Shown here: positions 1 through 64,000 of the stretch, one piece after another
How positions within the stretch are numbered: the stretch's first letter is position 1
Layout of the letters: each line of letters begins with the position of its first letter
Assembly: GCA_937139605.1 (NCBI GenBank)
Contig: CAKZQG010000043.1
Span: forward strand, 6,692 to 70,691
Reading direction: 5' to 3'
Length of the DNA stretch: 64,000 nucleotides
DNA from: an uncultured bacterium
Lineage (GTDB): Bacteria > DRYD01
Made by a program: the position numbers and the translations under genes
The notes under the pieces: generated by a model
The model's input: only the letters and a program-made list of their open reading frames with translations
Databases searched by the model: none
Told to the model about the DNA's origin: nothing

Positions 1-359
1 ACGCCTTCTTCTACATATTCTATTAATTTCTTATTGTTAATACTCTTTTGCAAATCTTCTTTTTTATCAATAATTTCTATTTTTTTATCTATTATTTCTT
101 CATTTTTTAAATCTTTTTGTTGTAATACTTCTTTTTGTAAGATTTCTTGATTTTCTTTAATTTTATTTTCATTTTTTTGTAAATCTTTTAAATTATTTTT
201 TAAAGTAGTTAAATTATTTATATTTTTTTCTATTAAAGAGATTTGTTCATCAGACAATTTTTGATTAGGAGAGTTTACAGAAATTGATAAATTACCAGCT
301 ATTTCCTTTAGCTCTTTAAATGTTATTCCCAATACCTTAGATACTTCATGAGCTTTCAT
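1..359 (-). CDS. infB: Probable translation initiation factor IF-2, N-terminal part (runs off the window start)
   Basis: Manual translation from ATG at 359 (SD-like GGAAGAAGGA upstream): MKAHEVSKVLGITFKELKEIAGNLSISVNSPNQKLSDEQISLI..., resembling the IF2_N domain, then a charged linker ending KKLIEYVEEG. Open to the window edge; the GTPase domain is not visible. Confidence 0.6.
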   Translation of the reverse strand, partial: MKAHEVSKVLGITFKELKEIAGNLSISVNSPNQKLSDEQISLIEKNINNLTTLKNNLKDLQKNENKIKENQEILQKEVLQQKDLKNEEIIDKKIEIIDKKEDLQKSINNKKLIEYVEEG

Positions 360-384
360 AGGTAATTCCTTCTTCCTTAATTTA

Positions 385-1770
385 TTATTTAATGTTATTT
401 CCAATAGAATAATATTCAAAGCCAATTTCTTTTATTTCTAAGGGGTTAAGTATATTTCTACCATCAATTATGATAGGAGTTTCCATAAGTTCATAAATAT
501 TATAATAATTAGCTTTTTTATATTCATCCCAATCATTAGTTATTAAGATTGCACTTGAATTAACAGTACTTTCATATATATTTTCTATTAATTTTATATT
601 ATTAGAAAAATGGGGATAATTTTTTTGGATATAATTTTGGAAATTATGTAATCCTTTGGGATCATAAACATTAATAATAGCTCCTTCTTGAGAAAGCCTA
701 GGGATTATCTTTAAAGCTGGAGATTCTCTAATATCATCAGTATTAGCTTTAAAAGATACCCCCCAAACTGTTAGAATCTTATTCTTTATATTCCATAAAG
801 CATTTTTAACTTTATTTATAAAAATTTCTATCCTTTCTTCATTGATAATTTTTACAGCTTCAAATAAAATAGGATTTATCTGGTAGTTATTAAAGACAGA
901 GATAAGAGCAGTTAAGTCCTTAGGCAAACAAGATCCTCCAAATCCTATACCTGCTTTTAAGAAGTCCATCCCAATCCTTGGATCAAGGCCTATACCTAAT
1001 CTAATATTTTCAATATTAGCTTCAAAAGCTTCAGACAAATTAGCAATACTATTAATAAAAGAAATCTTAGTAGCTAAAAACGCATTAGAAGCTAATTTTA
1101 TTATTTCAGCTTCTTCTAAACTAACTATTAAAATAGGAGAATTAAAATCACTATATAATTCACTTACTTCCTTAGCTATATCATAATTATCAGAGCCTAT
1201 AATTATTCTACTGGGATTAAAAAAATCATAAATAGCATTACCCTCTCTTAAAAACTCTGGCATAGAAACTACTTCAAAATTAGCCTTTAATCCCCTTCGA
1301 TATCTTATTATAGCTTTTTTAAACCATCTACCAGTGCCTGGAGGCACCGTACTCCTTATTGTAATAACTTTAAAATCATTTTTTAAACTATTTGCTATCT
1401 CTTTCGCTACTATATCTAAATAATACATATCATAAGTTCCATCATCTTTAATTGGAGTCCCAACACATACAAATATATACCTACACTCATTAACTAAATC
1501 AAAAATATTCTCTCTAAAGGATAACCTATTTAATTCAATAGAATCTAAAAGGTATTTTTGCAAATCAGGTTCATAAAATGGACAAATTCCTTGCTTTATT
1601 TTTTTTAATTTCTCTTTGTCTTTTTCTACAATCAATACATTATAACCTTTATAAGCTAACCCTGCAGCAGTAACTAATCCTACATAACCCGCACCTATTA
1701 TCCCTATCTTTACATCCTTTTTTATATCATCTATATCTATTTTTTCTAATTTTTCTTTCAATAAAACCAT
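385..1770 (-). CDS. ugd: UDP-glucose/GDP-mannose dehydrogenase family protein (UDP-glucose 6-dehydrogenase)
   Basis: GIIGAGYVGL Rossmann motif, CVGTP, RSTVPPGT, PEFLREG, KLASNAFLATKISFIN, GFGGSCLPKD catalytic Cys motif, FKANTDDIRESP. Confidence 0.95.
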   Translation of the reverse strand: MVLLKEKLEKIDIDDIKKDVKIGIIGAGYVGLVTAAGLAYKGYNVLIVEKDKEKLKKIKQGICPFYEPDLQKYLLDSIELNRLSFRENIFDLVNECRYIFVCVGTPIKDDGTYDMYYLDIVAKEIANSLKNDFKVITIRSTVPPGTGRWFKKAIIRYRRGLKANFEVVSMPEFLREGNAIYDFFNPSRIIIGSDNYDIAKEVSELYSDFNSPILIVSLEEAEIIKLASNAFLATKISFINSIANLSEAFEANIENIRLGIGLDPRIGMDFLKAGIGFGGSCLPKDLTALISVFNNYQINPILFEAVKIINEERIEIFINKVKNALWNIKNKILTVWGVSFKANTDDIRESPALKIIPRLSQEGAIINVYDPKGLHNFQNYIQKNYPHFSNNIKLIENIYESTVNSSAILITNDWDEYKKANYYNIYELMETPIIIDGRNILNPLEIKEIGFEYYSIGNNIK

Positions 1771-1921
1771 AGCTATATATAATATTTTATACTCTTTAAA
1801 CTTTACCTTTTATTTTTTATTTCATAAATAAATGTAATCATAATAAAAAGGATAAAAATATATTTAAGTAAAATTTAAAAATATAGCAAAATAAAAAATC
1901 AATAAAAGGGGGAGTAAAATA

Positions 1922-3205
1922 ATGCATGACGTAAATCTAATAAGTAAAGATCCAGCTAAATATAAGTATTATTTAAAAATAAGAAATGAAAACGAGAACA
2001 TAATAGATAATGTTTTAAATATAAATAGAGAAAGAAAAGAACTTATATCTAAAATAAATGACCTAAGATCTGCTAAAAATAATATCTCCAGATTAATAGG
2101 ACATAAGAAATATACAACCGAAGAAGAAAAACAAAAACTAATATCAGAATCTCTTAAAATAGATCAAGAACTCCAAACCCTAGAGCCTATATTAAACGAA
2201 TTAGAAAATAATTTAAAACATTTACTTATGATGATCCCAAACGTTGTAGATGAAGACGTACCAATTGGTAAAGACAATACTGATAATATTATAATCTATC
2301 AAGAAGGAGAAATCCAAGATATTGAAGCACTTCCACATTGGGAAATAGGGGAAAAACTCAATATAATAGATTTTGAAAGAGGAGTAAAGCTATCAGGGTC
2401 TAGATTTTATATCCTAAAAGGATACGCTGCTAAACTCCAACGAGCTCTTATTAATTTCTTCTTAGATTTTCACACTACTCATCATAACTATAAAGAAGTA
2501 TATCTCCCATTTGTTGTAAAAAAACATTGCTTAGAAGGAGCAGGACAATTACCTAAATTTGAAGATAACCTCTACCATGACTGGGAAGATGATATCTGGC
2601 TAGTACCTACCGCTGAAGTACCCTTAACTAACATATACAAAGACGAAATATTACCTATTGATGTATTACCATTATATTATGTAGCATATACTCCTTGTTT
2701 TAGAAAAGAGAAAATAGCAGCAGGTAAGGATGTAAGAGGAATAAAAAGAGGACACCAATTCGATAAAGTTGAACTATATAAATTTACTACTCCAGAAAAT
2801 AGTGATTACGAGTTAGAAAAATTAGTCCAAGACGCAGCAGATATACTAAGAGCACTAGGCTTACCCTTTAGGATAGTTAAATTATGTAGTGGGGACTTAG
2901 GTTTTGCTGCATCTAAAACTTACGATATAGAAGTATGGGCTGCAGGTTCTAAAGAATGGTTAGAAGTTAGCTCATGTAGTAATACTAGAGATTTCCAAGC
3001 AAGACGCGCTAATATCCGTTTCAAAAGAACACCTAACTCCAAACCTGAATATGTACATACCTTAAATGGTTCAGGTTTAGCACTCCCTAGAGTAGTTATC
3101 GCTATCTTAGAAAATTATCAACAAAAAGACGGAACCATTTTAATCCCTAAGGTTCTTCAAAAATATACCGGATTTGATAAAATTGACATAAACTGGAAAT
3201 ACTAA
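1922..3205 (+). CDS. serS: Serine--tRNA ligase
   Basis: N-terminal coiled coil, LVPTAEVPL, TPCFRKE..AG...RGIKRGHQFDKVE, TYDIEVW, EVSSCSN...FQARR, HTLNGSGLALPR. Confidence 0.98.
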   Translation: MHDVNLISKDPAKYKYYLKIRNENENIIDNVLNINRERKELISKINDLRSAKNNISRLIGHKKYTTEEEKQKLISESLKIDQELQTLEPILNELENNLKHLLMMIPNVVDEDVPIGKDNTDNIIIYQEGEIQDIEALPHWEIGEKLNIIDFERGVKLSGSRFYILKGYAAKLQRALINFFLDFHTTHHNYKEVYLPFVVKKHCLEGAGQLPKFEDNLYHDWEDDIWLVPTAEVPLTNIYKDEILPIDVLPLYYVAYTPCFRKEKIAAGKDVRGIKRGHQFDKVELYKFTTPENSDYELEKLVQDAADILRALGLPFRIVKLCSGDLGFAASKTYDIEVWAAGSKEWLEVSSCSNTRDFQARRANIRFKRTPNSKPEYVHTLNGSGLALPRVVIAILENYQQKDGTILIPKVLQKYTGFDKIDINWKY

Positions 3206-3490
3206 TTTATTAGTAAAATAACTTGCTTTATTAATAAATATAAAAAACTAAAAAGGGGTGAGAATTTCTTCCCCTCCTTAAAAGAGAATTACCCCCTTAT
3301 TAAGTGTAGCTTCAGCACTGCCTTCCTTACATAACAGACCGAAGTTCGTTTTAGTAAAATTTTCACCTTTATATGAGTTCTAAATTTTCCTATTCTTAAT
3401 GCTCATAGATTCAGCACATCCTTTTCGGTAGCAAAATCTCCATCTAATATATATTCTGCTGTTTGTAAAAAAAATAGTTATTATAATTTA

Positions 3491-4002
3491 TTAAGTTCTA
3501 ATAGCATCTTTAACTACATTATAAACACCGCCTATAACAAGAGCTAACAATACTCCAAAAGGCCCCATAACAGCTACAGCACCTGCTGTTAATCAACCTA
3601 TTACCATACTATCTAATACTCCATGTAATGTTCCTTTTACTACACCTAAAAGTGCCCCTTTTAAACTAGTTTTTGTAACAGTCCATTCATTCTTTTCTTG
3701 CATATCTTTTGTTGCAGCATTATTTATATCAGTATAAAATGAATAAGCTTTTAAAGCGCCTGTTAACAAAGGATATGCACCACCTGTTACTACTACACCT
3801 GCACCTTTTAGCAATCCTTCTACAAATGAATAACTAGGAGTATTTTCTACTTTATCACCTTCTATTCTTACAAACTCCTTCTTATCACCTTCTTTAATAG
3901 AACACCATCCCAATACATTTTTGTTTGTAATTTATCATTTATTTCCATGTTTTAAACAGCCCATACTTTTTGTTCTTTCTTTGTAAAAATTTTATCTTTC
4001 AT
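3491..4002 (-). pseudogene. Decayed gene for an unknown Gly-rich membrane protein (copy 1)
   Basis: ATG at 4002, in-frame TAA at 3954-3952, a -1 frameshift near 3893 (DGVLL/KEGDKK), in-frame TGA at 3595-3593, then the frame continues LTAGAVAVMGPFGVLLALVIGGVYNVVKDAIRT to TAA at 3491. Homologous to the remnant at 28436-28760. Confidence 0.65.
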
Positions 4003-4073
4003 TTCTTATATTAATATTTTTATTAATTTTTATATTATTTAAATATAAAAAAATGTTAATTTTTTGTTTTATA

Positions 4074-5648
4074 TTAAAATCTTAATACTTTTCCGTTTTT
4101 AGATATTATTTCTTTATCCTTCAATACTAATTTACCATTAACAAATACGTAATTAATTCCATCAGGATATTGATGTGGATTTAAATAAGTTGAATTATCT
4201 CTTAAATTGTTTAAATCAAAAATAACAATATCAGCAAAATATCCTTTTTCAATTATTCCTCTTTTATAGATATTAAATTTCTTAGCTGGGAACTCAGATA
4301 ATTTATATACTGCTTCCTTTAAAGTTAATAATTTTTTTTGTTTTACATATTTATTAATAAATTTAATAAAAGTGCCGTAAGTTCTTGGATGTGGATGAGA
4401 TTTAGATAATATTCCATATGGGCATCTTATAGCACTATCACTTGCAACCATAACGTATTCTTTTGTAGCTATATAATCCACTTCTTCTTCATCCATTAGA
4501 AAATAGATTGCTCCTAAATCATAGCCTTCTGTTTTTAATAAGTATATAACAGTTTTAGCAGGAGATATTTTTAAATCTTTTGAAATATCTTGAATAGTTA
4601 ATCCAATATATTTTGATAACTTAGGATTATAAGCTTCAGATATTATTATTTTATCCCAAGGAGTATGAGGAGTATTTTCTATATCTTTTTCTACTTGTTC
4701 CTCATTTAAAGATATTTTAGATATAATATCTTCAATAGAGCCTTCTAAGTATTTATCAGGTAGCACTTGAGATAAGCCGGTATTAGAAGCTTCATAAGGG
4801 TATTGATCAGCATCTATATTAATATTATTTTTTTTAGCTTGTTCAATTAGAAGACAAGCTTCTTTAGCTTTGCCCTTAGCAACACCTGCTGCTTTTAAAT
4901 GAGAAATCTCGAAATTAACCCCACTTTCCTTAGATATTTCTATACTTTCATTTATTGCTTCAAGTAATTTAGAGCTTTCTGATCTCATATGATTCGTTAA
5001 AATTTTATTTTTAGATTTAACTACCTTAGCTAATTCTATTAATTCTTTGGAATCTGAAAATTTACCAGGTATATAAATAAGTCCTAAGGATAACCCAATT
5101 GCTCCTTCATCTAACACTTTTGATAATTCATTTTTAAAGACATTGATATCATTATCATTAAGTTTAATATTATTATATCCGAATAATCCTGCACGGATTT
5201 GCCCATGCCCCGCAAGATAGGCATAATTAATAGAAATATTAAGTGATTCAATATAATCTAAGTATTCCTTTAAAGAGCTCCAATTTAGTTTATGTATATT
5301 ATAGCTTTGAGCTTCTGTTTTAATAGAATTAAAAGTATTAGGATAAAGAGGACTAACAGCGAATCCACAATTCCCAGAAACAATAGTAGTAACCCCTTGA
5401 TAAAGAGCGCTACAAGCTTCAGGATTAGCTATTATCGTTAAATCACTATGACTATGAACATCAATAAACCCAGAAGAAACACATAACTCCTCAGCATCAA
5501 TTACTTCATAACCATTTGATTTTAAATTATTTATATCATCTTCATTAAGTAAGTCATAATTTATTTCTTCTATTATTTCGTTATTTATAAATACGTTTCC
5601 TTTTTTTTCTTTTTGGATTATAAATCCATTAATAATAGCTGTTTTCAT
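4074..5648 (-). CDS. N-acyl-D-amino-acid deacylase (D-aminoacylase) family amidohydrolase
   Basis: GFIDVHSHSD, QGVTTIVSGNCGF, GLIYIPG, HMRSES, ISHLK, ADQYPY, SDS, HPRTYGTF, GYFADIVIFD. Confidence 0.85.
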   Translation of the reverse strand: MKTAIINGFIIQKEKKGNVFINNEIIEEINYDLLNEDDINNLKSNGYEVIDAEELCVSSGFIDVHSHSDLTIIANPEACSALYQGVTTIVSGNCGFAVSPLYPNTFNSIKTEAQSYNIHKLNWSSLKEYLDYIESLNISINYAYLAGHGQIRAGLFGYNNIKLNDNDINVFKNELSKVLDEGAIGLSLGLIYIPGKFSDSKELIELAKVVKSKNKILTNHMRSESSKLLEAINESIEISKESGVNFEISHLKAAGVAKGKAKEACLLIEQAKKNNINIDADQYPYEASNTGLSQVLPDKYLEGSIEDIISKISLNEEQVEKDIENTPHTPWDKIIISEAYNPKLSKYIGLTIQDISKDLKISPAKTVIYLLKTEGYDLGAIYFLMDEEEVDYIATKEYVMVASDSAIRCPYGILSKSHPHPRTYGTFIKFINKYVKQKKLLTLKEAVYKLSEFPAKKFNIYKRGIIEKGYFADIVIFDLNNLRDNSTYLNPHQYPDGINYVFVNGKLVLKDKEIISKNGKVLRF

Positions 5649-5972
5649 TTATTTTCTCCTTTCCATTAATTTTTTAATTAAATTTTCTATTTCTTGCCTA
5701 GCTTTATATCTTCTTAAATAAAATATAATAGAGTGATTAGAATAATTGGATAGATTAAGTAAATACTTTTTGTTATTATATTTTTTACTATTATTATTTA
5801 CAAATACCAAAGAAGGTTTTCCTTCAAAATTAGTAAAAAATAATTCAAATTCATTTTTACCATTATTTTTAGTATTTTTAATAATAGGTTTTAAATTTTG
5901 AATTTTTAACACTTTTATTAAGTAATAAAAAAATCTTTCATTACAATATTTTAACATACTAATTTTAAACAA
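5649..5972 (-). CDS. Hypothetical protein
   Basis: 107-aa ORF abutting the start of the deacylase gene; no recognised motif. Confidence 0.45.
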   Translation of the reverse strand: MFKISMLKYCNERFFYYLIKVLKIQNLKPIIKNTKNNGKNEFELFFTNFEGKPSLVFVNNNSKKYNNKKYLLNLSNYSNHSIIFYLRRYKARQEIENLIKKLMERRK

Positions 5973-6191
5973 TCCCTTCCATTTAAAATTAAAATTAAAA
6001 AACTTTTAGTTTATCTATTTATTTTATTATTTTTTTTATCTATAAATTCCTCTAATTCATTATAATTTTATAGGTTTATTTATTTAATTTTTTAGAGGTA
6101 GGAGTTTTTGTTATGTAGAATAATTATATTAACTAAAGATATTTGTATTAAAGATATTATGTGATAAAAAAATAAAGGGGTGTTAGTAAAA

Positions 6192-6554
6192 ATGATAAAA
6201 AAAATAAGCCGAAATGAATTAAGAAAAATTAGACATAAAAGGATAAGAAAAAAAATAAAAGGTACTTCTTTAAGGCCAAGATGTAGTATTTTTAAAAGTA
6301 ATAAACACATATATTTACAAGTAATAGACGACACTAAAGGAATAACTTTAACTTATGCTAATTCATTAGAAAAAGATTTAAGAGAGAAAAGATTAAAATT
6401 TAAAGAAATAGTGGAAGAAGTAGCAAATAAGTTAGCTTCAAGATGTAAAGAAAAAAATATAAATAAATTAGTTTTTGATAGAGGCGGGTATAAATATCAT
6501 GGTAATGTTAAAAAAGTAGCAGATATTTTAAGACAACATGGAATAGAATTATAA
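6192..6554 (+). CDS. rplR: 50S ribosomal protein L18
   Basis: RHKRIRKKIKGTSLRPR..FKSNKHIYLQVIDD, VFDRGGYKYHG.V. ATG at 6192 chosen because SD GGGGTG lies 9 nt upstream. Confidence 0.97.
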   Translation: MIKKISRNELRKIRHKRIRKKIKGTSLRPRCSIFKSNKHIYLQVIDDTKGITLTYANSLEKDLREKRLKFKEIVEEVANKLASRCKEKNINKLVFDRGGYKYHGNVKKVADILRQHGIEL

Positions 6555-6598
6555 AATAATTATAAAATAATAAATAATAAAAGGGGGTAAAATTTAAG

Positions 6599-7333
6599 AT
6601 GACTTTAGTAGAAAAAGGAGAATATGATAGCATATTAGTTTCATTAAGAAGAGTTACGCGGGTAATGAAAGGTGGAAAAAGGTTTAGATTTAGTGCATTA
6701 GTAGTAGTAGGAGATGGGAATGGGAAAGTAGGTGCAGCATTAGCTAAAGCTCCAGAAGCTATGTTAGCCATAAGAAAAGCTGAAGAAAAAGCTAAAAAAA
6801 GTATGTTTAATGTCCCAATTGTTAATGAAACTATCCCACATGAAATATTAGGAATAAACACAACCTCAAAAGTACTTTTAAAACCAGCAGGTAAAGGAAC
6901 AGGAATAATCGCATCTATGCCAGTTAGAAGTGTTTTAGAAAAAGCTGGATATAAAAATATTTTAACCAAATCCTTAGGGAGTAATAATCATATAAATTTA
7001 GTATGGGCTACCATAGACGCACTTAAAAAACTTAAAACTAAAGAAGAACAATTAGAAATATTACAATCTACTGAATCTAAAGACCAATTCGAAAAATATT
7101 TAAAACCAACTGATAACTATACAACTTCTCAAGAAAAATTAAAGCAAACATCAAAACCAACAACAGAAGAACAATCTAAAATAGAAAACCAATCAAAACC
7201 TACTGAACAATATAGATCTAATCCTAAACAAAAAGATAACTTTAGAAATAAATTTAATAAACCCAATTACAAAAAATTTAATAAACAAACTAATGAATCT
7301 TTAAAAGATAACAATGAAAATAATAACGAATAA
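6599..7333 (+). CDS. rpsE: 30S ribosomal protein S5 with a long hydrophilic C-terminal extension
   Basis: RRVTRVMKGGKRFRFSALVVVGDGNGKVG, LLKPAGKGTGIIA, KSLGSNN; ~75 extra K/Q/N/T-rich residues at the C-terminus. Confidence 0.97.
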   Translation: MTLVEKGEYDSILVSLRRVTRVMKGGKRFRFSALVVVGDGNGKVGAALAKAPEAMLAIRKAEEKAKKSMFNVPIVNETIPHEILGINTTSKVLLKPAGKGTGIIASMPVRSVLEKAGYKNILTKSLGSNNHINLVWATIDALKKLKTKEEQLEILQSTESKDQFEKYLKPTDNYTTSQEKLKQTSKPTTEEQSKIENQSKPTEQYRSNPKQKDNFRNKFNKPNYKKFNKQTNESLKDNNENNNE

Positions 7334-7354
7334 AAAACAAGAGGGGTGTAATTT

Positions 7355-7858
7355 ATGTATTTACAAGAATTAAAACCGTATAAAGGGAGTAAGAAAAAAA
7401 GAAAAAGAATAGGAAGAGGTTTAGGTAGTGGTCATGGAGTAACAGCTACAAGAGGAACAAAGGGGCAAAAAGCAAGAAGTGGAGGAGCTAAACCCCCATT
7501 TTTTGAAGGTGGTCAAAATCCTTTATACTTAAGGGTTCCTTCTAAGGGATTTACTAACATCTTTAAAAAAGAATATCATATCTTAAAAATCTCAGATTTA
7601 AATATCTTTGATGATAATACAGTAGTTACTCCCGATTTACTTAACAAAGTAGGATTAATAAAATATAAAGATAAATTAGATAAAGAAATAAAAATCTTAG
7701 GAAATGGGGAGTTAAATAAAACTTTAGAAATCCATGCTCATAAAATAACAAAAAAGGCTCTACAAAAATTAGAAAAAACTAATTCAAAATTTGTAAAATT
7801 ACCCCCATTAAAAACTAAATTTAAAAAAACCATCAGGAGAAAATCCCATCCTCTATAA
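7355..7858 (+). CDS. rplO: 50S ribosomal protein L15
   Basis: RIGRGLGSGHGVTATRGTKGQKARSG, FEGGQNPLYLRVP, KILGNGEL. Confidence 0.97.
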   Translation: MYLQELKPYKGSKKKRKRIGRGLGSGHGVTATRGTKGQKARSGGAKPPFFEGGQNPLYLRVPSKGFTNIFKKEYHILKISDLNIFDDNTVVTPDLLNKVGLIKYKDKLDKEIKILGNGELNKTLEIHAHKITKKALQKLEKTNSKFVKLPPLKTKFKKTIRRKSHPL

Positions 7859-8012
7859 TAAGATAAAGATAAATCGATCTTTATAAAATATTAGCAAGAA
7901 GTATATATTATATAAAAATATTAATAAGGCTTACTAAATTAAGAAGCATTAATGGATAGTTTAAAAAAACCAAGAAAACAAAAAAAATAAATAATTATAA
8001 TTAGCTACTTTA

Positions 8013-8951
8013 GTGTTAAAAATAGATAATGATTATATTTTAAAATTCAAAAAAGATATAAATTTATCGAATTTAACAACTTATAAAATTGGTGGCAAAA
8101 GTTTAGGAGTATTTGTCTTTAATAATTCTTTTGATTTAATAAAATCGTTATTATATTTTTCAGATAAAGGGATTCCTTATAAAATAATAGGGAAAGGGAG
8201 TAATTTACTAATAACAGACGAGTACTTAATAGAGCAAGTTTTCATAATAAACAAAGAAAGGTTTTTCTTAAATTACGGTAATAAGGTTTTAGTAAATGCA
8301 GGCTTGGAATTACAATATTTTATTAAAAAATTAATAGATTTAAATTTTGATTCTTATCAAGAGTTAGCAGGGATTCCCGCAAGTGTAGGGGGCTGCGTAT
8401 TTAATAATGCTGGCATCCCCTCAATTGAAATAGCTCAGTATATTAAAACAATATACTATTTTAACCGAAAAAAAAGAAAAATAGAAAATATAAAAATCAC
8501 AGACAAAAACAGATCTAATTTCTTTTCCTATAGAGATTCCTTTTTTAAAGAAGAAGCTAAAAATAATAATTTCTACGATATACTATATATAGAATTTGAA
8601 CTTAAAAATAAGAAAAATAAAACTGAGTTATTAGAAATATATAATAAAACTTGGGAAAAGAGGATACTAACTCAACCGTTAAATTCTCCATCATGCGGTA
8701 GTGTTTTTAAAAATATTCATTTAAATTTAAAAAACGAAAAAAAATTTATAAGAGCTTGGGAAATTATTGATAGATTAGGTTTTAGGGGATATATATTTAA
8801 CGGTGCTAAAGTTTCTGAAAAACATCCTAACTTTATCCTTAATTTTAATAATGCTAAATTTAGAGATGTTTATAATTTAATTCAATTAATTCTTTCAAAA
8901 GCTAAAGAGCAAAATTATCACTTAGATCTAGAAGTAGAAATAATTAAATAA
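8013..8951 (+). CDS. murB: UDP-N-acetylenolpyruvoylglucosamine reductase
   Basis: TTYKIGG, IGKGSNLL, GIPASVGG..FNNAG, FSYRDS, QPLNSPSCGSVFKN, VSEKHPNFILN. Confidence 0.93.
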   Translation: MLKIDNDYILKFKKDINLSNLTTYKIGGKSLGVFVFNNSFDLIKSLLYFSDKGIPYKIIGKGSNLLITDEYLIEQVFIINKERFFLNYGNKVLVNAGLELQYFIKKLIDLNFDSYQELAGIPASVGGCVFNNAGIPSIEIAQYIKTIYYFNRKKRKIENIKITDKNRSNFFSYRDSFFKEEAKNNNFYDILYIEFELKNKKNKTELLEIYNKTWEKRILTQPLNSPSCGSVFKNIHLNLKNEKKFIRAWEIIDRLGFRGYIFNGAKVSEKHPNFILNFNNAKFRDVYNLIQLILSKAKEQNYHLDLEVEIIK

Positions 8952-9099
8952 ACAAATAAATAAAAAAATTAATGAGGATAAAAACAATTTAAAAACTATT
9001 AAAAAGCGTATATTTAAAAATATATTAACAAACTAAAAACCCTAAAATGGAAGCAAACTATTTAAAGGAAAAATAGTATTTAAGATACTTTTTAAAGAG

Positions 9100-9129
9100 T
9101 TGCCAAGTAATTTTTGCTATTGATATAAT
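9100..9129 (+). promoter_or_regulatory. Sigma70-type promoter candidate
   Basis: TTGCCA (9100-9105), 18-nt spacer, TATAAT (9124-9129), directly upstream of the GC-rich element. Confidence 0.5.
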
Positions 9130-9131
9130 TA

Positions 9132-9214
9132 GCCTAATCCCGCCTGCAGACCATAGGGATAACGTGGCGGAATATAAATAGGTCTGCCAAGAGTGTATAT
9201 TATTATACACTTTT
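9132..9214 (+). ncRNA. Candidate structured non-coding RNA (unidentified sRNA or riboswitch)
   Basis: GC-rich island in an AT-rich intergenic region with complementary pairs CCGCC(9140-44)/GGCGG(9166-70) and GCAGACC(9146-52)/GGTCTGC(9181-87), lying between a promoter and a hairpin. Confidence 0.5.
9189..9214 (+). terminator. Hairpin, probable intrinsic terminator
   Basis: AAGAGTGTATA-TTAT-TATACACTTTT, 11-bp stem with one G-U pair; short U tract. Confidence 0.5.
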
Positions 9215-9233
9215 GTTAATCAGAATAAAATTA

Positions 9234-10469
9234 ATGAGTAATTTATTAGAAAATACTGATTTAAAACTTCACTTTTATTCTATGGATGATTTAGTATATG
9301 TTATACCTGATAACACTATACCTATTACTTATTTAAGTATTTATTTTTTAAGTGGTAGTTATTTAGAAAATATTAGTAAATTGGGATTAAATTATATAAC
9401 TTTTAAAACTTTAGTAAGATCAACTAAAAAATTTAAATATGAAGATCTAAATTATTATCTAGACAAATATTCAATAAGTTTAGGTAGTTTTGCTGGATAT
9501 TTTAATAGTGGAATCTCAATATCTTTTCCTTTCTATAATTACAAAGAAGCTTTATACGTTTTAAACTCTATATTATATGATTATATTTTTAAATCAATTG
9601 ACTTAGAGGAAGTAAAAAGGGATTCAATCAATAGTATAAAAATCTTAAGAGACGATGTATTTGCATATTTAAGTGCATACGCAGATAAAGCATTTTACAA
9701 CTCATTTCTAGCTAATGATATTAAAGGAAGTATTAAAAATATAAAAAAATTCGATAGAAAGTCCTTAATTAATTGGTATGAGTATATAATTAATTCAAAA
9801 GATATAAAAAAGATAGCAATAATTTCAGGCTATACTAATAATAAATTTGAACAACAAGTATTTAAAAACCTAAAAAAAATATTAAATAAAACTAATAATT
9901 ACCTACAAAAGATGATGGATTTTGAAATAATTCCCAAAAGAATAACTCATAAATTAAAGAAAGTAGAAACAGGGATATCTATAATTTATCCTGCTCCAAG
10001 TTATTCTTTAGATTTCTTTGATTATAAAGTCATTTCTTCTATTTTAGGTTCAATGTCAGGCAGATTATTTACAAATATAAGAGAAAAACAAGAATTAGCA
10101 TATGCTATTACTTCTTATTATGAACCACTCCCTATAAAATCTGGAAATATTAAATTCCTTATGCTTACTTCTAAAGAAAATAAAAACAAAGCATTAAATG
10201 CTTTATTTAATGAAGTTAATAATATAATAGCTAATGGATTTAATGAAGAAGAAATAAATACTGCCAAAAATTACATCATAGGAAACTATATTGATTCATT
10301 TATAAGACGTTCTTTTAAAGCTTCTTCTTTAGCTAAACATGTTTTATTCGATATTCCCTTAGAATTTATTAACAATTATATAGATTACATTAATTCAGTT
10401 ACCCAAGAAAGTATAAACCAAAAAATATACTACTTTAAAAACAAACCTGGCATATTTATAGTAGATTAA
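9234..10469 (+). CDS. M16 (insulinase/pitrilysin) family peptidase, non-catalytic subunit
   Basis: M16 two-domain layout, SILG.MSGRLF.NIREKQELAY motif, no HxxEH zinc motif. ATG at 9234 preferred over TTG at 9213, which overlaps the hairpin. Confidence 0.75.
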   Translation: MSNLLENTDLKLHFYSMDDLVYVIPDNTIPITYLSIYFLSGSYLENISKLGLNYITFKTLVRSTKKFKYEDLNYYLDKYSISLGSFAGYFNSGISISFPFYNYKEALYVLNSILYDYIFKSIDLEEVKRDSINSIKILRDDVFAYLSAYADKAFYNSFLANDIKGSIKNIKKFDRKSLINWYEYIINSKDIKKIAIISGYTNNKFEQQVFKNLKKILNKTNNYLQKMMDFEIIPKRITHKLKKVETGISIIYPAPSYSLDFFDYKVISSILGSMSGRLFTNIREKQELAYAITSYYEPLPIKSGNIKFLMLTSKENKNKALNALFNEVNNIIANGFNEEEINTAKNYIIGNYIDSFIRRSFKASSLAKHVLFDIPLEFINNYIDYINSVTQESINQKIYYFKNKPGIFIVD

Positions 10470-10528
10470 CATTTATTTTATAGCAGATTACATTATTTAT
10501 AATAGATTAATAAGCTAAAATCAAAATA

Positions 10529-11302
10529 ATGATTTTATATTTTAATTTTAAAATCTATTCTAGTAATATTCAAGATCTAGATCAAAAAAGAATAATAAAC
10601 AGAATTAAATTAATAAAAAATAAAATTAATAAACTAAATGTAATTTTACCTATCCAAAAGCATACTAACAAAATTTTAAATTTATCCGAATTATTTTATA
10701 AGGATTTGAATTATTTAGACAAGTTAAAGATTTTAGAAACAGGATTTGATGGAATATATTTTGATAAAAATGATCTTTATTTATTAGAGTATTTTGGTTT
10801 AGGAGTATTAACAGCAGATTGCTTACCTATTATAATTTTTATTTTTCAAGATAATCTAAATAATGAAATTTATATAAATAACAATTGGTTATCCAATTTT
10901 ATTATGGGTGGTATATTACATGCAGGTTGGAAAGGGATTTTCTATGGAATTATCTATAATTTTTTTAAAATATTAAATAACTATATTAAAAATTCACATG
11001 TTTTAAGGATATTCGTATATATAGGTCCAAGCATAAGGAGTTGTTGCTATGAAGTAAAACCAGATTTTATCAATCAAAACAATATCTCTAAAGAATTCTA
11101 TTACCTTAAAAATAACAAAATATATTTAAATCTAATTGATATAGCTAAAAAACAAATAGATAATTCTATAAAAAATATAAAAGCTAATATACAAAAAACA
11201 GAATTAATAGATAAAAATGAATGTACTTATTGTAGTAATAAATATTTTTCTTATAGAAAAGGGCATAAAACTGAAAGAAATATAACTGTTTTATATCTAT
11301 AA
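10529..11302 (+). CDS. pgeF: Purine nucleoside phosphorylase-like YfiH/PgeF (laccase-domain) protein
   Basis: QKHTN, GVLTADCLPI, HAGWKG, IGPSIRSCCYEV, CTYCSNKYFSYR. Confidence 0.9.
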   Translation: MILYFNFKIYSSNIQDLDQKRIINRIKLIKNKINKLNVILPIQKHTNKILNLSELFYKDLNYLDKLKILETGFDGIYFDKNDLYLLEYFGLGVLTADCLPIIIFIFQDNLNNEIYINNNWLSNFIMGGILHAGWKGIFYGIIYNFFKILNNYIKNSHVLRIFVYIGPSIRSCCYEVKPDFINQNNISKEFYYLKNNKIYLNLIDIAKKQIDNSIKNIKANIQKTELIDKNECTYCSNKYFSYRKGHKTERNITVLYL

Positions 11303-13153
11303 TTGCTTTTATCTAAAGGTAGGAAACTAAAATTATTTAATAAATATAATATGTACATATCAGTAAGTTCAGGTGGAAATATTTTAAGTTCTATAGATAC
11401 TAAAAACTGGAGTTTTCAAAACTTAAAACTACCTATAAATGATATCTTTTTTAAAAATGATACTTTAGTAGCTGTAAGTCAAAACGGGAAAATACTAATA
11501 TCTAATGACTCTATAAATTGGGAATTAATAGATCCGGGGATAAACTGCTGGTTAAAGTCAATAGTATATGGTAATGGCTTATGGGTAGCAGTTGGATGGG
11601 ATGGAGTAATTTTAACCTCAAAAGATCTAATAAACTGGCAAAAACAGAAATCCAATACTTCTATTCTTTTAACTTCTATAACTTTTGGGAATGATTTATT
11701 TATAGCTACTGGATATAACGGAAAAATTTTAATATCCAATGATGGGATAAACTGGAATATATTAAACTTATCCTCAGATTTATCATTTGAAGGGATAGTT
11801 TATATTAATAATAAGTTTGTAGCGTTAGGTAAAAATGGCAAGATTTTAGTTTCAGAAAACGGGATAAATTGGTTCCCTAAAAACAGTAATACTACTTATT
11901 CTTTAAATTCTTGTGCTTTTGGAAAAGATCAAAATAATAAAGATATTTATATTATAGTTGGAAAAAATGGGAAAATTTTATTATCTTATGATCTAGACAC
12001 TTTTGAAAACATAGATTTAAATTTTAAACACGATATATTTAAAGTTATATATGAGAATAATTTATTTTTAGCAAGTAGCAGTAAAGGGAATATATTAATT
12101 TCTAAAGATGGTAGAAAATGGGAAATAATACAAACCAATATTAATGACGATTTAGTATCAATAGTTTTTGCAAAATTTGAAAAAAATCCATTCTTAAAAA
12201 AAGACTCAGAAACAAAAGTAGATTTAAGTAATACTTTTGTAGGAGTTAAAGTAGAAAAAAAGAAAAAATTTAATTTAGATAAATGGGTTTTATCAAAGAC
12301 TCCTACTAAAAATGATCTTTTTGATATAGTTTTTTACAAAGAGATTTTTATAATAGCAGGTAAAAATGGAGATATTATTTTATCTTATCCCTTAACTAAC
12401 TTGGAAAATGAAAATATAACAAAATTAATATCTTGGGAACTAATAAATCTAAATATTAACAATCATTTAAGAAGTATAGCATTTAACGAAAATAACATAG
12501 TTATTGTAGGAGACAATGGAGTAATCCTAAAAAATAATATTTCCGATACTCCTAATTTATTTGATCCTTTAAAGTGGGAAAAATATTCTATTAATAATTT
12601 ATTTTTAAATTCAATAACTTTTGGTAATGATTTATGGATAGCAGTTGGAATGAATGGGAAAATTTTAATCTCAGAAGATTTAAACAATTGGGAAACAATA
12701 ACGCATGATTTTATTGCTCACTTTACAAGTGTTATTCCATTTCAAGATTATTTTATAATTTCTGGTTTAATGGGGGTTATTCTCATATTAGAAAAAGATA
12801 TAGGATTACATAAATCCTATACAAACATAGATAATCATATATATAGTTTAGCTTATAATAATGACTTAATGGTAGCAGTAGGTTCTAATGGGCTTATTTT
12901 AAGAAGTTATGACTTAAAAAAGTGGTATAAAGCTAATTCCCCTACTAATGAAGATTTATTAAAAGTAATTTATTCTAATAATGTTTTCATAGCAGTAGGT
13001 GAAAAGGGTAGCTTGTTAATTTCTGAAGACGGTAATAACTGGTATAAAAAAAGTACTCCTATTGAGAAAACGTTATACTCTGTCGCTTACGGTATTAACG
13101 ATTTAGTTATAGCAGTATCAGAAAAAGGTAATATTATTCATAACGAAATATAA
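11303..13153 (+). CDS. BNR/YCF48-like repeat beta-propeller protein (two repeat blocks)
   Basis: Many repeats of the form (S/D)I.(F/Y)GN..(W/F)(V/I)AVG..G.IL.S.DG.NW; lysine-rich linker between the two blocks. Confidence 0.75.
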   Translation: MLLSKGRKLKLFNKYNMYISVSSGGNILSSIDTKNWSFQNLKLPINDIFFKNDTLVAVSQNGKILISNDSINWELIDPGINCWLKSIVYGNGLWVAVGWDGVILTSKDLINWQKQKSNTSILLTSITFGNDLFIATGYNGKILISNDGINWNILNLSSDLSFEGIVYINNKFVALGKNGKILVSENGINWFPKNSNTTYSLNSCAFGKDQNNKDIYIIVGKNGKILLSYDLDTFENIDLNFKHDIFKVIYENNLFLASSSKGNILISKDGRKWEIIQTNINDDLVSIVFAKFEKNPFLKKDSETKVDLSNTFVGVKVEKKKKFNLDKWVLSKTPTKNDLFDIVFYKEIFIIAGKNGDIILSYPLTNLENENITKLISWELINLNINNHLRSIAFNENNIVIVGDNGVILKNNISDTPNLFDPLKWEKYSINNLFLNSITFGNDLWIAVGMNGKILISEDLNNWETITHDFIAHFTSVIPFQDYFIISGLMGVILILEKDIGLHKSYTNIDNHIYSLAYNNDLMVAVGSNGLILRSYDLKKWYKANSPTNEDLLKVIYSNNVFIAVGEKGSLLISEDGNNWYKKSTPIEKTLYSVAYGINDLVIAVSEKGNIIHNEI

Positions 13154-13172
13154 TCTAAATTTTTTATTATCT

Positions 13173-15482
13173 TTACTTTTTATTAGGATATTGTGTATAG
13201 TAGTTATAGAATATGCTAAGCAAACTTAAACTCCAAAGTTGAATAATATTAGATTCTGTTTTAGAATAAGCGCTTCCAAAATCTTTACAAACCATTTTAT
13301 TATTTTTTATTTCATATGAAAACAGTTCCTTAAGATAAAAATCGGAGTTGCTAATAATTATATTAGTTAAATTATTGTATAGATTAAAACAGTATTTATT
13401 ATTTATATAATTTTGAAGTCCCAAAGTAATCATATAATTTTGGAATGCCCAGATGTTAGTTCCATGATAAGAATCCTTAGTTAAAACAGGATATAAGTCT
13501 TCAACTAAAACGGGGTTAGCCGTTAATATCCCTATATCAGTTTTCAAGCCTATAGGATACGGTAAATCCAAGATTTTTAAATTACCCGATAAATCATTAT
13601 TATCTATTGTTTTAAAAAATAGCATAAAACCAATATCACTATTTATAACTTCAATAGGTTTCATATCTTTATCTAAGGATAAAGCATAAAAATCTAATTC
13701 AATATCTGTTTTACCTTTTATAAAATCTCTAATAGTAAAATTAGGATTTATTTTTTGGTTTAAATAAAATTCCCTTTCATTTTCATTAAAAACAGATAAA
13801 TACTTTAATAATTTCTTTCTCAATTCCTCAGAAGAAATATGAACTTTAAATTTAGGATATATTTGAATTTTCCATTTTAATATTAAATCATCTATTAACT
13901 CAGGGTTATCTATATATTTCATTATATTATACTTTTTATCTTTTATATATTCATAAAAATTAGGATAAATTGATTTAAAGGTATATATATTTTGTTTAAT
14001 AGAATACAAAGAAGCAACAACTAAACCTAAATTGATGCTATTGGGGTAAATTCCATAACCTAGCCCTTCAGGAGAATCTCGCCAATCTCCTACTAAGTGG
14101 TTTTCATCTACTTTTATAGGTTCATCCTTATATAAGCATTCTTGAACTTTATTTAATACATATTCCATATTAGCTACAGTTTTACTAAGAAACATATTGT
14201 TACCTAAAAACTCCTTTATTTCTTTTTCTTTTTTTTCTTCTTTTAGTTTTAGGAAATACTTATTAAGGAGGATAGAGAACATAAAATCGTCATCTTTCAT
14301 TTTATAATCATAAACAGGGGTATTTAAGGTATTTATATTTTCTATTTTATTTGGAGTTCCTAAAATTTTAATAAGGTGATCATATTGAGCTTGAAATCCT
14401 AAATCCTCTTCATGTGCCACATCCCCGTTATTATCCATTCTATTTAACACACTATCAACTGCTATTTTATATAAATAACTATTTGATATATCATTTAATA
14501 AAACAGTGGTTATAATAGTATCCCTACCGAAGTAAGTTAGATATCTCCAAGAGCCAGCTAACATTTTTTCATTAGTTATTAAAAAATCCATTGCATACAA
14601 ACTTTTTCTAATTAATATTTGGTTAGGATTATCCTTATCTTTTAGTATCTTATCAAAAAATGATTTAGCATTAATATTCAAAAATTTTTCATATCCTTTT
14701 ATATAATTACTAGAAATATTCTTATTTAAAGGGATTTTAAATTTTATTTTTATTATTTTATTTGATGGTTTTACAGAATAAATAATATAAGCTTTAGATA
14801 GTTTTAATTTGACAGGGTATATAGAAAATTCAAATTCGTTTCCCATTATATCTTTTCTATTAATAATTAAGGTTTTAGAACTACTATTAAATAAATGATT
14901 ATAAAATAATTGATTATCAAAATTAGAGTATATATCAAAAATTTTAAAGAACTCTAATTGTCTTTTAAAATAGGTATAAACAGGTAGGATATTAGCTAAA
15001 TGAGCTCCTCTAAAATCTCTTATTGCTCTTATTGAATCAAGTATAACTATAAAATTAAATTCTTTATCATTAGAGTTATTATTTTTTAATTCTAATGTTA
15101 ATAAATAATGATTATTTTCTTTAAGAACAGATAAATTTGATATTTCTAATTTTTTTATATGGTCTGATTGAAAATATATGCCACTATTTTGGAAATCACT
15201 TGCTAAAATTATAAATGGGATTTCCCCCTTATTTATCTCTAAATGTAATCTATTACTATTATCTAATATAAAATAATTTAAAGAATAAGAGTTAGATATA
15301 CTAAAATAGTAAATATTAATTTGTGAATTAAGGTTATTTTGTAAATTTTTCATTGGGTTTATTGAAAATTTATTAGAATAAAAATTATTACCAAATGATG
15401 GATTATAAGAAACAATTATAAAACTAAGAATAAACAAAAAAATTTTAATAGGATATTTAAAGTTATTTATATTTTTATTCAT
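13173..15482 (-). CDS. Secreted six-hairpin glycosidase-like protein (glycogen-debranching-enzyme-like)
   Basis: N-terminal hydrophobic signal; LAGSWRYLTYFGRDT, VAHEEDLG, YKMKDDDF, VGDWRDS, YHGTNIWAFQ, typical of (alpha/alpha)6 glycosidase-like proteins. Confidence 0.6.
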   Translation of the reverse strand: MNKNINNFKYPIKIFLFILSFIIVSYNPSFGNNFYSNKFSINPMKNLQNNLNSQINIYYFSISNSYSLNYFILDNSNRLHLEINKGEIPFIILASDFQNSGIYFQSDHIKKLEISNLSVLKENNHYLLTLELKNNNSNDKEFNFIVILDSIRAIRDFRGAHLANILPVYTYFKRQLEFFKIFDIYSNFDNQLFYNHLFNSSSKTLIINRKDIMGNEFEFSIYPVKLKLSKAYIIYSVKPSNKIIKIKFKIPLNKNISSNYIKGYEKFLNINAKSFFDKILKDKDNPNQILIRKSLYAMDFLITNEKMLAGSWRYLTYFGRDTIITTVLLNDISNSYLYKIAVDSVLNRMDNNGDVAHEEDLGFQAQYDHLIKILGTPNKIENINTLNTPVYDYKMKDDDFMFSILLNKYFLKLKEEKKEKEIKEFLGNNMFLSKTVANMEYVLNKVQECLYKDEPIKVDENHLVGDWRDSPEGLGYGIYPNSINLGLVVASLYSIKQNIYTFKSIYPNFYEYIKDKKYNIMKYIDNPELIDDLILKWKIQIYPKFKVHISSEELRKKLLKYLSVFNENEREFYLNQKINPNFTIRDFIKGKTDIELDFYALSLDKDMKPIEVINSDIGFMLFFKTIDNNDLSGNLKILDLPYPIGLKTDIGILTANPVLVEDLYPVLTKDSYHGTNIWAFQNYMITLGLQNYINNKYCFNLYNNLTNIIISNSDFYLKELFSYEIKNNKMVCKDFGSAYSKTESNIIQLWSLSLLSIFYNYYTQYPNKK

Positions 15483-15644
15483 TTCAATACCTCCCTCATT
15501 TTAAAATAAACATTAATTAAATTTAAATATAAAAAAATATAAAAAAAAAATATTTTGAATCTATTCAACTAACTAATTATCAATTACTTAATTATATTAA
15601 AAAGGTAAAATTCCTTTTATTAAAATAAGAGAATAAGAAAAAAA

Positions 15645-16601
15645 TTAATAAAAAATTCTCCTAATTTTTGAGAAATCTATTACATCCACTTTTTTATTAT
15701 TTATATCATTTTTTATAACTTTAAAAATTAAAAAATTATAATCAGGGATTATTTTATAAAAAATTTCCTCAACCTCTTTATTAACATTATTTTGAGTCTC
15801 TATATATTTTACTTTAATATTTTTTAAATAAGGAGTATAGTCAAAATCAACTAAATCATTTAACAAACTCTTTATAATTTCTTCGCTAAAATTGATAAGG
15901 TAAAAAACCAAAAAATTATAAATAAAACTACCTAAAATACTTATTACTTTTTCTAAATTTTTCAAACTAAAAAAATCTATTATATCTTTAATATCTTCAT
16001 TATATTTTATATCATTAAATTTTTTTAAAATAAATGTCTTTAAAGAAATAGGATAATGATCAAAAATATTTTTATTTTGTTCAAAATAATCTTCTATTTC
16101 ATTAAGTAAATTAATTCCTATGCCTATAATTAGGTTATCTTTAAAAGTTTCTATTAAAATCCCCCCTAACTTATAAATATTATCATTTTCAACTAAAACT
16201 ATATCGTTAGGAAAAATAACCCTTAAATAATTTTTTAAATCATCTTGTAAATTTAAAATTTCATTAAAATTAAAAATAGAACTTAAGTACTTAGAAAAAG
16301 ATAAAATAGACTTTAAAACAATAGTACCGATAAATACAGATATTAAATTAAAATACTTTTTAGGAATTTTTTCAGAAAGGATAGATAAAGGGAAATTAAC
16401 TGATAAATACAATCCTCCTCTAAGGGATACCCAACTTCTATTATTGCTTCCCTTACCTTTATATTGGATAAAAGCATTTACCACGATTATTTTTAATTGA
16501 TTTTGATTTAAATAATTAATTTGTATTTCTTTTTTTAAGTATTCTTGTGTAGAATCTACTGAATTTAGGATTATTTTTGATATTTTAATTGGTTTTACCA
16601 T
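15645..16601 (-). CDS. birA: Biotin--protein ligase (no HTH, monofunctional type)
   Basis: SVDSTQ, QYKGKG..NRSWVS..GGLYLSV, FPNDI, KLGGILIE, IGIGINL. Confidence 0.85.
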   Translation of the reverse strand: MVKPIKISKIILNSVDSTQEYLKKEIQINYLNQNQLKIIVVNAFIQYKGKGSNNRSWVSLRGGLYLSVNFPLSILSEKIPKKYFNLISVFIGTIVLKSILSFSKYLSSIFNFNEILNLQDDLKNYLRVIFPNDIVLVENDNIYKLGGILIETFKDNLIIGIGINLLNEIEDYFEQNKNIFDHYPISLKTFILKKFNDIKYNEDIKDIIDFFSLKNLEKVISILGSFIYNFLVFYLINFSEEIIKSLLNDLVDFDYTPYLKNIKVKYIETQNNVNKEVEEIFYKIIPDYNFLIFKVIKNDINNKKVDVIDFSKIRRIFY

Positions 16602-17515
16602 TAAGAGATTAAAGCATTTTCAAATTTAGAAGATATAATATTTTGAAGATTAAGTTTAATACTAACTGCTCTATGATCACTAGCAACAGTAGCTAACGGA
16701 TTATCATATTTACCTGTTATATCAAAACTACCTTGAACAACATTTAATTTTTCTTTTGCTTTATCATTAAGAAAGATATAATCTAATATATGAGCTCCAT
16801 ATTTAGGGTTATTGCTGTAATGGGTTGGTAAATTAGTTTCCTTAGATAAATTATCTAAATTCCTAGTATCAGTAAAATTAGCATTTTTAATAGTAGAAAT
16901 GGTAGCAGAATCAGGGGAATCATTGAAATCACCCATTAAAATAGCAGGCATATTACCTTTTTTAGCATACTCTATGAGTTTAGCTGCTTCTTTTTGACGT
17001 TGAATATCAGACTCTGGGCCACCCCTCTTAGATTTAAGATGTACTGAAAATATTTTAACATTAAAACCTGGAGCTAATTCTACTATAGCTTCAACAGGCG
17101 GTCTTTTAAAGGTTGTATCATTTTCATGGATATTTACTTTCTTTATAGGAAATTTTTTACTTATCAGCAAAGCTGCAGCTATACCCCTATTATCACTTTT
17201 ACCTACAATAATATTATATTTATCTTTTAAACCTGCTATTCCTAATAACTCTTGTAGTGCTTCTTTATTTTCTACCTCTTGTAAAGCAACTATATCACTA
17301 TTATTTTGTTTTAATATTTCTGCTAACGCTTTTAACTCTTTCTCACGTTTCGGAGGGCCATCATCCTTATTAGGATCATCTACTTTATCAAACAAATTCT
17401 CAACATTATACGTTGTTAATTTTACCTCATTATTTAAGCTATTATTTAAATTATTATTAGTTTTCTTAGAATTCAGCAAATTTATAACATTAGAATTATA
17501 ATTATTAATAATCAT
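16601..17515 (-). CDS. Endonuclease/exonuclease/phosphatase (EEP) family protein with Asn-rich N-terminal leader
   Basis: TYNVENLF, DIVALQEVE, VHLKSK, MGDFND, LDYIF, SDH motifs. ATG at 17515 follows SD GTGAGGT. Confidence 0.85.
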   Translation of the reverse strand: MIINNYNSNVINLLNSKKTNNNLNNSLNNEVKLTTYNVENLFDKVDDPNKDDGPPKREKELKALAEILKQNNSDIVALQEVENKEALQELLGIAGLKDKYNIIVGKSDNRGIAAALLISKKFPIKKVNIHENDTTFKRPPVEAIVELAPGFNVKIFSVHLKSKRGGPESDIQRQKEAAKLIEYAKKGNMPAILMGDFNDSPDSATISTIKNANFTDTRNLDNLSKETNLPTHYSNNPKYGAHILDYIFLNDKAKEKLNVVQGSFDITGKYDNPLATVASDHRAVSIKLNLQNIISSKFENALIS

Positions 17516-17532
17516 AAAAATATACCTCACTA

Positions 17533-17617
17533 AAATTATTTTTCTTAATATTAATATAATCATTTTTAAAAAAAAATCAAATAAAAAATCATAAAAATTA
17601 ACATTTTTTTTACATAT
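17533..17617. repeat. Direct repeat copy 1 flanking hicBA (85 bp)
   Basis: Matches 18156-18238 except two substitutions and an A-tract of 9 vs 7; contains TTAACA-N5-TTTACA at 17598-17614. Confidence 0.9.
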
Positions 17618-17635
17618 TTTTAGCTAATTTTATCA

Positions 17636-17869
17636 CTATTTTAGGGATATCCATTCTTTCAAAGTTATTTCTCGTCCTAAAATTTTTGATACTTCACGCA
17701 ACATAATACGTAATTGAGGAACAGAATACTCTTCATTAGAAGGAATAGCTAAACGATATTCATTATAAACCATATATTGGTGCCTTGTACCAGAAAAAGG
17801 TCCATCAAAACCTAATTGCCGTAGTTTTTTAATAAAATCTCTACGCTTACAAGGAGTCCAACGATTCAT
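17636..17869 (-). CDS. hicA: Type II toxin-antitoxin HicA family toxin
   Basis: IKKLRQLGF.GP.SGTRHQYM (G-x-H catalytic His), 77 aa, basic. Confidence 0.85.
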   Translation of the reverse strand: MNRWTPCKRRDFIKKLRQLGFDGPFSGTRHQYMVYNEYRLAIPSNEEYSVPQLRIMLREVSKILGREITLKEWISLK

Positions 17870-18119
17870 AAACTGGCTCCTTGTTTAAATCAATCCCATC
17901 AATTACTGGCAATTTGTGTTTCATTTTTAATCCTAACCATATCCATTCTTCTAAAGTAGATCTTAAATTGTTTTCACACTCCATTAACGTAGAACCAAAA
18001 GCTACAACACCTGTACAAATAGGAATATACCCTACAAATGTCCCATCTTCCAATTTATCATAAACAGCTTTTTCCATCGCTTGTCTAACATAATCACTAA
18101 ATAAAAATTGAAAACTCAT
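17847..18119 (-). CDS. hicB: Type II toxin-antitoxin HicB family antitoxin (short, no DNA-binding domain)
   Basis: EDGTFVGYIP..GVVAFGSTL.E..NL...LEEW...LP; overlaps hicA and lies upstream of it. Confidence 0.85.
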   Translation of the reverse strand: MSFQFLFSDYVRQAMEKAVYDKLEDGTFVGYIPICTGVVAFGSTLMECENNLRSTLEEWIWLGLKMKHKLPVIDGIDLNKEPVYESLDSL

Positions 18120-18155
18120 TCACTATAACACCTCAATTTAATTACCAATACTTAT

Positions 18156-18238
18156 AAATTATTCTTCTTAATATTAATATAATCATTTTTAAAAAAATCA
18201 AACAAAAAATCATAAAAATTAACATTTTTTTTACATAT
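18156..18238. repeat. Direct repeat copy 2 flanking hicBA (83 bp)
   Basis: Matches 17533-17617; contains TTAACA-N5-TTTACA at 18219-18235. Confidence 0.9.
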
Positions 18239-18348
18239 AAAAAAATAAAAACAAGCTAAAAACTATAGAATTTAAATAATTAAAAAGGAGAATGTCTAAA
18301 AATTTTTGAAATAAAAAATAGAGTGGTAGAAAAAGGGGGTAGATAAAT

Positions 18349-19458
18349 ATGTCAATAAATCCAATTGAATCAAACAACATAAAACCAATATCAGATACCA
18401 AAATACCAGATACCAAAATAAATACTGCAAATAATAATCCTACAACTACTAATAGTGCTATTTCTCCAACAGATACTATAAATACAAATCAAAGTTCTCC
18501 ACAAAATTTATCAGAAAATGTTCAAAATGAAAATACCCAAACTACACAAGAGCCACCTTTAGAAATGAAGCTCCAACAAGCTTTAACAGACAATAACTTA
18601 CCCCTTGAAGAAAAAATAAAACTAATAGATCAATTAATATCCCAAAAAAAACAAGAACTACAAAATATAGATAATGAAATAAATAATTTAAGAAATAATC
18701 CAATGAATACCCCAAATGATCCTGTTGCTCAAAATATTTTAAATATATCAAATCAAAATAAAATATTATCTTTAGAAAATCAAAGAAGTGCAATAAATAA
18801 TCAGATATCAATGTTAGAAGCTACCAAAAATAATCTAATAAATCTAAACAACCAAACCAGAAATTTAGCTTCCCAATTGGATAGTATTAATTCTGCTTAT
18901 GATACAAGCCTTAATCATCTTAAAATACTAAAAGAACAATTACAACAATATCATCAATCAATGGCAGCCAATTACACTAAACAAATAGAGATACTAAATA
19001 ACCAAATTAATCAAATAGAAAAGGAGATCCAAGATCTACTAAATACTCAGCCATCTAACCCTGATGAAGCAAATCAGATAGCACAGCAAATAGCTCAGAA
19101 AAGATCATTACAAGATGTTCTAAAAAACCAACTAGAAGGTACAAAACAACAATTATTTTCATTAAATCAAAATGTTCAACAACAGATAAAAGACTTAGAT
19201 GATCAAATAGCTAATACAATAAAAGAAAAACAATTAAATTATTATCAAAAATGGGCTTTAGATCAATCAATAAGAAGAGAAATAGAAAACATAGTATGGG
19301 GAGAAATGTTAGCTGAAAAAAACCATGTACTTCAGATGTGGAAAATGTATTATGATTATACTCAAAAAGTAAGACAAATGTGGCAAGATATATACACAAA
19401 ACAATTAGCAAATGAAACCTCATTTGTTCAAGCCTGGTCAGCAGTACTAGGAAAATAA
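18349..19458 (+). CDS. Hypothetical Q/N-rich coiled-coil protein with low-complexity N-terminus and Trp/Met-rich C-terminal segment
   Basis: 369-aa ORF with SD GGGGGT; S/T/N/P-rich N-terminus, long heptad-like Q/N/L region, C-terminus QMWKMYYDYTQKVRQMWQDIY...QAWSAVLGK. Confidence 0.8.
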   Translation: MSINPIESNNIKPISDTKIPDTKINTANNNPTTTNSAISPTDTINTNQSSPQNLSENVQNENTQTTQEPPLEMKLQQALTDNNLPLEEKIKLIDQLISQKKQELQNIDNEINNLRNNPMNTPNDPVAQNILNISNQNKILSLENQRSAINNQISMLEATKNNLINLNNQTRNLASQLDSINSAYDTSLNHLKILKEQLQQYHQSMAANYTKQIEILNNQINQIEKEIQDLLNTQPSNPDEANQIAQQIAQKRSLQDVLKNQLEGTKQQLFSLNQNVQQQIKDLDDQIANTIKEKQLNYYQKWALDQSIRREIENIVWGEMLAEKNHVLQMWKMYYDYTQKVRQMWQDIYTKQLANETSFVQAWSAVLGK

Positions 19459-19548
19459 TAAATATATAAAAAACTAAAAATTAAAAAAATTTCTTTAAAA
19501 TGCTTATTATATTATTTACTAAATAAAAATCTTAGCTTATAAAAAAAT

Positions 19549-20001
19549 ATGAAAACTTCTAAACTATTTTTTACATCCTTAATTATTATTCTATTATTAC
19601 TTACTAAATATACAAAAATAAACTATTACTTAGATTTTCTAAATATAGACACCATTACAATAAATAAAATTAATGTCATAGATATTGAATCAGATTTAAT
19701 TTGTAAATGTAGTAGCTGTATAAACCTAAATAAGCTTATTAATAATAATTGTTGTAAATCTTGTAAATGCTCAATAAAAAATATATTAAGACATAACTTA
19801 TATTACATTTCTCCTAATCAAATTAAACAAAATTTATTTTCTTATATTAATAAAATTCTTTATTCTTTTTTTCACTATATTATCAATATTTACTTTTTCA
19901 GGTTCTTTTTAGAAGCTTTTATAATATTTTTATATGATACATTCATATTAATATTAAATAAATATTCTTTATTTTTGTTTTCCATTAAACTTACGTGCTA
20001 G
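19549..20001 (+). CDS. Hypothetical Cys-rich membrane-anchored protein
   Basis: N-terminal hydrophobic stretch, CKCSSC and CCKSCKC clusters, hydrophobic C-terminus; upstream of the metal efflux genes. Confidence 0.5.
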   Translation: MKTSKLFFTSLIIILLLLTKYTKINYYLDFLNIDTITINKINVIDIESDLICKCSSCINLNKLINNNCCKSCKCSIKNILRHNLYYISPNQIKQNLFSYINKILYSFFHYIINIYFFRFFLEAFIIFLYDTFILILNKYSLFLFSIKLTC

Positions 20002-20095
20002 TTCTTTATTTTTAATTCTATTTCTTATTCCTTAATTTTAAGATTATTCTTTAGTTATTTTTTACATTTGTTTTAAAAGGCAGGTGTTTAAATAA

Positions 20096-21385
20096 ATGAA
20101 AAGAAAATTAAGCATATTTTTAATTATCCTTTTAATTATAATTACAAAATCATTTAGCAATAATAATTTAGATACTAATAATTTAAAAGGAAACATTAAC
20201 TATTTTATTAATCTTTTTTATCTGTATAATCCATATATTAGTAAATATGATTATTTAATTAAAGCAAATACTTACAATGCTAATAGCTTTTTATATTCCA
20301 ATTCCTTTGAATACGGTTTTTCTTTATCTAATATACCTTATAAATACATATTACCTAATAAAGCTGAACCTATGACATCATATACCTTGATGTATTCTAT
20401 TACAAATACCAACAAAAATAAAATAAATTCTAATATTAATTATATTTTAAAACAGAACGATATTATCCAATATGATAAATCAATATACATACTTGAATCT
20501 ACTTATCAAATAAAAAAGAACTTAATAAACATATATTTCCTAAATAATAAAAAAGAAATACTAAATAATATTTTAGATGAATTCTTAAAAATAAAAGAAC
20601 TAACTTCCTTAGATTATACTTATAATAAATCAAAGTTATCGGATATATTAATAATCGATAAAGAAATAACATCCTTAAATACTGAAATAAATTCAATAAA
20701 CTTAGAACTAAATAATAATATTCAAACAATATATTCTTTTATACCTTTAAACGATTTAGAAAACAAAATAAACAAAATCCTAAATAAATTTTATAATAAC
20801 ATAGATTTAAATTTAATAGATAATATCATTAATAACTACAATCCAAATAATTTAGATGAAATATATAATAATCCCTATCTAATTAAATTCCAAAAAGAAA
20901 AAGAGTTAATTTATTATGAAATATATAAAGAATCAAGCGCTAAATTACCGGATAATAAATTCTCTATAGAGTACTCTATAAGACCTCACTTAGATCATAT
21001 GTTTATGCTAAAATATTCAATAATGTTTGAAAATAAAAACATCTCTATAAATAAAATTAGAGCTCTTTATGAAAAAATAAATTCAATAAACTCAGAATAC
21101 ACAAACCAATCCCTTAAATTCAAAATATACTATAACTACATTATACTACAATTAAAAGATTCTAAAATATTATTATCAAATTTAACAAATGAAGAAAAAA
21201 AACAAGAAAAATATATTGAATCTCTAAAACTTGAATATATTTACAATAAATCAAAAATATTAGAAATTTATTTAGCTTATAAAGAATTACTTAATATTAA
21301 ATTAAAAAGAAACGAATTAGAAAATAAGATCTTTGATTTCTTAGTAGATTTACAGTACCTAAAAGGAGTGATAAATTATGAATAA
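20096..21385 (+). CDS. Putative TolC/CusC-like outer membrane efflux protein
   Basis: Signal peptide, two helical repeats each ending in Y..NKSK(L/I)..(I/L)L, first gene before a membrane fusion protein and an RND pump; highly divergent. Confidence 0.6.
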   Translation: MKRKLSIFLIILLIIITKSFSNNNLDTNNLKGNINYFINLFYLYNPYISKYDYLIKANTYNANSFLYSNSFEYGFSLSNIPYKYILPNKAEPMTSYTLMYSITNTNKNKINSNINYILKQNDIIQYDKSIYILESTYQIKKNLINIYFLNNKKEILNNILDEFLKIKELTSLDYTYNKSKLSDILIIDKEITSLNTEINSINLELNNNIQTIYSFIPLNDLENKINKILNKFYNNIDLNLIDNIINNYNPNNLDEIYNNPYLIKFQKEKELIYYEIYKESSAKLPDNKFSIEYSIRPHLDHMFMLKYSIMFENKNISINKIRALYEKINSINSEYTNQSLKFKIYYNYIILQLKDSKILLSNLTNEEKKQEKYIESLKLEYIYNKSKILEIYLAYKELLNIKLKRNELENKIFDFLVDLQYLKGVINYE

Positions 21386-22802
21386 TAATAAAAACCAAAA
21401 ATTATTTCCTTTAATAATAATCATTTTAACAATAATAATTGTTTTTATAATATTTTTTTCAAGCTGTAAAGCAGATAAAAACAATTTAAAAGAAAATCCA
21501 AAAAAAGAAAATTCCATTAAAAATGTAATATACACTTGTCCTATGCATCCTGATATTAAACAAGATAAACCAGGTGATTGCCCCATATGTGGTATGAAAT
21601 TAGTTCCTATCAATCAATCTGATAAAAACACTTATAAACATAAAGATAATACTACCAGCATAATATATACCTGTCCTATGCATCCTGATATTAAACAAGA
21701 TAAACCAGGTGATTGCCCCATATGTGGTATGAAATTAGTTCCTATTAGCAACAAAACTACTACTACTTTAGCAACTTCAAATAATTTAACTGATTCAAAC
21801 AATTTAACAACTTCAACTAATTTAACTTCTCCCACTCATACTGGACATTCTAATTTAACTGATACTAAATTTAATAATAAACTATCTTTTGATAATACAA
21901 TAAAAATTAATTATGATATCAAGCTATACAAGGCAAAATATTTAACATTAAAAAATGAAATAAAATTTAATGGATACACCGCAATAAATGAGTCTAATAA
22001 GAAGTCATTATCATTAAATACAGATGTATGGATAAAAGACACATATAATTTATTTAAAGGCAAATATATAAGAAAAGGTGAGCCTATTTTAAAAATTTAT
22101 AGCCTAGAAATAGAACAAACTAAAAAAGAATTAGAATTAGTAAAAGATAATCCTAAATTAAAAGAAATTGTTTTAAAAAAATTAAATTATTTAAGAATAA
22201 GTTCTTACGGGGATATAGATTCTGATAATATAATAAGATCCCCTTATGATTGTATATTAATAGAAAAACAAGCAAATGAAGGAGATTTAATTAAAGCTAA
22301 TCAAAGTATTTATACTTTTATAATAAACCCTGAAACTTGGATAATAGCAGAGATACCAGTAAGTTATCTAAAAGATATTTACATAGGCAAAAGAGTTTTA
22401 GTAAAAACATACAATGGGGATTCTTTTTATTCTAAAATAGATTACATCTTTCCCAATTCGGATTTTGAGAGTAAAACTATAAAAGTAAGAATAAAATATT
22501 CGTTAAAAGATAGCCAAATAATATTACCCTGGAACTTACCATTAGAAATATCAATACTAAAAACAAAAACAGCTATCTTTGTTCCAATAGATAGCATAAT
22601 AAACAAGGGAGATAAAAAAATAGTGTTTAAGAAAATTGATAATAACGTTTTCAAGCCTGTATATATAAAAGTTAATGAATATTTTGTTTATAATGATGAG
22701 GGATATTATGAAGTAGTAGAGGGATTAAAAGAAGGTGATGAAATAGCATATAGTGGCGTATTCTTATTAGATAGTGAAGCAAGAATAAAAGGAATCTACT
22801 AA
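21378..22802 (+). CDS. cusB: CusB-like RND periplasmic adaptor with two heavy-metal-binding domains
   Basis: Two copies of YTCPMHPDIKQDKPGDCPICGMKLVP; MFP core (W.IAEIP, IDYIFP, TIKVRI, YEVVEGLKEGDEIAYSG.FLLDSE). Confidence 0.88.
   Translation: MNNNKNQKLFPLIIIILTIIIVFIIFFSSCKADKNNLKENPKKENSIKNVIYTCPMHPDIKQDKPGDCPICGMKLVPINQSDKNTYKHKDNTTSIIYTCPMHPDIKQDKPGDCPICGMKLVPISNKTTTTLATSNNLTDSNNLTTSTNLTSPTHTGHSNLTDTKFNNKLSFDNTIKINYDIKLYKAKYLTLKNEIKFNGYTAINESNKKSLSLNTDVWIKDTYNLFKGKYIRKGEPILKIYSLEIEQTKKELELVKDNPKLKEIVLKKLNYLRISSYGDIDSDNIIRSPYDCILIEKQANEGDLIKANQSIYTFIINPETWIIAEIPVSYLKDIYIGKRVLVKTYNGDSFYSKIDYIFPNSDFESKTIKVRIKYSLKDSQIILPWNLPLEISILKTKTAIFVPIDSIINKGDKKIVFKKIDNNVFKPVYIKVNEYFVYNDEGYYEVVEGLKEGDEIAYSGVFLLDSEARIKGIY
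21526..21745 (+). repeat. Intragenic duplication of the metal-binding domain (85 bp x2, period 135)
   Basis: 21526-21610 and 21661-21745 differ at only two synonymous positions. Confidence 0.9.
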
Positions 22803-22852
22803 ATTTATTAAATTTCACTAAATAATTTACCCAAATAAAGTGAGGTGTGTTT

Positions 22853-25800
22853 ATGATAAAATTCTTAGTTAATAATTCCTTCGTTTTTGTATTTATATCC
22901 ATCATTCTGTTTTTTTATTCCATTATTGATTTATTTATCTTAAAGAATTTAAGAATAGATGTTATCCCTGATTTAAGTGATAAGCAAGTTATAATATATA
23001 CAGAATATATGGGGCAAACTCCACAAATAGTACATGATCAAGTTAGCTATGTAATAGCATCAAATATGATGGGCTTACCTGGAGTGAAATCCGTTAGAAG
23101 CTATAGCATGCCTAATTTCTCATTAGTTTATGTTATATTTAATGATAATATAGATATTTATTACGCAAGGAATAGAGTTTTAGAGAGACTAAATACTTTG
23201 AACTTACCTAACGGAGTTACCCCACTCTTAGGGCCTGACGCTACGGGAGTAGGCTGGGCTTATCAATATGTTATTATATCCAATACTAAAAATCTTTCAG
23301 AATTATGGGATTTCCAAAATTTTTATCTAAAATACATCCTATTATCTTTACCAAATGTTTCAGAAGTAGCTTCTGTAGGAGGATATCAAAAAGAATTTAG
23401 AATATTTATAGATCCATATAAATTATATCAATATAAAATAAGCTTAAAAGATATAGTTAATTCAATTGAAAGTAATAATATAAGTGGTAGCGGAAAATAC
23501 TTAGAAATATCAGAAAAACAAGTCCTAATAAACACAAACGGATATATTAAATCAATAAACGATATTATGAAAATTAAGGTTAATAATTTTTTAAAATTAA
23601 GGGATATAGCATATATTTCAGAAGTTCCTGCATTAAGGATGGGAGTAGCTGATTACAATGGAGATGGCCAAGTAGTGGGTGGAATAGTTGTAATAAGATA
23701 TTCCGCAGATACATATAAAACCCTTGAATTAATTAAACAAAAAATTAATGAAATTTCACAAAAATTAAAAGATATCCAGATTATCCCAGTATATGATAGA
23801 AGCATATTAATAGAAGAAACTATAAAAGGATTATTTAAAGATATCATTAAAGAAATGATAATAACTATAATTGTAGTTTCTATATTTTTATATAGTTTAA
23901 GAGGGTCTTTGATTATCTTGTATTTTATGTTATTTAGTACAGTAATTGGGTTATATATTTTTAATTTTAGTGGGATAAATTCTAATATAATGAGTTTAGG
24001 TGGAGTTATGTTAGCTATAGGTACAATGATAGACGCCGGAATCGTTATAACAGAAAACTACTACAGAAATAAAAATAATTATTTACTTATAAATACGTAT
24101 TTAACAAAAATTTACCCCCAATTTATATATAACATCTTTTTAAAAACGGATTACAAAAAAATAAATAGTAGCTTAAATTTATTAGCTCTAGATGTTTCTT
24201 TTAAAGAAGTAGGGATCCCCATTTTTAATGCTTTATTAATTGTAGCCTTATCATTTCTACCGTTTATGTTTTTACATGGACAAACAGGTAAATTATTCTC
24301 CCCATTAGTAATAACTAAAACTTTATTAATGCTTATAGGAGCATTATTCTCCATTTTCTTAGTTATTCCATTAATAAAGATCATTTCACCTATCACTAAT
24401 AAATTTATTCTAAAAATAAAAGAAGAATTAATAAATATAATATTTGAGAAAATATACGAAATAATTTTTAAGATAGTAATGAAATTATGGGTAGTTTTTG
24501 CTGTTATACCTATTTTAGCATGGTTTTTATTTTTTAATTATATAAGTAGTTTAAAAACAGAGTTTATGCCGTATTTAAGAGAATATACTTTAATGTATAT
24601 GCCAACAACTATACCAAGTATATCAATTGATACCGCTTATAAAATACTACAATATCAAGACAAAATAATAAAAAGCGTATATGAAGTTGATAAGGTTTTT
24701 GGGAAAGCAGGTAGAGCTAATTCTGCAACTGATCCTGCTCCATTATCCATGATTGAAACTATTATAACATTAAAACCTAAAGACCAATGGCGAAAAAATT
24801 TAACCTATGAAGATATTATAAATGAACTAGATTCTAAATTACAGATCCCTGGAGTAGTAAATGGTTGGACCCAACCAATAAAAGGTAGAATAGATATGGT
24901 AACAACAGGCATAAGAACACCCTTAGGAATAAAAATTTATTCAGATAACTTAGATAACTTATTTAATATGTCAATTAAAATAGAAAATAATCTAAAAAAA
25001 TTAGATGAATTTATAACGGTATATGCTGAAAAAAGCGCTATTCATCCATACTTAGTAATAAATTACAACCGAGATAAATTATTCCAATACAATCTTAATA
25101 TTAATGATATCCAAGAATATTTTGATTATTTATTTTTAAATAAACCAGTTAGTACAGTAATAGATGGTATAAAAAGATATAATATCTCCTTAAGTGTAGA
25201 TGAAAATTATAAAAATAATCTCCTTAATTTTCCATTATATATTAATAATGAAATTATAAGATTAAGTGACGTATGTGATATAAAATTCCAAGAGAGTTTT
25301 TCAGAGATAAAATTTGAAAACGGTTTTTTTGTTAATTATATCTATTTGGTTCCTAAAAAAGGGGTTGATTTAAATTTACTAATAAAAAAGATAGATAAAG
25401 TTTTAAATGATTTATTAACAAAAGAAAATGGCACATATTTTTATGAATATAGTGGGGATTTTAAGTACTGGTTGGATACTATAAACAGTCTAAAATTAGT
25501 ACTACCCTTAGTTTTTATAATTATAGTTTTATTGGTTTATATAACATTTAATGATATAAAGGATGTTTTATTAGTATTTTACTTATTACCTTGTTCATTA
25601 ATAGGAAGTGTAATTATAATGAAATTATTAAATTATAATTTATCAGTAGCAAGTATAGCAGGGATAGTAGCAACCTTAGGAATTTCTGTTGAAATGCTAA
25701 TCATAATGATATTATATATAAAAAACAGTTTAAAATATGCAAAAGATATAAAGCAAGGGATATTTGAGGGAGCAGTAAAAAGAGTAAGACCTAAATTAAT

Positions 25801-26011
25801 GACTGCTATTGTAATAATAGCTTCACTAACTCCGATTTTATACAGTCAAGAAATGGGTAGCGAAGTATTATCTAAGATAGTAGCCCCGATGATAGGAGGA
25901 ACTATCTCCTCTTTTATAACCGCCTTAATTTTCATACCACCTATCTATTTATTATTAAACATTAAAAAAACATTAAAAATATCTCAAAAGAAATTGTTAA
26001 AAATTAGTTAA
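22853..26011 (+). CDS. cusA: CusA/CzcA family heavy-metal RND efflux permease, probably Cu(I)/Ag(I)
   Basis: DVIPDLSDKQVIIYT, LGPDATGVGW, GAVKRVRPKLMT; Met residues at the three CusA-type metal-site contexts (LMYMPT, PLSMIET, RIDMVTTG). ATG at 22853 follows SD GAGGTG. Confidence 0.92.
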   Translation: MIKFLVNNSFVFVFISIILFFYSIIDLFILKNLRIDVIPDLSDKQVIIYTEYMGQTPQIVHDQVSYVIASNMMGLPGVKSVRSYSMPNFSLVYVIFNDNIDIYYARNRVLERLNTLNLPNGVTPLLGPDATGVGWAYQYVIISNTKNLSELWDFQNFYLKYILLSLPNVSEVASVGGYQKEFRIFIDPYKLYQYKISLKDIVNSIESNNISGSGKYLEISEKQVLINTNGYIKSINDIMKIKVNNFLKLRDIAYISEVPALRMGVADYNGDGQVVGGIVVIRYSADTYKTLELIKQKINEISQKLKDIQIIPVYDRSILIEETIKGLFKDIIKEMIITIIVVSIFLYSLRGSLIILYFMLFSTVIGLYIFNFSGINSNIMSLGGVMLAIGTMIDAGIVITENYYRNKNNYLLINTYLTKIYPQFIYNIFLKTDYKKINSSLNLLALDVSFKEVGIPIFNALLIVALSFLPFMFLHGQTGKLFSPLVITKTLLMLIGALFSIFLVIPLIKIISPITNKFILKIKEELINIIFEKIYEIIFKIVMKLWVVFAVIPILAWFLFFNYISSLKTEFMPYLREYTLMYMPTTIPSISIDTAYKILQYQDKIIKSVYEVDKVFGKAGRANSATDPAPLSMIETIITLKPKDQWRKNLTYEDIINELDSKLQIPGVVNGWTQPIKGRIDMVTTGIRTPLGIKIYSDNLDNLFNMSIKIENNLKKLDEFITVYAEKSAIHPYLVINYNRDKLFQYNLNINDIQEYFDYLFLNKPVSTVIDGIKRYNISLSVDENYKNNLLNFPLYINNEIIRLSDVCDIKFQESFSEIKFENGFFVNYIYLVPKKGVDLNLLIKKIDKVLNDLLTKENGTYFYEYSGDFKYWLDTINSLKLVLPLVFIIIVLLVYITFNDIKDVLLVFYLLPCSLIGSVIIMKLLNYNLSVASIAGIVATLGISVEMLIIMILYIKNSLKYAKDIKQGIFEGAVKRVRPKLMTAIVIIASLTPILYSQEMGSEVLSKIVAPMIGGTISSFITALIFIPPIYLLLNIKKTLKISQKKLLKIS

Positions 26012-26075
26012 AAAATAGTTAATAAAATGTAAATAGAGCCTAAAAATCACTAATTTTAGTAACATTTTTTTAACA
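25995..26075. promoter_or_regulatory. Array of 11-bp-periodic hexamer boxes upstream of the 26129 gene
   Basis: TGTTAA-AGTTAA-AGTTAA-TGTAAA at 25995, 26006, 26017, 26028, plus GTAACA-N5-TTAACA at 26059-26075; TATAAT at 26095. Confidence 0.55.
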
Positions 26076-26128
26076 ATTTTTATTTAAAAATCGTTATAAT
26101 ATATAATGTAAAAAGGAGGTGAATATAT

Positions 26129-27151
26129 ATGAATAGGATAATCATTGCTCTTTTAATAGCATTTATAACGATAAGTATAGCTTTAGCAGGAATCAAAAAA
26201 GGAGATATCCAAAAAGATTTCCACTATGATCAAACTATAACTAAAAATATTAATATAAATAAGCTAATAGAAGAATATTATGGTCATTATAATGGGACAA
26301 ATACATGGAGCGAAGAATTTAAAAACGCAATGAAACAAAGAGCATTAGATTTACTAAATGACAATAATATTAATCAGATTGTATCAGCTGAAATATTTGC
26401 TGCATTAGGGGTTAATGGGTTTGTATTTAATATAAATCCTTCTCAGCCACAATTTGATCAATTCTATTTTCCTGGAAGAGAAACAGTTGGCTACGTATTA
26501 GCCTCAAGAGATACTAATGGTAGCTATTTTATGGACATAGCAGAAGGCGATGTAAGCATAAGAATAGAAGGAGCAATAAGTGGCGAAGTAAAAGCAAAAG
26601 TAACAGCTACTCATAACATCAGCCCATTAGTAATAGACTTAGATCAAAATAATATAATAGATACTTATAACAAAAGTAATTTCTCTAAACCAGTAGCATC
26701 TAAAGAGGATTTTCAAAAAAGGAACTGGATAAGTATGGATATCTTAGGTGATGGAGTTATAAGAGTAGTAGAAAAATTAGGACCAAATGATGGATTATTA
26801 TTTACCACTAATGATATAAACAAAATAATTAATAGAGGATATATAACAGGTAAAGAATTATTTGGACAATCTGATGGATTTAAAAATGGATTTGAAAAAA
26901 TGAAACTACTTGATAAAGATAATAATAATATAATAGAAGGCAAAGAACTAAATAATGTATATGTATGGCAAGATAAAAATCAAGATGGAAAAGTCCAAGA
27001 AAATGAAATTCTTAACTCCAAAGATATAAATTTAACAAGAATTAATCTTAACTATAATTCTAAAATGATGAGCACAGCTACTATGAATGGAAAAACTACG
27101 ATAGTATGGGACTGGTATCCTGCAACCTTAGATGTAAAATTCTCAAAATAA
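26129..27151 (+). CDS. Secreted protein with EF-hand-like calcium-binding (SPLVIDLD) domain
   Basis: Signal peptide; SPLVIDLDQNN, DGLL, GKELFG, NGFEKMKLLDKDNN..I, VYVWQDKNQDG...NEI, as in the calcium-binding modules of RTX-associated proteins. Confidence 0.65.
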   Translation: MNRIIIALLIAFITISIALAGIKKGDIQKDFHYDQTITKNININKLIEEYYGHYNGTNTWSEEFKNAMKQRALDLLNDNNINQIVSAEIFAALGVNGFVFNINPSQPQFDQFYFPGRETVGYVLASRDTNGSYFMDIAEGDVSIRIEGAISGEVKAKVTATHNISPLVIDLDQNNIIDTYNKSNFSKPVASKEDFQKRNWISMDILGDGVIRVVEKLGPNDGLLFTTNDINKIINRGYITGKELFGQSDGFKNGFEKMKLLDKDNNNIIEGKELNNVYVWQDKNQDGKVQENEILNSKDINLTRINLNYNSKMMSTATMNGKTTIVWDWYPATLDVKFSK

Positions 27152-27203
27152 AATATATTAGTAATTAAATAAATGAAAATTTAATAAAGTATAGAATAAT
27201 TAT

Positions 27204-27232
27204 AGGGAGGGAAAAAATTCCCTCCCTTTTTA
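27204..27232 (+). terminator. Rho-independent terminator
   Basis: AGGGAGGGAA-aaaa-TTCCCTCCCT followed by a T run, just downstream of the 26129 gene. Confidence 0.85.
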
Positions 27233-27301
27233 TTTTGTTCTCTATTAGTTTTTATAAAAATAATAAAAATACATATATTTATTAAAAAGGAGGTCAGAAT
27301 C

Positions 27302-28429
27302 ATGAGGAATTTTTCTAAAATAATTTCCTTCGTAATCTCACTTGCTTTCCTATTTTTAATTCTTTACTCTTCCATTTTAATTTTAGCTTTTGGAGATGAA
27401 AATAATAATATTAAAGAAATATTTAAAATTGATAAATATGAAATAATAGGTAATAATAATGAAATAGATGAGAAAAAATTTTATGTAGCTGGTTTTAATG
27501 ATATGTCCAATAAAATATTAGCAATAGCTCCTATAGTAGATATTAATTTAAAAAAACAAGATAAAAACTACAGGTTATATTTTATATCAATTACTGAAAA
27601 TCCTAAAATAGAAAAAATAGACATCCCACTTTTTAATATCCAACAGTATATATTTTACAATAATAAACTGTACTTAATAGGAAATAATCTAACAACACTT
27701 GCTGCTCTCGATTTAAATAAAAATTCTTTTGATATATTAACACAAGTTGAAATAGGGAAACCATCTTTTAGATATTTTGGATTAATATGGTTAGAAAATA
27801 ATTCATTATTTGTACCAGGTTATAAAATGGACGAAAAACAATTCTCTGAAGATACATTTATCTACAAATTAAATATTGAAAATAATAAAGTAAATTTTAT
27901 AAATACTAATTTCAATTTAACCAAAATAGAAAAAGAACAAAAACCTATAGAATTAGTTATTTTAAATTCAGAAAAGATAGCTTTATTAAAACAAGAAATA
28001 GATAAAAAAAATAACAAGATATCTTTAATAACAATTGATAAAAATTATAAAATTAAAGAAATAGAAACAGGGGATACCTTTGGTGGATTAGCTTTTTCTA
28101 ATAACTACCTATTATATTCATTTAAACAAAAAAATAGGATACTTTATTCTTTATATGATTTTAATAATGAGCAAACATTTATTAAAAATGAATTTAATGT
28201 TCCATTAATGTACCCATTTATCTCCAAAAATTCTAATATAATTATTTTTAGTAACTATAATCCTAAAACCAACAAAATGGACACTTACTTAGGGAAAAAA
28301 GATAATAATTATAAATTAAACAAAATTATAGAAAAAGCAGATTTAGGATATATAAAAGTTTCTAAAGATGGAGAATATTTCCTTATTTTTAACATCAAAG
28401 GATACTTAACTTTATTTAAAGTTAATTAA
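27302..28429 (+). CDS. Hypothetical exported protein, possibly beta-propeller
   Basis: SD AGGAGGT, N-terminal hydrophobic helix, beta-rich repeats ending SKDGEYFLIF. Confidence 0.65.
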   Translation: MRNFSKIISFVISLAFLFLILYSSILILAFGDENNNIKEIFKIDKYEIIGNNNEIDEKKFYVAGFNDMSNKILAIAPIVDINLKKQDKNYRLYFISITENPKIEKIDIPLFNIQQYIFYNNKLYLIGNNLTTLAALDLNKNSFDILTQVEIGKPSFRYFGLIWLENNSLFVPGYKMDEKQFSEDTFIYKLNIENNKVNFINTNFNLTKIEKEQKPIELVILNSEKIALLKQEIDKKNNKISLITIDKNYKIKEIETGDTFGGLAFSNNYLLYSFKQKNRILYSLYDFNNEQTFIKNEFNVPLMYPFISKNSNIIIFSNYNPKTNKMDTYLGKKDNNYKLNKIIEKADLGYIKVSKDGEYFLIFNIKGYLTLFKVN

Positions 28430-28435
28430 ACTATA

Positions 28436-28760
28436 TTATGAATAATTAATCCTAATAATATCTTTAACAAGGTTATAAACTCTACCTATTTATCCCACCT
28501 TATTAAAGTTATTTTTAAAGCGCTTTTTATAATATCCTTTTTACTAACTTCATGCATATACTTAATACAACAACATTATGGTAAGATTTCCTTGCCTTCA
28601 ATACTCTAGCTATCAAATGATAAGAACCACCAGTTAATAAAATCACAAATCCTTTGCTTATTCCCTCAATAATAGAATAAATTGCAGTGCATTTATATTT
28701 TATCTCCTTCTATTTCTAAAAATCTCTTCTTTGTCCTTCTTTTAATAAAACTCTATCTTA
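28436..28760 (-). pseudogene. Decayed gene for an unknown Gly-rich membrane protein (copy 2)
   Basis: Broken frames give DRVLLKEGQRRDFLEIEGDKI / KCTAIYSIIEGISKGFVILLTGGSYHLIARVLKARKSY / IGRVYNLVKDIIR, which align by eye with the 3491-4002 remnant. Confidence 0.6.
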
Positions 28761-28895
28761 TCTACTATTTATTTTTATAATCTTTAAAATCATTTTTTTA
28801 AATAAAATTTATTATTGATTTTAATTTTTCTTAACTTTGCTATTTTAGTTTATCCTTTTTAAAGGATTTTATTTTATTAAATTTAATAAAAAAAT

Positions 28896-30098
28896 ATGGA
28901 AAAAATAAACCTACTAACAGATATAAAAAAAGTAATAGAGAGTTTTGCTTCATTAAATATAATAATTATTTTAAGAAATTCAATGATAAATATTATCCCC
29001 ATTATTTTAAGTGGAAGTTTTTTCCTATTATTCTTTAGTTTATTTGATTTAAAAATATTTAAAGATTTTTATATCCTAACAATGGGAGTAATAAGCATAT
29101 TTTTAAGTGTTTCAATAGGTTATAATTTTGCTTTACTTTATAATAAAGATAAAATCATATACTCTTTAATTTCTTTAGCTTCTTTTTTTGTAATACTTAA
29201 CATAAACGAAATAGAAAAAAGTAGATTCATATTAATTAAAGATTTATCTGCAGATAATATGTTTTTAAGTATAATTGTTAGTTTATTTAGTTGCTATTTT
29301 TTTAGCTATATTTACAATATAACCGGAAACATATTTAAAACCAAAGAAATCCCAGAATATGTTAAAAACAGTTTAAATTCCATTATCCCATTTTTTTTAA
29401 CTTTAATAGTTACTATTTTAATTTTCAAACATTTTAATTTAAAAGACATTTTAATTAATATATTAAAGCCATTAGATAAATTTGGAGATAGTTTAATAAC
29501 TGTGATATTATCTAATTTATTTTTACATATAATGAATTTATTTGGGATTCATGGGATATCGATAATAAATAGTGTATTATTAGCGTTATGGCAAAAATAT
29601 TTAGCAATAAATGCGGAAAGCTTTGCTAATAAATCTGAATTAATCTATATAACAGCGTACCCATTTTTTCAATGGTTTATATGGATAGGAGGAGCAGGTT
29701 CTACTTTGGGATTAAATATCTTACTTTTATTTAATAAAAATGAATATTTAAGGAATATAGGAAAGACAGGGATATTACCATCTTTATTTAATATAAATGA
29801 GCCTCTGTTGTTTGGATTACCTATTGTATTTAATCCTTTTTTTTATATTCCGTTTATATTAGTTCCGATAATAAACGGAGTAATTTCATATTTTGCTTTT
29901 TATTTTAATTTAGTTAATAAGGTATATATAGAGGTTCCGTGGTTTTTCCCTTATTTTATTGGAGCTTATCTATCAACAAATGACTACAAAGCTATAATCC
30001 TTAGCACTATTAACTTAGTTATCTCCATAATAATATACTATCCCTTCCTAAAAGCTTATCAACAATACTTAGAAAACAATAAAAATAAAAAAATTTAG
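28896..30098 (+). CDS. PTS sugar transporter subunit IIC, lactose/cellobiose family
   Basis: Multi-TM; FGIHG, WFIWIGGAGSTLGL, PSLFNINEPLLFGLPIVFNP. Confidence 0.9.
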   Translation: MEKINLLTDIKKVIESFASLNIIIILRNSMINIIPIILSGSFFLLFFSLFDLKIFKDFYILTMGVISIFLSVSIGYNFALLYNKDKIIYSLISLASFFVILNINEIEKSRFILIKDLSADNMFLSIIVSLFSCYFFSYIYNITGNIFKTKEIPEYVKNSLNSIIPFFLTLIVTILIFKHFNLKDILINILKPLDKFGDSLITVILSNLFLHIMNLFGIHGISIINSVLLALWQKYLAINAESFANKSELIYITAYPFFQWFIWIGGAGSTLGLNILLLFNKNEYLRNIGKTGILPSLFNINEPLLFGLPIVFNPFFYIPFILVPIINGVISYFAFYFNLVNKVYIEVPWFFPYFIGAYLSTNDYKAIILSTINLVISIIIYYPFLKAYQQYLENNKNKKI

Positions 30099-30166
30099 AA
30101 TATTAATAAAATTTTAATGATAAAAAATTAAAAAATATTTAAGGAATATCTATTTATTTTGGGATT

Positions 30167-30691
30167 TTAAGATTCAATACTAAAAATAAAACTCTTAACT
30201 AGCCTATTTTTATAAAATATAAAAACTTTAACCCTCATAATGTTAGGATTATTATTAGGATCATATTTCCAAACGCAAACCCTATATGAAAAATTATTAT
30301 TAACAAAATTATTTGTTAAGCTATTTAAATTAGCGTTATTCCTAAGAATATCATTAAGATTATTAGGAATAGAAACTACTCCTAAATCGTAAGTAGTAGC
30401 AGGTAAAGTAGTAGGAAAATTAGCACTATTATCATTTGGTGGTTGAACACTAGAAAAATTTCCTATACCAACATTAGTAACAATTGTTAAGGCATGCCTA
30501 ACAGCAGAATTAGCAACAAACTCAGCCTCAGTTAAAACATAAGTATTCCTAGAGATAGCATTAGATACATTGACCCTATAAGTCAAAGCCCCAAATAAAA
30601 CAAACAAGATTAATATTATAAATAAAAAAATAATTAACGCTACCCCTTTTGTAGATCTTTGCTTTTTAATTTTCTTAAGCACTATATCCAT
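30167..30691 (-). CDS. PilX-like type IV minor pilin
   Basis: KG|VALIIFLF prepilin-like site without Glu5; AEFVANSA motif; last gene of the operon. Confidence 0.65.
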   Translation of the reverse strand: MDIVLKKIKKQRSTKGVALIIFLFIILILFVLFGALTYRVNVSNAISRNTYVLTEAEFVANSAVRHALTIVTNVGIGNFSSVQPPNDNSANFPTTLPATTYDLGVVSIPNNLNDILRNNANLNSLTNNFVNNNFSYRVCVWKYDPNNNPNIMRVKVFIFYKNRLVKSFIFSIES

Positions 30692-30748
30692 AAAAACTTT
30701 CCTCCCTTAAAAAATGCTATAAATTATTCATAATTATTCATATAGGAT

Positions 30749-31846
30749 TCATATAGAAGGATTAACTATATTTTTTAACGTTACAACTCTATATAACATA
30801 TATCTTTTAAATCCATCATTTCCAGCATTTGTTAAAGGATTTCTATCCAATCCTATTAGATTTCTTATATTAGATCTTAAAACTATTGTATATCTTATCA
30901 TAGCAACTTTATCTTCTAAACTATTAGGAATAGAATCTCTCCAAACAGGCTCTCCATTATCTAAATCCACTTGATTATCATTATTTTCATCTAATGCAAC
31001 TTGTATATTAAAACTCTCAACATTTGATAACAAAACAACTGAACTAATAGGATTATCTGTCCTAAAATTATAAACCTCCCTTATCAAGTTATTATTAGCA
31101 TCTATATAATAACTCATTTTATAAATTTCCTTAGGTTTCATAACTCTAATATTATTGGATGGCAAATAATTTATTATATCTTTATTTAGATTTCCACCAT
31201 AAAACGATAAAGGTCTATGTTGTAAATGATTAGCATTATATTGAACTTTAGTGATATAAAATAATACTCCCACCCAATTTCCATTAGCATCTGGAGCATA
31301 AGCTATAACATAATAAGGCTGAACTCCATTATTATTAGGATTATTTCCTTGCATATTAGGATCAGGCCACATAGCTTGAAAACTAGGATCACTCATATTA
31401 ACTACCGAAGGATCCACATCTATTTCTGCAGAATTACCGCCTCCTAAAGCAGTAGCAGAACCTATATATGCTAAATTATTTTCCTGAATATCGAAATAAT
31501 AAAAACTAATAGTATCCTTATCATTATTATTAGTTAACTTAATTTTTCTTACATCAGATGCAATATTATTATTAATAACTTGTCCATTTTGATCTACATA
31601 ATAAAAGCTACTTAAAACTACTCCATCTTGAAGTGCTGTATAACCAGCGTTTCCAAAATCGTAATCCATAACAGCTAGCGCTGAATTTATTTTCATCTGA
31701 AAAATAGAAATCTGATCAATAGTTTTCGATGATTTTTGGTAATATATTATAATCTGTATTAAAAATAAAACAATTAAAGATAACAAGGTAGAATATATTA
31801 AAATTTCTATTAAAGAGAACGCACTTTTTTTATATGTTTTTTTCAT
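30749..31846 (-). CDS. PilW-like type IV minor pilin
   Basis: KSA|FSLIEIL N-methylation motif; D..NAGY; LSNVESFNIQ near the C-terminus. Confidence 0.75.
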   Translation of the reverse strand: MKKTYKKSAFSLIEILIYSTLLSLIVLFLIQIIIYYQKSSKTIDQISIFQMKINSALAVMDYDFGNAGYTALQDGVVLSSFYYVDQNGQVINNNIASDVRKIKLTNNNDKDTISFYYFDIQENNLAYIGSATALGGGNSAEIDVDPSVVNMSDPSFQAMWPDPNMQGNNPNNNGVQPYYVIAYAPDANGNWVGVLFYITKVQYNANHLQHRPLSFYGGNLNKDIINYLPSNNIRVMKPKEIYKMSYYIDANNNLIREVYNFRTDNPISSVVLLSNVESFNIQVALDENNDNQVDLDNGEPVWRDSIPNSLEDKVAMIRYTIVLRSNIRNLIGLDRNPLTNAGNDGFKRYMLYRVVTLKNIVNPSI

Positions 31847-31893
31847 ACCATTCTATCCTCCTTTAATTTATTTAATTTATTTAATTTATTTAA

Positions 31894-32448
31894 TTAATTT
31901 CTAATTTTCCTTATATTAATATCCCCACCAGGATTTAAAGTTATAGAATATCTATAGCTAACTCTAGTATTAATTAGATTAATAGTTATTAAGTTAAACT
32001 GATTATTATTGGGAAGAATAACAAAACCTAAACTATTAAATTTAAAAATAATAACATTAGGATTAAAAGTATTAATAATCTGATTAATTGAAGGAAAAGA
32101 TATAATAATATTTTGAATAGAGCTATTTCTATTATTAAAATCATTGAATATATTTCTAGAGTCTATAACTACTGGATCATTATTATCAAAAGAATTACTT
32201 CTATTAGCATCGATAAATATTAAAAAATTTCTATTATCTAAAGCAATAAATCCTACTTCATAGAGATTAATTATAGCCGCTGTTTTAGCTCTATACAAAG
32301 CATTATAAAGCCCATTGCTCCAACTATCAAACTTAACATTCTCAGGAAAAAAAAGAGGAGTAGCTATAGTAACTAAAATAACAAACACACTAATTACTAT
32401 TACTAACTCCACTAAAGAAAATCCTTTCTTAGACTTTATAAGCTCCAT
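31894..32448 (-). CDS. FimT/GspH-like type IV minor pilin
   Basis: KKG|FSLVELVIVI; LYRAKTAAI; FIDANRSNSFD; FKFNSLG. Confidence 0.75.
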   Translation of the reverse strand: MELIKSKKGFSLVELVIVISVFVILVTIATPLFFPENVKFDSWSNGLYNALYRAKTAAIINLYEVGFIALDNRNFLIFIDANRSNSFDNNDPVVIDSRNIFNDFNNRNSSIQNIIISFPSINQIINTFNPNVIIFKFNSLGFVILPNNNQFNLITINLINTRVSYRYSITLNPGGDINIRKIRN

Positions 32449-32484
32449 ATTCCCTCCTTAATGATATTAATTTTAATTATAAAA

Positions 32485-32892
32485 TTATATAAAACTTTCT
32501 AACTTAACTTCTAAATTTCTATTACCTGTTCTAATTCTTGGGCTCTGAACCCTTATTGTTAATTTTCTTAAACCTAAATTAGTAGTATAATTTCCATTAT
32601 CTTGAATAGAAATATTAACTATATAAGAAAGATTCCCAACATTATGATTAAAATTTCTAGTTCCTGTGCTTTGCCCTCTTGGAAAATATGAATATATTTC
32701 CATATAACTTTTAGCAATACTTAAGCAGTTTAAGTATTCTGTTTGTCTATAAGTAGATACTACTAAATTAGTTAAGCCCTCTATAACTAAAAACAAAGTA
32801 CCTACTGATAAAGCCACAACAACCAATATCTCAATTAAAGTTATTCCCTTCCTATTTTTTGTTTTTATTTCATTTATTTTATTTAATATCAT
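32485..32892 (-). CDS. PilV-like type IV minor pilin
   Basis: RKG|ITLIEILVVVAL; short 135-aa protein. Confidence 0.75.
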   Translation of the reverse strand: MILNKINEIKTKNRKGITLIEILVVVALSVGTLFLVIEGLTNLVVSTYRQTEYLNCLSIAKSYMEIYSYFPRGQSTGTRNFNHNVGNLSYIVNISIQDNGNYTTNLGLRKLTIRVQSPRIRTGNRNLEVKLESFI

Positions 32893-32894
32893 TA

Positions 32895-35150
32895 TTACCT
32901 TACCTCTTTCCAGTTAGTTATTCTTATAGATCTTGGAGTAGAAATATAACTTAAATTTATTCCATTAATATTAATAGTATTAGTTAAAGCAGTAATTGAA
33001 TTACCAGTTAAATCATTAGTAGTAGTAGTTCTCATAGAAGCCGGAACTATTATTTCAATTTTATAAGCTAAGGAAGCTCCTTTCATTTTAGGAGTACCTG
33101 TATTTTGCCAAACACCATTATTAATTCTGTATTGAACAAAATTAGAATTAGAAGGCCAAAAATTAAATTCTACTATCAAAGAGCCAGGCATTGGATTAGT
33201 TAATTGATTAGTAGAAACCCAAACAGGATTTCCTCCATTAAAACTATTAGCCATATATATTTTTAAATCATAACCATTAGAGTTTCCATTAATTGTTAAA
33301 GTAGCTTGTTTAATATAAAATCTTCCTCTATTGTAATTATAAGCATCCTGATCACTACCAACTAATGATATAAAATCCTTAGATTCCAAAATAAATCTAT
33401 CAGCATTAATATAATTATTCCCTAATTGTTCAAAAGTAAATAAAGTTCGCGAATGATTACCATCAGTAGCAACTATATCAAAAGCACTAGGATTAGATAA
33501 ATTCATAATAGATAGCCCATCAAAATCTGCATTTAGATTATCATTAGTTAATGCATATTGTCCTAAGAAATAACCTTTAAATTTTACATTGGTATTGCTT
33601 CCTTGATTAACTGAAGAATTAATAAAAGTATAAATCCTACCCCCAGGTTTAGATAAAACAACATTATTCCTATCTTTAAACATAATAGAGTAATTACTCA
33701 TATTAGAAGGAGAATAATTCCAATTATCAGTAGTTATAGATATATCTAATCTTCCATCGCGATTAAAATCAACTAATGTTATATTATTAGCAGCACCAAC
33801 ATACTCCGGATTGGGTGGGTTATTTGGATTACTTGAATTTACTTGAGTATTAGGGCCCTTATAATCCATACTTTCTACTACATTAGTATTCCTACTTGGA
33901 TTATTCTGATTATTTTTTGTATATAATGATATAACATTTTGTCCATTACTTAAAAACGGAGAATTATTATTAGTATTGGGAGTAGAATTAGGATTAAAAT
34001 TAGGATTACCTTTAAATATTTTAATATCAGGACTATCAGTATTAGCTACAACTAAATCAATTGTTCCATCATTATCTATATCCCCTAAATCTATTACCAA
34101 ATTACCCTTTTTGCCATTATTAAAACCAGTTGATAAACCTGTTTGATTTGAAGTCATTATTTTTATAGGATTTCCAAAAGTTATAGTATTAGATCCTGGA
34201 GTAGTTGTATTAGGAACATACCATATATTCCCATCTGCTCCCGCTATTATAATATCTTCTCTATTATCATTATTAAAGTCAATAGGAACTCTTCTTACGT
34301 TTCCATCTTGAACAATAAGAGCACGTGATTTCACAGCATCCGAAGTCCATTGAACATAAACTCGATCCCAAGTAGTCCCAGTAGAACTACCAGGAGTTAT
34401 AGTATTAATTTGATTAAAACTAAGATTACCTATATTATCTATTCTCCCACTTATACTATAAGCTCCCTCTATTTTTGAATAAGTATTATCAGGTTCATTA
34501 GAACCTATAACAAAAATATCAGGAATATTATCATTATTAAAATCTCCAATAGTAGCTGCATTAAAATTATGATTTATCCCACTATTTGTATAATCTGCTA
34601 TCTGAATTACATTAATATTGCTCCCCTGCTTTACTATTTTATTTATTTTTCTATTAAAAGTAATCCCTATACCAAATGAAGGGGTTAAAGTTGAATCCCA
34701 TAACACTATAGCATTATAATTCCCTCCGGGATTAATTAAAGAAGGAGCACTAAAATTAAAGTCAGTTACCACTTGAGAAAATTGCAAAGAATACCAAGTT
34801 CCATTTGATCTTACAAACCAAACATTAGGAACTCTATTTGAATTCAATATAGCATATGCATCCCTTAGCAAACTATTATTAAATACATTATACGGGTAAA
34901 TAATGTTATTAGTTGCTCCACTTGGTAAATTTATATTAGCTCCAATAATATCATTAACTCCTAAAAAATTAGAGTAATTACTTAAATAATTAGTGGGTAT
35001 TGTATTAACGTAGCTAGAAAAATTAGAATTTAAGAAACCAGGGGCATCTTTTACAGCATCAACTCCTGCTAAGGAAAATCTAAAAAAAATCGCAATAACT
35101 AAAATCATAAATATAGATAGTATGTAGAACCTCAAGATAAAATTTTTCAT
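32895..35150 (-). CDS. Secreted FG-GAP/VCBS-repeat protein, putative PilY1-like pilus tip adhesin
   Basis: Signal peptide; GDFNNDNIPDI, DFNNDNREDII, GDIDNDGTIDLVV, DFNRDGRLDI repeats; C-terminal ITNWKEVR like the SWRE ending of PilY1; first gene of a minor-pilin operon. Confidence 0.65.
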   Translation of the reverse strand: MKNFILRFYILSIFMILVIAIFFRFSLAGVDAVKDAPGFLNSNFSSYVNTIPTNYLSNYSNFLGVNDIIGANINLPSGATNNIIYPYNVFNNSLLRDAYAILNSNRVPNVWFVRSNGTWYSLQFSQVVTDFNFSAPSLINPGGNYNAIVLWDSTLTPSFGIGITFNRKINKIVKQGSNINVIQIADYTNSGINHNFNAATIGDFNNDNIPDIFVIGSNEPDNTYSKIEGAYSISGRIDNIGNLSFNQINTITPGSSTGTTWDRVYVQWTSDAVKSRALIVQDGNVRRVPIDFNNDNREDIIIAGADGNIWYVPNTTTPGSNTITFGNPIKIMTSNQTGLSTGFNNGKKGNLVIDLGDIDNDGTIDLVVANTDSPDIKIFKGNPNFNPNSTPNTNNNSPFLSNGQNVISLYTKNNQNNPSRNTNVVESMDYKGPNTQVNSSNPNNPPNPEYVGAANNITLVDFNRDGRLDISITTDNWNYSPSNMSNYSIMFKDRNNVVLSKPGGRIYTFINSSVNQGSNTNVKFKGYFLGQYALTNDNLNADFDGLSIMNLSNPSAFDIVATDGNHSRTLFTFEQLGNNYINADRFILESKDFISLVGSDQDAYNYNRGRFYIKQATLTINGNSNGYDLKIYMANSFNGGNPVWVSTNQLTNPMPGSLIVEFNFWPSNSNFVQYRINNGVWQNTGTPKMKGASLAYKIEIIVPASMRTTTTNDLTGNSITALTNTININGINLSYISTPRSIRITNWKEVR

Positions 35151-35198
35151 AATATTTTTTCCCTCCTTAATTATTAATTATAAATATTCTCACTTATA

Positions 35199-35280
35199 AT
35201 TATAATAATTTTTTTTAAAAAGTCAAGTATTTAGTGGGGGGGGGGAATTGTAAAATGTTTGTTAAATTTATTAAATTATT
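35199..35280 (-). promoter_or_regulatory. Promoter of pilus operon 1 with C10 tract (copy A of duplicated promoter)
   Basis: On the minus strand: TTAACA-aacat-TTTACA (35265-35249), C10 (35245-35236), TTGACT (35226-35221), 16 nt, TATAAT (35204-35199). Near-identical to 60929-61009. Confidence 0.85.
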
Positions 35281-35323
35281 TTCAAAATTATTAATTAATT
35301 AAAATATTTTTGTAAAAAAATTG

Positions 35324-35722
35324 TTAAAAATAAATAATTAACAAAGAATTAGCAACTGTTAAATCCCTTTCATGTGAAATACTTACTTTAACTATAAAAT
35401 CTTTAACATCCTTACTAAAAAAATTTGATAATTTAACTAAAATATAATCTTTATTAACAAAATCTACAGAATTATTTAAAATCGAGATAGAATTAAAATT
35501 AATCTTAAAAGATAAGGCTTTAATGATAGCTTCTTTAGCAGCAAACCTACCCGCTAAAAACTCTACCCTTCTTTTATAATTAAATATCTTACTATATCTT
35601 TCAATTTCAAAAATACTTAAAACCCTTTTAATAAATCTAAAATTATAAATATTTTTTGATATTCTTTTATTATAAACAATATCTATCCCTGTATTAATAA
35701 AGAAGTGATCATTAAATAACAT
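35324..35722 (-). CDS. acpS: Holo-ACP synthase
   Basis: GIDIV, FLAGRFAAKEAIIKA, VSISHERD. Confidence 0.93.
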   Translation of the reverse strand: MLFNDHFFINTGIDIVYNKRISKNIYNFRFIKRVLSIFEIERYSKIFNYKRRVEFLAGRFAAKEAIIKALSFKINFNSISILNNSVDFVNKDYILVKLSNFFSKDVKDFIVKVSISHERDLTVANSLLIIYF

Positions 35723-35728
35723 TAATTA

Positions 35729-37354
35729 TTATTTATTTTCATCAACCCAAGTTTTTTTAAGGATTTCAGCGATTTCATTAGGATTAGATTTAGCAACCTG
35801 CTCTATTTCAGTAACTAATGTTTTAAATTCCACATTTTCTTGAGTAGCTTCAGATTTATTTCCCAACTTATCAGTAGTTAAATCCACAACAGTATTAGAA
35901 GTGACTTCTTCTTTTTGAGAGTAATTAGGAGCTATATTAATAGCCATTCTATCATAACTTAGTTTATTTTGCTTAAATAAGAAAACCCCCAATACTCCCA
36001 AAGCCCCTATAGCTGCTACAGATGCTAAAAATATAACTAAAGATTGTATAGGGAACGAATTAGATTTAACAGGAACAGCTGGAGGAGCTACTACTACAGG
36101 ATTAGAAACTTGATTAGTACTATTAGCAAAGAACGGTAAATTAACTACAGCTATACTGTCCCCTCTTTCCTCTTTTAATCCAATGGCATTTTTAATATAT
36201 TGTTGTACTTGAGCTTTAGTAGAATCAGATACATTATTTAAAGCCACTGCTACAGTTATTCTCTTTATAGAAGACCCGGGGTTTTTAACTACTTCAGTAA
36301 CTACTTGATCCACTTTTTGATTAACAATAGTTTGTTGTTGAATTTCACTAGCATTTTCTTTATTTTTATCTAAAGCTCCACCTTCATATTGTTTTGTTTT
36401 TTTAGTTTCTTGTTTAGATAAAACCTTAGAATTAGGATCATCAGGAAGCCCATATTGTTCTCGATATATCTTGATCCTATCCCAATCCAGTTCAACATCA
36501 ACATTAACAGTATAATTCCCTACCCCTAATATTTGATCTAATGATTGAGTTAATTTAGAAACATACATATTTTCTACTTTTTGCTTAATTCCAAAGGTAT
36601 CTTCCACAGGGTTAACTGCATTAGGGTTTAATATCCTTCCATTAACTACTAAAGATATATTATTAGAATCTAAACCTTCTACAGAATTAGCAACAGTTTG
36701 AATAATAGCACTCGCTTCTTCATTAGATAAGGATTTTGCGGGAAAAGTATTTAAAATAATAGACGCCTTAACAGGTTCCTTAGTTTCAGATAAGGGATCG
36801 TTCTTAGGAATAGCTAAGGAAACATTAACATTACTAATTTTATCTGGATAAAACTCCTTTATTTTAGTAGATAATGCATATTCTGTAGATTGTTTTATAT
36901 AGTTTTCCCAAGCTTCCTTAGTGGTACCTGGCGGAGGAGCTTTTAACTCAGGAGCAACATTAGGTTTTATAAACCCTTGCTTTACTACATCAGTATAAAC
37001 CCTATTATGATACTTAGGATGAATATAAACTTGCCCTAAAGCATCATCTATCCTATATTCTTTTATACCATTATTTTCTAAGTAATTTTTAACGTTAGCT
37101 AACTGAGCTTTATCCAATTTACCCCCAGGATAAAGCGGAATATACTCATTAGATTTAGAATACAAAAATATAGTAATACCAATAGCAATAATTAAGATAA
37201 TAACAACAGCAATAATAGCTTTTTGAGTATTATTGAGATTTTTTAAAGTTTCAAATAATTGATTAGGTGAAGCTGTAGGAGAAGCCGCTCCTGCTTGAGT
37301 TAATCTAGTATTAGTAGGTCGCGTTGGTCTAGTAGAACCAGGTCTAACTGTCAC
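35729..37354 (-). CDS. fliF: FliF-like (flagellar MS-ring / SctJ family) basal-body ring protein, orphan
   Basis: N-terminal TM then EYIPLY..LD...NV..YLE..GI; VNVSLAIP, SIILN, IIQTVANSVEGLDSNNISLV; LGVGNYTVNVDVELDWD; IKRITVAVALN; AIGLKEERGDSIAVVNLPF; C-terminal TM; ends NPNEIAEILKKTW. Confidence 0.8.
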   Translation of the reverse strand: MTVRPGSTRPTRPTNTRLTQAGAASPTASPNQLFETLKNLNNTQKAIIAVVIILIIAIGITIFLYSKSNEYIPLYPGGKLDKAQLANVKNYLENNGIKEYRIDDALGQVYIHPKYHNRVYTDVVKQGFIKPNVAPELKAPPPGTTKEAWENYIKQSTEYALSTKIKEFYPDKISNVNVSLAIPKNDPLSETKEPVKASIILNTFPAKSLSNEEASAIIQTVANSVEGLDSNNISLVVNGRILNPNAVNPVEDTFGIKQKVENMYVSKLTQSLDQILGVGNYTVNVDVELDWDRIKIYREQYGLPDDPNSKVLSKQETKKTKQYEGGALDKNKENASEIQQQTIVNQKVDQVVTEVVKNPGSSIKRITVAVALNNVSDSTKAQVQQYIKNAIGLKEERGDSIAVVNLPFFANSTNQVSNPVVVAPPAVPVKSNSFPIQSLVIFLASVAAIGALGVLGVFLFKQNKLSYDRMAINIAPNYSQKEEVTSNTVVDLTTDKLGNKSEATQENVEFKTLVTEIEQVAKSNPNEIAEILKKTWVDENK

Positions 37355-37435
37355 AAACTATCCCCCCTTTATATCTTTAATCCTATTATATATTTTAAAT
37401 AAAAATTAAAAAATCCCCTATAAAATATTAAAAAA

Positions 37436-37452
37436 TTAACATCTTTTTTACA
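37436..37452. promoter_or_regulatory. TTAACA-N5-TTTACA box upstream of the FliF-like gene
   Basis: Exact TTAACA-tcttt-TTTACA in the intergenic region. Confidence 0.6.
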
Positions 37453-37489
37453 AAAAATAATTTAAATTTTTAAATTATTAAATTTCAAA

Positions 37490-38686
37490 TTATTCTTGAA
37501 CAACAGCCAAATCAGTTCTTATTTTATTTTCATCAAAAACATCCGATAACCTAAAATTAAAATAATTAGAATATTTATCTAATTGATTTAGTATATATTC
37601 TTTAGCAAAAGAATCTATATTTTCTTTAATAACAACATCCAAATTATTAATTTCATTTATTAATACTGCTTTAATTCCTTTATTTTCAAAATAATCTTCT
37701 AAAACTTTTAAAGATTTATTAGTAGATACCAAAATAATAGCATAAGGCTTATAAGATGAATAATAAATATCTAAAAAGAAAACATTATGGATTTTAAAAT
37801 CTTCGTTAAGGAAAGATATAACAATCGGCTTTGATAATTCATTATATATTAAGTTTTTACAAACTTCGACTAAATCTAAATACAATTGCTCTCCCATAGT
37901 GTCTCTTAATTTTTTATAAACATATTCAGCAAAAACCATATTATCAGAAAGAATATAATTAGAAACTTCAGTTAAAGTTAAAATTTCTTCCATTCTTTCA
38001 TCTTTTATACTTTTTCCACAATGAAAACACTTAATCCCAACACTTTGATTTAAGATATCTAAATTAGCGGCTTGTATAATTTGCCTACCAGTTTCTTTAC
38101 ATATAAAAACATACTCGTTTGATAAAAAATTCTTACTTAATAGTTCATTTAAATCTTCTTGATTAACATTTAAAACTTTTATTAAATCGCTTCTAAATAA
38201 AGAAGTCCCAACTTCTTTTATCCTCTTTAAAAGCAAATAACTATTAGTATCTAAAATAGAAATATATTTAATTATATCATCATTTATGTTTAATTCAGTA
38301 ACTGGATTAAATAATTCAACTTCAGTTTTCAAAACATTAAATTCAAATTCAATGTTTTTATTAGTACAAAATTTTTCAAAAACCTTTTTATAAGCTTCAA
38401 AAATCTTTAATTCCTCAAAATCATTATATACAAATAGTAAATAAATTTTATTAGATTTAGAAAAATCTATTAAAAAAGCTGTTTTATCTTTAACAAAAAT
38501 TTCTACATCCTGTTCAAAAACTATAGTCTTTAAATCTTTAGGATCTTTTGAAAAAGAAAATAACTTATATAAATTAACTTTAGTAGAATTAATAACGGGA
38601 TTCCCTAACTTAGAGAAATAATTAATAATATCCGATTTATAATTAAATTCTTGATTTAAATTAAAAATTGCTTCTAGATATTTCAT
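37490..38686 (-). CDS. Hypothetical protein with possible zinc-ribbon segment
   Basis: 398-aa ORF abutting aspS; CKETG...CFHCG. Confidence 0.65.
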   Translation of the reverse strand: MKYLEAIFNLNQEFNYKSDIINYFSKLGNPVINSTKVNLYKLFSFSKDPKDLKTIVFEQDVEIFVKDKTAFLIDFSKSNKIYLLFVYNDFEELKIFEAYKKVFEKFCTNKNIEFEFNVLKTEVELFNPVTELNINDDIIKYISILDTNSYLLLKRIKEVGTSLFRSDLIKVLNVNQEDLNELLSKNFLSNEYVFICKETGRQIIQAANLDILNQSVGIKCFHCGKSIKDERMEEILTLTEVSNYILSDNMVFAEYVYKKLRDTMGEQLYLDLVEVCKNLIYNELSKPIVISFLNEDFKIHNVFFLDIYYSSYKPYAIILVSTNKSLKVLEDYFENKGIKAVLINEINNLDVVIKENIDSFAKEYILNQLDKYSNYFNFRLSDVFDENKIRTDLAVVQE

Positions 38687-40528
38687 TTAATTCACCTCCA
38701 TTAATTTTATTCCTAATTCTTTTAACTGGATTTCATCAACTTCAGAAGGAGCTTTAGTAAGCAAACATGTTCCACTTTGTGTTTTTGGAAACGCTATAAC
38801 CTCCCTTATACTACTATATCCTAATAATAAAGCAATAATTCTATCAATTCCTAAAGCTATTCCCCCATGGGGAGGTACCCCATATTTAAAAGCTTCTAAT
38901 AAAAATCCAAATTTTTTATTAGCTTCTTCCTCTGTTATCCCTATTATATTAAATATTATTTTTTGAAACTCAATATCAGTTATTCTTATACTTCCGCTAG
39001 CTACCTCAACCCCATTTAATACTAAATCGTAAGCTAAAGATCTAATAGATAAAACCTCTTTAACAAAATTATCATCATAAATAATTTTTGGATCTTTTTG
39101 TAATTCTTTATATATCATATAAACTTTAGGTTTATCTTCTTCTAAAACATTAGTAAAAGGATGATGTTCAGGAGAAATTTTTCTTATTATCTTATCCCCT
39201 ACCTTTTCTTCTTCTACTTTAAAAAGTGGGAAATTATCAACCCAAAGAAAATAAAAATCCTTAACAGGCCTTAATAATTTATTATCTATTAAATAATTCT
39301 TTATCAAAACTAATTCATTCAAATAATTCTTAGAAGAAATAATAAAAACAATATAATCTCCATTAGCAAAATCATTTTCTTTTCTTAAATAACTATCTAC
39401 TTCATTAACATCTACAAACTTAACTAAACTACCCTTAAATTCACCATTACTAGAAATAAAATATAAAAATTTTAAATTATTCTGTTTCAAAAATTCATTG
39501 AGTTTATCTAATTCTTTACGAGTTAATCCTAAATTTTTAAAGAATATGTAATAAGTTTGATTAATATTAAAATTCTCATCATTTAAATTTATTTTAATTG
39601 AATTATTCCATTTTTTAATAGGATAATTATACCTTAAATCAGGTTTATCAGAATTAAAATGTTCAATAGCATATTTATAATCAATAACTTCAAAAGGAGT
39701 ATTTATATCAATCCCTAAATTATTAAGAGCAAATTCTAGTAAATTTTCAACTAATAAAAAGATATCATTTTTAGAAATAAAAGACATTTCTATATCGACC
39801 TGAGTAAATTCTGGTTGTCTATCAGCCCGTAAATCTTCATCTCTTAAGCACTTAGCTATCTGGAAATACCTATCTATACCAGATACCATTAGAATTTGTT
39901 TAAAGAGTTGAGGAGATTGAGGAAGAGCATAAAATTTTCCCAGTTGAAGTCTTGAAGGTACTAAAAAATCCCGTGCTCCTTCAGGAGTAGGTTTAGCTAA
40001 CAAAGGTGTCTCTATTTCTAAGAAATCCTCATTATCCATAAAATCCCTTATATATTTTATAAGCTTATGCCTAAAGAACATATTCCTAAACATCTGTAAT
40101 CTTCTTAAATCTAAATACCTATATCTCAATCTAAGGGATTCATCTATTTTTAAATCCCTTATATCTTTATAGTCATCATTAATCATAAAAGGTAAAGGCT
40201 CACTTTTAGAAAGTATCTTAAATTCCTTAGCAATTACTTCAAAATTGCCTGTAGCTATATTAGGATTGACATTTTCAGCAGGCCGCTCTTTTACTATACC
40301 TATAACTTCTAAAACATCTTCTAAAGATAATTTTTCTATTTTTAGTTCCTTTGGTAAAACTACTTGAACAACACCTGTTCTATCCCTTAAATCAATAAAA
40401 GTAATTCCCCCCATATCTCTAAACCTATGAACCCAACCATATAATTTTACAACTTTATTAATATATTTCTCATTTATTTTACCACACCATACCCTGTCTT
40501 TATAGGTATAATCAATTTGCTTAAGCAT
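38687..40528 (-). CDS. aspS: Aspartate--tRNA ligase
   Basis: FIDLRDRTG OB fold, TPEGARDFLVPSR, ALPQSPQLFKQILM, DEDLRADRQPEFTQVD, HHPFT, PPHGGIALGIDR. Confidence 0.98.
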   Translation of the reverse strand: MLKQIDYTYKDRVWCGKINEKYINKVVKLYGWVHRFRDMGGITFIDLRDRTGVVQVVLPKELKIEKLSLEDVLEVIGIVKERPAENVNPNIATGNFEVIAKEFKILSKSEPLPFMINDDYKDIRDLKIDESLRLRYRYLDLRRLQMFRNMFFRHKLIKYIRDFMDNEDFLEIETPLLAKPTPEGARDFLVPSRLQLGKFYALPQSPQLFKQILMVSGIDRYFQIAKCLRDEDLRADRQPEFTQVDIEMSFISKNDIFLLVENLLEFALNNLGIDINTPFEVIDYKYAIEHFNSDKPDLRYNYPIKKWNNSIKINLNDENFNINQTYYIFFKNLGLTRKELDKLNEFLKQNNLKFLYFISSNGEFKGSLVKFVDVNEVDSYLRKENDFANGDYIVFIISSKNYLNELVLIKNYLIDNKLLRPVKDFYFLWVDNFPLFKVEEEKVGDKIIRKISPEHHPFTNVLEEDKPKVYMIYKELQKDPKIIYDDNFVKEVLSIRSLAYDLVLNGVEVASGSIRITDIEFQKIIFNIIGITEEEANKKFGFLLEAFKYGVPPHGGIALGIDRIIALLLGYSSIREVIAFPKTQSGTCLLTKAPSEVDEIQLKELGIKLMEVN

Positions 40529-40581
40529 ATTATCTACACTCCCCTTTTCTATTTCTTTATGTAAATACTATTTTTAATTTT

Positions 40582-41106
40582 TTAATCAAATAATTTTTTT
40601 AAATTTTGTAATAAAGTTAAGTAAGTTTGTTCTAGAGAAAAACTAATAACTCTAACATCAGAAATAGTAGTCATAAAATTATGATCCCCTATAAATCTGG
40701 GTAATATATGAAAATGAATATGTTGATCAACCCCAGCTCCCGCCGCTCTACCTACATTAGACCCTATATTATAACCATCCATATTATAGCTTATATTTAA
40801 TACTCTTTTTGATAATATTATCAAATCAAAAATTTCCCGTTTTTCTTCGTCAGTTAATAACTCAATATCACTAATATGTCTATAAGGTATAATCATTAAA
40901 TGTCCATTAATATAAGGATATTTATTTAACATAATAAAAGAATAAACAGCTTTATACAAAACCAAGTTTTCAACCGAAGGTTCTATATCTTTAATTTTTA
41001 TATCATTATAATAGCAAAATATACATTTATCAGAAGGATTATTTTTATTATAATTCATTAAATATTCTCCTCTCCAAGGAGCATATAATATTTTTAGTTC
41101 TTTCAT
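40582..41106 (-). CDS. HIT family hydrolase (Ap4A phosphorylase/Fhit-like)
   Basis: APWR, CIFC, LNKYPY..GHLMIIPYRH, NVGRAAGAG..HIHFHILPR. Confidence 0.9.
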   Translation of the reverse strand: MKELKILYAPWRGEYLMNYNKNNPSDKCIFCYYNDIKIKDIEPSVENLVLYKAVYSFIMLNKYPYINGHLMIIPYRHISDIELLTDEEKREIFDLIILSKRVLNISYNMDGYNIGSNVGRAAGAGVDQHIHFHILPRFIGDHNFMTTISDVRVISFSLEQTYLTLLQNLKKLFD

Positions 41107-41114
41107 TTTAATTT

Positions 41115-41993
41115 TTACTTATTTTGTTTATATTGAGGGGGTATAAAAATATCCTCAGGGGGTTTTTTTTCTCTTACAGAAGTATCAAATAAATCATCAG
41201 ATAATCCAACATTAACAGAAATATTTTCCAAATATAAAACCCATGCTAGCTTTTTATTATTAGGATTATCATAAGAGAAATTATAAATAAGAATTTTAGT
41301 AGGGAACGGTCTTCCATCATTTATATAACTTATACCCTTATACACTACCTCTATACCAGTTTGTTCCTTAGAAAAAGGATAGAAAATAAACTTAGCAGGC
41401 AGATAATTATTAGGATCTAAATACATTCTATATCTTTCATACATTTTAGAAGTATCAATGAAACTAATAACAACTAAATTTTTTCCTTTTTCTTGGCCTG
41501 TTCCAATTTGTTCATATCCTACAACTACAGGATATAAAATCTTTTCAACTTCAGGATACCTTAATAAGGGGAAAAATGGGAAATTAACAATTAAAGGATA
41601 TCTATTATCTTTAGATATATTAAGAGGATAAGGAGCATCATTTTTTAAAATAACAGTATATTCTCCATCTTTAATAGTAATTAGGATAACCCCTTCTAAA
41701 GATGAATGATAAACAAATTCAGTTTCTATGCGTAAATAATAAGGTTCCTTATAAAATATTTTTCCTTTACCAATTAAAGGGATATCTTCTTCTTTAGCTG
41801 CTATTTTTTTAGAATCCTTAGATACATCTTGAGCTCTAAATTCATAATCTATAACCATATCCTTTATTTTTGTATATTTTCCAATATAAACTTTTTTAAT
41901 ATAATCAAATGCAGCATTATAAGTAAAACTATTAATTTTTAATAAAAATATAAAAAAAATAAGGAAACTAAAAAGATATTTTTTATTTAACAT
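41115..41993 (-). CDS. Exported LolA-like (outer membrane lipoprotein-sorting fold) protein
   Basis: Signal peptide, GKIFYKEP..LRIET, RMYLDP.NYLP.K, ISVNVGLSDDLF. Confidence 0.55.
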   Translation of the reverse strand: MLNKKYLFSFLIFFIFLLKINSFTYNAAFDYIKKVYIGKYTKIKDMVIDYEFRAQDVSKDSKKIAAKEEDIPLIGKGKIFYKEPYYLRIETEFVYHSSLEGVILITIKDGEYTVILKNDAPYPLNISKDNRYPLIVNFPFFPLLRYPEVEKILYPVVVGYEQIGTGQEKGKNLVVISFIDTSKMYERYRMYLDPNNYLPAKFIFYPFSKEQTGIEVVYKGISYINDGRPFPTKILIYNFSYDNPNNKKLAWVLYLENISVNVGLSDDLFDTSVREKKPPEDIFIPPQYKQNK

Positions 41994-42051
41994 ATAGCCT
42001 TAAATTATAACCTCCATAATTATTTTAGTTAATATAAAAATTTCATAAAAA

Positions 42052-42759
42052 TCAAATTCTATTAATAATAAAAGAGGATACACTAAATATAGCTTGATCT
42101 ATTTCATACCAATCATATAAAGATAAGAATTCTTCATTATACTCAAAATAAGTATCTCTAGGGGTCCTAACAGCATTAGAACTCATTAAAAATTTTCCTT
42201 TAAAAAATAATTTTACTTTATAAATCCTATCAGCAACTCCTACAGGAATATACATATTCCCAACCAATTGAGAACTTTCCATTAACATATGAAGCAACTC
42301 ATTACCGTCTGTTAAATCAAAAACCTTTAAAACCAATTTATCAAAATCACTAATATTATTTACTTCCCAATAAGCAAATATCCAATAAGGATCAATAGGT
42401 AACAAATAAATATAATCTTTATTATATCTGCTAGGAAGATCTTGAATAAAATCACTTTTTAAGCTTTGCATATTAATTAGATTTGCTTGTTCAAAACTAC
42501 TTTTAAGAGTATCTTTAAAAGAATAAACAAAATCTAAATTAACTCTATTTTCATTAAACAAAATGTTATTAGTATCTAATTTTAAAAATTCTTCATTAAT
42601 ATTATTTATTTCCTGTTCTTCCATAACTTTAAACCATCTATAAATTGTACTCTTTGAGATTTTATATTCTTCAGATATTCTTTTTATACTCCAATTATCT
42701 ACTTTGAATCTATACCATAATATTTTAGCTAATTCTGGTAAATCTTTTTTCTTTCGCAT
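42052..42759 (-). CDS. DUF4912-domain protein with N-terminal HTH
   Basis: WSIKRISEEYKISKSTIYRW HTH; LPSRY...LLPIDPYWIFAYWEV; SSNAVRTPRD. Confidence 0.7.
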   Translation of the reverse strand: MRKKKDLPELAKILWYRFKVDNWSIKRISEEYKISKSTIYRWFKVMEEQEINNINEEFLKLDTNNILFNENRVNLDFVYSFKDTLKSSFEQANLINMQSLKSDFIQDLPSRYNKDYIYLLPIDPYWIFAYWEVNNISDFDKLVLKVFDLTDGNELLHMLMESSQLVGNMYIPVGVADRIYKVKLFFKGKFLMSSNAVRTPRDTYFEYNEEFLSLYDWYEIDQAIFSVSSFIINRI

Positions 42760-42786
42760 ACAAATACCCTCCCATAAATAACTATA

Positions 42787-45700
42787 TTAATTCAACATAT
42801 TATTAATAGAATTTAATTTAGCTTTAACAATCCCTATCATTAATCCTTCTTTTCCATAAATAACAATAATATTATTTTTAAAACTCCAACTAAAAATTAT
42901 TCCATTTTCTAACTCTTCATAATAATTATTTATGTCTTTTATAAATTCATATAATTCAGATAAATAACTTATATTTTTATCTTTAAAGACACTATCATTA
43001 CTAAAATAATCCCCAAAATTACTATCTTTAATAACAGCTACTCCATCAATCTTAGGATTATTAATAATATTAAAAATATCCATAGATACTTTATCTAATT
43101 CTTGATTTTTATTCAATTTAATTTCACTTTCTTTAATAGGACTTTCTTTAATAGGAATTAAATCAAGATTTAATTCCTGTTTTAAAAATTGATCTACTTC
43201 AGATTTTATTTCTTTACTTAATTCTAAATCATTTTGTTTAATATCTTCTTTTAACTCAACTCCTTCTTTAAATTCAACTGATTCAATATTTATGTCTTCC
43301 ATACTACTAATTTCTGTATTAGCAATTCCATCTAAATCATTGCTACCTATACTATCTAAATTAATATCATCTAAATTAATATTATCTAAATTAATATTAT
43401 CCAAATTAAGATCATCTAAATTAATATTATCTAAATCTAAAGAATCTATATCTAAATTGAGATTTATATCTACATCAACTTTTTGAGCTTCTTCAAAAAA
43501 TATCTCTTCATCTATATCTATTTTTAATATATCTTTATCTTTTTGTTCAAAAATTTTCTCATCATAAAAAATCTCTTTTTTAATTTCTTCTTTTGTATCT
43601 GGCAATCCTATTTTTCTTATTTCTTCTACTTTTCCAATTTCATTTAGTTCCTTATCTAGTATTTCTTTATTAAATATATCAACTCCATTCATTTTTTGTT
43701 CTTCTTTATTATCAGATAAAAATTGTTTTTGTGATTCTTCCTCGTTTAATATTAACTCTTTTTGTAAATTAATAGCAGCTGGATTAGCATCAGCTACTTG
43801 TGAAAAATCTATTGAATCTATTGAATCTATTGAATCTATTGAAATGCTTCCTAAATTTTCAATCTGTTCTATTTCCTGATTAATTGTTTTTTCAGCATTT
43901 ACTTGCTCAATTTCTTCGGTTATTTCATATTGCTTATTATCAATAATATTTTCTAAATCAAAAGTTGTTTCTATATTGCTAATATCAATATTAGCTAAAT
44001 CATTTCCAAGTAAATTAGATAATTCTAATTCATTTATTTTTTTCACTTCATCCTTATAAGTATTATCAAATTTTTTTATACTATCTTCTTCAAAAATATT
44101 AACTAAATTGCTATCCTTATTAAAACCACTTTTATCTAATTCTTTACTATATTCATTATCAACAAAAGAAATATTTTCCTCAATTATTTTTTGGCTATTA
44201 TCTTCATCCTTAAAAACAATTTCTTCTTTTATTATCTCATCTTTAATTATTTCTTTTTGACTAATATCGTTATAATTACTATCAAGTCCAATATCATTAG
44301 CTTGATCTTTAAAATCATATGTAGCTGTTTCCTCTTTAATAAATAATTCTTGTTTTATATCAAAATTTAAATTAATCTCTTCTATATTTAAGCTAATGTC
44401 TTTTAAATTAACGTTTTCTATTTTTTGTATTACATCTTCTTCCTTTTCCAATTCATTTATTATACTAAAATCTATATCTAAATTAAATTTATTTTTTTGA
44501 TTATTATCAATTATTTCTAGTTTTTGTTGTTCATTAATATCTTTAAATTCTTGGAATTTCTCAATTTGTTCTAATTTCTCAATCATTTCTACTTTCCCAA
44601 TTTGTTCAGACTCACCAACTTGTTCTAACTTCTTAGTATGCTCTGAATTCTCAATTTGCCCTAATATTTGGTTAATTTCTTCAATTTTCCTTAATTTTTC
44701 AGTTTGACTTAATTCCCCTACTTGCTCTAACTCTTCAATTTGCTTCACTTCTTGCTTTTCCTTCTCTATTTGTTCTATTTTATCTGTTTGATCTAAACTT
44801 TCAATCTGTTTTAAGTTTTCTATTTGTTCTATTTTCTCAGCTTGTTCTACTTTCTCTTCTTGTTCTAAACTTTCAATCTCTTTTAAGTTTTCTATTTGTT
44901 CTATTTTCTCTTCTTGTTCTATTTTCTCTTCTTGTTCTAAACTTTCAATCTCTTTTAAGTTTTCCATTTGTTCTATTTTCTCAGCTTGTTCTACTTTCTC
45001 TTTTTGTTCTAAACTTTCAATCTGTTTTAAGTTTTCCATTTGTTCTATTTTCTCAGCTTGTTCTACTTTCTCTTCTTGTTCTAAACTTTCAATCTCTTTT
45101 ATTTTCTCAACTTGTTCCATACCTTCAATTTGTTCTATTTTCTCTGTTTGTATTAAGCTTTCAATTTGCTCTAAAGGCTGTTCTATCTTTTTAATTTGTT
45201 CCAGCTTCTCAATTTGGTCTATCTTTTCAACTTTTTCTAAGTCTTGAATTTGTTTTAAATTTTCAGGTTGTTCTAATTTTTCATGCGATTCTTTTAGTTG
45301 ATCCTTTTCAGTTTCAATTACTTGAGATAATTCAGAAGCTTCCTGTTTTACTTCAATATGCAACTTAGTAAATTCATCTCTTAACTTTTGTAGAAAAACA
45401 TTAAAATTAAGCAATTCATCATAAATAAAATTAATAACAATATAATTATTAAGTATGCCTAAATTATTATCATTAAAAATTATTTGCTTAAAATAAGGGT
45501 CTAAGGAAGCAAAAATCTTTTCATATATCCTTTTTACTTTATTAATTTTCTTAGGCTCTTCAGAATAATATTTTTTTTCTTTAAAAGAATTAATTATATC
45601 CATTGGATTATCAATAACTAATTCAATTTCATTTCTTTTCTTTTCGTCTTCAAAAGGAATTATTTCATTAATATTAGATATTAACTTTGCTTTTAGTTCA

Positions 45701-46062
45701 GTTTTTATTTTAACTAATTGCTCCAAATTTTGATTTACATTTTCAATAATAATATTAATCTCATTTAAATTTAAAGTTTGTAATAAAGCAATATCTTGAG
45801 ATTCTAGATTATCAAAAAACGAATCTTTTTTAGCAGCATATTTTTTATAAAACTCCAAAATATTTAAAAACTTTGTTAAATTATTATTAAATAACTCCAA
45901 TTGAGTTTGATTAAATATACTATAAGAAATTTCTTTAATAAAATTAACAAATTCAGAATCTATAAAATAATTAAATAAAATATTAACTGAAAAAAGTTTA
46001 GGTAATTCTAGGATTTCTTGATTATAAAAAATATCATTATTAAAATTAAGGATATTAATCAC
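42787..46062 (-). CDS. Large, highly acidic, repeat-containing hypothetical protein
   Basis: 1091 aa, E/D/I/Q-rich; 24-aa tandem repeats, (LDNIN)n repeats, small globular C-terminal domain. Confidence 0.8.
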   Translation of the reverse strand: MINILNFNNDIFYNQEILELPKLFSVNILFNYFIDSEFVNFIKEISYSIFNQTQLELFNNNLTKFLNILEFYKKYAAKKDSFFDNLESQDIALLQTLNLNEINIIIENVNQNLEQLVKIKTELKAKLISNINEIIPFEDEKKRNEIELVIDNPMDIINSFKEKKYYSEEPKKINKVKRIYEKIFASLDPYFKQIIFNDNNLGILNNYIVINFIYDELLNFNVFLQKLRDEFTKLHIEVKQEASELSQVIETEKDQLKESHEKLEQPENLKQIQDLEKVEKIDQIEKLEQIKKIEQPLEQIESLIQTEKIEQIEGMEQVEKIKEIESLEQEEKVEQAEKIEQMENLKQIESLEQKEKVEQAEKIEQMENLKEIESLEQEEKIEQEEKIEQIENLKEIESLEQEEKVEQAEKIEQIENLKQIESLDQTDKIEQIEKEKQEVKQIEELEQVGELSQTEKLRKIEEINQILGQIENSEHTKKLEQVGESEQIGKVEMIEKLEQIEKFQEFKDINEQQKLEIIDNNQKNKFNLDIDFSIINELEKEEDVIQKIENVNLKDISLNIEEINLNFDIKQELFIKEETATYDFKDQANDIGLDSNYNDISQKEIIKDEIIKEEIVFKDEDNSQKIIEENISFVDNEYSKELDKSGFNKDSNLVNIFEEDSIKKFDNTYKDEVKKINELELSNLLGNDLANIDISNIETTFDLENIIDNKQYEITEEIEQVNAEKTINQEIEQIENLGSISIDSIDSIDSIDFSQVADANPAAINLQKELILNEEESQKQFLSDNKEEQKMNGVDIFNKEILDKELNEIGKVEEIRKIGLPDTKEEIKKEIFYDEKIFEQKDKDILKIDIDEEIFFEEAQKVDVDINLNLDIDSLDLDNINLDDLNLDNINLDNINLDDINLDSIGSNDLDGIANTEISSMEDINIESVEFKEGVELKEDIKQNDLELSKEIKSEVDQFLKQELNLDLIPIKESPIKESEIKLNKNQELDKVSMDIFNIINNPKIDGVAVIKDSNFGDYFSNDSVFKDKNISYLSELYEFIKDINNYYEELENGIIFSWSFKNNIIVIYGKEGLMIGIVKAKLNSINNMLN
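43354..43435 (-). repeat. 15-nt tandem repeats encoding LD(N/D)(I/L)N pentapeptides
   Basis: Repeated atctaaattaatatt-like units on the plus strand. Confidence 0.75.
44770..45110 (-). repeat. 72-nt intragenic tandem repeat, about 5 units
   Basis: Anchor (t/a)tctaaactttcaatct recurs at 44791, 44863, 44935, 45007, 45079; unit KEIESLEQEEKVEQAEKIEQMENL. Confidence 0.88.
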
Positions 46063-46143
46063 AACTATCCCCTTTTATAATTTTATAAAGTTTTTTAGTT
46101 TATCCTTCTTATTTTAATTAGATTTTCTTTATTAAATAAAAAA

Positions 46144-47622
46144 TTATTGAATAATAGACATTAACTGATTATATAGTTCAAAATATTTTTTACTACTAGT
46201 ATTCCAACTAAAATCAAGTTTCATTAATTTTTTCCTAAACTCAAATATAAAATCTTTATTTTTATATAAACTATGAGCTTTTTTAAGTGCTTCAAATAAT
46301 AAATCAGAATTAGCTTTTTCTATGAGTATCCCTGTTCCATTAGCTCTATCTTCAAATATATCAATTACAGAATCTTTTAATCCCCCTGTTTTAGTAGCAA
46401 TAGGAATAGTACCATACTTATAAGAAATCATCTGAGACAACCCACAAGGCTCAAATCTAGAAGGTATTAAAAAGAAATCAGAAGCAGCATAAATTTTCCT
46501 AGCTAAATCCTCTGAAAATTTTATATTAACACTAACAAATTTAGGGTACTCCACAGCTAACTTTTCTATCTGCTTTTGAATATCTATATTCCCTGTACCT
46601 AAAACAACTAAATAAGCATCTATAGAACTATCCATTAATTTCTTAAAACTATCATAAAGTATATCAAACCCCTTTTGATAATCTAATCTAGCCACTACCC
46701 CAAATAAAGGAATATCTAAATCATAATTATCTAAATTATCCAATAATTTTAAATCCATTAAAAGCCTTAATTTATTTTCTTTTTTACCTTCATTTACATT
46801 ATTAATATCATAATTTTTATATAAGCTATTATCAGTTAGTGGATTCCATAATTCATAATCAATCCCATTAAGAATTCCAACTAATTTATGAGAATTTAAT
46901 TTAAGGATATTTTCTAACCCCATACCAAATTCCGAATAATTTTGAATTTCATTAGCATAATTAGGACTAACAGTAGAAATTATATTACTTAACTCAATAG
47001 CACCTTTCATTAAATTTATCTTAGAATAATACTCACATTTATCTAAAATAAACCTTTTAAAATCAGTATCTATATTTATATTATCTAATATTTCTTTTGA
47101 AAAAATCCCTTGATAAGCTATATTATGAATAGTAAAAATAGTCTTATTAGTTAAATTTAAATACTTAAGATAAAGAATAGTAAAAGAAGTGTGCCAATCA
47201 TGACAATGTATAATATCATAATCACTTTGCTTAATAAAATCAACTACAGCTAAATTAAATACTAAATATCTAAAAAACTCATCTTCAAAGGGTTTCCCAG
47301 TTTTATCTAAATAAATTCCTTCCCTTTCAAATAACTTCTCACTTTTAAATAAATATACTTTAAAATTATTATTACCAAAATTTTCTACTTGATAAATTCC
47401 ATAACTATTATTTAATAGTTTATTTTCTAAAATTTTAACTAATTTTAAATCTTGATTATAAAATTTTTTATAAAGGCTATCAGTTAAACTTCCATAATAA
47501 GGTAAAATAACATCTACTTTAGAATATTTAGATAATTCCTTAGGTAAAGAACCAATAACATCAGCTAAACCACCAACCTTAGCAAACGGAACCATTTCCA
47601 TACTTACCATTAAAATCTTCAT
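46144..47622 (-). CDS. glgA: Glycogen synthase
   Basis: EMVPFAKVGGLADV, IHCHDWHT, FTIHNIAYQG, GILNGID, PSRFEPCGLSQM, TGGLKDSV; ATG at 47622. Confidence 0.95.
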   Translation of the reverse strand: MKILMVSMEMVPFAKVGGLADVIGSLPKELSKYSKVDVILPYYGSLTDSLYKKFYNQDLKLVKILENKLLNNSYGIYQVENFGNNNFKVYLFKSEKLFEREGIYLDKTGKPFEDEFFRYLVFNLAVVDFIKQSDYDIIHCHDWHTSFTILYLKYLNLTNKTIFTIHNIAYQGIFSKEILDNINIDTDFKRFILDKCEYYSKINLMKGAIELSNIISTVSPNYANEIQNYSEFGMGLENILKLNSHKLVGILNGIDYELWNPLTDNSLYKNYDINNVNEGKKENKLRLLMDLKLLDNLDNYDLDIPLFGVVARLDYQKGFDILYDSFKKLMDSSIDAYLVVLGTGNIDIQKQIEKLAVEYPKFVSVNIKFSEDLARKIYAASDFFLIPSRFEPCGLSQMISYKYGTIPIATKTGGLKDSVIDIFEDRANGTGILIEKANSDLLFEALKKAHSLYKNKDFIFEFRKKLMKLDFSWNTSSKKYFELYNQLMSIIQ

Positions 47623-47864
47623 ACTCTTAACCCCCTTTAATTTCAATTAAACTTACTAAAATATTCCCTAATTTCATTTAAAATTTCTTTCAAAAAATAT
47701 TATATATATTATAATTTCACATTAAAAAAAAACTTACCTTCCTTAATTAAAAAATAATTTTTTAAATAATCTCATAATTTTTTAATAGCAGGAGAAAATT
47801 ATAATTTTATCAAAATAAAAATTAGCTACAATAAAAATATTACTATCGCAAATAGGGGGAAAAT

Positions 47865-49163
47865 ATGATAAATATAGAAAAAACAGAATTATTAAAAGAA
47901 ATCGAAAAAATAGAAGATAGTACTAATATTGAAGAAGTATCAGAAATATATTTTAATAATATAAATCCTACTTTAACTAAATTAATAAAATTAGCGGGAT
48001 ATGCAAAAATAGAAAAAAAAGCACAAAACTATAAAATAATAGCCTATGATTCTAAAGAACTAAAAGAATTCTATGATTTTTTAGGGATGTATGGAGTACT
48101 CAATTTAGGGCATTGTAATGAATATATAATAAAAAAAGTAAAAGAACAAATGGATAATTTATGTATGACTTCTAAAGTTTTTCTAAATAGTAAATACGCA
48201 GCACTAGCTAAATTATTAACAGAATTAACAGGTTTAAAATACTTATTTTTAGTTAATTCAGGAACAGAAGCAATAGAAGGAGCTCTAAAATTAGCTATGG
48301 CATCTACTAAAAGAAAAAAAATAATATCTACCTATAATTCTTACCATGGTAAAACCTTAGGAGCACTTAGTGTAAGCGGTAGAGAGATCTATAAAAAATA
48401 TCTTAACCTATTACCAGATATATACTTTGTTGAATATAATAACATAGAACAAATAGAGCAAATAGCAGATAATGAAACAGCAGCCATTATAGTTGAACCG
48501 ATCCAAGGAGAAGGAGGAATAATTATTCCTAACGATAATTATTTACCAAAGCTAAGAGAAATATGTGATAAAAATAACTGTCTATTGATAATAGATGAAG
48601 TTCAAACAGGTTTAGGAAGAACCGGTTACCTTTTTGAATACCAAAGATACAACATAAAACCAGATATATTAGTATTAGCAAAAGCGTTAAGTGGAGGAGT
48701 TATCCCAATAGGAGCTATCTTAGGTAATGAAAAAGCGTGGGAAATTTTTAATGAAAACCCACTCTTTCATACCTCAACATTTGGAGGTAATTCCTTATCA
48801 ATAACAGCAGCCTTAGAAACTATTAAATACACTATAAATAATGATTTACCAAAACAAGCCCAAGAAAAAGGAGAATACTTTTTAAAAAATCTAAAAGAAC
48901 TTCAAACTAAATATCAAGATATAATAAAAGATGTAAGAGGAAAAGGATTAATGATAGGGATAGAACTAATTAATGAAGAATATGCAGCTTCTATTTTCTC
49001 CTATTTAATCCAAAATGGAATCATAACTGCATACACTTTAAACCAACCTAAAGTAATTAGAATAGAACCACCACTTACTATTGAATATCCAATAATAGAC
49101 TTATTTCTAAAAGAATTCAAAAATTCATTAGATTACACAAAAGAATTATTTGAAATACAATAA
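47865..49163 (+). CDS. Class III PLP aminotransferase (putrescine/acetylornithine aminotransferase-like)
   Basis: NSGTEAIEGALK, YHGKTLGALS, VEPIQGEGG, DEVQTGLGRTG, LAKALSGG, HTSTFGGN. Confidence 0.9.
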   Translation: MINIEKTELLKEIEKIEDSTNIEEVSEIYFNNINPTLTKLIKLAGYAKIEKKAQNYKIIAYDSKELKEFYDFLGMYGVLNLGHCNEYIIKKVKEQMDNLCMTSKVFLNSKYAALAKLLTELTGLKYLFLVNSGTEAIEGALKLAMASTKRKKIISTYNSYHGKTLGALSVSGREIYKKYLNLLPDIYFVEYNNIEQIEQIADNETAAIIVEPIQGEGGIIIPNDNYLPKLREICDKNNCLLIIDEVQTGLGRTGYLFEYQRYNIKPDILVLAKALSGGVIPIGAILGNEKAWEIFNENPLFHTSTFGGNSLSITAALETIKYTINNDLPKQAQEKGEYFLKNLKELQTKYQDIIKDVRGKGLMIGIELINEEYAASIFSYLIQNGIITAYTLNQPKVIRIEPPLTIEYPIIDLFLKEFKNSLDYTKELFEIQ

Positions 49164-49326
49164 AATAAATTAAATTTAAGAAAATCAATAAATTAAGAAG
49201 GATATAGGCTAAAATTATATAAATATAATAATGATGCTATAAGCTATATAAAAAGTTATATTAAAAAATAAAATTAAATAAAAAGCAAAAACCAAGATAA
49301 AAAGCAAAGCAAAAGGAGGGATAAAA

Positions 49327-49593
49327 ATGGAAGTATTAAAAGTATCATCAAAATCAAAACCGCAAGCAGTAGCAGCTGCTTTAGCTGCAGTAATCAAACA
49401 AGGTAATAAAGTAGAAGTACAAGCAATAGGAGCAGGTGCTATTAATCAAGCAGTAAAAGCAATAGCAATAGCTAGAGGCTACGTAGCACCATTAGGATAC
49501 GAGCTAGTAGCTATCCCTGCTTTTACTGAAGTCCAAATAAACGGAGAAGTTAGAACAGCTATTAAGTTCATAATCAAATCAATAACCCCCTAA
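49327..49593 (+). CDS. spoVS: Stage V sporulation protein S family protein
   Basis: MEVLKVSSKS.P..VAAALA, QAIGAGAINQAVKAIAIARG, PAFTEV.I.GE.RTAIKF. Confidence 0.95.
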   Translation: MEVLKVSSKSKPQAVAAALAAVIKQGNKVEVQAIGAGAINQAVKAIAIARGYVAPLGYELVAIPAFTEVQINGEVRTAIKFIIKSITP

Positions 49594-49773
49594 GAAAATA
49601 TTAACAAAAATTTATATATACTTCTTTAAAAATATTAAATATATAACAATACAAACTTAAACATGTAAAGCTAATTATTCTGTAAAAAAAATTTTCTTAG
49701 GATAAACAGGAATAGTTTTATTTATAATAGAAGGTAATAAATTTTTAATATAATAATAATTTAGGGAAAGGAA

Positions 49774-49858
49774 GCGGGTGTGGCGGAACTGGCAGACGCG
49801 CTATCTTGAGGGGGTAGTGCCCTCTAAGGGCGTGTGGGTTCAAGTCCCACCACCCGCA
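49774..49858 (+). tRNA. tRNA-Leu (anticodon GAG)
   Basis: GCGGGTG/CACCCGC acceptor stem, CTATC-TTGAGGG-GGTAG anticodon arm, long variable arm, GTTCAAGTCC T-loop; CCA not encoded. Confidence 0.96.
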
Positions 49859-49869
49859 TTAACATCATT

Positions 49870-51153
49870 ATGACTCTAATTAGTAAAAACCAACAAATAT
49901 ACGATAAAGCCTCTAAAGTGTTAGTAGGAGGAGTTAATGCTCCCATACGAGCATTCTCTTTAATCGGAATAACTCCTATTTATATAAGTTCAGCTGTTGG
50001 CCCCTACTTAACTGATTTTGATAACAAAAACTATATTAGCTTTATATCAGGCTGGGGTTCCATTATTCTAGGAGATGCATACCCAGATGTTATTAATAAC
50101 TTAAAAAAACAATTAGAAAAAGGCATATATTATGGCTTATCTAATGAATATGAATATCTACTAGCAGAACTAATATTAGAAGCCTTTAATTTTCATGACA
50201 TGGTAAGATATACAAATAGCGGTACCGAAGCTAATATGTTAGCTATAAGATTAGCTAAAGCTATAACAGGTAGAAATAAAATAATAAAATTCGATGGAGG
50301 GTATCATGGTAGTATAGATTACCTACTAATAGAAAGTGGAAGTATGGAATTTGGAGAACAGATTCCATCATCTGCAGGAGTATCCAAAAGATTAATCAAA
50401 GATACAGTTAGTCTACCCTATAATGATATAGAGATTTTAACAGATTTTTTAAATAAATATGGTAATGATATAGCAGCCATAATAGTTGAACCTATTCAAA
50501 CATCAAATATGTTAATAAAAGCAACAAATGAATTTCTAATAAAACTAAGAGAATTATCTACTAAATACTCTATTATATTAATATTTGATGAAGTTTCAAC
50601 AGCTTTTAGAATCAGTTACGGAAGTTGTACAGATATAAAACCAGATATAACAGTTATTGGGAAAGTAATAGGTGGAGGCTTCCCAATTGCCGCTATTTTA
50701 TCTAAAAAAGAATTCATGGAAGTTATGGCACCTATTGGAAGTATGTATCATAGTGGTATTTTCACAGGTCATCCTATATCCACTTTCACAGGATATCAAG
50801 TATTAAATATAATAAAATCAATTGACAATTTTTATAAAAAACTAGAACAACAAACTTTACGCTTTACTAATATTATCAATCAGCTAAAAGATCATTTACC
50901 AACAATAAATATAAATCATGTTAATTCCATGTTTAGTTTATATTTTTCTAATAAAAAAGTAGAATCAATAGATGATATAAAAGAACTAGATATAATGACA
51001 TTTATAGATTTCTATAAATTAGCATTAAAAGAAGGTGTTTTATTTGCTCCACATCCAACAGAAACCAATTACCTAAACTTTGCACATGATGCTAAAATAC
51101 TAGATCTAGTAGCAGAAAAGCTAATGAAAATATCCAATAAATTAAATTATTAA
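49870..51153 (+). CDS. hemL: Glutamate-1-semialdehyde 2,1-aminomutase-like class III aminotransferase
   Basis: LVGGVNAPIRAF, NSGTEANM.AIRLA..ITGR.KIIKFDGGYHG, FDEV.TAFR, IGKVIGGGFPI. Start set at ATG 49870 because the ORF-track start (49834) lies inside the tRNA. Confidence 0.75.
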   Translation: MTLISKNQQIYDKASKVLVGGVNAPIRAFSLIGITPIYISSAVGPYLTDFDNKNYISFISGWGSIILGDAYPDVINNLKKQLEKGIYYGLSNEYEYLLAELILEAFNFHDMVRYTNSGTEANMLAIRLAKAITGRNKIIKFDGGYHGSIDYLLIESGSMEFGEQIPSSAGVSKRLIKDTVSLPYNDIEILTDFLNKYGNDIAAIIVEPIQTSNMLIKATNEFLIKLRELSTKYSIILIFDEVSTAFRISYGSCTDIKPDITVIGKVIGGGFPIAAILSKKEFMEVMAPIGSMYHSGIFTGHPISTFTGYQVLNIIKSIDNFYKKLEQQTLRFTNIINQLKDHLPTININHVNSMFSLYFSNKKVESIDDIKELDIMTFIDFYKLALKEGVLFAPHPTETNYLNFAHDAKILDLVAEKLMKISNKLNY

Positions 51154-51205
51154 CTCTAAACTAATAATGATAAATCATTATTAACATAACTCAATATTCT
51201 TATAA

Positions 51206-52390
51206 ATGATTAACAATCTTAGTAATTATATCTCAAATAATTATGAATTAATATCAAATGTTTTAAAAGAGAATAAAATAATAGGTTTCCTAGTTATTGA
51301 AATATCTAATTCTAATCAAATAAAAGAATTATACGGAAAAGAATTTTATAATAAACTCTTTAGTTTAATTATAAATTTTATTTACAATTTAAAAGGAAAA
51401 GTATATAGATCCGAAGATTTGGTTTTCATAAATGATTTAAAGGATAATCAAATAGTAATATTGTTAATTTCTAAACCAAGAAAAAAAGAAGAATTAGATA
51501 TGTATAATCTAAAAATAGCCGCAGTTAGAATAATTTCTGAAATAAAATATAATCTGTTTTCTATAAACGAATTCAAAGAAATTATTAAAAATATAATAGA
51601 TTCCTTAAGTTATGGATATTGTATTATAAAATACGATGATATGAAAGACATAAAAGACATAATATTCGATGCTTTTAGAGAATCATATATTAGACAAAAA
51701 TTTGACGAATTAAATGATAAAATTATATCTATGGTATCTCATGAATTAAGAACCCCATTAACATCTATTAAAGGTTTTGCAGAAACTATTATCCAAGAAG
51801 ACTTAGAAAAACCAGAAATACTAAAGTTCGTTAATATAATCTATAATGAAGCAGATAGACTAAACAGATTAGTTAATTCTTTATTAAATTTATCTCGATT
51901 AGAATCAGCTAAAGTAAATTTTAATATAAAGAAAATTGATATAAAAGAAATCATTGAAAATGTTATTGAATTAATGTATCCCAAAATGAAAAATAGCAAC
52001 ATAAAATTAAATAGAGATTATGATGATGATATAATTTATGAAGTTTTAGCAGATGAAGATAAAACTGAACAAATTATTATAAATTTAATTGATAATGCTA
52101 TAAAATACTCTCCTAAAGGTGGCACAATAACTATCGGCATAGAAAATAGAGAAACAGAAGTTTTAGTATATATAAAGGACACAGGGATTGGGATTCCGGA
52201 AAATGAAAAATCAAGAATTTTTGAAAAATTTTATAGAACAACAATCTCAAGCTCAATAACTCAAGGAACCGGCTTAGGATTAGTTATTACTAAATATTTA
52301 ACAGAAGGTCAAGGAGGGAAAATCTGGTTTGATAGTCAAGAAAACATAGGCACAACTTTTTACTTCACTTTACCAAAACCACTAAATTAA
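51206..52390 (+). CDS. Soluble sensor histidine kinase (HisKA + HATPase_c) with a degenerate GGDEF-like N-terminal domain
   Basis: SMVSHELRTPLTSIKGF, NLIDNAIKYS, DTGIGIP, IFEKFYR, GTGLGL; no TM segment. Confidence 0.88.
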   Translation: MINNLSNYISNNYELISNVLKENKIIGFLVIEISNSNQIKELYGKEFYNKLFSLIINFIYNLKGKVYRSEDLVFINDLKDNQIVILLISKPRKKEELDMYNLKIAAVRIISEIKYNLFSINEFKEIIKNIIDSLSYGYCIIKYDDMKDIKDIIFDAFRESYIRQKFDELNDKIISMVSHELRTPLTSIKGFAETIIQEDLEKPEILKFVNIIYNEADRLNRLVNSLLNLSRLESAKVNFNIKKIDIKEIIENVIELMYPKMKNSNIKLNRDYDDDIIYEVLADEDKTEQIIINLIDNAIKYSPKGGTITIGIENRETEVLVYIKDTGIGIPENEKSRIFEKFYRTTISSSITQGTGLGLVITKYLTEGQGGKIWFDSQENIGTTFYFTLPKPLN

Positions 52391-52450
52391 AATAAAAAAA
52401 CAAAAAAACTAATTAAAATAAAAAAATCAAAAAAATAAGGAGTGTTTATT

Positions 52451-54376
52451 ATGAAAATCACTAAAATTGACATAAATACTCTAAAAGAAATTTCCAATGT
52501 AATAAGAAGAGATATTTTAATTAGTACATATACAGCAGGTAGTGGACATCCTACTACTTGCCTGTCAGCAGTAGAATTATTAGTTAGTTTATTTTTTAAC
52601 TACTTAGTATTTGATAACGAGAATTTTGGGAGTATACATCAAGATGAGTTTATATTATCAAAAGGTCATGCTGCTCCTTTACTATATTCCATTTATAAAC
52701 ACACAAAAATAATAGATGAAGATTTAAATAATTTAAGGAAATATAAATCTTTATTAGAAGGTCATCCATCTGTTAGGTTAAAAGGAGTAAAGTATGCTAC
52801 AGGTTCTTTAGGACAAGGATTATCTATCGCTTTAGGTGCCGCTTGGAGCAGAAAATATAAAAATTTACCATCTAAAGTTTATGTATTAGTAGGTGATGGA
52901 GAATTAGCAGAAGGTAGTATATATGAATCTGCTAATTTAGCTAGCTTTTATAAATTATCTAATTTATGTGTTATAGCAGATATTAACAGGTTAGGGCAAA
53001 GCGGACCAACGATGTTTGAACATAATTTAATCGAATACCAAAAAAGATTTGAAGCTTTTGGATTTAACGTTATTCTAATTGAAAATGGACATGATTTTAA
53101 TTTAATTAATCAAGCATTCGAATTATTTATAAATGAATACTCTAAAACTAATAAACCTACTATCATTTTAGCCAAAACATATAAAGGCAAAGGTGTATCT
53201 TTTTTAGAAGATAAACTAGATTGGCATGGAAAACCTATTACCAAAAAAGAAGAATTAGAACTAGCTTTGAAAGAAATCCCTAACCCTAATATAAATCCTT
53301 CTGATTTTATCAATTATAAAAGCTATTCTGTTTTAAATGGAATAACTTCTATAGAATTAAAAATAAATGAAATAGAAAATAAATTAGAATCTTTTATAAA
53401 GGATTTTTATTTAAAAAATAAAGATAAAAACATAGCTACAAGAGAAGCATTTGGTAGAGGATTAGAATTTTTAGGTTCATTAATAAATAATCTAGTTGTA
53501 ATAGATGGAGATGTTAAAAATTCTACTTATACTTTATATTTCGAAAAAGAATTTAAAGATAGGTTCATACAAAGTTATATAGCAGAACAAAGTATGGTAG
53601 GTTTTATGTTGGGGTTATCAAAGAATGGTTTTATTCCAGTAGCTTCTACATTTGGAGCTTTTCTAACAAGAGCCTACGATTTCATAAGGATGATGAATTA
53701 TTCACAACCAGAGTTAGTTATATTATGTGGTACTCATGCTGGAGTTTCAATAGGAGAAGATGGTCCATCTCAAATGGCTTTAGAAGATATATCTATGTTT
53801 AAACCCTTATTTAATACAACCATAATTTATCCATCAGATGCTATCTCTACTTTAAAATTATTATTTAATGTATTTATAGATTACTTAAAAGGTAATTTAA
53901 GGGGAGTAGTTTATTTTAGAACATCTAGACCAGCTACCTCTATTATATATGATTATAATCATAACTTTAAAATAGGGGAAAACACAATTATAAAAGAAAC
54001 TAATAGTAATGTTAAAAAAATAGGGATAATTAGTGCAGGGGTTGTTCTTCATGAAGCTATTAAAGCTTGCGAAAAACTAGAAAAATCGGAAAATATATCA
54101 TTTAGATTAATTGATTTTCACACAATAAAACCAATTAAAAATATAGAAGAACTAATAAAAGATGTAGAAAATTTTATAGTTTTTGAGGAACATAGTAAAG
54201 ATGGAGGTATAGGAGAGTCAATTGCACCGCTTATAGTAAATAAAGTAAAATATTTTGAAATAATAGGAGTAGATAGCATCCCTGTTAGCGGTAGTCCTAA
54301 AGATTTACTTAATTATTTTAAACTAGATAGTGATTCTATTTATTTAAAAATTAAATCTTTAAAAAGTATAATATAA
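52451..54376 (+). CDS. tkt: Transketolase (single chain)
   Basis: AGSGHPT, LSKGHAAP, EGHP, TGSLGQGL, GDGELAEG, DINRLGQS, IAEQSM, GEDGPSQM. Confidence 0.92.
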   Translation: MKITKIDINTLKEISNVIRRDILISTYTAGSGHPTTCLSAVELLVSLFFNYLVFDNENFGSIHQDEFILSKGHAAPLLYSIYKHTKIIDEDLNNLRKYKSLLEGHPSVRLKGVKYATGSLGQGLSIALGAAWSRKYKNLPSKVYVLVGDGELAEGSIYESANLASFYKLSNLCVIADINRLGQSGPTMFEHNLIEYQKRFEAFGFNVILIENGHDFNLINQAFELFINEYSKTNKPTIILAKTYKGKGVSFLEDKLDWHGKPITKKEELELALKEIPNPNINPSDFINYKSYSVLNGITSIELKINEIENKLESFIKDFYLKNKDKNIATREAFGRGLEFLGSLINNLVVIDGDVKNSTYTLYFEKEFKDRFIQSYIAEQSMVGFMLGLSKNGFIPVASTFGAFLTRAYDFIRMMNYSQPELVILCGTHAGVSIGEDGPSQMALEDISMFKPLFNTTIIYPSDAISTLKLLFNVFIDYLKGNLRGVVYFRTSRPATSIIYDYNHNFKIGENTIIKETNSNVKKIGIISAGVVLHEAIKACEKLEKSENISFRLIDFHTIKPIKNIEELIKDVENFIVFEEHSKDGGIGESIAPLIVNKVKYFEIIGVDSIPVSGSPKDLLNYFKLDSDSIYLKIKSLKSII

Positions 54377-54401
54377 AACAAAATATCAAAAATCAAAAAT
54401 T

Positions 54402-55127
54402 ATGATAAATCAAAACCAAAACCAAGAACAAAACTTAAATCAAGAAATAAAAAAAACAGAAAAAATATTACTAAAAGGAGTAAGTAAATATTATAGAACA
54501 GAAGGAGAAAAAGTTTTAGCTTTAAATAATATTAATTTATGCATATATGAGGGTGATTTTATAGGTATAATGGGGCCAAGTGGTGCAGGGAAAAGTACTT
54601 TATTATTAATTATAGCTACTATAGAGCGTCCATCCTTTGGGGAATTATACATTGATTCAATTCCTACAAGTGATATGCTAGATAGTGATTTACAATTAAT
54701 AAGATTAAATAAAATAGGGATGGTATTTCAAGATTATTATCTTATTTCATCGCTTAGTGCTTTAGAAAATGTATTACTTCCTTTAGAAATAAGTAATAAA
54801 TTTAATAATCCAGTAAAAAGAGCAAAAGAATTATTAAAAATGGTAGGCATAAAAGAAAACAGATTTAATGATAATATTAATAAGTTTTCAGGGGGAGAAA
54901 AGCAAAGGATTTCAATAGCAAGAGCTCTAACAAATGATCCAGATATAATTATAGCAGATGAACCTACCGCAAATTTAGATACCAAAAACTCTAAAATAAT
55001 AATGGATATATTTACTAATATTAATCAACATCTAAAAAAAACTATAATAATAGCTACTCACGACCCTAAAGTTCTAGCTTTTACAGAAAAAATATATTTC
55101 ATTAATGATGGGAAAATATCTACTTAA
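54402..55127 (+). CDS. ABC transporter ATP-binding protein (LolD/MacB-type), no adjacent permease
   Basis: GPSGAGKS, IGMVFQ, SGGEKQRISIARAL, ADEPTANLD, ATHD. Confidence 0.92.
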   Translation: MINQNQNQEQNLNQEIKKTEKILLKGVSKYYRTEGEKVLALNNINLCIYEGDFIGIMGPSGAGKSTLLLIIATIERPSFGELYIDSIPTSDMLDSDLQLIRLNKIGMVFQDYYLISSLSALENVLLPLEISNKFNNPVKRAKELLKMVGIKENRFNDNINKFSGGEKQRISIARALTNDPDIIIADEPTANLDTKNSKIIMDIFTNINQHLKKTIIIATHDPKVLAFTEKIYFINDGKIST

Positions 55128-55154
55128 TCAAATATGATTAATAAATAATTACTA

Positions 55155-56674
55155 ATGAGTAAAATTTTAAAAGAATTTCAAATTGATAATGAAATTAAAG
55201 AAATAATATTTTCTACAATTAATGATTATTTTATGTTATCGTATAAAGATAAGGTATTATTAATGTGTTCTGGAGGTCCAGATAGTACTTTTTTATTGTT
55301 TTTTTTTACCTATTTTTAAAAAGTAAGTATGATTTAAAAATTGGGGTCTTTCACTTAGATCATTTAATCAGATCTGATTCATATAAAGAACTAGATTTAT
55401 TACTAAAATATACCAAAGAATTTAATATAGAATTTTTTTCTATAAAAGAAGACGTAATAAAATATTCAAAAGATAACAAATTAAATTTAGAAGAAGCAGG
55501 GAGAATATTAAGATACTCATCAGCTTTAAAAATAGCTAAAAAACATAACTATAACAAATTAGTTACTGCTCATAATCTTAATGATTTAATATCTTCTTTT
55601 TTTATTAATTTTATTAAATCTAATCATTATTTAAATTTATTTAATTTAAATCCAATTTTTGATTTAAATAATATAGTAATTATAAGGCCGTTATTATTTA
55701 TTCCAAAGCAAGAAATACAAAAAACTTTAGATATTAATAAAATAAACTATATTTTAGATAAAACCAATACAAACCCTAAATACCTTAGGAATTTCATAAA
55801 TATGAATTTTACTAATAACTTTATTAACGCAATGCTATCAAAAACAAGTATCTTAAAAAACTACTATTTTTTTAAAAATGTTTTTAATTTCATTAAAAAT
55901 TATAAAGATGCAATTATAAATATAGCTAAAACAAAGTACATTTTAGATATACTATTTATAAAACTAAACGATAAGTATGATAACTTCTTAATTACTGAAT
56001 CCATTTTTTTTAATTTAAAAAAATTCTTTAGTGAAGTTTATAGTAATTTCAAAACCATAAATATAAACTATGAAAATATAAAACTATTAGTAGAAAATAA
56101 AGTTTATAAAATAAATATTATAAAAGATTGGTTTTTATTAAATGATATACAAAATAAAAATACAAAATTTATATTATTTAAGGCAAAGTTTAAATTCTAT
56201 TTTAAAATAGATTTATCAGAAATTAATAAAACCAAAAAAGAAATTCAAATTGAAATAAGTAATTTAATAATAAAGATAAAATCAGTTGAAAAAATTTATA
56301 ATTTAGAAAGCTTTTTAAAAGAAAACATAGAAAACTTAAAAGAAAAATCTAAAGATATAAATTATGCTTTTGGATTTTGTTTTGATAAAATAATTATAAG
56401 GAACTGGAAGGAAGGAGATTATTTTAAGCCATATGGACTTAATGGGAAAAAACAAAAATTAAAAAAATTTTTTATAAATAATAAATTTAAGGAGTATGAA
56501 AAAAGTCGGACATTAATTTTCGAAGATCAAACCGGCATCTTTCTATTATTTAATTATATTAATAAAATAAAAAGAGGGAGAGAATTATTTAATAATTTAG
56601 AATTTTTAAAATTTTTTAAAGAAAATAATGGAGTTAATTTTATAGAAATCTGGGTATATGAAAAAGAACAATAA
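55155..56674 (+). CDS. tilS: tRNA(Ile)-lysidine synthetase, interrupted by a -1 frameshift in a T9 tract
   Basis: First frame from ATG 55155 carries SGGPDS then stops at TAA 55317. The second frame from 55307 gives HLDH, LEEAGRILRY, TAHNLND, IRPLL, DKTN..KYLRN and a TilS_C-like IRNWKEGD. One extra T in 55299-55307 joins the two frames. Confidence 0.88.
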
Positions 56675-57413
56675 AAAATTAAATATAAAAGAAATCATAA
56701 TAGACATAGGGTTAGATGAAGTAGGTAGAGGCTCATTATTTGGCCCCTTAGTTATAGCTTCATTTATGATAATTAAAATTGATAATAAAAATCCTTATCA
56801 AAAAATTGAACTAAAAGATAGTAAAAAACTAACTTATAATCAAAGATTAGATTTATTTAAAAAAATAATAAATATAATAAAAAATAATAAAGATATTTCT
56901 AAAATCTATTTTTGCTTCATTTCAAATGATATCATAGATAAAATCAATATACTAAATGCAAATTTACTAGGGTTTGAAAAATTAATTATTCAAAATTTAA
57001 AAAATATTTTAAATAATAAAGTAATTGTCAAAAATATAAATAAGGTAAAACATATTAATTTTTATATAGATGGAGATAAAAAACCTAAGGATATAGAAAA
57101 TAAAATTCAAGAATTTTTAAAAACTTATCATAGTTTTGAAATGCTAAAAAATAAAATAAATATATTAAATTATATTAAGGGAGATAGTAATATAAAGGTT
57201 ATCCAGGCAGCAGCGATTTTAGCCAAAGTAACAAGAGATAAATACATACAATATTTATCTAAAAAATATCCAATTTATGATTCCCGCTATAATTTATATA
57301 ATAACAAGGGCTACTATGAAGAAGCTCATATTAAAGGTATAAAAAATTATGGTTTAACAATTTACCACCGGAAATCCTTCTTAAAAAAATATCTTCAACA
57401 AACCCTTTTTTAA
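56658..57413 (+). CDS. rnhB: Ribonuclease HII
   Basis: GLDEVGRGSLFGPLV, KDSKKL, IDG, KGD...IQAAAILAKVTRD, NKGY, HRKSF. Confidence 0.93.
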   Translation: MKKNNKKLNIKEIIIDIGLDEVGRGSLFGPLVIASFMIIKIDNKNPYQKIELKDSKKLTYNQRLDLFKKIINIIKNNKDISKIYFCFISNDIIDKINILNANLLGFEKLIIQNLKNILNNKVIVKNINKVKHINFYIDGDKKPKDIENKIQEFLKTYHSFEMLKNKINILNYIKGDSNIKVIQAAAILAKVTRDKYIQYLSKKYPIYDSRYNLYNNKGYYEEAHIKGIKNYGLTIYHRKSFLKKYLQQTLF

Positions 57414-57463
57414 GTAATATGATTCTTCGGAATTATACAATGCTAGTTAAGTTAGCAGAAGTA

Positions 57464-58507
57464 TTAAGCAATAGTAGGATTTACAGAAGTTTTTTCAAAT
57501 AACTTCATAACAGGAATAATAGCTATATTAGCAAATAATTTAGTAAGTCCAATATCCTTTAATTTATTAGCAATAAAGTCCCAGGCTCCAATTAAGCCTA
57601 AGATTCCTCCTACTATAGTTCCGACAGCTGCACCTACTGGTCCCCCTATAGCTGTTCCAATAGCAGCTAAAGCAACAGTTCCACCTATATCTAACACTTT
57701 TCTTATAATCAAATCAGCCAAATCAACTCCTTTTTCTTGTATAGGTTTATTGCTTATCAATATGTCCACAACTTGCTTAATAGATAATATAGCATCTAGA
57801 GCTTTTCCAATAATACCTGCTACCTTAGCAAATGGTCTTAATTTAGTCATAATTTTTTTAGTCATATCTGAAAGCATCTGAGTTACTTTATTATTTAATA
57901 TCTTTTTTATTGCTGGGAATTTTTTAGCCAATTCTTTTGATAACTCTGCCATTTTGGTTCCTACTTTCCCAAGTTTTTTAATTTTTTTAAATACCCTACT
58001 CACTTGTTGACAACCATCTAAAAGTCCTCTTATAGAATTAGCTAAATCTGGAAACGCTTGTTTTAACGTAATTACTCCATTTACTACATCTTCCAAATCT
58101 GTTGTTTTTTGTAATAATTCCATTGTTTTGTTTAAAGTAGTAGCTTGCTCAATAGAAGATACTTTATTACTTGCTGCTTCTAATATCTGAATTATTTGGT
58201 TCTTAATCTCTTCTGCTTTAGATTTTAATTGATTTTCATCTACCTCATTTGCATTTTGGTTACTCTCTAGTCTATTTGCTAAATCCAAAATATCTTCTTT
58301 ATTTTCCAGTTTATTTGTTTCTATTGAAGATAATGCGCTTTCATAATTAGAAACTAAACTTCCTTGTTTTCTCAAGCCTTCTTTTAAATCCGCTCTATAA
58401 GAAACATTATCTTTTTTATTTGTTTTATTTTTATTCCTGTTTATATTTTGATTATTATCAATAATAGCATAATCAGAAATACTTGGTCTAAAATCTATAC
58501 TATCTAT
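57464..58507 (-). CDS. Hypothetical protein with amphipathic helices and a C-terminal Gly-rich hydrophobic hairpin (pore-former/translocator-like)
   Basis: Frame open from 58507 (ATA, just after SD GGGGGGAGG) through the ORF-track segment 57464-58375; GGTVALAAIGTAIGGPVGAAVGTIVGGILGLIG near the C-terminus. The start is uncertain. Confidence 0.7.
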   Translation of the reverse strand: MDSIDFRPSISDYAIIDNNQNINRNKNKTNKKDNVSYRADLKEGLRKQGSLVSNYESALSSIETNKLENKEDILDLANRLESNQNANEVDENQLKSKAEEIKNQIIQILEAASNKVSSIEQATTLNKTMELLQKTTDLEDVVNGVITLKQAFPDLANSIRGLLDGCQQVSRVFKKIKKLGKVGTKMAELSKELAKKFPAIKKILNNKVTQMLSDMTKKIMTKLRPFAKVAGIIGKALDAILSIKQVVDILISNKPIQEKGVDLADLIIRKVLDIGGTVALAAIGTAIGGPVGAAVGTIVGGILGLIGAWDFIANKLKDIGLTKLFANIAIIPVMKLFEKTSVNPTIA

Positions 58508-58581
58508 TCATCCTCCCCCCAACATTTTACTATTAATAATATATTTCATTTTTTATTTTTTAAACCTAAATTAAAAAAAAA

Positions 58582-58598
58582 TTAACAAAAATTTTACA
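58582..58598. promoter_or_regulatory. TTAACA-N5-TTTACA box upstream of the pore-former-like gene
   Basis: Exact TTAACA-aaaat-TTTACA, with a third in-phase TTAAAA at 58571. Confidence 0.6.
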
Positions 58599-58901
58599 AA
58601 ATTAAATAACTCTATAACATCTAAAGCAAATCCTTTTCTGAAGTAAAAAATATTATTTATTCAAAATAGAAATAAAAAATATTAGAAAAATCTGAATTAT
58701 TTTACTTATAGAATAGTCAGCTTAAGCATTGAAATTTGGAAGCTTGATATAGCAAACAACAGTTCGTTTTTACTACATCCACATCTTTAAAAGCTGCTTT
58801 AAAAGCTTGATTTCCTCCTGTTTTATTCTCTACTGATACCTAACAAGCCCTATTTCATAATATTCAATTTCCATTTCATATATACTTCTTGCTAGTGTTT
58901 G

Positions 58902-59507
58902 TTAAAAATCGCTTGATACTTTTAGAATAATAAAGCTTTTACCACCAGGTAGTGGAGTTCCACTATATCTCATCAAACTCAACTTATTATTCTCCATAAA
59001 ATATTCTAAAATATTATTTACTACAACTAATTTGACTTTTAATAAAGAAGCAATAACAAAACTATCTGTATTTCCTTCTTTTATTAACTTCTTTAAATTG
59101 TTTAAAAATTCCTCAAAATTTTCAATATAAACTTTATAATAATTAAACAATAATAAAGGTTTAACAATAATGGAAGAAAATATTTCTTCACTTAGCCATT
59201 TTATATCAATTAATTCTGCATTACTTTTAGATAAATCTTTTAAAATATTAACAATATTATCTTTATTAGGAATTATATTTTGATAATTATCTTTATTATT
59301 TTCATAAAAACTGATTAATTTTCTAACATTTAGGGTTCTATAGATATTATCATTAATATAAATGAATTCACAAAGTAGTTTTATAACAGCAGATTTTTCT
59401 TCATTAAAATCCATAATTTTATAAAATTCATTTAATTTGGGTTTAATAAGTATTTCTTTAACTTTTTGATGGAACATTCTATGTTTTTGTAAAGTAGAGT
59501 TTTCCAT
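58902..59507 (-). CDS. Hypothetical protein
   Basis: 201-aa ORF with SD-like AGGGGCGTAGG; no confident family. Confidence 0.6.
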   Translation of the reverse strand: MENSTLQKHRMFHQKVKEILIKPKLNEFYKIMDFNEEKSAVIKLLCEFIYINDNIYRTLNVRKLISFYENNKDNYQNIIPNKDNIVNILKDLSKSNAELIDIKWLSEEIFSSIIVKPLLLFNYYKVYIENFEEFLNNLKKLIKEGNTDSFVIASLLKVKLVVVNNILEYFMENNKLSLMRYSGTPLPGGKSFIILKVSSDF

Positions 59508-59587
59508 AATTCCTACGCCCCTTTTTATATGTACATTATGTATCTATAAATTACCCTTAATTATTAAGTATTATCTTCTTAATAATT

Positions 59588-60727
59588 TTAAGATTCTTCA
59601 ATAAGTTCGATATTAGCACGTGGATATATTATTTCTTCATTAGTATCTAATATTTTAATTTTAGCTATTCTTACTTTAGATTCTGTAGGTATTTTAGTAG
59701 GTTCTTCAGGGAGATCTATTATTTGAGCGATTTTTCCAAAATATGGTTCTCTTATAATTCTTACTAAAGCTCCTTTTTCCAAGACAGTAGAAAATTGCTT
59801 ATCTTCTATTTTTGTAAGATCTTCTATTTCATTAAGAAATGGGATAATGATTTCGGGTCTTATAACTCCAGCACGTATTTGAGTAGCTCCAGAGATAGAT
59901 GCTTTTTTATTATTTGATTCTTTAAGTAAATTAAAAGTTTTATATGCCATTGAGATCTTCCCAAATCCTTCAGTAACTATTAAAGTAAATGGGATATTTT
60001 CGGTACCAGTAACAGCAACCCCTATCTCATATCCTAAAATTTCTTTAATAGTTTCTGCATCTATACCACCTGTTATTATACCTAACACTCCTAATTCAAT
60101 CAATTTATCTATAATTTCTTTTGTAATATAGCTACCACCAACAACAATATCACCTTTTTCTACATTTTCCAAAAATTTTTCATTATTTATTTCATCTTGT
60201 GGGTTATTAGCAATAACTTTAATTTTTCCGATTTTTTCTTTACCTATTCCAAAAATCCCTTGAATATAAGTACCGTAGGTCTTAATGATAGCTCCGACTT
60301 TTGGGATAACCTCTTCAACTATTCCGTCTACAAAAGCAATTGTTTCTATTGGAGTTGGATCTTTTCTTATTATTATTTGCCCTGTAGAAGTAGAAATAGA
60401 TTCAATAGTACCTGTGATAGTTGATTTTATTTCTTGTTTAAATAATCCGAAAAAAGAGGAATATTTAACAATAGTTTCTCCTTCTAATACTCTATCTCCT
60501 TCTTTTTTTAATAAAAATAGTGGTAGTTCTTGGGGATCAATTGCTAACTTATTAGCTGCATTGATAATATCGACAGGTCCCGGTAAAAATGCCTTAGCAA
60601 TAGCATCTTCTGCATTAACTTTATCATTAACATTAACAATAACATTACCTTCAATAGGTAATTTTCGTTCTTTTTTAATAACTGTTCTTTTTAGGACTTT
60701 AAGGCCTGGTACGTATGCGTGAGCCAT
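59588..60727 (-). CDS. Conserved hypothetical protein with barrel-sandwich-hybrid-like segments and a C-terminal KOW-like motif
   Basis: MAHAYVPGLKV start, ERKLP..G.V.V, S.ITGTIE.I, IQGIFGIG, VTEGFG, GATQIRAGVIRPE, KGALVRIIREPYFG. Confidence 0.75.
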   Translation of the reverse strand: MAHAYVPGLKVLKRTVIKKERKLPIEGNVIVNVNDKVNAEDAIAKAFLPGPVDIINAANKLAIDPQELPLFLLKKEGDRVLEGETIVKYSSFFGLFKQEIKSTITGTIESISTSTGQIIIRKDPTPIETIAFVDGIVEEVIPKVGAIIKTYGTYIQGIFGIGKEKIGKIKVIANNPQDEINNEKFLENVEKGDIVVGGSYITKEIIDKLIELGVLGIITGGIDAETIKEILGYEIGVAVTGTENIPFTLIVTEGFGKISMAYKTFNLLKESNNKKASISGATQIRAGVIRPEIIIPFLNEIEDLTKIEDKQFSTVLEKGALVRIIREPYFGKIAQIIDLPEEPTKIPTESKVRIAKIKILDTNEEIIYPRANIELIEES

Positions 60728-60742
60728 AAAGAAGATAAGGGA

Positions 60743-60815
60743 TGACCCTGACGGGATTCGAACCCGTGTCTCCGGCTTGAAGGGCCGGTGTCCTAGTCCA
60801 CTAGACGACAGGGCC
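60743..60815 (-). tRNA. tRNA-Glu (anticodon TTC)
   Basis: GGCCCTG/CAGGGTC acceptor stem, CCGGC-CCTTCAA-GCCGG anticodon arm, GGTTCGAATCC T-loop; CCA not encoded. Confidence 0.96.
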
Positions 60816-60928
60816 TTTTATTTCCTTTATATTTATATTCTTCTACTTTTTTAAAAAAACTCCTCCTTTTTATCAACTAAACTAAAAAATACCATAACAA
60901 ATATCAAAAAACAATTAACAATATTAAT

Positions 60929-61009
60929 AATAATTTAATAAATTTAACAAACATTTTACAATTCCCCCCCCCACTAAACACTTGACTTTTTAAAAAAAAT
61001 TATTATAAT
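60929..61009 (+). promoter_or_regulatory. Promoter of pilus operon 2 with C9 tract (copy B of duplicated promoter)
   Basis: TTAACA-aacat-TTTACA (60944-60960), C9 (60964-60972), TTGACT (60982-60987), 16 nt, TATAAT (61004-61009). Confidence 0.85.
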
Positions 61010-61073
61010 ATATAATAGCAAAATCAAAAACTAATTTAAAATCTAAATCATGAAAATTAAGGAGAAAAATAAT

Positions 61074-61568
61074 ATGATAAAGATTATAAAATACAAAAAA
61101 GGATTATCAATAATGGAAATACTAGTAGCTTTTACAATATTTTTAATAGCATTACTAGCAGTTGTTCAACTATTTTACTACTCTTTATCAATAGAAACAA
61201 ATAGTAAAATGAAAGAAATTGCACTACAAAATCTAGGAATATTATCAAGCTACATAAAAACAGCAAACATAATAACTTTTAATGATACTTCTCCTTATTT
61301 AAGTGCTCCTAGTGGCTTACTAAACCCAAGTGGAACTTTTGTAAATCTCAATGCCGCTCCTTTGAATACAATCCAATTCGTAAAACCAAACCTATTTGAA
61401 AGAAGTATTCAAGCAAGAGTCGTATCAGATATAAACTCCTCTACATTTCCTACAACTCTTGGATATCATAGAGTCGCACTATTTAATGTAACAATAAGAT
61501 GGAGAGAAAAAGGGAAATTTCAAAGTATTAATTTTGAGTTTTCTGTTAGCAGAGATATAATAAAATAA
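61074..61568 (+). CDS. PilV-like type IV minor pilin
   Basis: KKG|LSIMEILVAF; ATG at 61074 follows SD AAGGAG (the ORF track uses in-frame 61050). Confidence 0.75.
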   Translation: MIKIIKYKKGLSIMEILVAFTIFLIALLAVVQLFYYSLSIETNSKMKEIALQNLGILSSYIKTANIITFNDTSPYLSAPSGLLNPSGTFVNLNAAPLNTIQFVKPNLFERSIQARVVSDINSSTFPTTLGYHRVALFNVTIRWREKGKFQSINFEFSVSRDIIK

Positions 61569-61600
61569 TTAAAAAAATAAAAACCAAGGAGGAAAATTTA

Positions 61601-62230
61601 ATGAAAATAAAAAAATTGAATTTAATCAATTATAAAAAAAAAGAGAAAGCATTTACTTTATCAGAAGTTTTAACTTATACTTTAATATTCTCGTTATTTA
61701 CAATTCTTACCATATACACTTTTCTAACAATAAATAAAACTTATAAATTTTTATTAGCCAAAAACGAGGAATTAATAAAACTACAAAAATCAACTACACT
61801 TTTGTCAATGAATTTAGTATCAAATCCTCCAAGAGATGGAATGACTCCAGCTTATACTCTTATAATGTCTTCACCTTGGAAAATAAATAATTTTGCAAGT
61901 AGAAGAGTAAAATTAGTAGAAATCAGTGATTTTACAAACGGTAATCCCACATATGTAGATAAATTTATCTATTTTGAAGGAACCCCATTAACTGCTCCCT
62001 TTAATGATGGAAAAATATGTTTGGAAATAAGACAAGGTTCTACAGTATTACAAAGAAGAATATTAATAAATAATATAGAAGATTGTAGGTTCCAAGTTAT
62101 GCAAAATGGAATAATACAAAGCTCAGCATCTTCTGACGTAACGGGAGATAATATATTAGCTATACTATACGTCCAACAAACAAAATACAATAGAAAGTTA
62201 GTTTCTTCATTTGTAGTTTCAGGCCAATAA
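61601..62230 (+). CDS. PilW-like type IV minor pilin
   Basis: EKA|FTLSEVLTY prepilin motif; RILINNIEDCRF. Confidence 0.7.
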   Translation: MKIKKLNLINYKKKEKAFTLSEVLTYTLIFSLFTILTIYTFLTINKTYKFLLAKNEELIKLQKSTTLLSMNLVSNPPRDGMTPAYTLIMSSPWKINNFASRRVKLVEISDFTNGNPTYVDKFIYFEGTPLTAPFNDGKICLEIRQGSTVLQRRILINNIEDCRFQVMQNGIIQSSASSDVTGDNILAILYVQQTKYNRKLVSSFVVSGQ

Positions 62231-62262
62231 AATAAATTAAATAAAATTAAGGAGGTGCTAAA

Positions 62263-64000
62263 ATGATAAAAATAAAATTTAAATATAAACAAGGAAACGC
62301 TATTATATATTCCTTACTAATTGTATTCCTTATATTTATGTTAGCATTATCAATAATAAATATAACAGAAGGGCAACTGAAATTAATATCTTCCAAAGTG
62401 AGATTTTATCAAAAAATAGAAGCTGCAGATGTTGGGATAAATATTGGTGTATCCTATTTACAACAACTTATAAATTCTACGCCATCAATAATACCTAACA
62501 CAAATAGAATAGATACCGACGGCTTCGGAGTAAGCACAACAAGAAGCATTAATATATCAAAATATAAAAATACTTCATTTAGTGTTAGAACCATAATATT
62601 TGACCAAGATGTTATAAATTATTACACCATAGGTGGAAGAAATTTAAACACCTTAGAAAGTGATCTACTTAATAATGGAATAAATACAGTAGCTTCTCAT
62701 GACGATACAAATAATCCCGAAGGTCCCCCTTATTTAATAATATCTGAAGTAAATTCCCCTATAGGCTCTAAAGTTTATAAAATTTCCATAGTTAATTTAG
62801 AAAACTTTAATAGATTCGCTTATTTTACTAATGTAGAGCTAACTCCAACTGGTAGTCCTATTTGGTTTTTAGTAGGAGAAGATCAACTAACAGGACCTGT
62901 AAGAACAAATTCTAACATAGTAAGATGGGCAATACCAACTGATTACTATACAAATAATACATATACAAAACCAACTTTTAAAGGAAGCTTTACTTTCACA
63001 GGAAACAGAAGTTATTATACTTCAACTCCTCCTGCATCAACAGGAGGGATCCAATTATATTACTCAGGAACAGCCCCAGATACAGAAGCTAAACTACAAC
63101 AAATAATAGAAGGCGGAAGCTCCAAATTCATAGGAAATAGTTCTAAAATAAATCTTACCTCAAGTATAACTTCAGAAGACGCTGTAAAAGCAAGAGTATG
63201 GCCAAGGTTGTCAACTAATCCACCACCAACTAGCACCACAGGGATATTCGTAGATGTTGATAGTAACGGTAAAATAATAAGTGGAATATACCTAAATAAT
63301 GCATCTAGTAATAATGTGTTTAGTATAGATCTAAGTGGAACTAATCAAGGAACAACTGTATATCCTACATATTCAATAAAATTTAACCAATCAGATAACC
63401 CAATAATACTTTACAAAAAAGATACTGATAATAGCAGAACCTTAAATATAACTAAAGGAAGCGCCTCAACAATGAAAGTAAAAGTATTAGACATCCCAAC
63501 AAATCAAATAGTTAATCTAAAAGATTTGCTAGATAATACTACAGGATATAGTAGCTTCCCAGGTGCAAATTATACAGTAAATGATCCTAAAGCAATAGTA
63601 TTAGAGCAAACTGTTGGAAGTGAAAAAAGAGTAGTAGTAGTTAAATTAGCAAATAGTGAATCATTCTTCCAAAATACTATCTGGATAAATGATAATATAG
63701 GGAACCCATTAAAAAGTACCACTAAAACCGGTGGATTAAGTGGGGAATATGTAGAGCCTTTAAGTATTATAGCAAAACCTGTTTCTTCCCCTTCAAGTAG
63801 CACTGGATTTTATGACATAAGAATAAAAGGAGACTTAAAACCTTACCAACTACCGATTGGCAATAGACCAGATCCCAATAGCGATAAAAGAGTATTAGGA
63901 TTATATGCAGATAGAATATTTATAAGCAGAAATGCAACTCTAAATACCACAGGAACAAATAGAGGAATTTATATATATGCTTCAATTATGGCTTTAAAAG
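62263..64000 (+). CDS. Large PilX-N-terminal pilin-like protein (DUF4900-like), truncated by the window end
   Basis: Manual translation from ATG 62263 (SD GGAGGT): KQG|NAIIYSLL..., EAADVG, FNRFAYFTN..IWFLVGEDQLTGPVRTNSN, ...IYIYASIMAL. The segments checked, including the window end, are in frame, and absence from the ORF track fits a frame with no stop. Confidence 0.7.
   Translation, partial: MIKIKFKYKQGNAIIYSLLIVFLIFMLALSIINITEGQLKLISSKVRFYQKIEAADVGINIGVSYLQQLINSTPSIIPNTNRIDTDGFGVSTTRSINISKYKNTSFSVRTIIFDQDVINYYTIGGRNLNTLESDLLNNGINTVASHDDTNNPEGPPYLIISEVNSPIGSKVYKISIVNLENFNRFAYFTNVELTPTGSPIWFLVGEDQLTGPVRTNSNIVRWAIPTDYYTNNTYTKPTFKGSFTFTGNRSYYTSTPPASTGGIQLYYSGTAPDTEAKLQQIIEGGSSKFIGNSSKINLTSSITSEDAVKARVWPRLSTNPPPTSTTGIFVDVDSNGKIISGIYLNNASSNNVFSIDLSGTNQGTTVYPTYSIKFNQSDNPIILYKKDTDNSRTLNITKGSASTMKVKVLDIPTNQIVNLKDLLDNTTGYSSFPGANYTVNDPKAIVLEQTVGSEKRVVVVKLANSESFFQNTIWINDNIGNPLKSTTKTGGLSGEYVEPLSIIAKPVSSPSSSTGFYDIRIKGDLKPYQLPIGNRPDPNSDKRVLGLYADRIFISRNATLNTTGTNRGIYIYASIMALK

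Follow-up and report, generated by a model that had tools for sequence, protein, structure and literature searches.

Signal-peptide-less leader proteins of a WalR-like regulon as candidate cargo of a filament-less flagellar basal body in a hot-spring bacterial lineage

Introduction

Does a bacterium that carries flagellar export genes use them to export proteins other than a flagellum? The question is raised by a 64,000-nucleotide stretch of DNA from an uncultured hot-spring bacterium (hereafter the window), in which a preliminary description had noted an EEP-family nuclease, a protein encoded from position 18349 and a protein encoded at 57464-58507, all with polar, low-complexity N-termini and all next to the same promoter box as a FliF-like gene. 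From genome-wide motif scans, homologue comparisons and structure predictions, we propose that these three leader proteins are plausible candidate cargo of a flagellum-derived export machine without filament or motor.

Results

A direct-repeat box marks one regulon

A whole-genome scan identifies the box as a direct repeat, TGTWAA-N5-TGTWAA, a WalR/PhoB-type pattern that fits the box first described. Its stricter form, TGTWAAW-N4-TGTWAAW, with half-sites phased at 11 bp, occurs at 59 genome sites, against 3-8 in Markov shuffles (about 5 expected); 53 of the 59 are intergenic, where 0.3 would be expected, and the nearest start codon lies at a median of 85 nt. The literature form of the motif, TGTWAH-N5-TGTWAH, has 83 sites in the genome. 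The variant TGTAAAA-N4-TGTTAAT stands in the same orientation 69-82 nt upstream of fliF, the EEP gene and the 57464 gene; further downstream genes are flhBA, type IV pilins and an SLT-fliK-X-flgE operon, where the box is inverted and lies 83 nt upstream. The box is kept before fliF, flhB and EEP in other genera. Inverted box-type sites precede pilin-like genes in the window:

35249-35266 and 35311-35328, plus strand: two box-type sites, inverted, upstream of a 751-aa gene, the first of a pilin-like operon (32895-35150, minus strand)
60943..60960, minus strand: box-type site, inverted, 114 nt upstream of a pilin-like gene (61050-61568, plus strand)

On this reading the box marks a single regulon with some 50 promoters, and the three leader proteins are unrelated members of it. 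Further members are hydrolases without a signal peptide (S8, C11 and M14, beside EEP) and helical or glycine-zipper proteins, and for many box genes the family searches gave no match. Genes and their starts were called with a heuristic made for this analysis, on a genome 88.5% complete. Shared control is no sign of export in itself, since the regulon also takes in endonuclease V, a SigH-like sigma factor and HD-GYP, which are cytoplasmic, as well as Sec-type pilins.

The pattern is of the type that an OmpR-family response regulator recognises, and such a regulator would be the candidate to bind the box here. The OmpR-family regulator at C24:8825-9526, adjoined by a gene of 391 aa, has YycF as its best model match (274.8, against an equivalog cut-off of 340). 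In the WalRK (YycFG/VicRK) system of Firmicutes, the B. subtilis WalR site is TGTWAH-N5-TGTWAH (PMC9210968), and our system shares with it a direct repeat identical in form, placement about 60-140 nt upstream of starts, an OmpR-family regulator that matches YycF best and wall-active enzymes (SLT). Unlike in WalRK, no WalK-type kinase was recognised beside the regulator, which itself falls below the YycF cut-off, and the regulon is far larger for the size of the genome and takes in flagellar basal-body operons and pilins. Neither is a classical WalR target. In Alphaproteobacteria, CtrA, with the site TTAA-N7-TTAA, controls class II flagellar genes and pilA; the likeness extends to the OmpR-family site type, the 11-bp phasing and the joining of fliF-type early flagellar genes with pilins, and a box with both halves TGTTAA contains the CtrA-type TTAA-N7-TTAA. 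However, the CtrA model scores below those of YycF, RpaB, MtrA and PhoB on this regulator, and with no orthology evidence the comparison is one of analogy only.

Polar leaders are enriched in the regulon

We scored leaders as the N+S+T+I+P fraction of residues 2-31, against a background of 1550 proteins translated from ORFs (mean 0.35, 95th percentile 0.53, 99th 0.60). The EEP nuclease (0.67, 99.4th percentile), the 18349 protein (0.77, 99.8th) and the 57464 protein (0.57, 96th) all score high, and none has a hydrophobic segment within its first 45 residues by Kyte-Doolittle analysis (maximum 12-residue means 0.16, -0.18 and 0.18, respectively), which bears out the reported polar leaders without signal peptide on all three. 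With a box definition widened after a test of the strict box, which gave no group-wide leader shift (MWU p 0.21), scores of at least 0.56 are found in 13 of 55 box genes and 52 of 1617 others (OR 9.3, p 5.6e-8). The enrichment persists among genes with an intergenic region of at least 100 nt and a strong SD (OR 9.4), and when the examples from the preliminary description are removed (OR 6.6, p 5e-5). Such leaders are not a compositional norm and are about nine-fold enriched in box genes, but outside the regulon some clearly cytoplasmic enzymes carry comparable ones (Acs, RsmH, RluD, RecG, TopA, Cas4, a ParA-like protein and a kinase). The rod and hook proteins, which are certain substrates, score only 0.13-0.40. 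An N-rich leader is also present on FliK (0.53, 93rd percentile), the only known substrate here that is not axial. The S8 subtilase of the regulon, which has no signal peptide, keeps the N-terminus MDINPI phylum-wide and has a long region ahead of its catalytic domain that we read as a pro-domain.

It is possible, if doubtful, that the leaders are non-functional low-complexity extensions, products of extreme AT bias and slippage in lineage-specific genes under little constraint, on proteins that never leave the cytoplasm or inner membrane and share the box for transcription only. The genome has a GC content of 24%, with I, L, K and N its commonest residues, and the leaders on RecG, RsmH, RluD, Acs and TopA fit this account, as do the many box genes without family match, the inconstant EEP leader and the hypervariable 18349 linker described below. 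Against it, only the N-terminus shows the enrichment, with no difference between box genes and others in the composition of whole proteins (p 0.10), and it withstands the controls on intergenic length and on the SD; moreover, the first 10-16 or so residues are kept in the 18349 and 57464 families, with variable linkers behind them.

The EEP leader is a recent addition

The EEP gene lies in a rearranged promoter region:

16601..17515, minus strand: EEP-family nuclease/phosphatase, 304 aa (Pfam PF03372 Exo_endo_phos, E 1.7e-18)
17597..17614, minus strand: box copy 1, TGTAAAAAAAATGTTAAT, 82 nt ahead of the EEP start codon
17847..18119, minus strand: hicB-like antitoxin gene (UPF0150; Pfam PF21748, E 7.6e-27)
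18218..18235, minus strand: box copy 2, a duplicate; hicB begins 99 nt downstream of it, and the 18349 gene, on the opposite strand, is 114 nt away
18349..19458, plus strand: 369-aa protein, phylum-wide (homologue alignment, AlphaFold model)

The nuclease matches PF03372 at 67.6 bits (cut-off 24.5) over profile positions 2-225 of 225; an ExeM/NucH extracellular nuclease identity was rejected (NCBIfam NF033681, 38.9 bits against a cut-off of 300). We place its start at ATG 17515, giving MIINNYNSNVINLL..., on the basis of an SD (GTGAGG) at 9 nt and the promoter, and reject a longer ORF from 17563, which falls inside the -10 element. The family is present in 11 of 11 phylum genomes, with a paralogue, and its box is kept in the sister genus g2 (as TGTAAAA-N4-TGTAAAA) and in L013. 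The N-rich leader of about 28 aa is restricted to this genus: g2 orthologues begin MIIKLASYN or MISKIKLASYN, straight at the catalytic domain, and even between two species of one genus the leader differs strongly, with a tandem NTQFVNK duplication in G002. EEP is a poor export candidate, its leader being a recent addition of low complexity.

Two copies of the 84-bp EEP promoter flank the hicB cassette, an insertion that is missing in the relative L013, where the EEP and coiled-coil genes are direct divergent neighbours. The box stands before fliF, EEP and 57464, but the 18349 gene just adjoins, in divergent orientation, the copy from the duplicated EEP promoter that now stands before hicB.

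Two helical proteins are better candidates

The 18349 protein has the N-terminus first described, MSINPIESNNIKPISDTK. About 16 conserved residues lead into a disordered linker, hypervariable in sequence, that runs to about residue 68 (AlphaFold pLDDT below 50 over residues 1-68). Behind it come a long hairpin of helices and, at the C-terminus, a W-rich domain that is again conserved and also exists as stand-alone 99-aa proteins. The family is found in 11 of 11 genomes, with N4 and P5 invariant among its 12 homologues in all, and a set of 1.84 billion proteins contains only 5 cluster representatives of it; fold and profile searches returned no match.

The 57464 gene carries its own box:

57464..58507, minus strand: 347-aa all-helical protein, with ATA where its orthologues have ATG (AlphaFold model)
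58581..58598, minus strand: box, TGTAAAATTTTTGTTAAT, about 70 nt upstream of the ATA start

Its first canonical start is TTG 58375, with an in-frame ATA at 58507. Nine orthologues begin M[DEN][SE]I[DN]FR exactly at the ATA position (ATG in relatives), and the N-terminus originally given for this protein is therefore right. A disordered leader precedes Lys-rich helices and then Gly/Ala-rich hydrophobic helices at the C-terminus (pLDDT 63 overall, below 50 for residues 1-71). On fold and profile similarity, an identity as a colicin-type or T3SS-translocator pore-former was rejected: the protein has no Foldseek match at E <= 0.001 and no Pfam match, and designed coiled coils were all that a profile search of the PDB returned. 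An analogue at C44:28094 also has C-terminal Gly-rich hydrophobic helices. The family was found only in genus g1 (2 of 11 genomes) and is split in G002; it is genus-specific and decaying. Both the 18349 protein, present throughout the phylum, and the 57464 protein, restricted to one genus, would be better export candidates than EEP.

A flagellar basal body without flagellin or stator

The fliF locus comprises:

35729..37354, minus strand: FliF (MS-ring protein), GTG start (Pfam YscJ_FliF, E 8e-23; YscJ_FliF_C, E 1.6e-25)
37435..37452, minus strand: box, TGTAAAAAAGATGTTAAT, 81 nt upstream of fliF
37490..38686, minus strand: 398-aa ORF, in relatives consistently the direct upstream neighbour of fliF (synteny in L010, L013 and L027), without a match in family searches

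FliF has a P/T/R-rich N-terminal tail, and its box is kept in L013, L010 and the g2 locus L027. The type III export gate and ATPase that a cargo model presupposes are encoded in the genome: FlhA (762 bits), FlhB, FliP/Q/R, FliI, FliH and, by Pfam match, FliO and FliJ. They are accompanied by MS-ring and C-ring genes (FliF/G/M/N), rod genes (FlgB/C/F/G), a short hook gene (FlgE) and FliK, and the whole is near-complete but dispersed through the genome. Both FlhA and FliF occur in 11 of 11 genomes of the phylum. Flagellin (PF00669) is found in 0 of 11, while controls and outgroups score (best E in this genome 0.14), and so is MotB (PF13677), for which four flagellated controls are positive; E. 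coli MotA/B queries gave no match in the genome. Nor did E. coli FlgN, the type III chaperone queried, and no L/P ring genes were found in the genome. FliK and FlhB, the substrate switch, are retained although known late substrates are undetectable. With axial parts of flagellar type (FlgB/C/F/G, FlgE, FliK), the predicted machine is a flagellar basal body and not an injectisome, and its phylum-wide lack of flagellin and stator would fit an export role. The candidate cargo genes have no conserved linkage to flagellar loci; the shared box is their sole connection.

These results bear on the original model, in which nuclease, translocon-like filament and pore-former form one cargo set for FliF-based injection, used with type IV pili in predation or parasitism. 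The pilin genes do share the box, and the genome is small and AT-rich; yet the apparatus is flagellar, no link to predation emerged, and fold searches with the 18349 and 57464 proteins found no likeness to translocon, filament, tip proteins or colicins. The three proteins do not form a set either: they belong to unrelated families with differing histories (EEP and 18349 in 11 of 11 genomes and 57464 in 2 of 11), and EEP is leaderless in the sister genus. We regard this model as highly improbable.

Discussion

Since the genome has the export gate and ATPase and leaders are enriched in box genes, the idea that the leader proteins are cargo stands unrefuted, with circumstantial support. We propose that the leader on part of the regulon would be a Sec-independent export signal, that the flagellar export gate would read it, and that the basal body would so serve as a secretion machine. 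Each of these steps is inferred; what the sequences show is the motif with its placement, the apparatus and its spread through the phylum, the leader enrichment, the predicted disorder and the conserved first residues. Counted against export are the leaderless g2 EEP, the decaying 57464 family of a single genus, the leaders on cytoplasmic enzymes, the low rod and hook scores, and the lack of a FlgN match and of an L/P ring that would lead across an outer membrane. On this evidence, export of part of the box/leader gene set by the flagellar type III system is a serious prediction that still falls short of probable.

Alternatively, the leaders may be functional disordered tails that are not export signals, on proteins held at the cytoplasmic face of the envelope, as coiled-coil scaffolds or by C-terminal membrane anchors, within a WalR-like envelope and division regulon. 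We consider this unlikely. The WalR-type box speaks for it, as WalR regulons control envelope remodelling; so do the helical hairpin of the 18349 protein, kept in 11 of 11 genomes, the C-terminal hydrophobic helices of the 57464 protein and C44:28094, which could be anchors, and the similar polar tail of FliF, a membrane protein outside type III export. It leaves unexplained, however, why a filament-less export apparatus is kept phylum-wide, and the regulon holds enzymes of usually extracytoplasmic families (S8 with its likely pro-domain, C11, M14, SLT) without Sec signals. Less likely again is export by another Sec-independent route, such as type I secretion, vesicles, regulated lysis or a further system. 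An RND/TolC-like efflux set can be read from the window's ORFs at 20096-26011, but type I signals are C-terminal and the feature shared here is N-terminal; searches for two other exporters found the T6SS sheath in 0 of 11 genomes and no WXG100 protein above cut-off.

Export through the flagellar gate has parallels elsewhere. In Campylobacter, non-flagellar proteins leave through the flagellar type III system by N-terminal signals, and the Cia and FspA proteins of C. jejuni resemble our candidates in lacking a Sec signal and are guided through the flagellar gate by an N-terminal sequence (PMC2764114, PMC5223770). C. jejuni, however, has a complete motile flagellum and experimentally shown secretion, whereas here filament and stator are absent and secretion is a prediction. 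Buchnera aphidicola likewise keeps its flagellar type III export apparatus and the genes of the basal body, though flagellin and motility genes are absent, and an export role has been proposed for its basal bodies (PMC8109811); unlike that reduced insect endosymbiont from a flagellated family, the present case is a whole free-living hot-spring lineage of phylum level (11 species) with fully dispersed genes and no L/P ring genes found. Non-flagellar type III systems evolved from the flagellum, and a flagellar export core that outlasts the motility parts matches the first step postulated by Abby and Rocha (2012; PMC3459982), although rod, hook and FliK here are still flagellar.

Taken at its fullest, our proposal is that this lineage has made the flagellum a dedicated non-motile type III secretion machine, which a WalR-like envelope regulator would control alongside type IV pili and whose cargo would be signal-peptide-less hydrolases, coiled-coil and glycine-zipper proteins of diverse families, recognised through disordered N/S/T/I/P-rich leaders that often start M-[D/E/S]-[I/F]-[N/D]; we put this forward tentatively. 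As far as we found, three elements are undescribed and stand on sequence evidence even without secretion: a phylum-wide flagellin-less basal body, a predicted regulon whose 50 or so promoters carry a clean direct-repeat operator, and a compositional signature, specific to the N-terminus, that goes with this regulon. If the proposal is true, a free-living deep lineage would offer a natural example of the proposed step from flagellum to injectisome, an ancient counterpart of the first injectisome step with a secretome that can be identified. The candidate substrates would be few enough to work through, with a candidate signal beside them, and a WalR-type regulator would govern surface organelles.

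A non-motile flagellar apparatus

The preliminary description of the window proposed that a FliF-based system exports three proteins encoded near the same promoter element as fliF:

16601-17515, minus strand: EEP nuclease/phosphatase
18349-19458, plus strand: 18349 protein
35729-37354, minus strand: fliF
57464-58507, minus strand: 57464 protein

The window covers positions 6692-70691 of contig C43 in the host assembly (1.88 Mb in 45 contigs, about 24% GC). This assembly encodes many further flagellar genes, and their dispersal among housekeeping genes explains why fliF had seemed orphaned. The export gate and ATPase, whose absence had been raised as a possible objection, are both present (FlhA/B, FliP/Q/R and FliI).

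Flagellar genes of the host genome by contig
C4: FliM-FliN-FliO-FliP-FliQ
C8: FlhA and FlhB
C11: FlgB, FlgC, two FlgF/G-like rod proteins and a rod-binding protein (FlgJ-like by sequence reading)
C12: FliR
C28: FliG
C37: FliH
C44:3214-6164 (hook operon): SLT, FliK, a 203-aa coiled-coil protein and a 269-aa FlgE/F/G-type protein (short FlgE)
C45: FliI-FliJ

No FlgD was recognised in the hook operon, and since its 'hook' protein is only as large as a rod protein, the external part of the structure may be very short. In the 88.5% complete host genome we found no MotA/B, FlgH/I, FlgK/L, FlgD, FlgN or chemotaxis proteins, and no flagellin (best E 0.14). Across our lineage sample of 11 species in 3 genera (a phylum-level search gives the same 11 genomes), FliF and FlhA each occur in 11/11 genomes, against 0/11 for flagellin and for MotB; the latter two families are both detected in flagellated outgroups and controls. 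Beyond genomes of the same order as the host, the next step in the genome library is the same domain, with none in between. The substrate-switch pair FliK and FlhB is kept, FlhB having NPVH where NPTH is expected, and no known late substrate is detectable. From its genes, we predict a hook-basal body that is conserved but non-motile and whose export core is intact.

Two other genes in the window keep company with fliF. A 398-aa ORF (37490-38686, minus strand) matches nothing in Pfam or NCBIfam, lies directly upstream of fliF at relatives' loci L010, L013 and L027 (both genera examined), and is a possible lineage-specific MS-ring partner. A 1091-aa protein (42787-46062, minus strand) carries long E/K/Q-rich repeat arrays (EKIEQ/LEQ units) and DxDxINLD repeats; its gene adjoins an HTH-DUF4912 gene and retains synteny with fliF in the congeneric L010.

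The box element and its putative regulator

The strict form of the shared promoter element, TGTAAAA-N4-TGTTAAT, occurs 14 times in the genome against about 1 expected, and a weight matrix recovers 13 sites of at least 20 bits against 0-1 expected. It stands in front of fliF, flhBA, EEP and the 57464 gene, in front of hicB as a duplicated copy, and in front of the genes of an HD-GYP protein, two pilin-like proteins and a 97-aa protein. This choice of putative targets is CtrA-like. Promoters of EEP orthologues in the sister genus g2 carry TGTAAAA-N4-TGTAAAA, which identifies the box as an 11-bp-phased direct repeat. In the generalised form TGTWAAW-N4-TGTWAAW it has 59 sites, versus 3-8 in shuffles; 53 of the 59 are intergenic (0.3 expected, intergenic DNA making up 11.7% of the genome), in both orientations, and their median distance to the closest start is 85 nt. 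The box is kept 5' of fliF and flhB in g2, lies near flhB in the lineage's second family, and occurs inverted 83 nt 5' of the SLT-fliK-flgE operon.

A sigma-54 or sigma-28 promoter was rejected as the identity of the box: spacing and bases mismatch, and sigma-70-like -35/-10 elements follow it. The box fits the published WalR consensus TGTWAH-N5-TGTWAH (PMC9210968), and the host encodes an OmpR/PhoB-family regulator that scores best against the YycF model; on these two grounds we consider the box a putative WalR/PhoB-type operator. The regulator scores under the equivalog cut-off and is a candidate WalR orthologue; for this reason the system, though alike in its site, is not a proven WalR regulon.

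Elsewhere in the genome, a 1.3-kb region without any ORF of at least 60 aa (C26:50598-51882) contains seven box-type sites and other short repeats (ttgacttttgtcaa); this cluster could be an operator array, a decoy or something else.

Box genes are enriched in polar leaders

ORFs were called genome-wide and their starts picked by SD strength; according to the length cut-off applied, the set numbers 1550-1672 proteins. These calls are heuristic, a caveat on every statistic in this text. Polar, low-complexity leaders were scored by NSTIP, the N+S+T+I+P fraction of residues 2-31 (proteome mean 0.35, sd 0.105). The N/S/I/P/T-rich leaders originally noticed are real: NSTIP is 0.67 for EEP (99.4th percentile), 0.77 for the 18349 protein (99.8th) and 0.57 for the 57464 protein (96th). 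Residues 1-45 of all three lack a hydrophobic stretch. These leaders are unusual even against their own AT-rich proteome.

NSTIP reaches at least 0.56 in 13/55 box genes, defined by a generalised box 30-150 nt upstream, versus 52/1617 others (OR 9.3, Fisher p 5.6e-8; MWU p 7e-4). The enrichment persists among strong-SD genes whose upstream intergenic DNA spans 100 nt or more (OR 9.4, p 2.4e-6), among soluble N-termini, and after removal of the examples that had suggested it (9/50, OR 6.6, p 5e-5). It is seen only with the direct-repeat form, which was derived from orthologous promoters of another genus; the 11 strict-box genes show no group-wide shift of leader composition (MWU p 0.21). Half of the genome's ten most extreme leaders are box-associated. 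A start motif picked post hoc, M[DES][IF][ND], is likewise enriched (6/55 box genes versus 16/1617 others), and occurs on FliK (MEIN) and on the FlgJ-like protein (MDFN). Over their full length, proteins of box genes show no difference in composition from the others (p 0.10), and this specificity for the N-terminus raises the case for export.

Regulon members include a C11 clostripain-like peptidase, an M14 carboxypeptidase, SLT, endonuclease V and a PAD-type deiminase; a SigH-like sigma factor, an HD-GYP protein and pilins; and several Gly-zipper or Q/N coiled-coil proteins without known family. An S8 subtilase in the regulon has a long N-terminal region ahead of its catalytic domain, without a signal peptide, and its N-terminus MDINPI is conserved phylum-wide. 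Exoenzyme-type domains without Sec signals again favour export, whereas the clearly cytoplasmic members of the regulon count against it. The SigH-like factor (C37:6679-7551; NF006148, 298.8 bits, cut-off 208) has a Lys-rich N-terminal extension, and a box-type site lies 126 nt 5' of its gene. This factor, the WalR-type box and strong GGAGG/GGGGG SDs jointly suggest a Firmicutes-like regulatory flavour in the lineage.

Leaders of this kind are not confined to exported proteins. Proteome-wide, 28 proteins have NSTIP of at least 0.57 and no hydrophobic segment, and Pfam identifies among them acetyl-CoA synthetase, RsmH, RluD, RecG, a PilZ protein, topoisomerase I, Cas4, a ParA-like NTPase, a Ser/Thr kinase and a RelA/SpoT protein. 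The other objection raised at the outset, that such N-termini might be as common on cytoplasmic enzymes, thus holds in part, since they do occur there, although values of 0.67-0.77 are rare in the proteome. Leaders on cytoplasmic enzymes weaken the export reading; so does the lack of the signature in rod and hook substrates (NSTIP 0.13-0.40; FliK 0.53). That leaders serve as functional tails in a role other than export is unlikely in our estimate.

The three candidate proteins

EEP is a true Exo_endo_phos protein by Pfam, without a match among PDB sequences, and is present with a paralogue in each of the 11 genomes; its box is conserved across genera. The ORF is readable from 17563, yet the ATG there falls within the promoter -10 element; the ATG at 17515, with a GTGAGG SD, yields the N-terminus originally reported. 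Orthologues in g2 start MIIKLASYN or MISKIKLASYN, a few residues ahead of the aligned catalytic domain, and in a congeneric species the leader differs and contains a tandem duplication. The EEP leader is a recent addition and EEP a weak cargo candidate. The leaderless state in g2 lowers the export reading; that leaders are neutral low-complexity extensions is somewhat improbable overall.

Beside EEP, window 17533-18238 holds a hicB-like (UPF0150) gene and a small downstream ORF between two 84-bp copies of the EEP promoter and box. At L013, which lacks the hicBA cassette, EEP and the 18349 (coiled-coil) orthologue are direct divergent neighbours, and in a cassette-less relative the two share 124 nt of intergenic DNA and the one box in it; the cassette seems to have inserted with duplication of its target. 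In g2 (L018 and L019; G003:C6 and G004:C22), EEP's divergent neighbour across the box is an S8 subtilase without signal peptide, orthologous to C29:7889, which has an N-rich leader in the host.

The 18349 protein starts as originally quoted and has only 12 homologues, yet occurs in 11/11 genomes. The family's first ~16 residues are conserved, with N4 and P5 invariant; next come a hypervariable disordered stretch up to about residue 68, a long helical hairpin and a C-terminal domain that is W-rich and strongly conserved. Remote homologues of that domain form only five clusters, all apparently in the lineage. It also occurs by itself phylum-wide, in the host as two tandem 99-aa proteins (C27:10619-10918 and 11288-11587), both preceded by a separate box at 84 nt. 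EEP and the 57464 gene have upstream boxes of the fliF type; the 18349 gene's only box is the divergent one.

In the 57464 gene, TTG 58375 is the earliest canonical start. Where the host has ATA (58507), immediately 3' of the SD GGGGGGAGGA, nine orthologues start M[DEN][SE]I[DN]FR; the public 361-aa gene call is an artefact in which TGA is read as Trp. The protein is all-helical, with ~70 disordered N-terminal residues and Gly-rich hydrophobic C-terminal helices. Confined to one genus and split in one species, the family behaves as a decaying accessory gene. A look-alike at C44:28094 shares no sequence similarity and is an analogue, not a paralogue. Some 390 nt of upstream non-coding DNA (window 58508-58900), relatively G+C-rich around 58700-58880, have neither a tRNA nor an Rfam match that reaches the gathering score.

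Neither Pfam nor NCBIfam recognises the 18349 or 57464 protein, and fold and profile searches returned generic coiled coils only. No translocon, filament or pore-former was matched in the fold searches, and the predation triad of nuclease, filament and pore-former is very improbable.

Discussion

Our data suggest, tentatively and short of an even chance, that the flagellar gate may export some of the proteins with both box and leader. That a flagellar export core persists phylum-wide without motility places this above compositional coincidence, and the co-regulation of three apparatus operons with leader-bearing genes raises it further, as does the failure to find other exporters (T6SS sheath 0/11; no WXG100 protein above cut-off). 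With those systems not found, export by a route other than the flagellar gate is quite improbable. Flagellar-gate export is in turn lowered by the lack of detected chaperones and of an evident outer-membrane passage.

The host system is strictly a member of none of the known systems that we compared. The lack of flagellin and stator hits separates it from the motility flagellum. In its apparatus it resembles the Buchnera basal bodies (PMC8109811), and in the cargo idea Campylobacter flagellar secretion (PMC2764114, PMC5223770), secretion here being putative. Its overall state matches the first step of the proposed flagellum-to-injectisome scenario (PMC3459982).

Follow-up and report, generated by a model that had tools for sequence, protein, structure and literature searches.

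A recurrent TTAACA-N5-TTTACA box and its candidate WalR-like regulator in a Calescibacterota lineage

Genes and boxes in the window

The DNA analysed here is a 64-kb stretch (the window) from the 1.88 Mb genome of an uncultured hot-spring bacterium of the Calescibacterota/EM19 lineage, labelled G000 (completeness 88.5%; 24% GC, with numerous T-runs). It contains repeated copies of a 17-bp box, TTAACA-N5-TTTACA, which reads TGTAAA-N5-TGTTAA on the opposite strand. The boxes and the features around them are as follows.

16601-17515, minus: EEP (endonuclease/exonuclease/phosphatase-family) nuclease, without signal peptide
17553-17558, minus: predicted -10 TATATT of the EEP nuclease gene, 39 nt past the box, preceded by an A-tract and TGAT
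17598-17614, plus: exact box TTAACATTTTTTTTACA; its minus-strand reading TGTAAA-N5-TGTTAA points at the EEP nuclease gene
17847-18119, minus: HicB-like antitoxin gene (UPF0150), served by the duplicated box-plus-promoter copy
18176-18181, minus: -10 TATATT of hicB, within that duplicated copy
18219-18235, plus: exact box duplicating the one at 17598; lies upstream of minus-strand hicB
18349-19458, plus: coiled-coil gene, adjoining box 18219
25995-26075, no strand assigned: degenerate array of four TGTTAA-like units, 11/12-bp phased, on the plus strand
32895-35150, minus: FG-GAP-repeat protein, 751 aa, first gene of its operon, downstream of two boxes
35199-35226, minus: core promoter TTGACT-N16-TATAAT of gene 32895-35150
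35236-35245, minus: poly-C tract (C10) between box and -35
35249-35265, minus: exact box in the FG-GAP protein/pilus-tip operon promoter, 22 nt upstream of the -35
35311-35327, minus: another exact box, overlapping the stop codon of an acpS-like gene and 62 bp upstream of box 35249
35729-37354, minus: FliF/YscJ-family MS-ring protein (PF01514, PF08345)
37385-37390, minus: TATAAT, 45 nt past the box, predicted as the -10 of the fliF-like gene
37436-37452, plus: exact box, pointing as TGTAAA-N5-TGTTAA at the fliF-like gene, whose GTG start is 81 nt away
57464-58507, minus: orphan protein whose C-terminus carries a glycine-zipper membrane segment
58582-58598, plus: exact box; its minus-strand reading points at gene 57464-58375/58507
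60944-60960, plus: exact box duplicating the one at 35249; the pilin-like operon's -35 lies 21 nt downstream
60964-60972, plus: poly-C tract (C9) between box and -35
60982-61009, plus: core promoter TTGACT-N16-TATAAT of the pilin-like operon
61050-61568, plus: pilin-like protein, first gene of its operon, with a weak match to an N-terminal methylation-type motif

The initial annotation had reported seven exact copies, and an exact-match scan recovered each of them at its position and strand, against a mean of 0.05 in 100 dinucleotide-preserving shuffles, none of which reached seven. Gene positions confirm that each copy lies between genes or at the end of one, and flank comparison agrees with the proposed two duplications and five independent copies: boxes 17598 and 18219 have about 60 bp of left flank in common, boxes 35249 (minus) and 60944 (plus) have the entire promoter in common, and the flanks of the other copies are unrelated. 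The 11-bp-periodic array suggested at 25995-26075 also holds up, with phased units TGTTAA, AGTTAA, AGTTAA and TGTAAA followed by GTAACA-N5-TTAACA, and two position-weight-matrix matches (scores 17.3 and 17.0).

Some gene models required comment. The EEP nuclease start is revised to the ATG at 17515, which follows a GAGG ribosome-binding site, while the frame of the orphan gene at 57464 runs open upstream past the listed TTG as far as an ATA codon (58505-58507), 4 nt after the ribosome-binding site GGGGGGAGG. The FliF-like protein scores 119 bits against TIGR00206, slightly under the cut-off, and the pilin-like protein (61050-61568) scores 18.9 bits against PF07963, under the cut-off of 21.2. 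Recounting of the poly-C tracts of the duplicated pilin promoters gave C10 and C9, one C apart.

Distribution, conservation and targets of the box

Genome-wide, the exact box occurs 31 times in G000, versus 0-4 times at each other spacing (N0 to N22 compared), and within intergenic DNA the control spacings are 3-5 times rarer than N5. There are 65 copies of the relaxed form TTWACA-N5-TTWACA and 18 of the variant TTAACA-N5-TTAACA. The sites share the consensus TTWACA-N5-TTWACA (TGTWAA-N5-TGTWAA on the opposite strand) and a T-rich spacer; hexamer position 3 accepts W only, and the C/G of ACA/TGT is the most strongly conserved. The objection that the motif might be equally frequent inside coding sequences fails because 63 of the 65 relaxed copies are intergenic, in a genome with an intergenic share of 10.3%, and because matrix matches scoring at least 14 number 87 in intergenic and 6 in coding DNA.

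The box is present in 10 of 10 family genomes (5-25 exact copies each, with 31 in G000, usually more than the reversed-pattern control), with about none outside the family. Upstream of fliF-like orthologues it is kept at equal distance and orientation in 8 related genomes, and upstream of flhB orthologues in 5, with a 1-mismatch form in 3 more. At these orthologues, including those of a second genus, the box is retained, the flanks have diverged and the half-sites show A/T swaps; the expected conservation upstream of orthologues is thereby borne out in another genus, at promoters of genes with about 55% protein identity. In the genus-2 genome G003, a box-flanked G000 gene is the best hit for 12 of 27 box-flanked proteins (about 1 expected, binomial P = 4e-11), box orientation and distance being mostly unchanged at the shared targets, and the genus-2 orthologue of the coiled-coil gene (L102) is likewise box-bearing. 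The box is a real, conserved regulatory site, and the box-flanked gene set is conserved between genera.

Targets include the FliF-like ring, FlhB-FlhA, the pilin-like operons, a SigH-type sigma factor, the EEP nuclease, HicB, S8/M14/C11 peptidases, a lytic (SLT) transglycosylase and an M15/Hedgehog-like protein, and many are orphan proteins without signal peptides. The description of a surface/export regulon is supported by the conservation of the set between genera, but the set is wider than first stated, taking in the sigma factor, peptidases, flhBA and an oriC-side array. The accompanying claim that housekeeping promoters lack the box is only approximately true, because some copies stand between divergent genes of which one is a housekeeping gene (mnmG, clpP, dapA and tdk, named by sequence appearance).

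Three further observations are unexplained extras: flagellin is absent alongside the flagellar targets, the dense box array adjoining oriC is genus-specific, and 4 of 121 CRISPR spacers carry the box.

Promoter geometry and the candidate reader

A -10-like hexamer lies at +36 to +46 from TGTTAA in 26 of 49 sites, versus 5-15 in other distance bins and 17% in random intergenic DNA, with the caveat that such hexamers come up easily in 24% GC DNA. Judged by sequence, a -10 at 36-46 nt past TGTTAA is the geometry of an activator site. Two geometries are distinguished, each kept gene by gene between genera. In geometry (a), TGTAAA-N5-TGTTAA faces the gene, with the -10-like hexamer 36-46 nt later, often as an A-tract and TGnTATAAT without a good -35; this would place the box at roughly -51 to -67, where class-I activators sit (fliF, flhBA, EEP nuclease, hicB), and binding would activate these promoters. 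In geometry (b), the box has the opposite orientation and overlaps the -35 position (TTAACA-N16-18 to the -10-like hexamer) or, alternatively, lies 21-22 nt upstream of a full TTGACT-N16-TATAAT, as in the two pilin-like operons, where the length of the poly-C tract (C10 vs C9) sets the box-promoter distance.

In the proposed mechanism, the box would be the operator of one transcription factor, with a regulon of roughly 45-60 promoters in G000. Its presumed reader is the sole conserved OmpR/PhoB-family response regulator of the lineage (234 aa; C24:8825-9526 in G000), which would bind both hexamers, one helical turn apart, as a head-to-tail dimer, with an adjacent cytoplasmic histidine kinase sensing the signal. 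Each of three genus-1 genomes contains exactly one PF00486 protein, and each of 10 family genomes one strongly conserved orthologue of the regulator; another regulator could be missing from the 88.5% complete genome, yet all three genus-1 genomes show exactly one. The best solved-structure match of the DNA-binding domain is B. subtilis YycF/WalR (2d1v, E = 2e-25), with recognition helix RTVDVHIRRLRQKIEDN in the candidate versus RTVDVTVRRLREKIEDN in YycF. YycF is also its best NCBIfam model, but at 274.8 against an equivalog cut-off of 340, and the RpaB (second-best), MtrA and PhoB models score nearly as high. The resemblance of TGTAAA-N5-TGTTAA to the WalR box (consensus TGTWAH-N5-TGTWAH), noted from the outset, extends to identity with the VicR site footprinted with DNase at nlmC (PMC4168254, Table 1).

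A genuine operator with another reader, whether a non-OmpR factor, a nucleoid-associated or architectural protein, or a regulator in the unassembled 11%, is possible but rather unlikely. Autoregulation, common in two-component systems, is not seen because the regulator's own operon has no upstream box (best matrix score 8, versus at least 11 at true sites), and no HisKA domain is recognisable in the partner kinase, nor, by eye, any obvious transmembrane segment, unlike in WalK. The box is used in both orientations, which counts against an OmpR-family reader because some activators of this family, such as PhoB, do not tolerate reversal of the site; its occurrence either way round, with similar spacing to start codons, would suit an architectural factor. 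The oriC-side array and the CRISPR spacers hint at a role beyond gene regulation, and some genus-2 genomes have extra weak PF00486 hits. However, TGT-first direct hexamer repeats 11 bp apart are a hallmark of OmpR/PhoB winged-helix dimers, and we know of no other family that reads this pattern. The exact box sequence is that of the footprinted VicR site, and exactly one such regulator, with a WalR/PhoB-like recognition helix, is conserved in all 10 motif-bearing genomes.

It is improbable that the box is instead a core-promoter element (-35-like or UP-like) read by RNA polymerase with a housekeeping or SigH-type sigma factor. TTAACA and TTTACA look like TTGACA, the second hexamer of 26059-26075 is a plausible -35 of gene 26129-27151 (N18-19 to TATAAT), one regulon member is a SigH-type sigma factor, an element containing AGG is found repeatedly 16-20 nt past the box, and when the sites are read with TTAACA towards the gene, 19 of 49 have a -10-like hexamer starting 4-14 nt past the box (about 8.5 expected). 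But sigma elements are strictly directional, whereas single-target genes show both orientations (about 12 each), kept per gene across genera; the strongest spacing signal, 36-46 nt from the -10, is too distant for a -35; the pilin promoters own a separate TTGACT-N16-TATAAT 21-22 nt downstream; and the conserved C/G of ACA/TGT is unlike the A/T tract of UP elements. Functionless remnants of dispersed repeats or mobile elements, or an AT-rich compositional artefact, might be suspected from the two recently duplicated pairs in the window and from the 24% GC and many T-runs, but this reading is refuted in practice by the enrichment of N5 spacing alone, the unrelated flanks outside the duplications, the retention of the box at orthologous promoters despite diverged surrounding DNA, and the shared box-flanked set.

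Relation to known regulatory systems

The WalR/YycF/VicR system of Bacillota shares with the present one the hexamers TGTAAA and TGTTAA, the direct repeat, the 5-nt spacer, the closest DNA-binding domain, and targets of the cell-wall hydrolase type (SLT transglycosylase, M14 peptidase, M15/Hedgehog-like protein). In S. aureus, dnaA is also under WalR regulation (PMC10746227), and here the box array abuts oriC. By contrast, Calescibacterota are likely Gram-negative (PMC4791363), the candidate falls under the YycF equivalog cut-off, and its kinase is cytoplasmic and not WalK-like. The H of hexamer position 6 is nearly always A here, and the regulon comprises mainly flagellar basal-body/export genes, pilin-like operons, secreted proteases and orphans.

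The B. subtilis PhoP boxes are TT(A/T/C)ACA repeats with a period of about 11 bp, equal to the present box in other-strand hexamer and periodicity; the candidate and PhoB have the recognition helix RTVDVHIRRLR in common, and one box class overlaps the -35 position. By contrast, the targets seen here include no pst/pho genes, pairs prevail over four-repeat arrays, and the main class, at -51 to -67, is farther upstream than the pho box of E. coli PhoB. Cyanobacterial HLR1 consists of (G/T)TTACA(T/A)(T/A) direct repeats, at which RpaB activates or represses by position; it shares the TTTACA repeats and an OmpR-family reader, RpaB being the candidate's second-best model, but its period is 10 bp versus 11 bp here.

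In Alphaproteobacteria, the OmpR-family regulator CtrA, whose box is TTAA-N7-TTAAC, controls fliF-class flagellar genes as well as pilin genes, and it also binds the replication origin. The TTAACA-N5-TTAACA variant is literally TTAA-N7-TTAAC, and fliF, flhBA, the pilin-like operons and an origin-side array are box-bearing here; however, CtrA orthology of the candidate is rejected by the NCBIfam CtrA model, which gives 165 bits against a cut-off of 350, and the origin array is genus-specific. Bordetella BvgA drives fim2/fim3, with a poly-C tract between activator site and promoter. The pilin-like promoters similarly combine a response-regulator-type site, a C-tract of about 10 and a core promoter before fimbria/pilus genes, in two copies differing by one C within one genome. 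BvgA, however, belongs to the NarL/FixJ family, the tract here is upstream of the -35 rather than between activator site and -10, and none of the 9 related genomes showed the box/poly-C/promoter arrangement.

The proposal that one response regulator governs one surface/export regulon thus gains support, at the level of sequence, from the family-wide box, the orthologous promoters, the conserved target set and the sole WalR-like regulator. The box is probably the operator of the lineage's single WalR-like OmpR/PhoB-family regulator, controlling a conserved regulon.

Distribution and promoter placement of the box

The initial annotation had proposed that a recurrent 17-bp box, TTAACA-N5-TTTACA (TGTAAA-N5-TGTTAA on the other strand), outlines a candidate surface/export regulon. 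Seven exact copies and a degenerate array are present in the window (C43:6692-70691), as originally located:

17598-17614, plus strand: exact box
18219-18235, plus strand: exact box
35249-35265, minus strand: exact box
35311-35327, minus strand: exact box
37436-37452, plus strand: exact box
58582-58598, plus strand: exact box
60944-60960, plus strand: exact box
25995-26075, plus strand: four TGTTAA-like units in 11-12-bp phase, then GTAACA-N5-TTAACA

Two pairs are duplications, 17598/18219 together with its promoter and 35249 (minus)/60944 (plus) as part of a duplicated promoter, so the window holds five independent copies; the expected number of exact boxes is 0.05 (mean of 100 dinucleotide-preserving shuffles). 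In the whole assembly (1.88 Mb, 24% GC, 45 contigs), the exact box occurs 31 times, against 0-4 copies for the same two hexamers at other spacings (0 to 22), and only the N5 spacing, i.e. an 11-bp period, is enriched; phased four-unit runs occur at window position 25995 and on contig C26. When one mismatch is permitted, position 3 of the hexamer is the only one that varies, and only between A and T; the motif is thus TTWACA-N5-TTWACA with a T-rich spacer. Of these relaxed boxes, 63/65 lie outside ORFs of 70 or more codons, in DNA that makes up 10.3% of the genome. A position-weight matrix gives 87 intergenic and 6 coding matches at a score of at least 14, and one-mismatch matches in intergenic DNA number 64 at N5 versus 13-23 at control spacings. 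The box is equally frequent neither in coding sequences nor in shuffled DNA, and the regulon proposal stands on both counts.

Read toward the gene as TGTAAA-N5-TGTTAA, the box is followed by a -10-like hexamer at a distance of 36-46 nt in 26/49 sites, compared with 5-15 in other distance bins and 17% in random intergenic DNA. The usual layout is box, ~25 nt, A-tract, TGnTATAAT, ~30 nt, GGAGG and ATG. Judged from this spacing, the box would occupy positions around -51 to -67 in promoters without a good -35, where a class-I activator is expected to bind. In the window, the activator-type layout is found at the EEP nuclease gene, hicB, the fliF-like gene and the gene at 57464. The opposite orientation takes two arrangements. 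In the first, a -10-like hexamer lies 4-14 nt past the box (19/49 sites), with TTAACA at the -35 position; in the second, seen at the two pilin-like operons, a complete TTGACT-N16-TATAAT promoter lies 22 and 21 nt downstream of the box, and a poly-C tract separates the box from the -35:

35236-35245: C10, pilin-operon promoter
60964-60972: C9, duplicated pilin-operon promoter

Between the C10 and C9 versions the box-to-promoter distance differs by 1 bp; this poly-C architecture was found in 0/9 of the other family genomes.

A sigma -35 element always points toward its gene and keeps a constant 16-18 nt from the -10. Here, each orientation of the box is used at about a dozen single-target sites and is kept gene by gene between genera, so a -35-type sigma-factor element is disfavoured; the prevailing distance from box to -10 is 36-46 nt, and no position beyond the box is conserved. 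A G-containing element, tAGGrAtttt, was also observed 16-20 nt beyond TGTTAA at ~10/49 boxes (e.g. window 37414-37420), at constant spacing from the box and in otherwise G-free surroundings. It is conserved in both genera upstream of the fliF-like gene, and its distance to the -10 varies from 19 to 29 nt (19 at flhB, 29 at fliF). A SigH-type promoter was rejected, the AGG element being fixed relative to the box and not to the -10, and a GAAT -10 being absent.

Conservation in the family and a candidate regulator

The lineage is Calescibacterota/EM19. The exact box is present in 10/10 genomes of the family (two genera), with 5-25 copies per relative and 31 in the genome studied here, counts that are usually above the reversed-pattern control; outside the family there are 0-3 copies per genome. 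In eight related genomes, TGTWAA-N5-TGTWAA lies ~80-85 nt before the start codon of the fliF-like gene, whose products share 53-91% identity. This box follows immediately after the upstream gene's stop codon, its half-sites switch between TGTAAA and TGTTAA among the orthologues, and its flanks have diverged. The boxes at flhB resemble this case in their conserved placement, with an exact relaxed box upstream in five relatives and one-mismatch versions in three more. A regulon comparison was based on 21 exact-box sites of G003, a genome of the second genus. Among its box-flanked proteins with a match in the present genome, 12/27 have a box-flanked gene as best match, where ~1 is expected by chance (binomial P = 4e-11), and box orientation and distance are mostly alike at the shared targets, which argues for a conserved regulon and not a compositional accident. 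Comparative genomics thereby supports the earlier interpretation that one regulator controls a surface/export regulon. A dispersed repeat or MITE, whose copies would share extended flanks or terminal repeats and be missing from orthologous sites of relatives, was rejected: information is confined to the 17-19-bp core, so these are not fragments of a longer repeat, and the box occurs at orthologous promoters of both genera.

TGT hexamers directly repeated at one helical turn are the hallmark of OmpR/PhoB-family winged-helix dimers, whose operators consist of two or more direct repeats of a 6-7-bp unit with centres 10-11 bp apart. The repeats found here are one helical turn apart, and every family genome that carries them encodes an OmpR-family regulator; like OmpR/PhoB operators, the box is placed within promoter regions, spaced from the core elements so that it could function. 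The genome has one Trans_reg_C (PF00486) protein, a response regulator at C24:8825-9526 that is followed by a cytoplasmic histidine kinase. Each genome of its genus likewise encodes exactly one PF00486 protein, and a strongly conserved orthologue of the regulator (E about 1e-32) is present in 10/10 family genomes; the counterpart in a 'Candidatus Calescibacterium sp.' MAG is 83% identical. The best solved structure for the DNA-binding domain is B. subtilis YycF/WalR (2d1v, E = 2e-25), followed by RegX3, S. aureus WalR, VicR and MtrA, and the recognition helix is nearly identical to that of YycF/WalR. WalR sites have the published consensus TGTWAH-N5-TGTWAH, and the S. mutans VicR footprint at nlmC is TGTAAA-N5-TGTTAA (PMC4168254). 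All 65 relaxed sites fit the WalR consensus, with A/T alone allowed at position 3. As the one OmpR-type protein conserved family-wide, with a WalR-like domain and matching WalR/VicR sites, the C24 regulator is taken as the likeliest reader of the box, an assignment we regard as reasonably probable. Autoregulation was dropped as an idea, there being no box near the regulator's own operon.

The regulator would act in the manner of WalR/PhoP-type proteins. It is not a demonstrated WalR orthologue, because neither its equivalog score nor the architecture of its kinase corresponds. The best NCBIfam model is YycF (NF040534), at 274.8 bits, below the cut-off of 340, and the RpaB, MtrA and PhoB models score close behind. 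WalK is a membrane kinase with two transmembrane segments and HAMP, PAS and HisKA domains, whereas in the adjacent 391-aa kinase HATPase_c is the only Pfam domain found, and no N-terminal hydrophobic segments are evident when the sequence is read by eye. A variant of the box matches the CtrA box TTAA-N7-TTAAC; a CtrA regulon was rejected, the regulator scoring 165 bits against the CtrA model cut-off of 350 and the lineage not being alphaproteobacterial. By comparison of sequences, the box is predicted to be a WalR/PhoP-type response-regulator site, a known kind of element, in an unstudied phylum with an unusual, conserved surface/export regulon.

Box-associated genes, oriC and CRISPR spacers

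The targets include the FliF/YscJ-family ring protein in the window, FlhB followed by a 713-aa FlhA-like protein, several pilin-like or minor-pilin-like operons (both of those in the window among them), a sigma factor passing the NCBIfam SigH model, an EEP-family nuclease and HicB. Further targets are an S8 subtilase, an M14 carboxypeptidase, two C11 peptidases, a PAD_porph-like protein, an SLT lytic transglycosylase (best NCBIfam model, flagellar-assembly transglycosylase), a Hedgehog/M15-like protein, and many orphan proteins without signal peptides (N/Q-rich, coiled-coil or glycine-zipper). Weak boxes precede the flgBC and flgFG rod operons. A Pfam search of ten box-flanked orphan proteins gave essentially no matches. 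The WalR regulon is centred on peptidoglycan hydrolases. The SLT transglycosylase, the M14 carboxypeptidase and the Hedgehog/M15-like protein are among the targets here, most of which, however, are flagellar, pilus, protease or orphan genes. Polar N-termini without signal peptides are 2.8-fold enriched in box-flanked ORFs (23% vs 9.4%, P = 0.003), a modest effect in an uncurated ORF set.

The SigH-type sigma factor (C37:6679-7551) passes NCBIfam NF006148 in a host outside Bacillota, has a long lysine-rich N-terminal extension and has a box 125 nt upstream; its orthologue in the second genus is 81% identical, with the box present too. A duplicated box-plus-promoter module (window 17533-17617 and 18156-18238) brackets hicB-hicA, so that the toxin-antitoxin pair and the nuclease gene each have a copy of one putative box-dependent promoter. 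On the minus strand at window 58505-58520, ATGA-ATA comes after a strong ribosome-binding site, GGGGGGAGG. Its ATG begins a three-codon ORF, MNR*, and the long reading frame runs open from ATA, with the N-terminus IDSIDFRPSISDYAIIDNNQ resembling other N-termini of the regulon; this could reflect non-canonical initiation, a leader peptide or an error in the assembly.

Outside the window, contig C26 carries 11 canonical DnaA boxes TTATCCACA in ~280 bp (C26:51960-52240); this is the sole canonical DnaA-box cluster of the genome and marks oriC. It is adjoined by a 1.3-kb non-coding array (together C26:50600-52240, locus L122), in which 13 box pairs in a single orientation are interleaved with 12 palindromes ATTGACTTTTGTCAAT, and which contains 40 sigma-70-like promoter matches versus 14 +/- 4 in shuffles (~3-fold). 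The dense array had suggested TTTTTWACA as a possible DnaA box of this organism, an idea rejected in view of the separate canonical cluster right alongside. The sister species, G002, shares the array, whereas the 15-box oriC of G006, from the second genus, has none beside it; the array is thus not family-wide. Boxes beside oriC have precedents in CtrA and MtrA, which bind replication origins. A further precedent is the control of dnaA by WalR in S. aureus (PMC10746227). Two tandem 61-bp GC-rich units (GGTTATTTTAACCCCCTAATGGGGTATGGGGCGAAGCC...; C26:52557-52676, L122:2358-2477) also adjoin oriC in this 24% GC genome. An Rfam search of the oriC-adjacent region gave only a sub-threshold, spurious tmRNA match.

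The full TTWACA-N5-TTWACA box is also found in 4/121 CRISPR spacers (arrays on contigs C16, C22 and C45, outside the window), a density ~25 times that of the genome. Two of these spacers share the design TTGTTAAAAT(T)TAACAAA...TTTWACAAA. No protospacers of the four were found in viral contigs; their sole metagenome match is the same CRISPR array on a 164-kb contig of the same population, and by self-BLAST they match chromosomal boxes only in part. Separately, several type III CRISPR spacers nearly match C26:35265-35814 and C36:12600-14010 (1-2 mismatches over 27-33 nt), possibly reflecting prophage or self-targeting.

A possible export machine and significance of the regulon

FliF and FlhB are conserved in 10/10 family genomes, and an FlhA-like gene follows flhB in the genome studied here. 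Flagellin_N (PF00669) had no match in 10/10 family genomes. The only Flg_bb_rod proteins of the present genome are four FlgB/C/F/G-like proteins on contig C11, and no match to a hook-type protein was found in it. FliF, FlhB-FlhA and rod genes are retained, with FliF and FlhBA under the box. The box also precedes ~20-30 proteins that lack signal peptides and have polar N-termini, as well as the type IV pilus-like operons; these proteins include the S8 subtilase, C11 and M14 peptidases, a PAD-like deiminase, the EEP nuclease, a lytic transglycosylase, and coiled-coil and glycine-zipper membrane proteins. A speculative reading, to which we give a low probability, is that the genes under the box encode a type III export machine, flagellum-derived but filament-less, together with its cargo. 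On this reading, a WalR-like two-component system would act as master switch for a contact or secretion programme in Calescibacterota, and in this genus the switch would also be wired to oriC through ~12 box-dependent promoter-like units firing toward it. If true, this would be a free-living case in which a flagellar type III apparatus has been turned to protein secretion.

Calescibacterota (EM19) live in hot springs and are uncultured; to our knowledge, no gene regulation has been described in them. The box yields a testable regulon of ~50 promoters with one named candidate regulator, tying together orphan flagellar basal-body genes, pilus operons, a SigH-type sigma factor and many unannotated, probably exported proteins. 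Through their common box, 'hypothetical' genes that belong together are thus grouped, and the regulator and its 17-bp site offer a simple experimental handle in a lineage beyond culture.

Follow-up and report, generated by a model that had tools for sequence, protein, structure and literature searches.

A hicBA toxin-antitoxin pair inserted between two copies of a predicted host promoter

INTRODUCTION

Little is understood of the way in which toxin-antitoxin pairs become established in chromosomes in the absence of a mobility gene. For gene complexes of restriction-modification systems, insertion with long target duplication was reportedly described by Nobusato and co-workers in 2000 (Gene 259:99). 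We know of no established insertion mechanism even for the restriction-modification cases. Units of this kind that lack mobility genes were found to insert with a long target duplication and to be amplified via the resulting repeats (Furuta, Abe and Kobayashi 2010, PMC2853133). The criteria used there were repeats of more than 30 bp, a single-copy counterpart in a relative without the insert, absence of a mobility gene or other mobile element, an insert below 20 kb, uniqueness of the repeat in the genome and a restriction-modification cargo. Among HicAB toxin-antitoxin systems, a HicB protein without a DNA-binding domain and the gene order hicBA are both common (PMC11594946).

The insertion style without a mobility gene has so far been described for restriction-modification genes, and in the locus presented here the cargo is a hicBA pair and the target a predicted promoter. 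The repeats are longer than 30 bp and unique in the genome, relatives have a single-copy counterpart, and the insert is below 20 kb and without a mobility gene; the cargo is not a restriction-modification system. The locus thus works like the long-target-duplication class, yet stands outside the class as first defined. It probably represents a horizontally acquired hicBA addiction module that was inserted with a long target duplication into the promoter of an operon for an EEP nuclease and a BirA-like protein, with host recombination acting between the promoter copies afterwards.

RESULTS

Structure of the hicBA locus

The locus lies in a window of 64,000 nucleotides, the whole stretch of DNA that was analysed. 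Its features, in window coordinates, were as follows.

15645 to 16601, minus strand: biotin-protein ligase-like (birA-like) gene, second in the target operon, with its start overlapping the stop codon of the EEP gene.
16601 to 17515, minus strand: gene for an EEP-family nuclease/phosphatase, 304 amino acids as called in public assemblies; first gene of the target operon.
17533 to 17617, minus strand: predicted promoter copy A, 85 nt with a T9 tract, 5' of the EEP nuclease-birA operon; TTGATT-16-TATATT in a promoter scan.
17598 to 17614, minus strand: upstream box TGTAAAAAAAATGTTAA in copy A, the same genome-wide box as in copy B.
17618 to 17635, minus strand: 3' end of the insert, 18 nt past the hicA stop codon; no terminator predicted.
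17636 to 17869, minus strand: hicA, 77 amino acids; divergent HicA with an invariant His30; 23-nt overlap with hicB.
17847 to 18119, minus strand: hicB, 90 amino acids; UPF0150/HicB N-terminal domain only.
18120 to 18155, minus strand: 5' end of the insert and hicB leader, with the Shine-Dalgarno sequence GAGGTG and a GGTGTTATAG motif in common with the cassette of a second species.
18156 to 18238, minus strand: predicted promoter copy B, 83 nt with a T7 tract, 5' of hicB; adjoins the ancestral upstream intergenic region.
18219 to 18235, minus strand: upstream box TGTAAAAAAAATGTTAA in copy B, one occurrence of a box associated with promoters throughout the genome.
18349 to 19458, plus strand: gene for a coiled-coil protein, divergent; conserved left flank in every lineage.

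The original prediction had described direct repeats of about 84 bp with two substitutions and A tracts of nine and seven residues, and all of this was confirmed at 17533-17617 and 18156-18238. The two copies were 97.6% identical. They differed at 17541 (T) versus 18164 (C), at about 17582 (T) versus 18203 (C), and in the length of the tract, which is A9 in copy A and A7 in copy B on the plus strand and hence T9 and T7 on the coding strand. The distance from start to start was 621-623 nt, and the blocks of uninterrupted identity between the copies measured about 33-35 nt.

The 538 bp between the copies contained only hicB and hicA, as had been noticed from the sequence before, and reached from the Shine-Dalgarno sequence of hicB to 18 nt past the stop codon of hicA. 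As the insert is hicBA alone, no mobility gene was inserted with it, and no transposase or integrase was found at the locus either, in agreement with the earlier reading. The predicted positions of the copies just upstream of the two Shine-Dalgarno sequences were likewise correct: copy B ends 36 nt before the ATG of hicB and copy A 17 nt before that of the EEP nuclease gene (17515), with the Shine-Dalgarno sequence in the gap in each case. A search of 17300-18500 against Rfam matched no RNA family.

A whole-genome search gave only these two full-length copies; the remaining matches were partial and rich in A and T. In a self-BLAST of the genome, only seven direct repeats were 50 nt or longer and lay no more than 4 kb apart; the pair described here was the only non-coding one among them that brackets genes.

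HicB and HicA

HicB matched PF21748 over residues 9-71 with 93.5 bits (E-value 7.6e-27; cut-off 27.3) and the structure 2DSY (TTHA0281) with an E-value of 5e-8. Pfam and NCBIfam gave no match beyond this N-terminal domain, and a DNA-binding domain is thus absent. HicA was more difficult to assign. Its match to the Pfam family HicA_toxin was weak (0.069; 6 of 10 relatives were below 0.01), the divergent HicA proteins scoring 13.7-23.2 bits as against a gathering cut-off of 27, and single-sequence and profile searches of PDB sequences yielded no HicA match, so that a fold search was needed. The AlphaFold2 model (pLDDT 89.2) had the elements alpha-beta-beta-beta-alpha. With Foldseek its best match was 1WHZ (TM-scores 0.71/0.77), followed by the HicA chains of 6G26, 6HPB and 5YRZ, and His30 was invariant in 10 homologs. 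According to the model, HicA has the dsRNA-binding-like HicA fold with the conserved catalytic histidine, and it is predicted to be toxic.

No second hicBA copy was found in the genome. Close homologs of the pair were present in an integron-like cassette array on a chromosome of the Pyrinomonadaceae (L052). Most of 12 distant hicBA homologs had no flanking direct repeats, and two of the loci lay within repeat arrays; the subfamily is thus not generally flanked by duplications.

Promoter character of the repeat

The repeat consists of the TGTAAAAAAAATGTTAA box, an A/T tract and TGATTATAT, an architecture that recurs throughout the genome. Matches to the box peaked 80-120 nt 5' of the starts of open reading frames (23 of 94 matches genome-wide) and were followed by a common downstream element. 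The box and the -10 element of the repeat, but not its spacer, also occur in other promoters of the class. In line with the earlier suggestion that both genes appear to have the same promoter and box, the repeat is a full instance of this architecture. Although the promoter scan gave a hit in copy A, consensus sites for sigma-70 were no more frequent in the region than in shuffled sequence. The repeat is very probably a promoter, judged by the genome-wide architecture and by its position rather than by mapped transcription starts. Owing to the difference in the T tract, the -35-like and -10-like elements are 2 nt closer together in copy B; such a change had been anticipated, and it was fixed in all assemblies.

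Empty and occupied sites in the genus

The original prediction had called for relatives with a single copy of the repeat between the same two genes. Such empty sites were present in at least seven lineages of the genus (G002, L058, L078, L081, L082-84, L085 and L086), as one promoter copy in the roughly 210 nt that separate the coiled-coil and EEP genes. In addition, a second species (G001, L071) was occupied by hicBA at the same site. Its repeat was longer (184+ nt, about 190) and 98% identical between copies with a spacing of 751, and a third, truncated promoter copy of 46 nt was also present. In the L080 lineage, the contig begins within the promoter at a point 30 nt ahead of the T tract, which would be expected with two copies of the promoter.

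The spacer between the hicA stop codon and the repeat measured 176 nt in this species. Compared in both orientations with the upstream intergenic region of the genome studied here (G000) or of G002, it showed no similarity above that of shuffled sequences, and a search of five genomes gave no further occurrence of part X, its repeated portion of about 130 nt.

With two genes and three lineages, the species tree was a star (133, 139 and 147 informative sites), and it was resolved only after lineages had been added. The two occupied species were not sisters. The split between G000 with L078 and the G001 type with the G002 group had 100% support, and each occupied species had a sister lineage with an empty site. 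The synonymous divergence (dS) between the occupied species was 0.93-1.03 for hicBA and 0.76-0.94 for the flanking genes. Given this similarity in divergence and the presence of hicBA in the second species, the arrangement is not young. The original prediction had named as evidence against itself a state in which all relatives carry both copies and hicBA is as divergent as its flanks. A roughly equal divergence was observed, whereas the presence of both copies in all relatives was not, as empty sites exist.

These data bear on the question of whether hicBA entered the promoter once or twice. Two independent insertions of related cassettes from a circulating pool, into the same promoter of the G000 and G001 lineages and without a recombinase, would have left long target duplications of variable length. 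The repeats would then be young, and neither concerted evolution nor repeated loss would be needed. The non-sister position of the occupied species, each with its empty sister lineage, would be expected from this, as would the different length and boundaries of the duplications (85 nt versus about 190 nt) and repeats that are about 98% identical within each genome while orthologous copies differ by about 10-12% between the species. The identity of HicB and HicA between the species was also only 67-70% and did not exceed that to homologs from other phyla; for HicB, such homologs reached 71-74%, so that HicB of the second species (67%) was no nearer than many others. The Pyrinomonadaceae array shows that the subfamily is clearly mobile elsewhere. 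However, the same promoter would have to have been struck twice, with left junctions in the GGTGTTATAG leader that are nearly identical and right boundaries that coincide where the box begins. In a tree of 121 sequences built with FastTree, HicB of one species was sister to HicB of the other (support 0.92), and the two proteins had two rare residues in common, although this grouping could be aided by the A/T-driven amino acid composition of both species. Both occupied lineages had the -10 variant TATATTAAT, while the empty sites had TATTATAAT. The dS of hicBA matched that of the flanking genes, and the truncated third copy would still require an additional event. Two insertions are therefore considered unlikely.

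Variation within the species

Contigs of the species that span the site were all occupied by hicBA (21-22 contigs), and exact-protein look-ups gave no empty allele within the species. The only exception was a Logan contig that started inside copy A, 30 nt ahead of a position at which the copies differ, which is what a repeat would be expected to cause in an assembly with k=31. A metagenome scan added only one further locus. Among strains, the cassette with its repeats formed an island of low diversity, with 1 SNP in 706 nt compared to about 1.9% in the flanks. Since both diagnostic differences between copies A and B were fixed in nine of nine assemblies, no recent gene conversion was visible.

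A mini-cassette that is active at present would be excised at measurable frequency as a circle of about 621 bp, comprising one promoter and hicBA, and one crossover at the resident promoter, or at another promoter of its class, would suffice for re-entry. The identity blocks of the repeats would be available to RecA, which the genome encodes together with a ComEC-like gene. The empty sites look exactly as the product of excision would, the low diversity could reflect a recent spread, and promoters of the class at many loci would offer homology. Nevertheless, the occupancy of the site throughout the species, the fixed differences between the copies and the absence of a second hicBA or a further full repeat from the genome speak against such activity. 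As other promoters of the class have only the box and the -10 element in common with the repeat, and not the spacer, they would provide little usable homology. Current activity thus appears quite improbable.

A site-specific system, such as an integron attC cassette, an IS or MITE, or an islet moved by a tyrosine or serine recombinase, is largely refuted, although the homologs in the Pyrinomonadaceae array would be compatible with it. Both strands of the repeat folded worse than shuffled sequences (z-scores of +1.2 to +1.3), so that there is no attC-like hairpin, and the repeat is a resident promoter that is found in the empty sites too. No integron integrase above the family cut-off was detected in the genome; the best match to TIGR02249 reached 59 bits as against 265 and lay on another contig. 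The insert is hicBA only and had no terminal inverted repeats at its ends, and a duplication of 85-190 nt far exceeds those made by transposons.

An assembly artefact or chance similarity, which the G+C content of 24% with its many partial low-complexity matches and the break of the G001 contig inside the repeat might have suggested, is refuted, because nine independent assemblies (eight further public ones from NCBI, ENA and JGI) made with different pipelines agreed letter for letter at both copies including the differences between them, the G001-type locus is spanned by a JGI contig of 39.5 kb, a 22-nt core of the repeat occurred exactly twice in the window versus 0.13 times expected by chance, and the variable promoter spacer is duplicated too, unlike between other promoters of the class.

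DISCUSSION

A single insertion of hicBA with a long target duplication, followed by host recombination, remains the preferred reading of the locus. As a result of the duplication, the insert would be flanked on either side by the complete native promoter, which starts with the TGTAAAAAAAATGTTAA box and ends about 9 nt short of the Shine-Dalgarno sequence. Routes of entry other than the recombination of promoter copies suggested earlier are conceivable, and the signature fits insertion with long target duplication (PMC2853133). Copy B would transcribe hicB and hicA, whose translation would be coupled through the 23-nt overlap. HicA would act as an RNase-type toxin by means of its catalytic histidine and would be neutralised by binding of HicB. 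As HicB has no DNA-binding domain, autorepression is presumably impossible for the pair, which would rely on the promoter borrowed from the host. Copy A would keep the nuclease-birA operon under its own promoter, and since no terminator is predicted between hicA and copy A, read-through from copy B probably adds to the transcription of this operon. With its spacer shorter by 2 nt, copy B is probably the weaker promoter.

After insertion, the promoter copies would serve as substrates for homologous recombination of the RecA type by the host, no dedicated recombinase being involved. Such recombination would account for the high identity of the repeats within each genome despite the divergence between the species. 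The longer repeat and the truncated third copy of the second species look like the result of unequal crossing-over, or of amplification followed by deletion. Precise loss mediated by the repeats, lateral replacement of alleles, or both would account for occupied and empty sites over non-sister lineages. A single origin needs two precise losses together with long-term homogenisation of the repeats, or else lateral transfer, and the data do not choose between these. The toxin-antitoxin pair would be expected to select against its loss.

A more far-reaching proposal can be made only tentatively, and we consider it doubtful. The promoter-flanked hicBA pair might be a mobile element without a recombinase, which enters with the help of the host and produces long target duplications of variable length. 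In the present case, a promoter of the genome-wide class would have been captured in this way. The promoter copies would then be portable homology arms for amplification, precise loss and movement from one species of the genus to another through transformation and homologous recombination. If so, it would be for toxin-antitoxin pairs what the proposed "virus-like life cycle" is for restriction-modification units, and the island of low diversity and the non-sister distribution would be traces of a mobile hicBA unit.

The locus is a single example with an unproven mechanism of insertion. It nevertheless offers an unusually complete natural series, consisting of at least seven empty lineages, two occupied non-sister species, a truncated third copy and nine assemblies. 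It extends the signature of long target duplication from restriction-modification genes to a hicBA pair. Duplication of the promoter would solve two problems at once, as a promoterless pair without autoregulation obtains a transcription signal and the control of the target operon stays intact. The locus may also be a case of concerted evolution of short non-coding repeats that are held apart by an addictive insert.

With the insertions of restriction-modification genes, the locus shares a small addiction-type unit without a mobility gene, with direct repeats on both sides that are tens to hundreds of base pairs long. In both, the repeats align to single-copy sequence in relatives without the insert, are unique in the genome, vary in length from case to case and can support amplification, of which the truncated third copy of the G001 type looks like a remnant. 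Those insertions carry restriction and modification genes, in contrast to the type II toxin-antitoxin pair found here. As HicA is predicted to be an RNase, a role of DNA cleavage by the cargo itself, as proposed for restriction-modification units, could not apply. The duplicated target also differs in being a complete predicted promoter, which would drive a cargo without promoter or autoregulation, and the arrangement occurs in two non-sister species with different lengths of duplication.

The HicAB systems of E. coli, Y. pestis, B. pseudomallei and S. pneumoniae (PMC11594946) have in common with the pair the dsRNA-binding-like fold and histidine of HicA, the partial RNase H-like N-terminal domain of HicB, adjacent and overlapping genes, and a family widely spread by horizontal transfer. 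The order is hicB followed by hicA here, in contrast to these studied systems, whose autoregulation via an operator cannot apply, and HicA is divergent and below the Pfam gathering cut-off. Toxin-antitoxin cassettes of (super)integrons and "genomic islets" such as ccdO157 (PMC2654758) resemble the locus as minimal units with variable presence at one intergenic site, and the notion of addiction as a safeguard of neighbouring DNA against deletion between repeats is common to both. Unlike the integron cassettes, the hicBA locus has neither attC nor an integron integrase. Those cassettes carry their own promoter, whereas hicBA would use a duplicated promoter of the host.

Organization of the hicBA locus

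The hicB-hicA pair is transcribed from the minus strand of the window and is bracketed by two direct repeats, referred to as copies A and B. In the coding direction, followed by the divergent left flank, the locus was composed as follows.

18238-18156, minus strand: promoter copy B, first element
between copy B and hicB, minus strand: hicB leader, 36 nt, with SD GAGGTG
18119-17847, minus strand: hicB, 90 aa
17869-17636, minus strand: hicA, 77 aa, with a 23-nt overlap with hicB
between hicA and copy A, minus strand: stretch of 18 nt
17617-17533, minus strand: promoter copy A
between copy A and the EEP gene, minus strand: 17-nt gap with SD GTGAGGT
17515-16601, minus strand: EEP nuclease gene
16601-15645, minus strand: birA-like biotin ligase gene
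18349-19458, divergent to the minus-strand genes: coiled-coil protein gene

Copy A has 85 nt and copy B 83 nt, with two substitutions between them and, on the coding strand, T9 in A versus T7 in B. A 22-nt core of the repeat occurs twice in the window (0.13 expected), and a search of the whole genome, a 1.88-Mb MAG of 45 contigs with 24% G+C, detected the full-length repeat only as copies A and B. The exact HicB protein was present on at least 22 public contigs. At eight further loci from NCBI, ENA and JGI assemblies both copies were identical in every base, and the positions at which A and B differ were the same. The repeats described in the original prediction were thereby confirmed, and an assembly artefact was ruled out.

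The repeat does not fold into a hairpin, the insert has no terminal inverted repeats, no Rfam family matched at the locus, and no integron integrase was found in the genome. A mobility gene was also absent from the locus, as had been noted.

The repeat as a probable promoter of a genome-wide class

A box in the repeat's 5' part, TGTAAAAAAAATGTTAA, was found 102 times in the genome when one-mismatch variants were counted. Its start position peaked sharply at 80-120 nt before ORF starts: the two bins there held 23 of 94 hits, while most other 20-nt bins contained 0-4. Past the box, unrelated loci had a variable stretch of about 25-30 nt, then an A/T tract, TGATTATA(T/A)AT..ATTGAA, a GGAGG Shine-Dalgarno sequence and ATG. 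The repeat covers a single full unit of this box/A-T-tract/-10-like architecture, from which its promoter activity was inferred. The spacer differs among other promoters of the class and is shared by copies A and B, which are therefore duplicates in the strict sense rather than separate occurrences of one motif. A consensus scan gave TTGATT-16-TATATT for copy A and the same elements 14 nt apart for copy B, a difference that is fixed in all assemblies. No terminator was predicted between hicA and copy A.

Related EEP proteins in NCBI are named Candidatus Calescibacterium sp., which places the genome in the candidate phylum Calescibacterota. The genome-wide box can be written TGTAAAAAAA(N)TGT(T/A)AA, 80-120 nt before ORF starts and followed about 25-30 nt on by an A/T tract and TGATTATAT..ATTGAA; examples in the window are 35311-35327 (plus strand), 37436-37452 and 26059-26075 (both minus strand). 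One possibility is a site bound by a global regulator, another an UP-like element belonging to a promoter class of this candidate phylum. Elsewhere in the genome (G000:C27:10506-11673) there is a 499-nt tandem duplication, 94% identical, of a gene for a 99-aa protein and its promoter of the same class. The coiled-coil protein encoded beside hicBA has a C-terminal module that this 99-aa protein resembles.

HicB and HicA proteins

HicB matched PF21748 (UPF0150/HicB-like) with 93.5 bits and also the Thermus protein TTHA0281 (2DSY). With 90 aa it has no room for an HTH or RHH domain as in studied HicB antitoxins. HicB proteins lacking a DNA-binding domain and the gene order hicBA are both common according to a review of HicAB systems (PMC11594946). 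HicA was divergent, with an E-value of 0.069 against Pfam HicA_toxin; six of ten relatives were below 0.01. The AlphaFold2 model of HicA, calculated with ten homologs, had a pLDDT of 89, with a helix, three strands and a second helix in that order. Foldseek placed 1WHZ at the top, ahead of HicA chains from the HicAB complexes of B. pseudomallei, E. coli and S. pneumoniae, and His30 was invariant across the subfamily.

Pairs with 60-74% identity occur in Chloroflexota, Acidobacteriota, cyanobacteria and an archaeon, and an overlap of 20-23 nt between hicB and hicA is constant in them. Within the family and order of the window's genome (G000) the subfamily was found only in G000 itself and in the related genome G001. 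Judged by this distribution, hicBA is a horizontally acquired module. A close hicBA homolog on a Pyrinomonadaceae chromosome (OY970389.1, L052:2000-4200) lies within a cassette array. Repeats bearing GTTAATTCGGGCGTTAGGC / GCGCCTAACAAC motifs separate the cassettes at intervals of 570-850 nt and resemble integron attC sites. On a Candidatus Desulfatibia contig (L056:2673-4500) a hicB homolog lies amid three copies of a 98-nt repeat with spacings of 719 and 1011 nt, which may be another cassette array.

Empty sites and a second occupied species

The single-copy empty site predicted for related genomes was found in the same genus in genome G002, metagenome contig L058, L078 (GCA_017880035), L081, L082-84, L085 and L086. 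In these, roughly 210 nt with a single promoter copy separate the coiled-coil gene from the EEP gene, and hicBA is missing. The site was empty too in G003 and G004, which represent the family's other genus. The insert therefore consists of exactly hicBA and one extra promoter copy. A gene of 261 aa, encoding a RamC_N domain, is inserted between the EEP gene and birA in L078.

G001 had the same arrangement as G000 and was best seen on a 39.5-kb JGI contig (L071). The order there was upstream intergenic region, a truncated promoter copy of 46 nt (P0), a 130-nt segment (X) with a full promoter, hicB-hicA, about 45 nt, X with a promoter, and the EEP gene. The direct repeat of this type comprises at least 184 nt with 98% identity and a spacing of 751; X had no occurrence elsewhere in five genomes. 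The repeats of both species start at the identical promoter base, and the leader directly before hicB (GGTGTTATAG) is common to both. At the hicB-side end the G000 duplication reaches about 24 nt further. In both G001-type assemblies (L071:4836-5767 and L072) the birA-like gene is split into ORFs of 179 and 97 aa and may be a pseudogene.

History of the locus

A tree of the EEP and coiled-coil genes joined G000 to L078, which is empty, and the G001 type to the likewise empty G002 group, with 100% support; the occupied species are thus not sisters. A common origin of the two cassettes is favoured by several features of their sequences. The HicB proteins of G000 and G001 were sisters in a tree of 121 sequences (support 0.92) and have two rare residues in common. 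Synonymous divergence between G000 and G001 was 1.03 for hicB and 0.93 for hicA, matching values of 0.76 and 0.94 in the neighbouring genes, and dN was about twice as high. The -10 region contains TATATTAAT in both copies of both occupied species and in the G000-like L080, and TATTATAAT in all empty sites. Two independent insertions in the G000 and G001 lineages are a less likely but real alternative, which would account for the differing duplication lengths and for repeats that look young, with no need of concerted evolution. The raw identity between the two HicB proteins, too, does not exceed that to many foreign HicB proteins.

With a common origin the duplication would be old, and the promoter copies, 98% identical within each genome but separated between species by an indel and seven substitutions over 67 nt, would have needed homogenization, whether through unequal crossing-over or gene conversion. 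The truncated P0 would be the expected remnant of amplification followed by partial deletion. The non-sister distribution could result from two precise losses via repeat recombination, each restoring the exact empty site, or from lateral transfer of the promoter-flanked hicBA unit. Lateral transfer would fit the resemblance of P0 to the promoter of the sister group (differences at 2 of 43 positions, versus 7 of 43 to the full copies in its own genome), the mosaic EEP gene and the presence of RecA and a ComEC-like gene. In the 3' 150 nt of the EEP gene (window about 16601-16750), G000 and the G001 type (L071) share 93-94% identity, compared with about 82% overall, and this pattern points to recombination between species at the locus. 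Over the last 150 nt or so, G000 was closer to the G001 type than to its own sister L078.

Present state in the population

Nine assemblies of the species had SNPs at 1.25-2.2% of positions in the flanking genes, with clear recombination mosaics. One SNP fell within the 706 nt from copy B through hicBA to copy A, for which a naive Poisson test gave P of about 2e-5, the true significance being weaker because SNPs are clustered. There was no SNP in the upstream intergenic region, and these parts together form a low-diversity island (L059 2272-3087, window about 17533-18348). One Logan contig begins 30 nt before a base distinguishing the copies, as expected of a repeat in a k=31 assembly. The L080 contig of a related lineage likewise begins 30 nt before the T-tract, which suggests that it also carries two promoter copies.

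The original prediction of a minimal cassette that entered or can leave by recombination between promoter copies was supported in part, by the structure of the cassette and by the empty site in relatives. No empty allele was seen within the species among 21 contigs with the exact EEP protein.

Comparison with known systems

Furuta, Abe and Kobayashi used five criteria for "insertion with long target duplication" (PMC2853133), and the hicBA locus agrees with four of them. The direct repeats exceed 30 bp, the repeat aligns to a single copy in an insert-free genome, there is no mobile element, and the repeat is unique in the genome; the cargo, however, is not a restriction-modification system. 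The same authors noted that restriction-modification units amplify through their repeats, and proposed for them a life cycle that runs from invasion through amplification to release (PMC2853133). In the literature searched, seven papers contained both "long target duplication" and "toxin-antitoxin"; judged by titles and abstracts, all of them were restriction-modification studies or general reviews. Particular to the hicBA locus are a duplicated target that is a whole promoter and serves a cargo without its own promoter or autoregulator, the occurrence of the arrangement in two non-sister species with differing repeat lengths, and sequence features that suggest later recombination between the copies.

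Follow-up and report, generated by a model that had tools for sequence, protein, structure and literature searches.

Results

Two operons encode prepilin-like proteins

The window, that is, the whole stretch of 64,000 nt analyzed here, carries two operons whose gene content was as described by an earlier reading of the DNA letters (hereafter the sequence-only reading). Operon A (30167-35150, minus strand) encodes a 751-aa FG-GAP protein (32895-35150, minus strand), with FG-GAP Pfam matches above the cut-off, and four prepilin-like proteins (32485-32892, 31894-32448, 30749-31846 and 30167-30691, all on the minus strand) that carry N_methyl/TIGR02532 motifs and have N-termini fitting the G-F/A-(S/T)-L-x-E type. 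Operon B (61074-64000, plus strand), the last gene of which runs approximately 285 nt past the window end, encodes a 164-aa PilV/GspI-like prepilin (61074-61568, plus strand), a 209-aa protein (61601-62230, plus strand) and a 673-aa protein (62263 onward, plus strand) with a weak PilX_N match (E 0.024) that falls below the cut-off. The prepilin cleavage/methylation motif (PF07963/TIGR02532) scored above the cut-off in the 184-aa protein and just under it in the 135-aa, 164-aa and 365-aa proteins, and the N-terminal prepilin motif is the sole similarity between the proteins of operons A and B. A Pfam scan of the 751-aa and 673-aa proteins detected no PilY1/PilC-type adhesin domain (PF05567), a PDB sequence search with the FG-GAP protein gave no match, and there are no pilus machinery genes among the immediate neighbours of either operon. 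The gene context and the weak profile matches suggest that the FG-GAP and 673-aa proteins may have a role at the pilus tip.

The operons share a promoter module containing a poly-C tract

A module of approximately 80 nt is common to these two unlinked pilus loci, 25.6 kb apart: copy A (35199-35280, minus strand) lies upstream of the FG-GAP/minor-pilin operon and copy B (60929-61009, plus strand) upstream of the PilV/PilW/PilX-like operon. Alignment of both copies confirmed the shared promoter noticed in the sequence-only reading; the copies are 98% identical over 80-81 nt, with one T/C substitution and one additional C (C10 in copy A versus C9 in copy B) as the only differences. Its proposed layout, a TTAACA-N5-TTTACA box followed by poly-C, TTGACT, 16 nt and TATAAT, was also found in both copies, the shared stretch running from ATAATTTAATAAATTTAACAAACATTTTACAATT through the poly-C tract to ACTAAA[T/C]ACTTGACT, 16 nt and TATAAT. 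Identity ends sharply on the 3' side at the final TATAAT base and fades on the 5' side approximately 15-35 nt upstream of the box.

In copy A, the box TTAACAAACATTTTACA (35249-35265, minus strand) consists of direct hexamers with an 11-nt period, the tract is C10 (35236-35245, minus strand; G10 on the plus strand), and the predicted core promoter (35199-35226, minus strand) is made up of TTGACT (35226-35221), 16 nt and TATAAT (35204-35199); a second box, TTAACAATTTTTTTACA (35311-35327, or C43:42002-42018, minus strand), is found farther upstream, outside the shared module. Copy B has the same box of direct hexamers at 60944-60960, a C9 tract at 60964-60972 and a predicted core promoter of TTGACT, 16 nt and TATAAT at 60982-61009, all on the plus strand. 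The tract is located 3 nt downstream of the box and 9 nt upstream of TTGACT. With 11 of 12 consensus positions matched in each copy, TTGACT-16-TATAAT is the best sigma-70-like match, alone or tied, in each promoter region; the spacing between -35 and -10 is a constant 16 nt, and the tract is found upstream of a -35 that is itself intact. An Rfam scan of the window found two tRNAs only, and no known RNA element in the module or the leaders.

A search for further copies of the 81-bp promoter, carried out by BLAST with the 80-mer against the organism's own 1.88-Mb assembly, matched the two known places only (E 3e-36 and 7e-33), with no third copy in that assembly, and an exact-pattern scan of GTDB species genomes gave no match outside this genome. 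A third operon (G000 C45:1-3218), which adjoins a T2SSE-family ATPase gene and is paralogous to operon B (35-40% identity), was suspected of being a third carrier of the module because it starts at a contig edge, as after a break caused by a repeat; its promoter, read in other assemblies, has neither the module nor a poly-C tract. The two-operon picture of the sequence-only reading held as far as the sharing of the module by A and B is concerned, and has to be amended by this paralogue of B that exists without it.

The box is a family-wide motif

The TTAACA/TTTACA box was found in 65 copies at N5 spacing versus 4-23 copies at other spacings. All but one of 50 analyzed boxes were intergenic, none was located between convergent genes, and the analyzed boxes lay 50-140 nt before start codons. 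The box was enriched in all ten family genomes and not in 15 others, with sites in both orientations and approximately 50 intergenic sites per genome. Judging from this distribution, we conclude that the box is a real cis element; given its family-wide occurrence and the number of sites per genome, the site that had been read as an activator site for the two operons is not pilus-specific. The hexamer spacing would fit a sigma-54 -24/-12 element, but we rejected this assignment because no Sigma54_DBD gene was found, and also because the sites occur in both orientations with no -10 at a fixed distance; the latter observations likewise eliminated the box as the -35 of a promoter of its own.

Direct hexamers at a 10-11-nt period, enriched upstream of genes, are what is expected of an OmpR/PhoB-type array. 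Boxes of the PhoP/WalR-type OmpR family consist of direct TT(A/T/C)ACA hexamers with spacers of approximately 5 nt, or TGTWAH-N5-TGTWAH, and TTAACA-N5-TTTACA (reverse complement TGTAAA-N5-TGTTAA) fits this consensus and the 11-nt period, although the box here has about 50 sites per genome in both orientations. A single OmpR-family regulator is encoded in the assembly, whose completeness of only 88.5% leaves room for regulators that escaped detection; it is a Trans_reg_C protein (G000 C24:8825-9526) whose best NCBIfam scores were to YycF, RpaB, MtrA and PhoB, all under the equivalog cut-offs. This protein is a candidate for the factor that binds the box.

A tract of nine C residues holds the boxes in the conserved register

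Six sister-genus promoters, representing both operon types, have boxes that begin at -16 and -27 relative to the -35. The poly-C tract occupies the -16 position in this species. With C9, as in copy B, the boxes start at -27/-38, which is the canonical register, and with C10, as in copy A, they start at -28/-39; in the tract-free congener G001, where CTCTCT replaces the C-run, the boxes are at -26/-37. Only C9 holds the remaining boxes at -27/-38. The gap of 21 versus 22 nt proposed for the two copies was therefore correct, and the 21-nt gap (C9) is the one that keeps the register of the sister genus. This conserved -16/-27 register is consistent with transcription that would depend on tract length.

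Both tracts are mutational hot spots

The genome has a G+C content of 24% and contains 38 G/C runs of at least 7 nt, versus approximately 1.2 expected by calculation from its composition; both tracts are among the longest, the top of the list consisting of G12, G10 and four runs of 9 nt, in this order. The main test of the proposed switch was whether tract lengths are invariant across strains, and they are not. Among same-species assemblies, some of which may share samples or reads, copy A was C8 in five, C9 in five and C10 in eight of 18, and copy B was C6 in two, C8 in four, C9 in eight and C10 in one of 15. The contigs were produced by MEGAHIT (k141) and SPAdes (NODE), and are thus presumably Illumina assemblies.

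Tract lengths differed among sequences with identical flanking SNPs. At copy A, one four-SNP haplotype was found with both C8 and C10, another with C8 and C9, and another with C9 and C10, which requires at least three to four independent length changes, compared with approximately four shared SNP sites in the 1.87-kb alignment. In an alignment of 12 copy B sequences over 3.5 kb (a subset of the 15), a single inserted A in a Logan contig was the only indel apart from the tract. In the same alignments, A/T runs of 7-9 nt were invariant, except in that Logan contig and for two runs in the copy A alignment, and the A8 and A9 runs neighbouring the copy B tract were constant. Since lengths differ within identical SNP flanks and few other indels occur, we conclude that both tracts are real mutational hot spots. 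When both copies were present on one contig, the (A,B) lengths were (10,9) in three cases, (9,9) in two and (8,8) in one; hence the tracts are not locked together, and the independent variation that had been predicted was observed. The C6 allele of copy B goes with an SNP lineage of its own, represented by two assemblies. In L076 and L079, copy A has B-like flanking bases, a pattern that indicates gene conversion between the copies. The polymorphism is one between assemblies, and may reflect either reversible switching or slower microevolution.

A break of Logan contigs at the tract (L074/L080) was considered as a sign of heterogeneity and dismissed, since the A/B repeat exceeds k=31, which explains the break. 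That the 25.6 kb lying between the two inverted copies might invert was also considered and rejected, the flanks being the same in every assembly examined, with the exception of one probably chimeric contig.

An HD-GYP gene has a G12 tract in its 5'UTR, for which other assemblies show lengths of G9-G16, and because this leader tract also varies, long G/C runs are generally unstable in the species. MutS1 (MutS_I) and MutL domains are present in the genome, and also in most or all family genomes, so that there is no general mismatch-repair defect; loss of mismatch repair was rejected as the cause of the instability.

Discussion

The explanation that we favour, and consider somewhat better than evenly probable as a whole, is that a slippage-prone shared module switches two accessory type IV pilus gene sets, operons A and B, through the phasing of the upstream boxes. 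Promoters of pilus-accessory genes in the family carry an array of TTAACA/TTTACA hexamers with an 11-nt period, in register with a sigma-70-type -35/-10, and a transcription factor that binds in tandem probably recognizes these hexamers; in the present species, poly-C has taken the place of the promoter-proximal hexamer. Slipped-strand mispairing is expected to add or remove C residues much faster than the flanks gain substitutions, and each step of one C would shift the remaining boxes by 1 bp (approximately 34 degrees) with respect to the core promoter. Because C9 gives the canonical register, we infer that this length would be fully active and that other lengths would reduce or abolish activation. 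With tracts that change independently, the cells of one population would then differ in which pilus accessory or tip sets they combine. The tract variation and the register of the sister genus both lend support to the pair of phase-variable pilus promoters suggested by the sequence-only reading.

This module would not represent a new kind of switch, since the Bordetella fim2, fim3 and fimX promoters already work in this manner: they share a "fim box" and a "C-stretch", the latter placed between the sites for the global response regulator BvgA and the core promoter, and gain or loss of one C is enough to switch expression (PMC1891110; PMC10172299). The Bordetella fim loci vary independently and their stretch lengths differ among isolates (PMC1891110; PMC10172299, citing Willems 1990 and Chen 2010), with C7-C22 found across Bordetella species (PMC1891110). 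Common to both cases are unlinked loci with one poly-C promoter element and a tract between upstream boxes and the core, and since its poly-C run differs in length between strains, the shared promoter is probably a stochastic expression switch like that of the Bordetella fimbriae. The tract is shorter here (C6-C10), the Bordetella loci encode chaperone-usher major subunits whereas those described here are type IV pilus minor-pilin/adhesin operons, and the present organism, unlike Bordetella, is a free-living hot-spring bacterium, with a putative regulator and a predicted effect of length on expression. Work of Chen from 2010 is said to place the Bordetella C-stretch in the -35 zone, in contrast to the position upstream of an intact -35 seen here. 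Promoter repeats that alter spacing, and by which surface proteins are stochastically expressed at ON, intermediate or OFF levels, are also known for Neisseria meningitidis opc, porA and nadA and for Haemophilus influenzae hifA/hifB. The likeness to these lies in a simple-sequence tract in or near the promoter; in porA and hif the tract is between the -35 and the -10, whereas here that spacer is 16 nt and the tract is upstream of the -35.

An alternative that we regard as unlikely, though one to be taken seriously, is that the tract is neutral and merely hypermutable, its length having no regulatory effect on a constitutive near-consensus promoter, and the duplication being a copied or gene-converted promoter. 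A core promoter matching at 11 of 12 positions may fire without an activator, in which case changes of spacing would matter little; instability of long G/C runs is seen at another place in the genome as well, L076 and L079 bear signs of gene conversion between copies A and B, and the commonest copy A length, C10, is off register and not the canonical C9. On the other hand, with the exception of one divergent lineage, lengths differ by no more than one C from that giving the canonical 21-nt gap, and the tract lies exactly at the former site of a conserved box, between conserved boxes and the -35, with a run of 9-10 C residues held at both promoters despite a G+C content of 24%. In the known analogue, moreover, one C suffices to switch expression (PMC10172299).

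It is also conceivable, but improbable even when the variants are taken jointly, that the tract acts other than by spacing, for example by weakening an alpha-CTD contact in the UP-element zone (approximately -45 to -54), as a thermal "clamp" that counteracts melting when it is hot, or through a poly(C)/poly(G)-specific protein, so that length would tune promoter strength gradually and not by helical phase. Graded over threshold effects are favoured by the Bordetella fimX data (PMC1891110), the tract sits in the UP-element zone of otherwise A/T-rich DNA, and the organism appears to be of hot-spring origin; phasing is nevertheless indicated by the -16/-27 register that relatives conserve and by the return of a box to exactly -27 at C9, and no candidate for a poly(C)-binding factor was found. 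That the length differences are homopolymer sequencing or assembly errors seems to us very improbable. Homopolymers are error prone, and the sole copy B C10 comes from a chimeric-looking contig (L053) of unknown technology, but numerous MEGAHIT and SPAdes assemblies of separate projects repeatedly show three to four alleles, some alleles are 2-3 nt apart (C8 versus C10, C6 versus C9), C6 tracks its own SNP lineage, and the A8 and A9 runs next to the copy B tract are constant.

If expression is set by tract length, the locus would be a rare contingency locus with a traceable origin, given that an ordinary regulator box or CTCTCT is retained at the same position in relatives, and bet-hedging over surface attachment would occur in geothermal mats too. 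To our knowledge, nearly all documented cases of phase variation by simple-sequence repeats are from host-adapted pathogens, in which they are interpreted as evasion of immunity or phage; here a promoter cassette of the same type, with a slippery C-run and shared by alternative type IV pilus accessory sets that it would control, occurs in a deep-branching uncultured thermophile, and the natural variation in tract length is already visible across hot-spring metagenomes. A broader proposal, which we hold only tentatively and find rather doubtful in its entirety, is that a free-living hot-spring bacterium, probably of the Calescibacterota, runs a few contingency loci of the type found in host-adapted pathogens. 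Exchange of a response-regulator box for a slippery poly-C run in the two pilus-accessory promoters would have made stochastic what had been deterministic and controlled by a signal, and the same circuit of surface behaviour would gain further variation from the third unstable tract, that in the leader of the HD-GYP (c-di-GMP phosphodiesterase-like) gene. Were this true, mixed attachment and motility phenotypes would be expected in streamer or mat communities. For uncultured organisms, a census of tract lengths over public assemblies can take the place of isolate collections.

Alternative minor-pilin/PilY1 clusters are known from Pseudomonas aeruginosa (fimU-pilVWXY1E) and Myxococcus xanthus, which has three, and these are under the control of two-component systems and are not known to be regulated by tract slippage. 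Their resemblance to the operons described here lies in paralogous sets of small prepilins together with a large non-pilin or PilX-like protein, but a PilY1/PilC domain is replaced here by an FG-GAP propeller (operon A) or the 673-aa protein (operon B). Of the sets in this organism, only the third, module-free one adjoins a pilus motor gene.

A promoter module shared by two pilin-like operons

Direct reading of the sequences upstream of the two operons, copy A (35199-35280, minus strand) and copy B (60929-61009, plus strand), bore out the sequence-only reading that they are one sequence, apart by a single T/C substitution and a single C. The module common to both is composed of ATAATTTAATAAATTTAACAAACATTTTACAATT, a poly-C tract, ACTAAA(T/C)AC, TTGACT, 16 nt and TATAAT, and the tract, located between a hexamer pair (TTAACA-N5-TTTACA, the box) and the −35 element, is C10 in copy A (35236-35245, minus strand; G10 as read on the plus strand) and C9 in copy B (60964-60972, plus strand). 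TTGACT-16-TATAAT, which has 11 of 12 matches and is the predicted core promoter, ranked first or joint first among the sigma-70-like matches in each region. Identity stops with the last T of TATAAT; beyond it, the two leaders and the genes that follow them are unrelated. When we searched the window's own assembly (1.88 Mb, 45 contigs, 24% G+C, 88.5% complete) for further copies, the 80-mer was found at only these two sites. An Rfam scan of the window detected two tRNAs and nothing else.

Operon A (35150 down to 30167, minus strand) codes for a 751-aa protein with FG-GAP repeats and then for four proteins with prepilin-type N-termini. The products of operon B (61074 onward, plus strand) are a PilV/GspI-like prepilin of 164 aa, a protein of 209 aa and one of 673 aa that matches PilX_N weakly. 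The pilin genes of A and B had been said to lack obvious nucleotide similarity; protein comparison revealed only the N-terminal motif in common. No PilY1 domain was detected in the operon proteins, no sequence relative of the FG-GAP protein was found in the PDB, and the proposed role at the pilus tip is suggested by context. A third set, paralogous to operon B with 35-40% gene-for-gene identity, is located at C45:1-3218 of the same assembly, where this minor-pilin-like operon begins at a contig edge (C45:1-3218 and the end of C25). In other assemblies the third set adjoins a T2SSE-family ATPase gene, and its promoter there lacks both the module and a C-run and has just a degenerate box, TTTACA-N5-TTAATA. 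Given this paralogue of B beside an ATPase gene, with a promoter devoid of module and C-run, operon B looks like an alternative copy of the core minor-pilin set and operon A like an additional adhesin set. In the congener G001, which has no poly-C tract, the FG-GAP gene (C48:574-2803; loci L044/L049) lies in two frames with an internal stop and may be a pseudogene.

Variation of tract length among strains

We collected public assemblies of the same species by looking for exact matches to the proteins of flanking genes and by a single pattern scan of metagenomes, and compared tract lengths as had been proposed; both tracts vary. At copy B, eight assemblies have C9, four C8, two C6 and one C10, the sole C10 being on a contig with a chimeric look (L053); at copy A, eight have C10, five C9 and five C8. 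Some of the assemblies counted possibly have raw data in common. Apart from the tract, a 3.5-kb alignment of 12 copy-B sequences, mostly 0-2 SNPs apart, contained a single indel, an extra A in a Logan contig. By their SNPs, the two sequences with C6 make up a lineage of their own. For copy A, lengths differed within identical flanking haplotypes: C8, C8, C10 and C10 on one four-SNP haplotype, C8, C8 and C9 on a second, and C9 and C10 on a further one. The length at this one site must therefore have changed independently at least three or four times, while shared SNPs fall at about four sites in 1.87 kb. As a control, A/T runs of 7-9 nt were invariant in the same alignments, except in the Logan contig and at two places in the copy-A alignment; substitutions in a divergent strain account for one of these two. 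Because the contig names point to MEGAHIT and SPAdes, homopolymer errors of 1-3 nt in the consensus are unlikely. The alignments thus indicate that the poly-C tracts are genuine mutational hot spots between strains. The states of A and B on single contigs were mixed, (10,9) in three, (9,9) in two and (8,8) in one, which argues that the length of one tract does not fix that of the other.

In the metagenome contig L053 (Ga0101945_1003857, 2584-2775, compared with window 60908-60932), tuf-rpsJ and a truncated rplC are joined straight to the 5' edge of module B. The junction is an assembly chimera or else a rearrangement, and this MAG lacks the tuf-rpsJ-rplC part.

Geometry and origin of the C-run

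Six promoters of A-like and B-like operons from the sister genus have TTAACA/TTTACA hexamers with starts at −16 and −27, counted from the first −35 base, and more copies further upstream with a period of about 11 nt. The window species lacks the −16 hexamer and has three bases, the C-run and ACTAAA(C/T)AC in its place, so that the remaining hexamers start at −27/−38 with C9, −28/−39 with C10 and −26/−37 with C8; the C9 spacing is the conserved register of the sister-genus promoters. The congener G001 has no C-run but TTTAATCTCTCTTAAAATAC at that position, likewise giving −26/−37. The comparison with these relatives, one free of the C-run and the others retaining the −16 hexamer, argues that the C-run is of recent origin and derives from a pyrimidine-rich spacer that had taken over the place of the proximal box. 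Copies A and B were homogenised after the C-run arose; B-like bases farther upstream on copy A in two divergent strains indicate gene conversion between the copies. Other natural variants of the copy-A promoter are a 7-nt duplication of ACTTGAC, a TTGATT −35 element and a TTTACA to TTTAAA change in the box. The strains concerned are L076, L079 and L084, and the TTGATT element goes with a B-like upstream flank, a gene-conversion signature.

The box is a family-wide intergenic motif

The box had been taken for an activator site of the pilus operons; genome counts of TTWACA-N5-TTWACA show that it is not specific to them. The genome holds 65 copies, compared with 4-23 at other spacings and about seven expected from the hexamer count. 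With one repeat-rich element and three CRISPR spacers left out, 49 of 50 copies are intergenic and none lies between convergent genes; they are positioned 50-140 nt ahead of start codons in both orientations, with no −10 element at a fixed distance from them. All 10 family genomes are enriched in the box (24-72 copies), and 15 other genomes have 0-8. Further sites in the window are 17598-17614, 18219-18235, 35311-35327, 37436-37452 and 58582-58598.

The pattern fits the consensus of PhoP/WalR-type regulators of the OmpR family. No sigma-54 gene was found in the genome. A single Trans_reg_C regulator is encoded in the assembly, at 88.5% completeness (C24:8825-9526, with an adjoining kinase gene); its top scores, to YycF, RpaB, MtrA and PhoB, all fell short of the equivalog cut-offs, and its identity across the family is 82-95%. 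We hypothesize that an OmpR-family regulator, for which this protein is the candidate, might act at the box.

A repeat-rich 1.3-kb region of the genome (C26:50600-51900) carries 13 box copies. The box is also present inside three CRISPR spacers (arrays at C22:1-520 and C16:~12380), so CRISPR may be directed at a mobile element or phage that carries it too.

A spacing switch or a neutral tract

The proposal that the C10/C9 difference reflects a phase-variable switch is supported, to the limit of sequence data, by the variation across assemblies, and the poly-C tract is best read as a spacing switch or rheostat. Each step of slippage in the run would move a bound factor by 1 bp relative to RNA polymerase, and would act at the two promoters independently. 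The main rival, a neutral slippery tract ahead of a constitutive promoter, is less likely but has in its favour that the predicted core promoter is near consensus and that C10 is the commonest length in copy A.

The Bordetella fim2, fim3 and fimX promoters have a "fim box" and a "C-stretch" in common, depend on the response regulator BvgA and are switched by single-C changes (PMC1891110; PMC10172299). The design of box and C-run is the same here, as far as sequence tells; unlike the Bordetella promoters, those described here precede type IV pilus accessory operons, have an intact −35 element downstream of the tract, carry shorter tracts and belong to a hot-spring bacterium. The slippery-tract promoter design is thus already known, and the present module would be one more case of that kind.

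Other G/C runs and repeats

The genome contains 38 G/C runs of at least 7 nt, compared with a calculated expectation of about 1.2. Approximately ten of them (G7-G8) lie 1-12 nt ahead of start codons, e.g. at C17:7468, C39:1410, C39:70360, C34:12349 and C43:1084; these may be poly-G ribosome-binding sites (Shine-Dalgarno-like), and may also be length-variable. The longest run, G12 (C8:21469-21480, outside the window), belongs to the leader of a c-di-GMP phosphodiesterase-like HD-GYP gene and follows a reversed TTAACA box and a TTGACA-N18-TATAAT promoter. Elsewhere the run in this leader is G9, G9, G10, G10, G11 and G16 (other assemblies, loci L085-L091), and a 19-nt insert lies 3' of the G12 tract in this genome. 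MutS1 and MutL are both present, which argues that, as in Neisseria or Bordetella, the tracts are locally unstable.

Long tandem arrays of 18-nt and 15-nt repeats (44690-45246 and 43349-43453) lie inside a 1091-aa ORF (42787-46062, minus strand) and point to a repetitive surface-type protein. An 85-nt direct repeat in a coding region (21526-21610 and 21661-21745, 98% identical, 135 nt apart) encodes a duplicated Cys-rich motif (CPMHP...CPICGM) that looks like a metal-binding domain.
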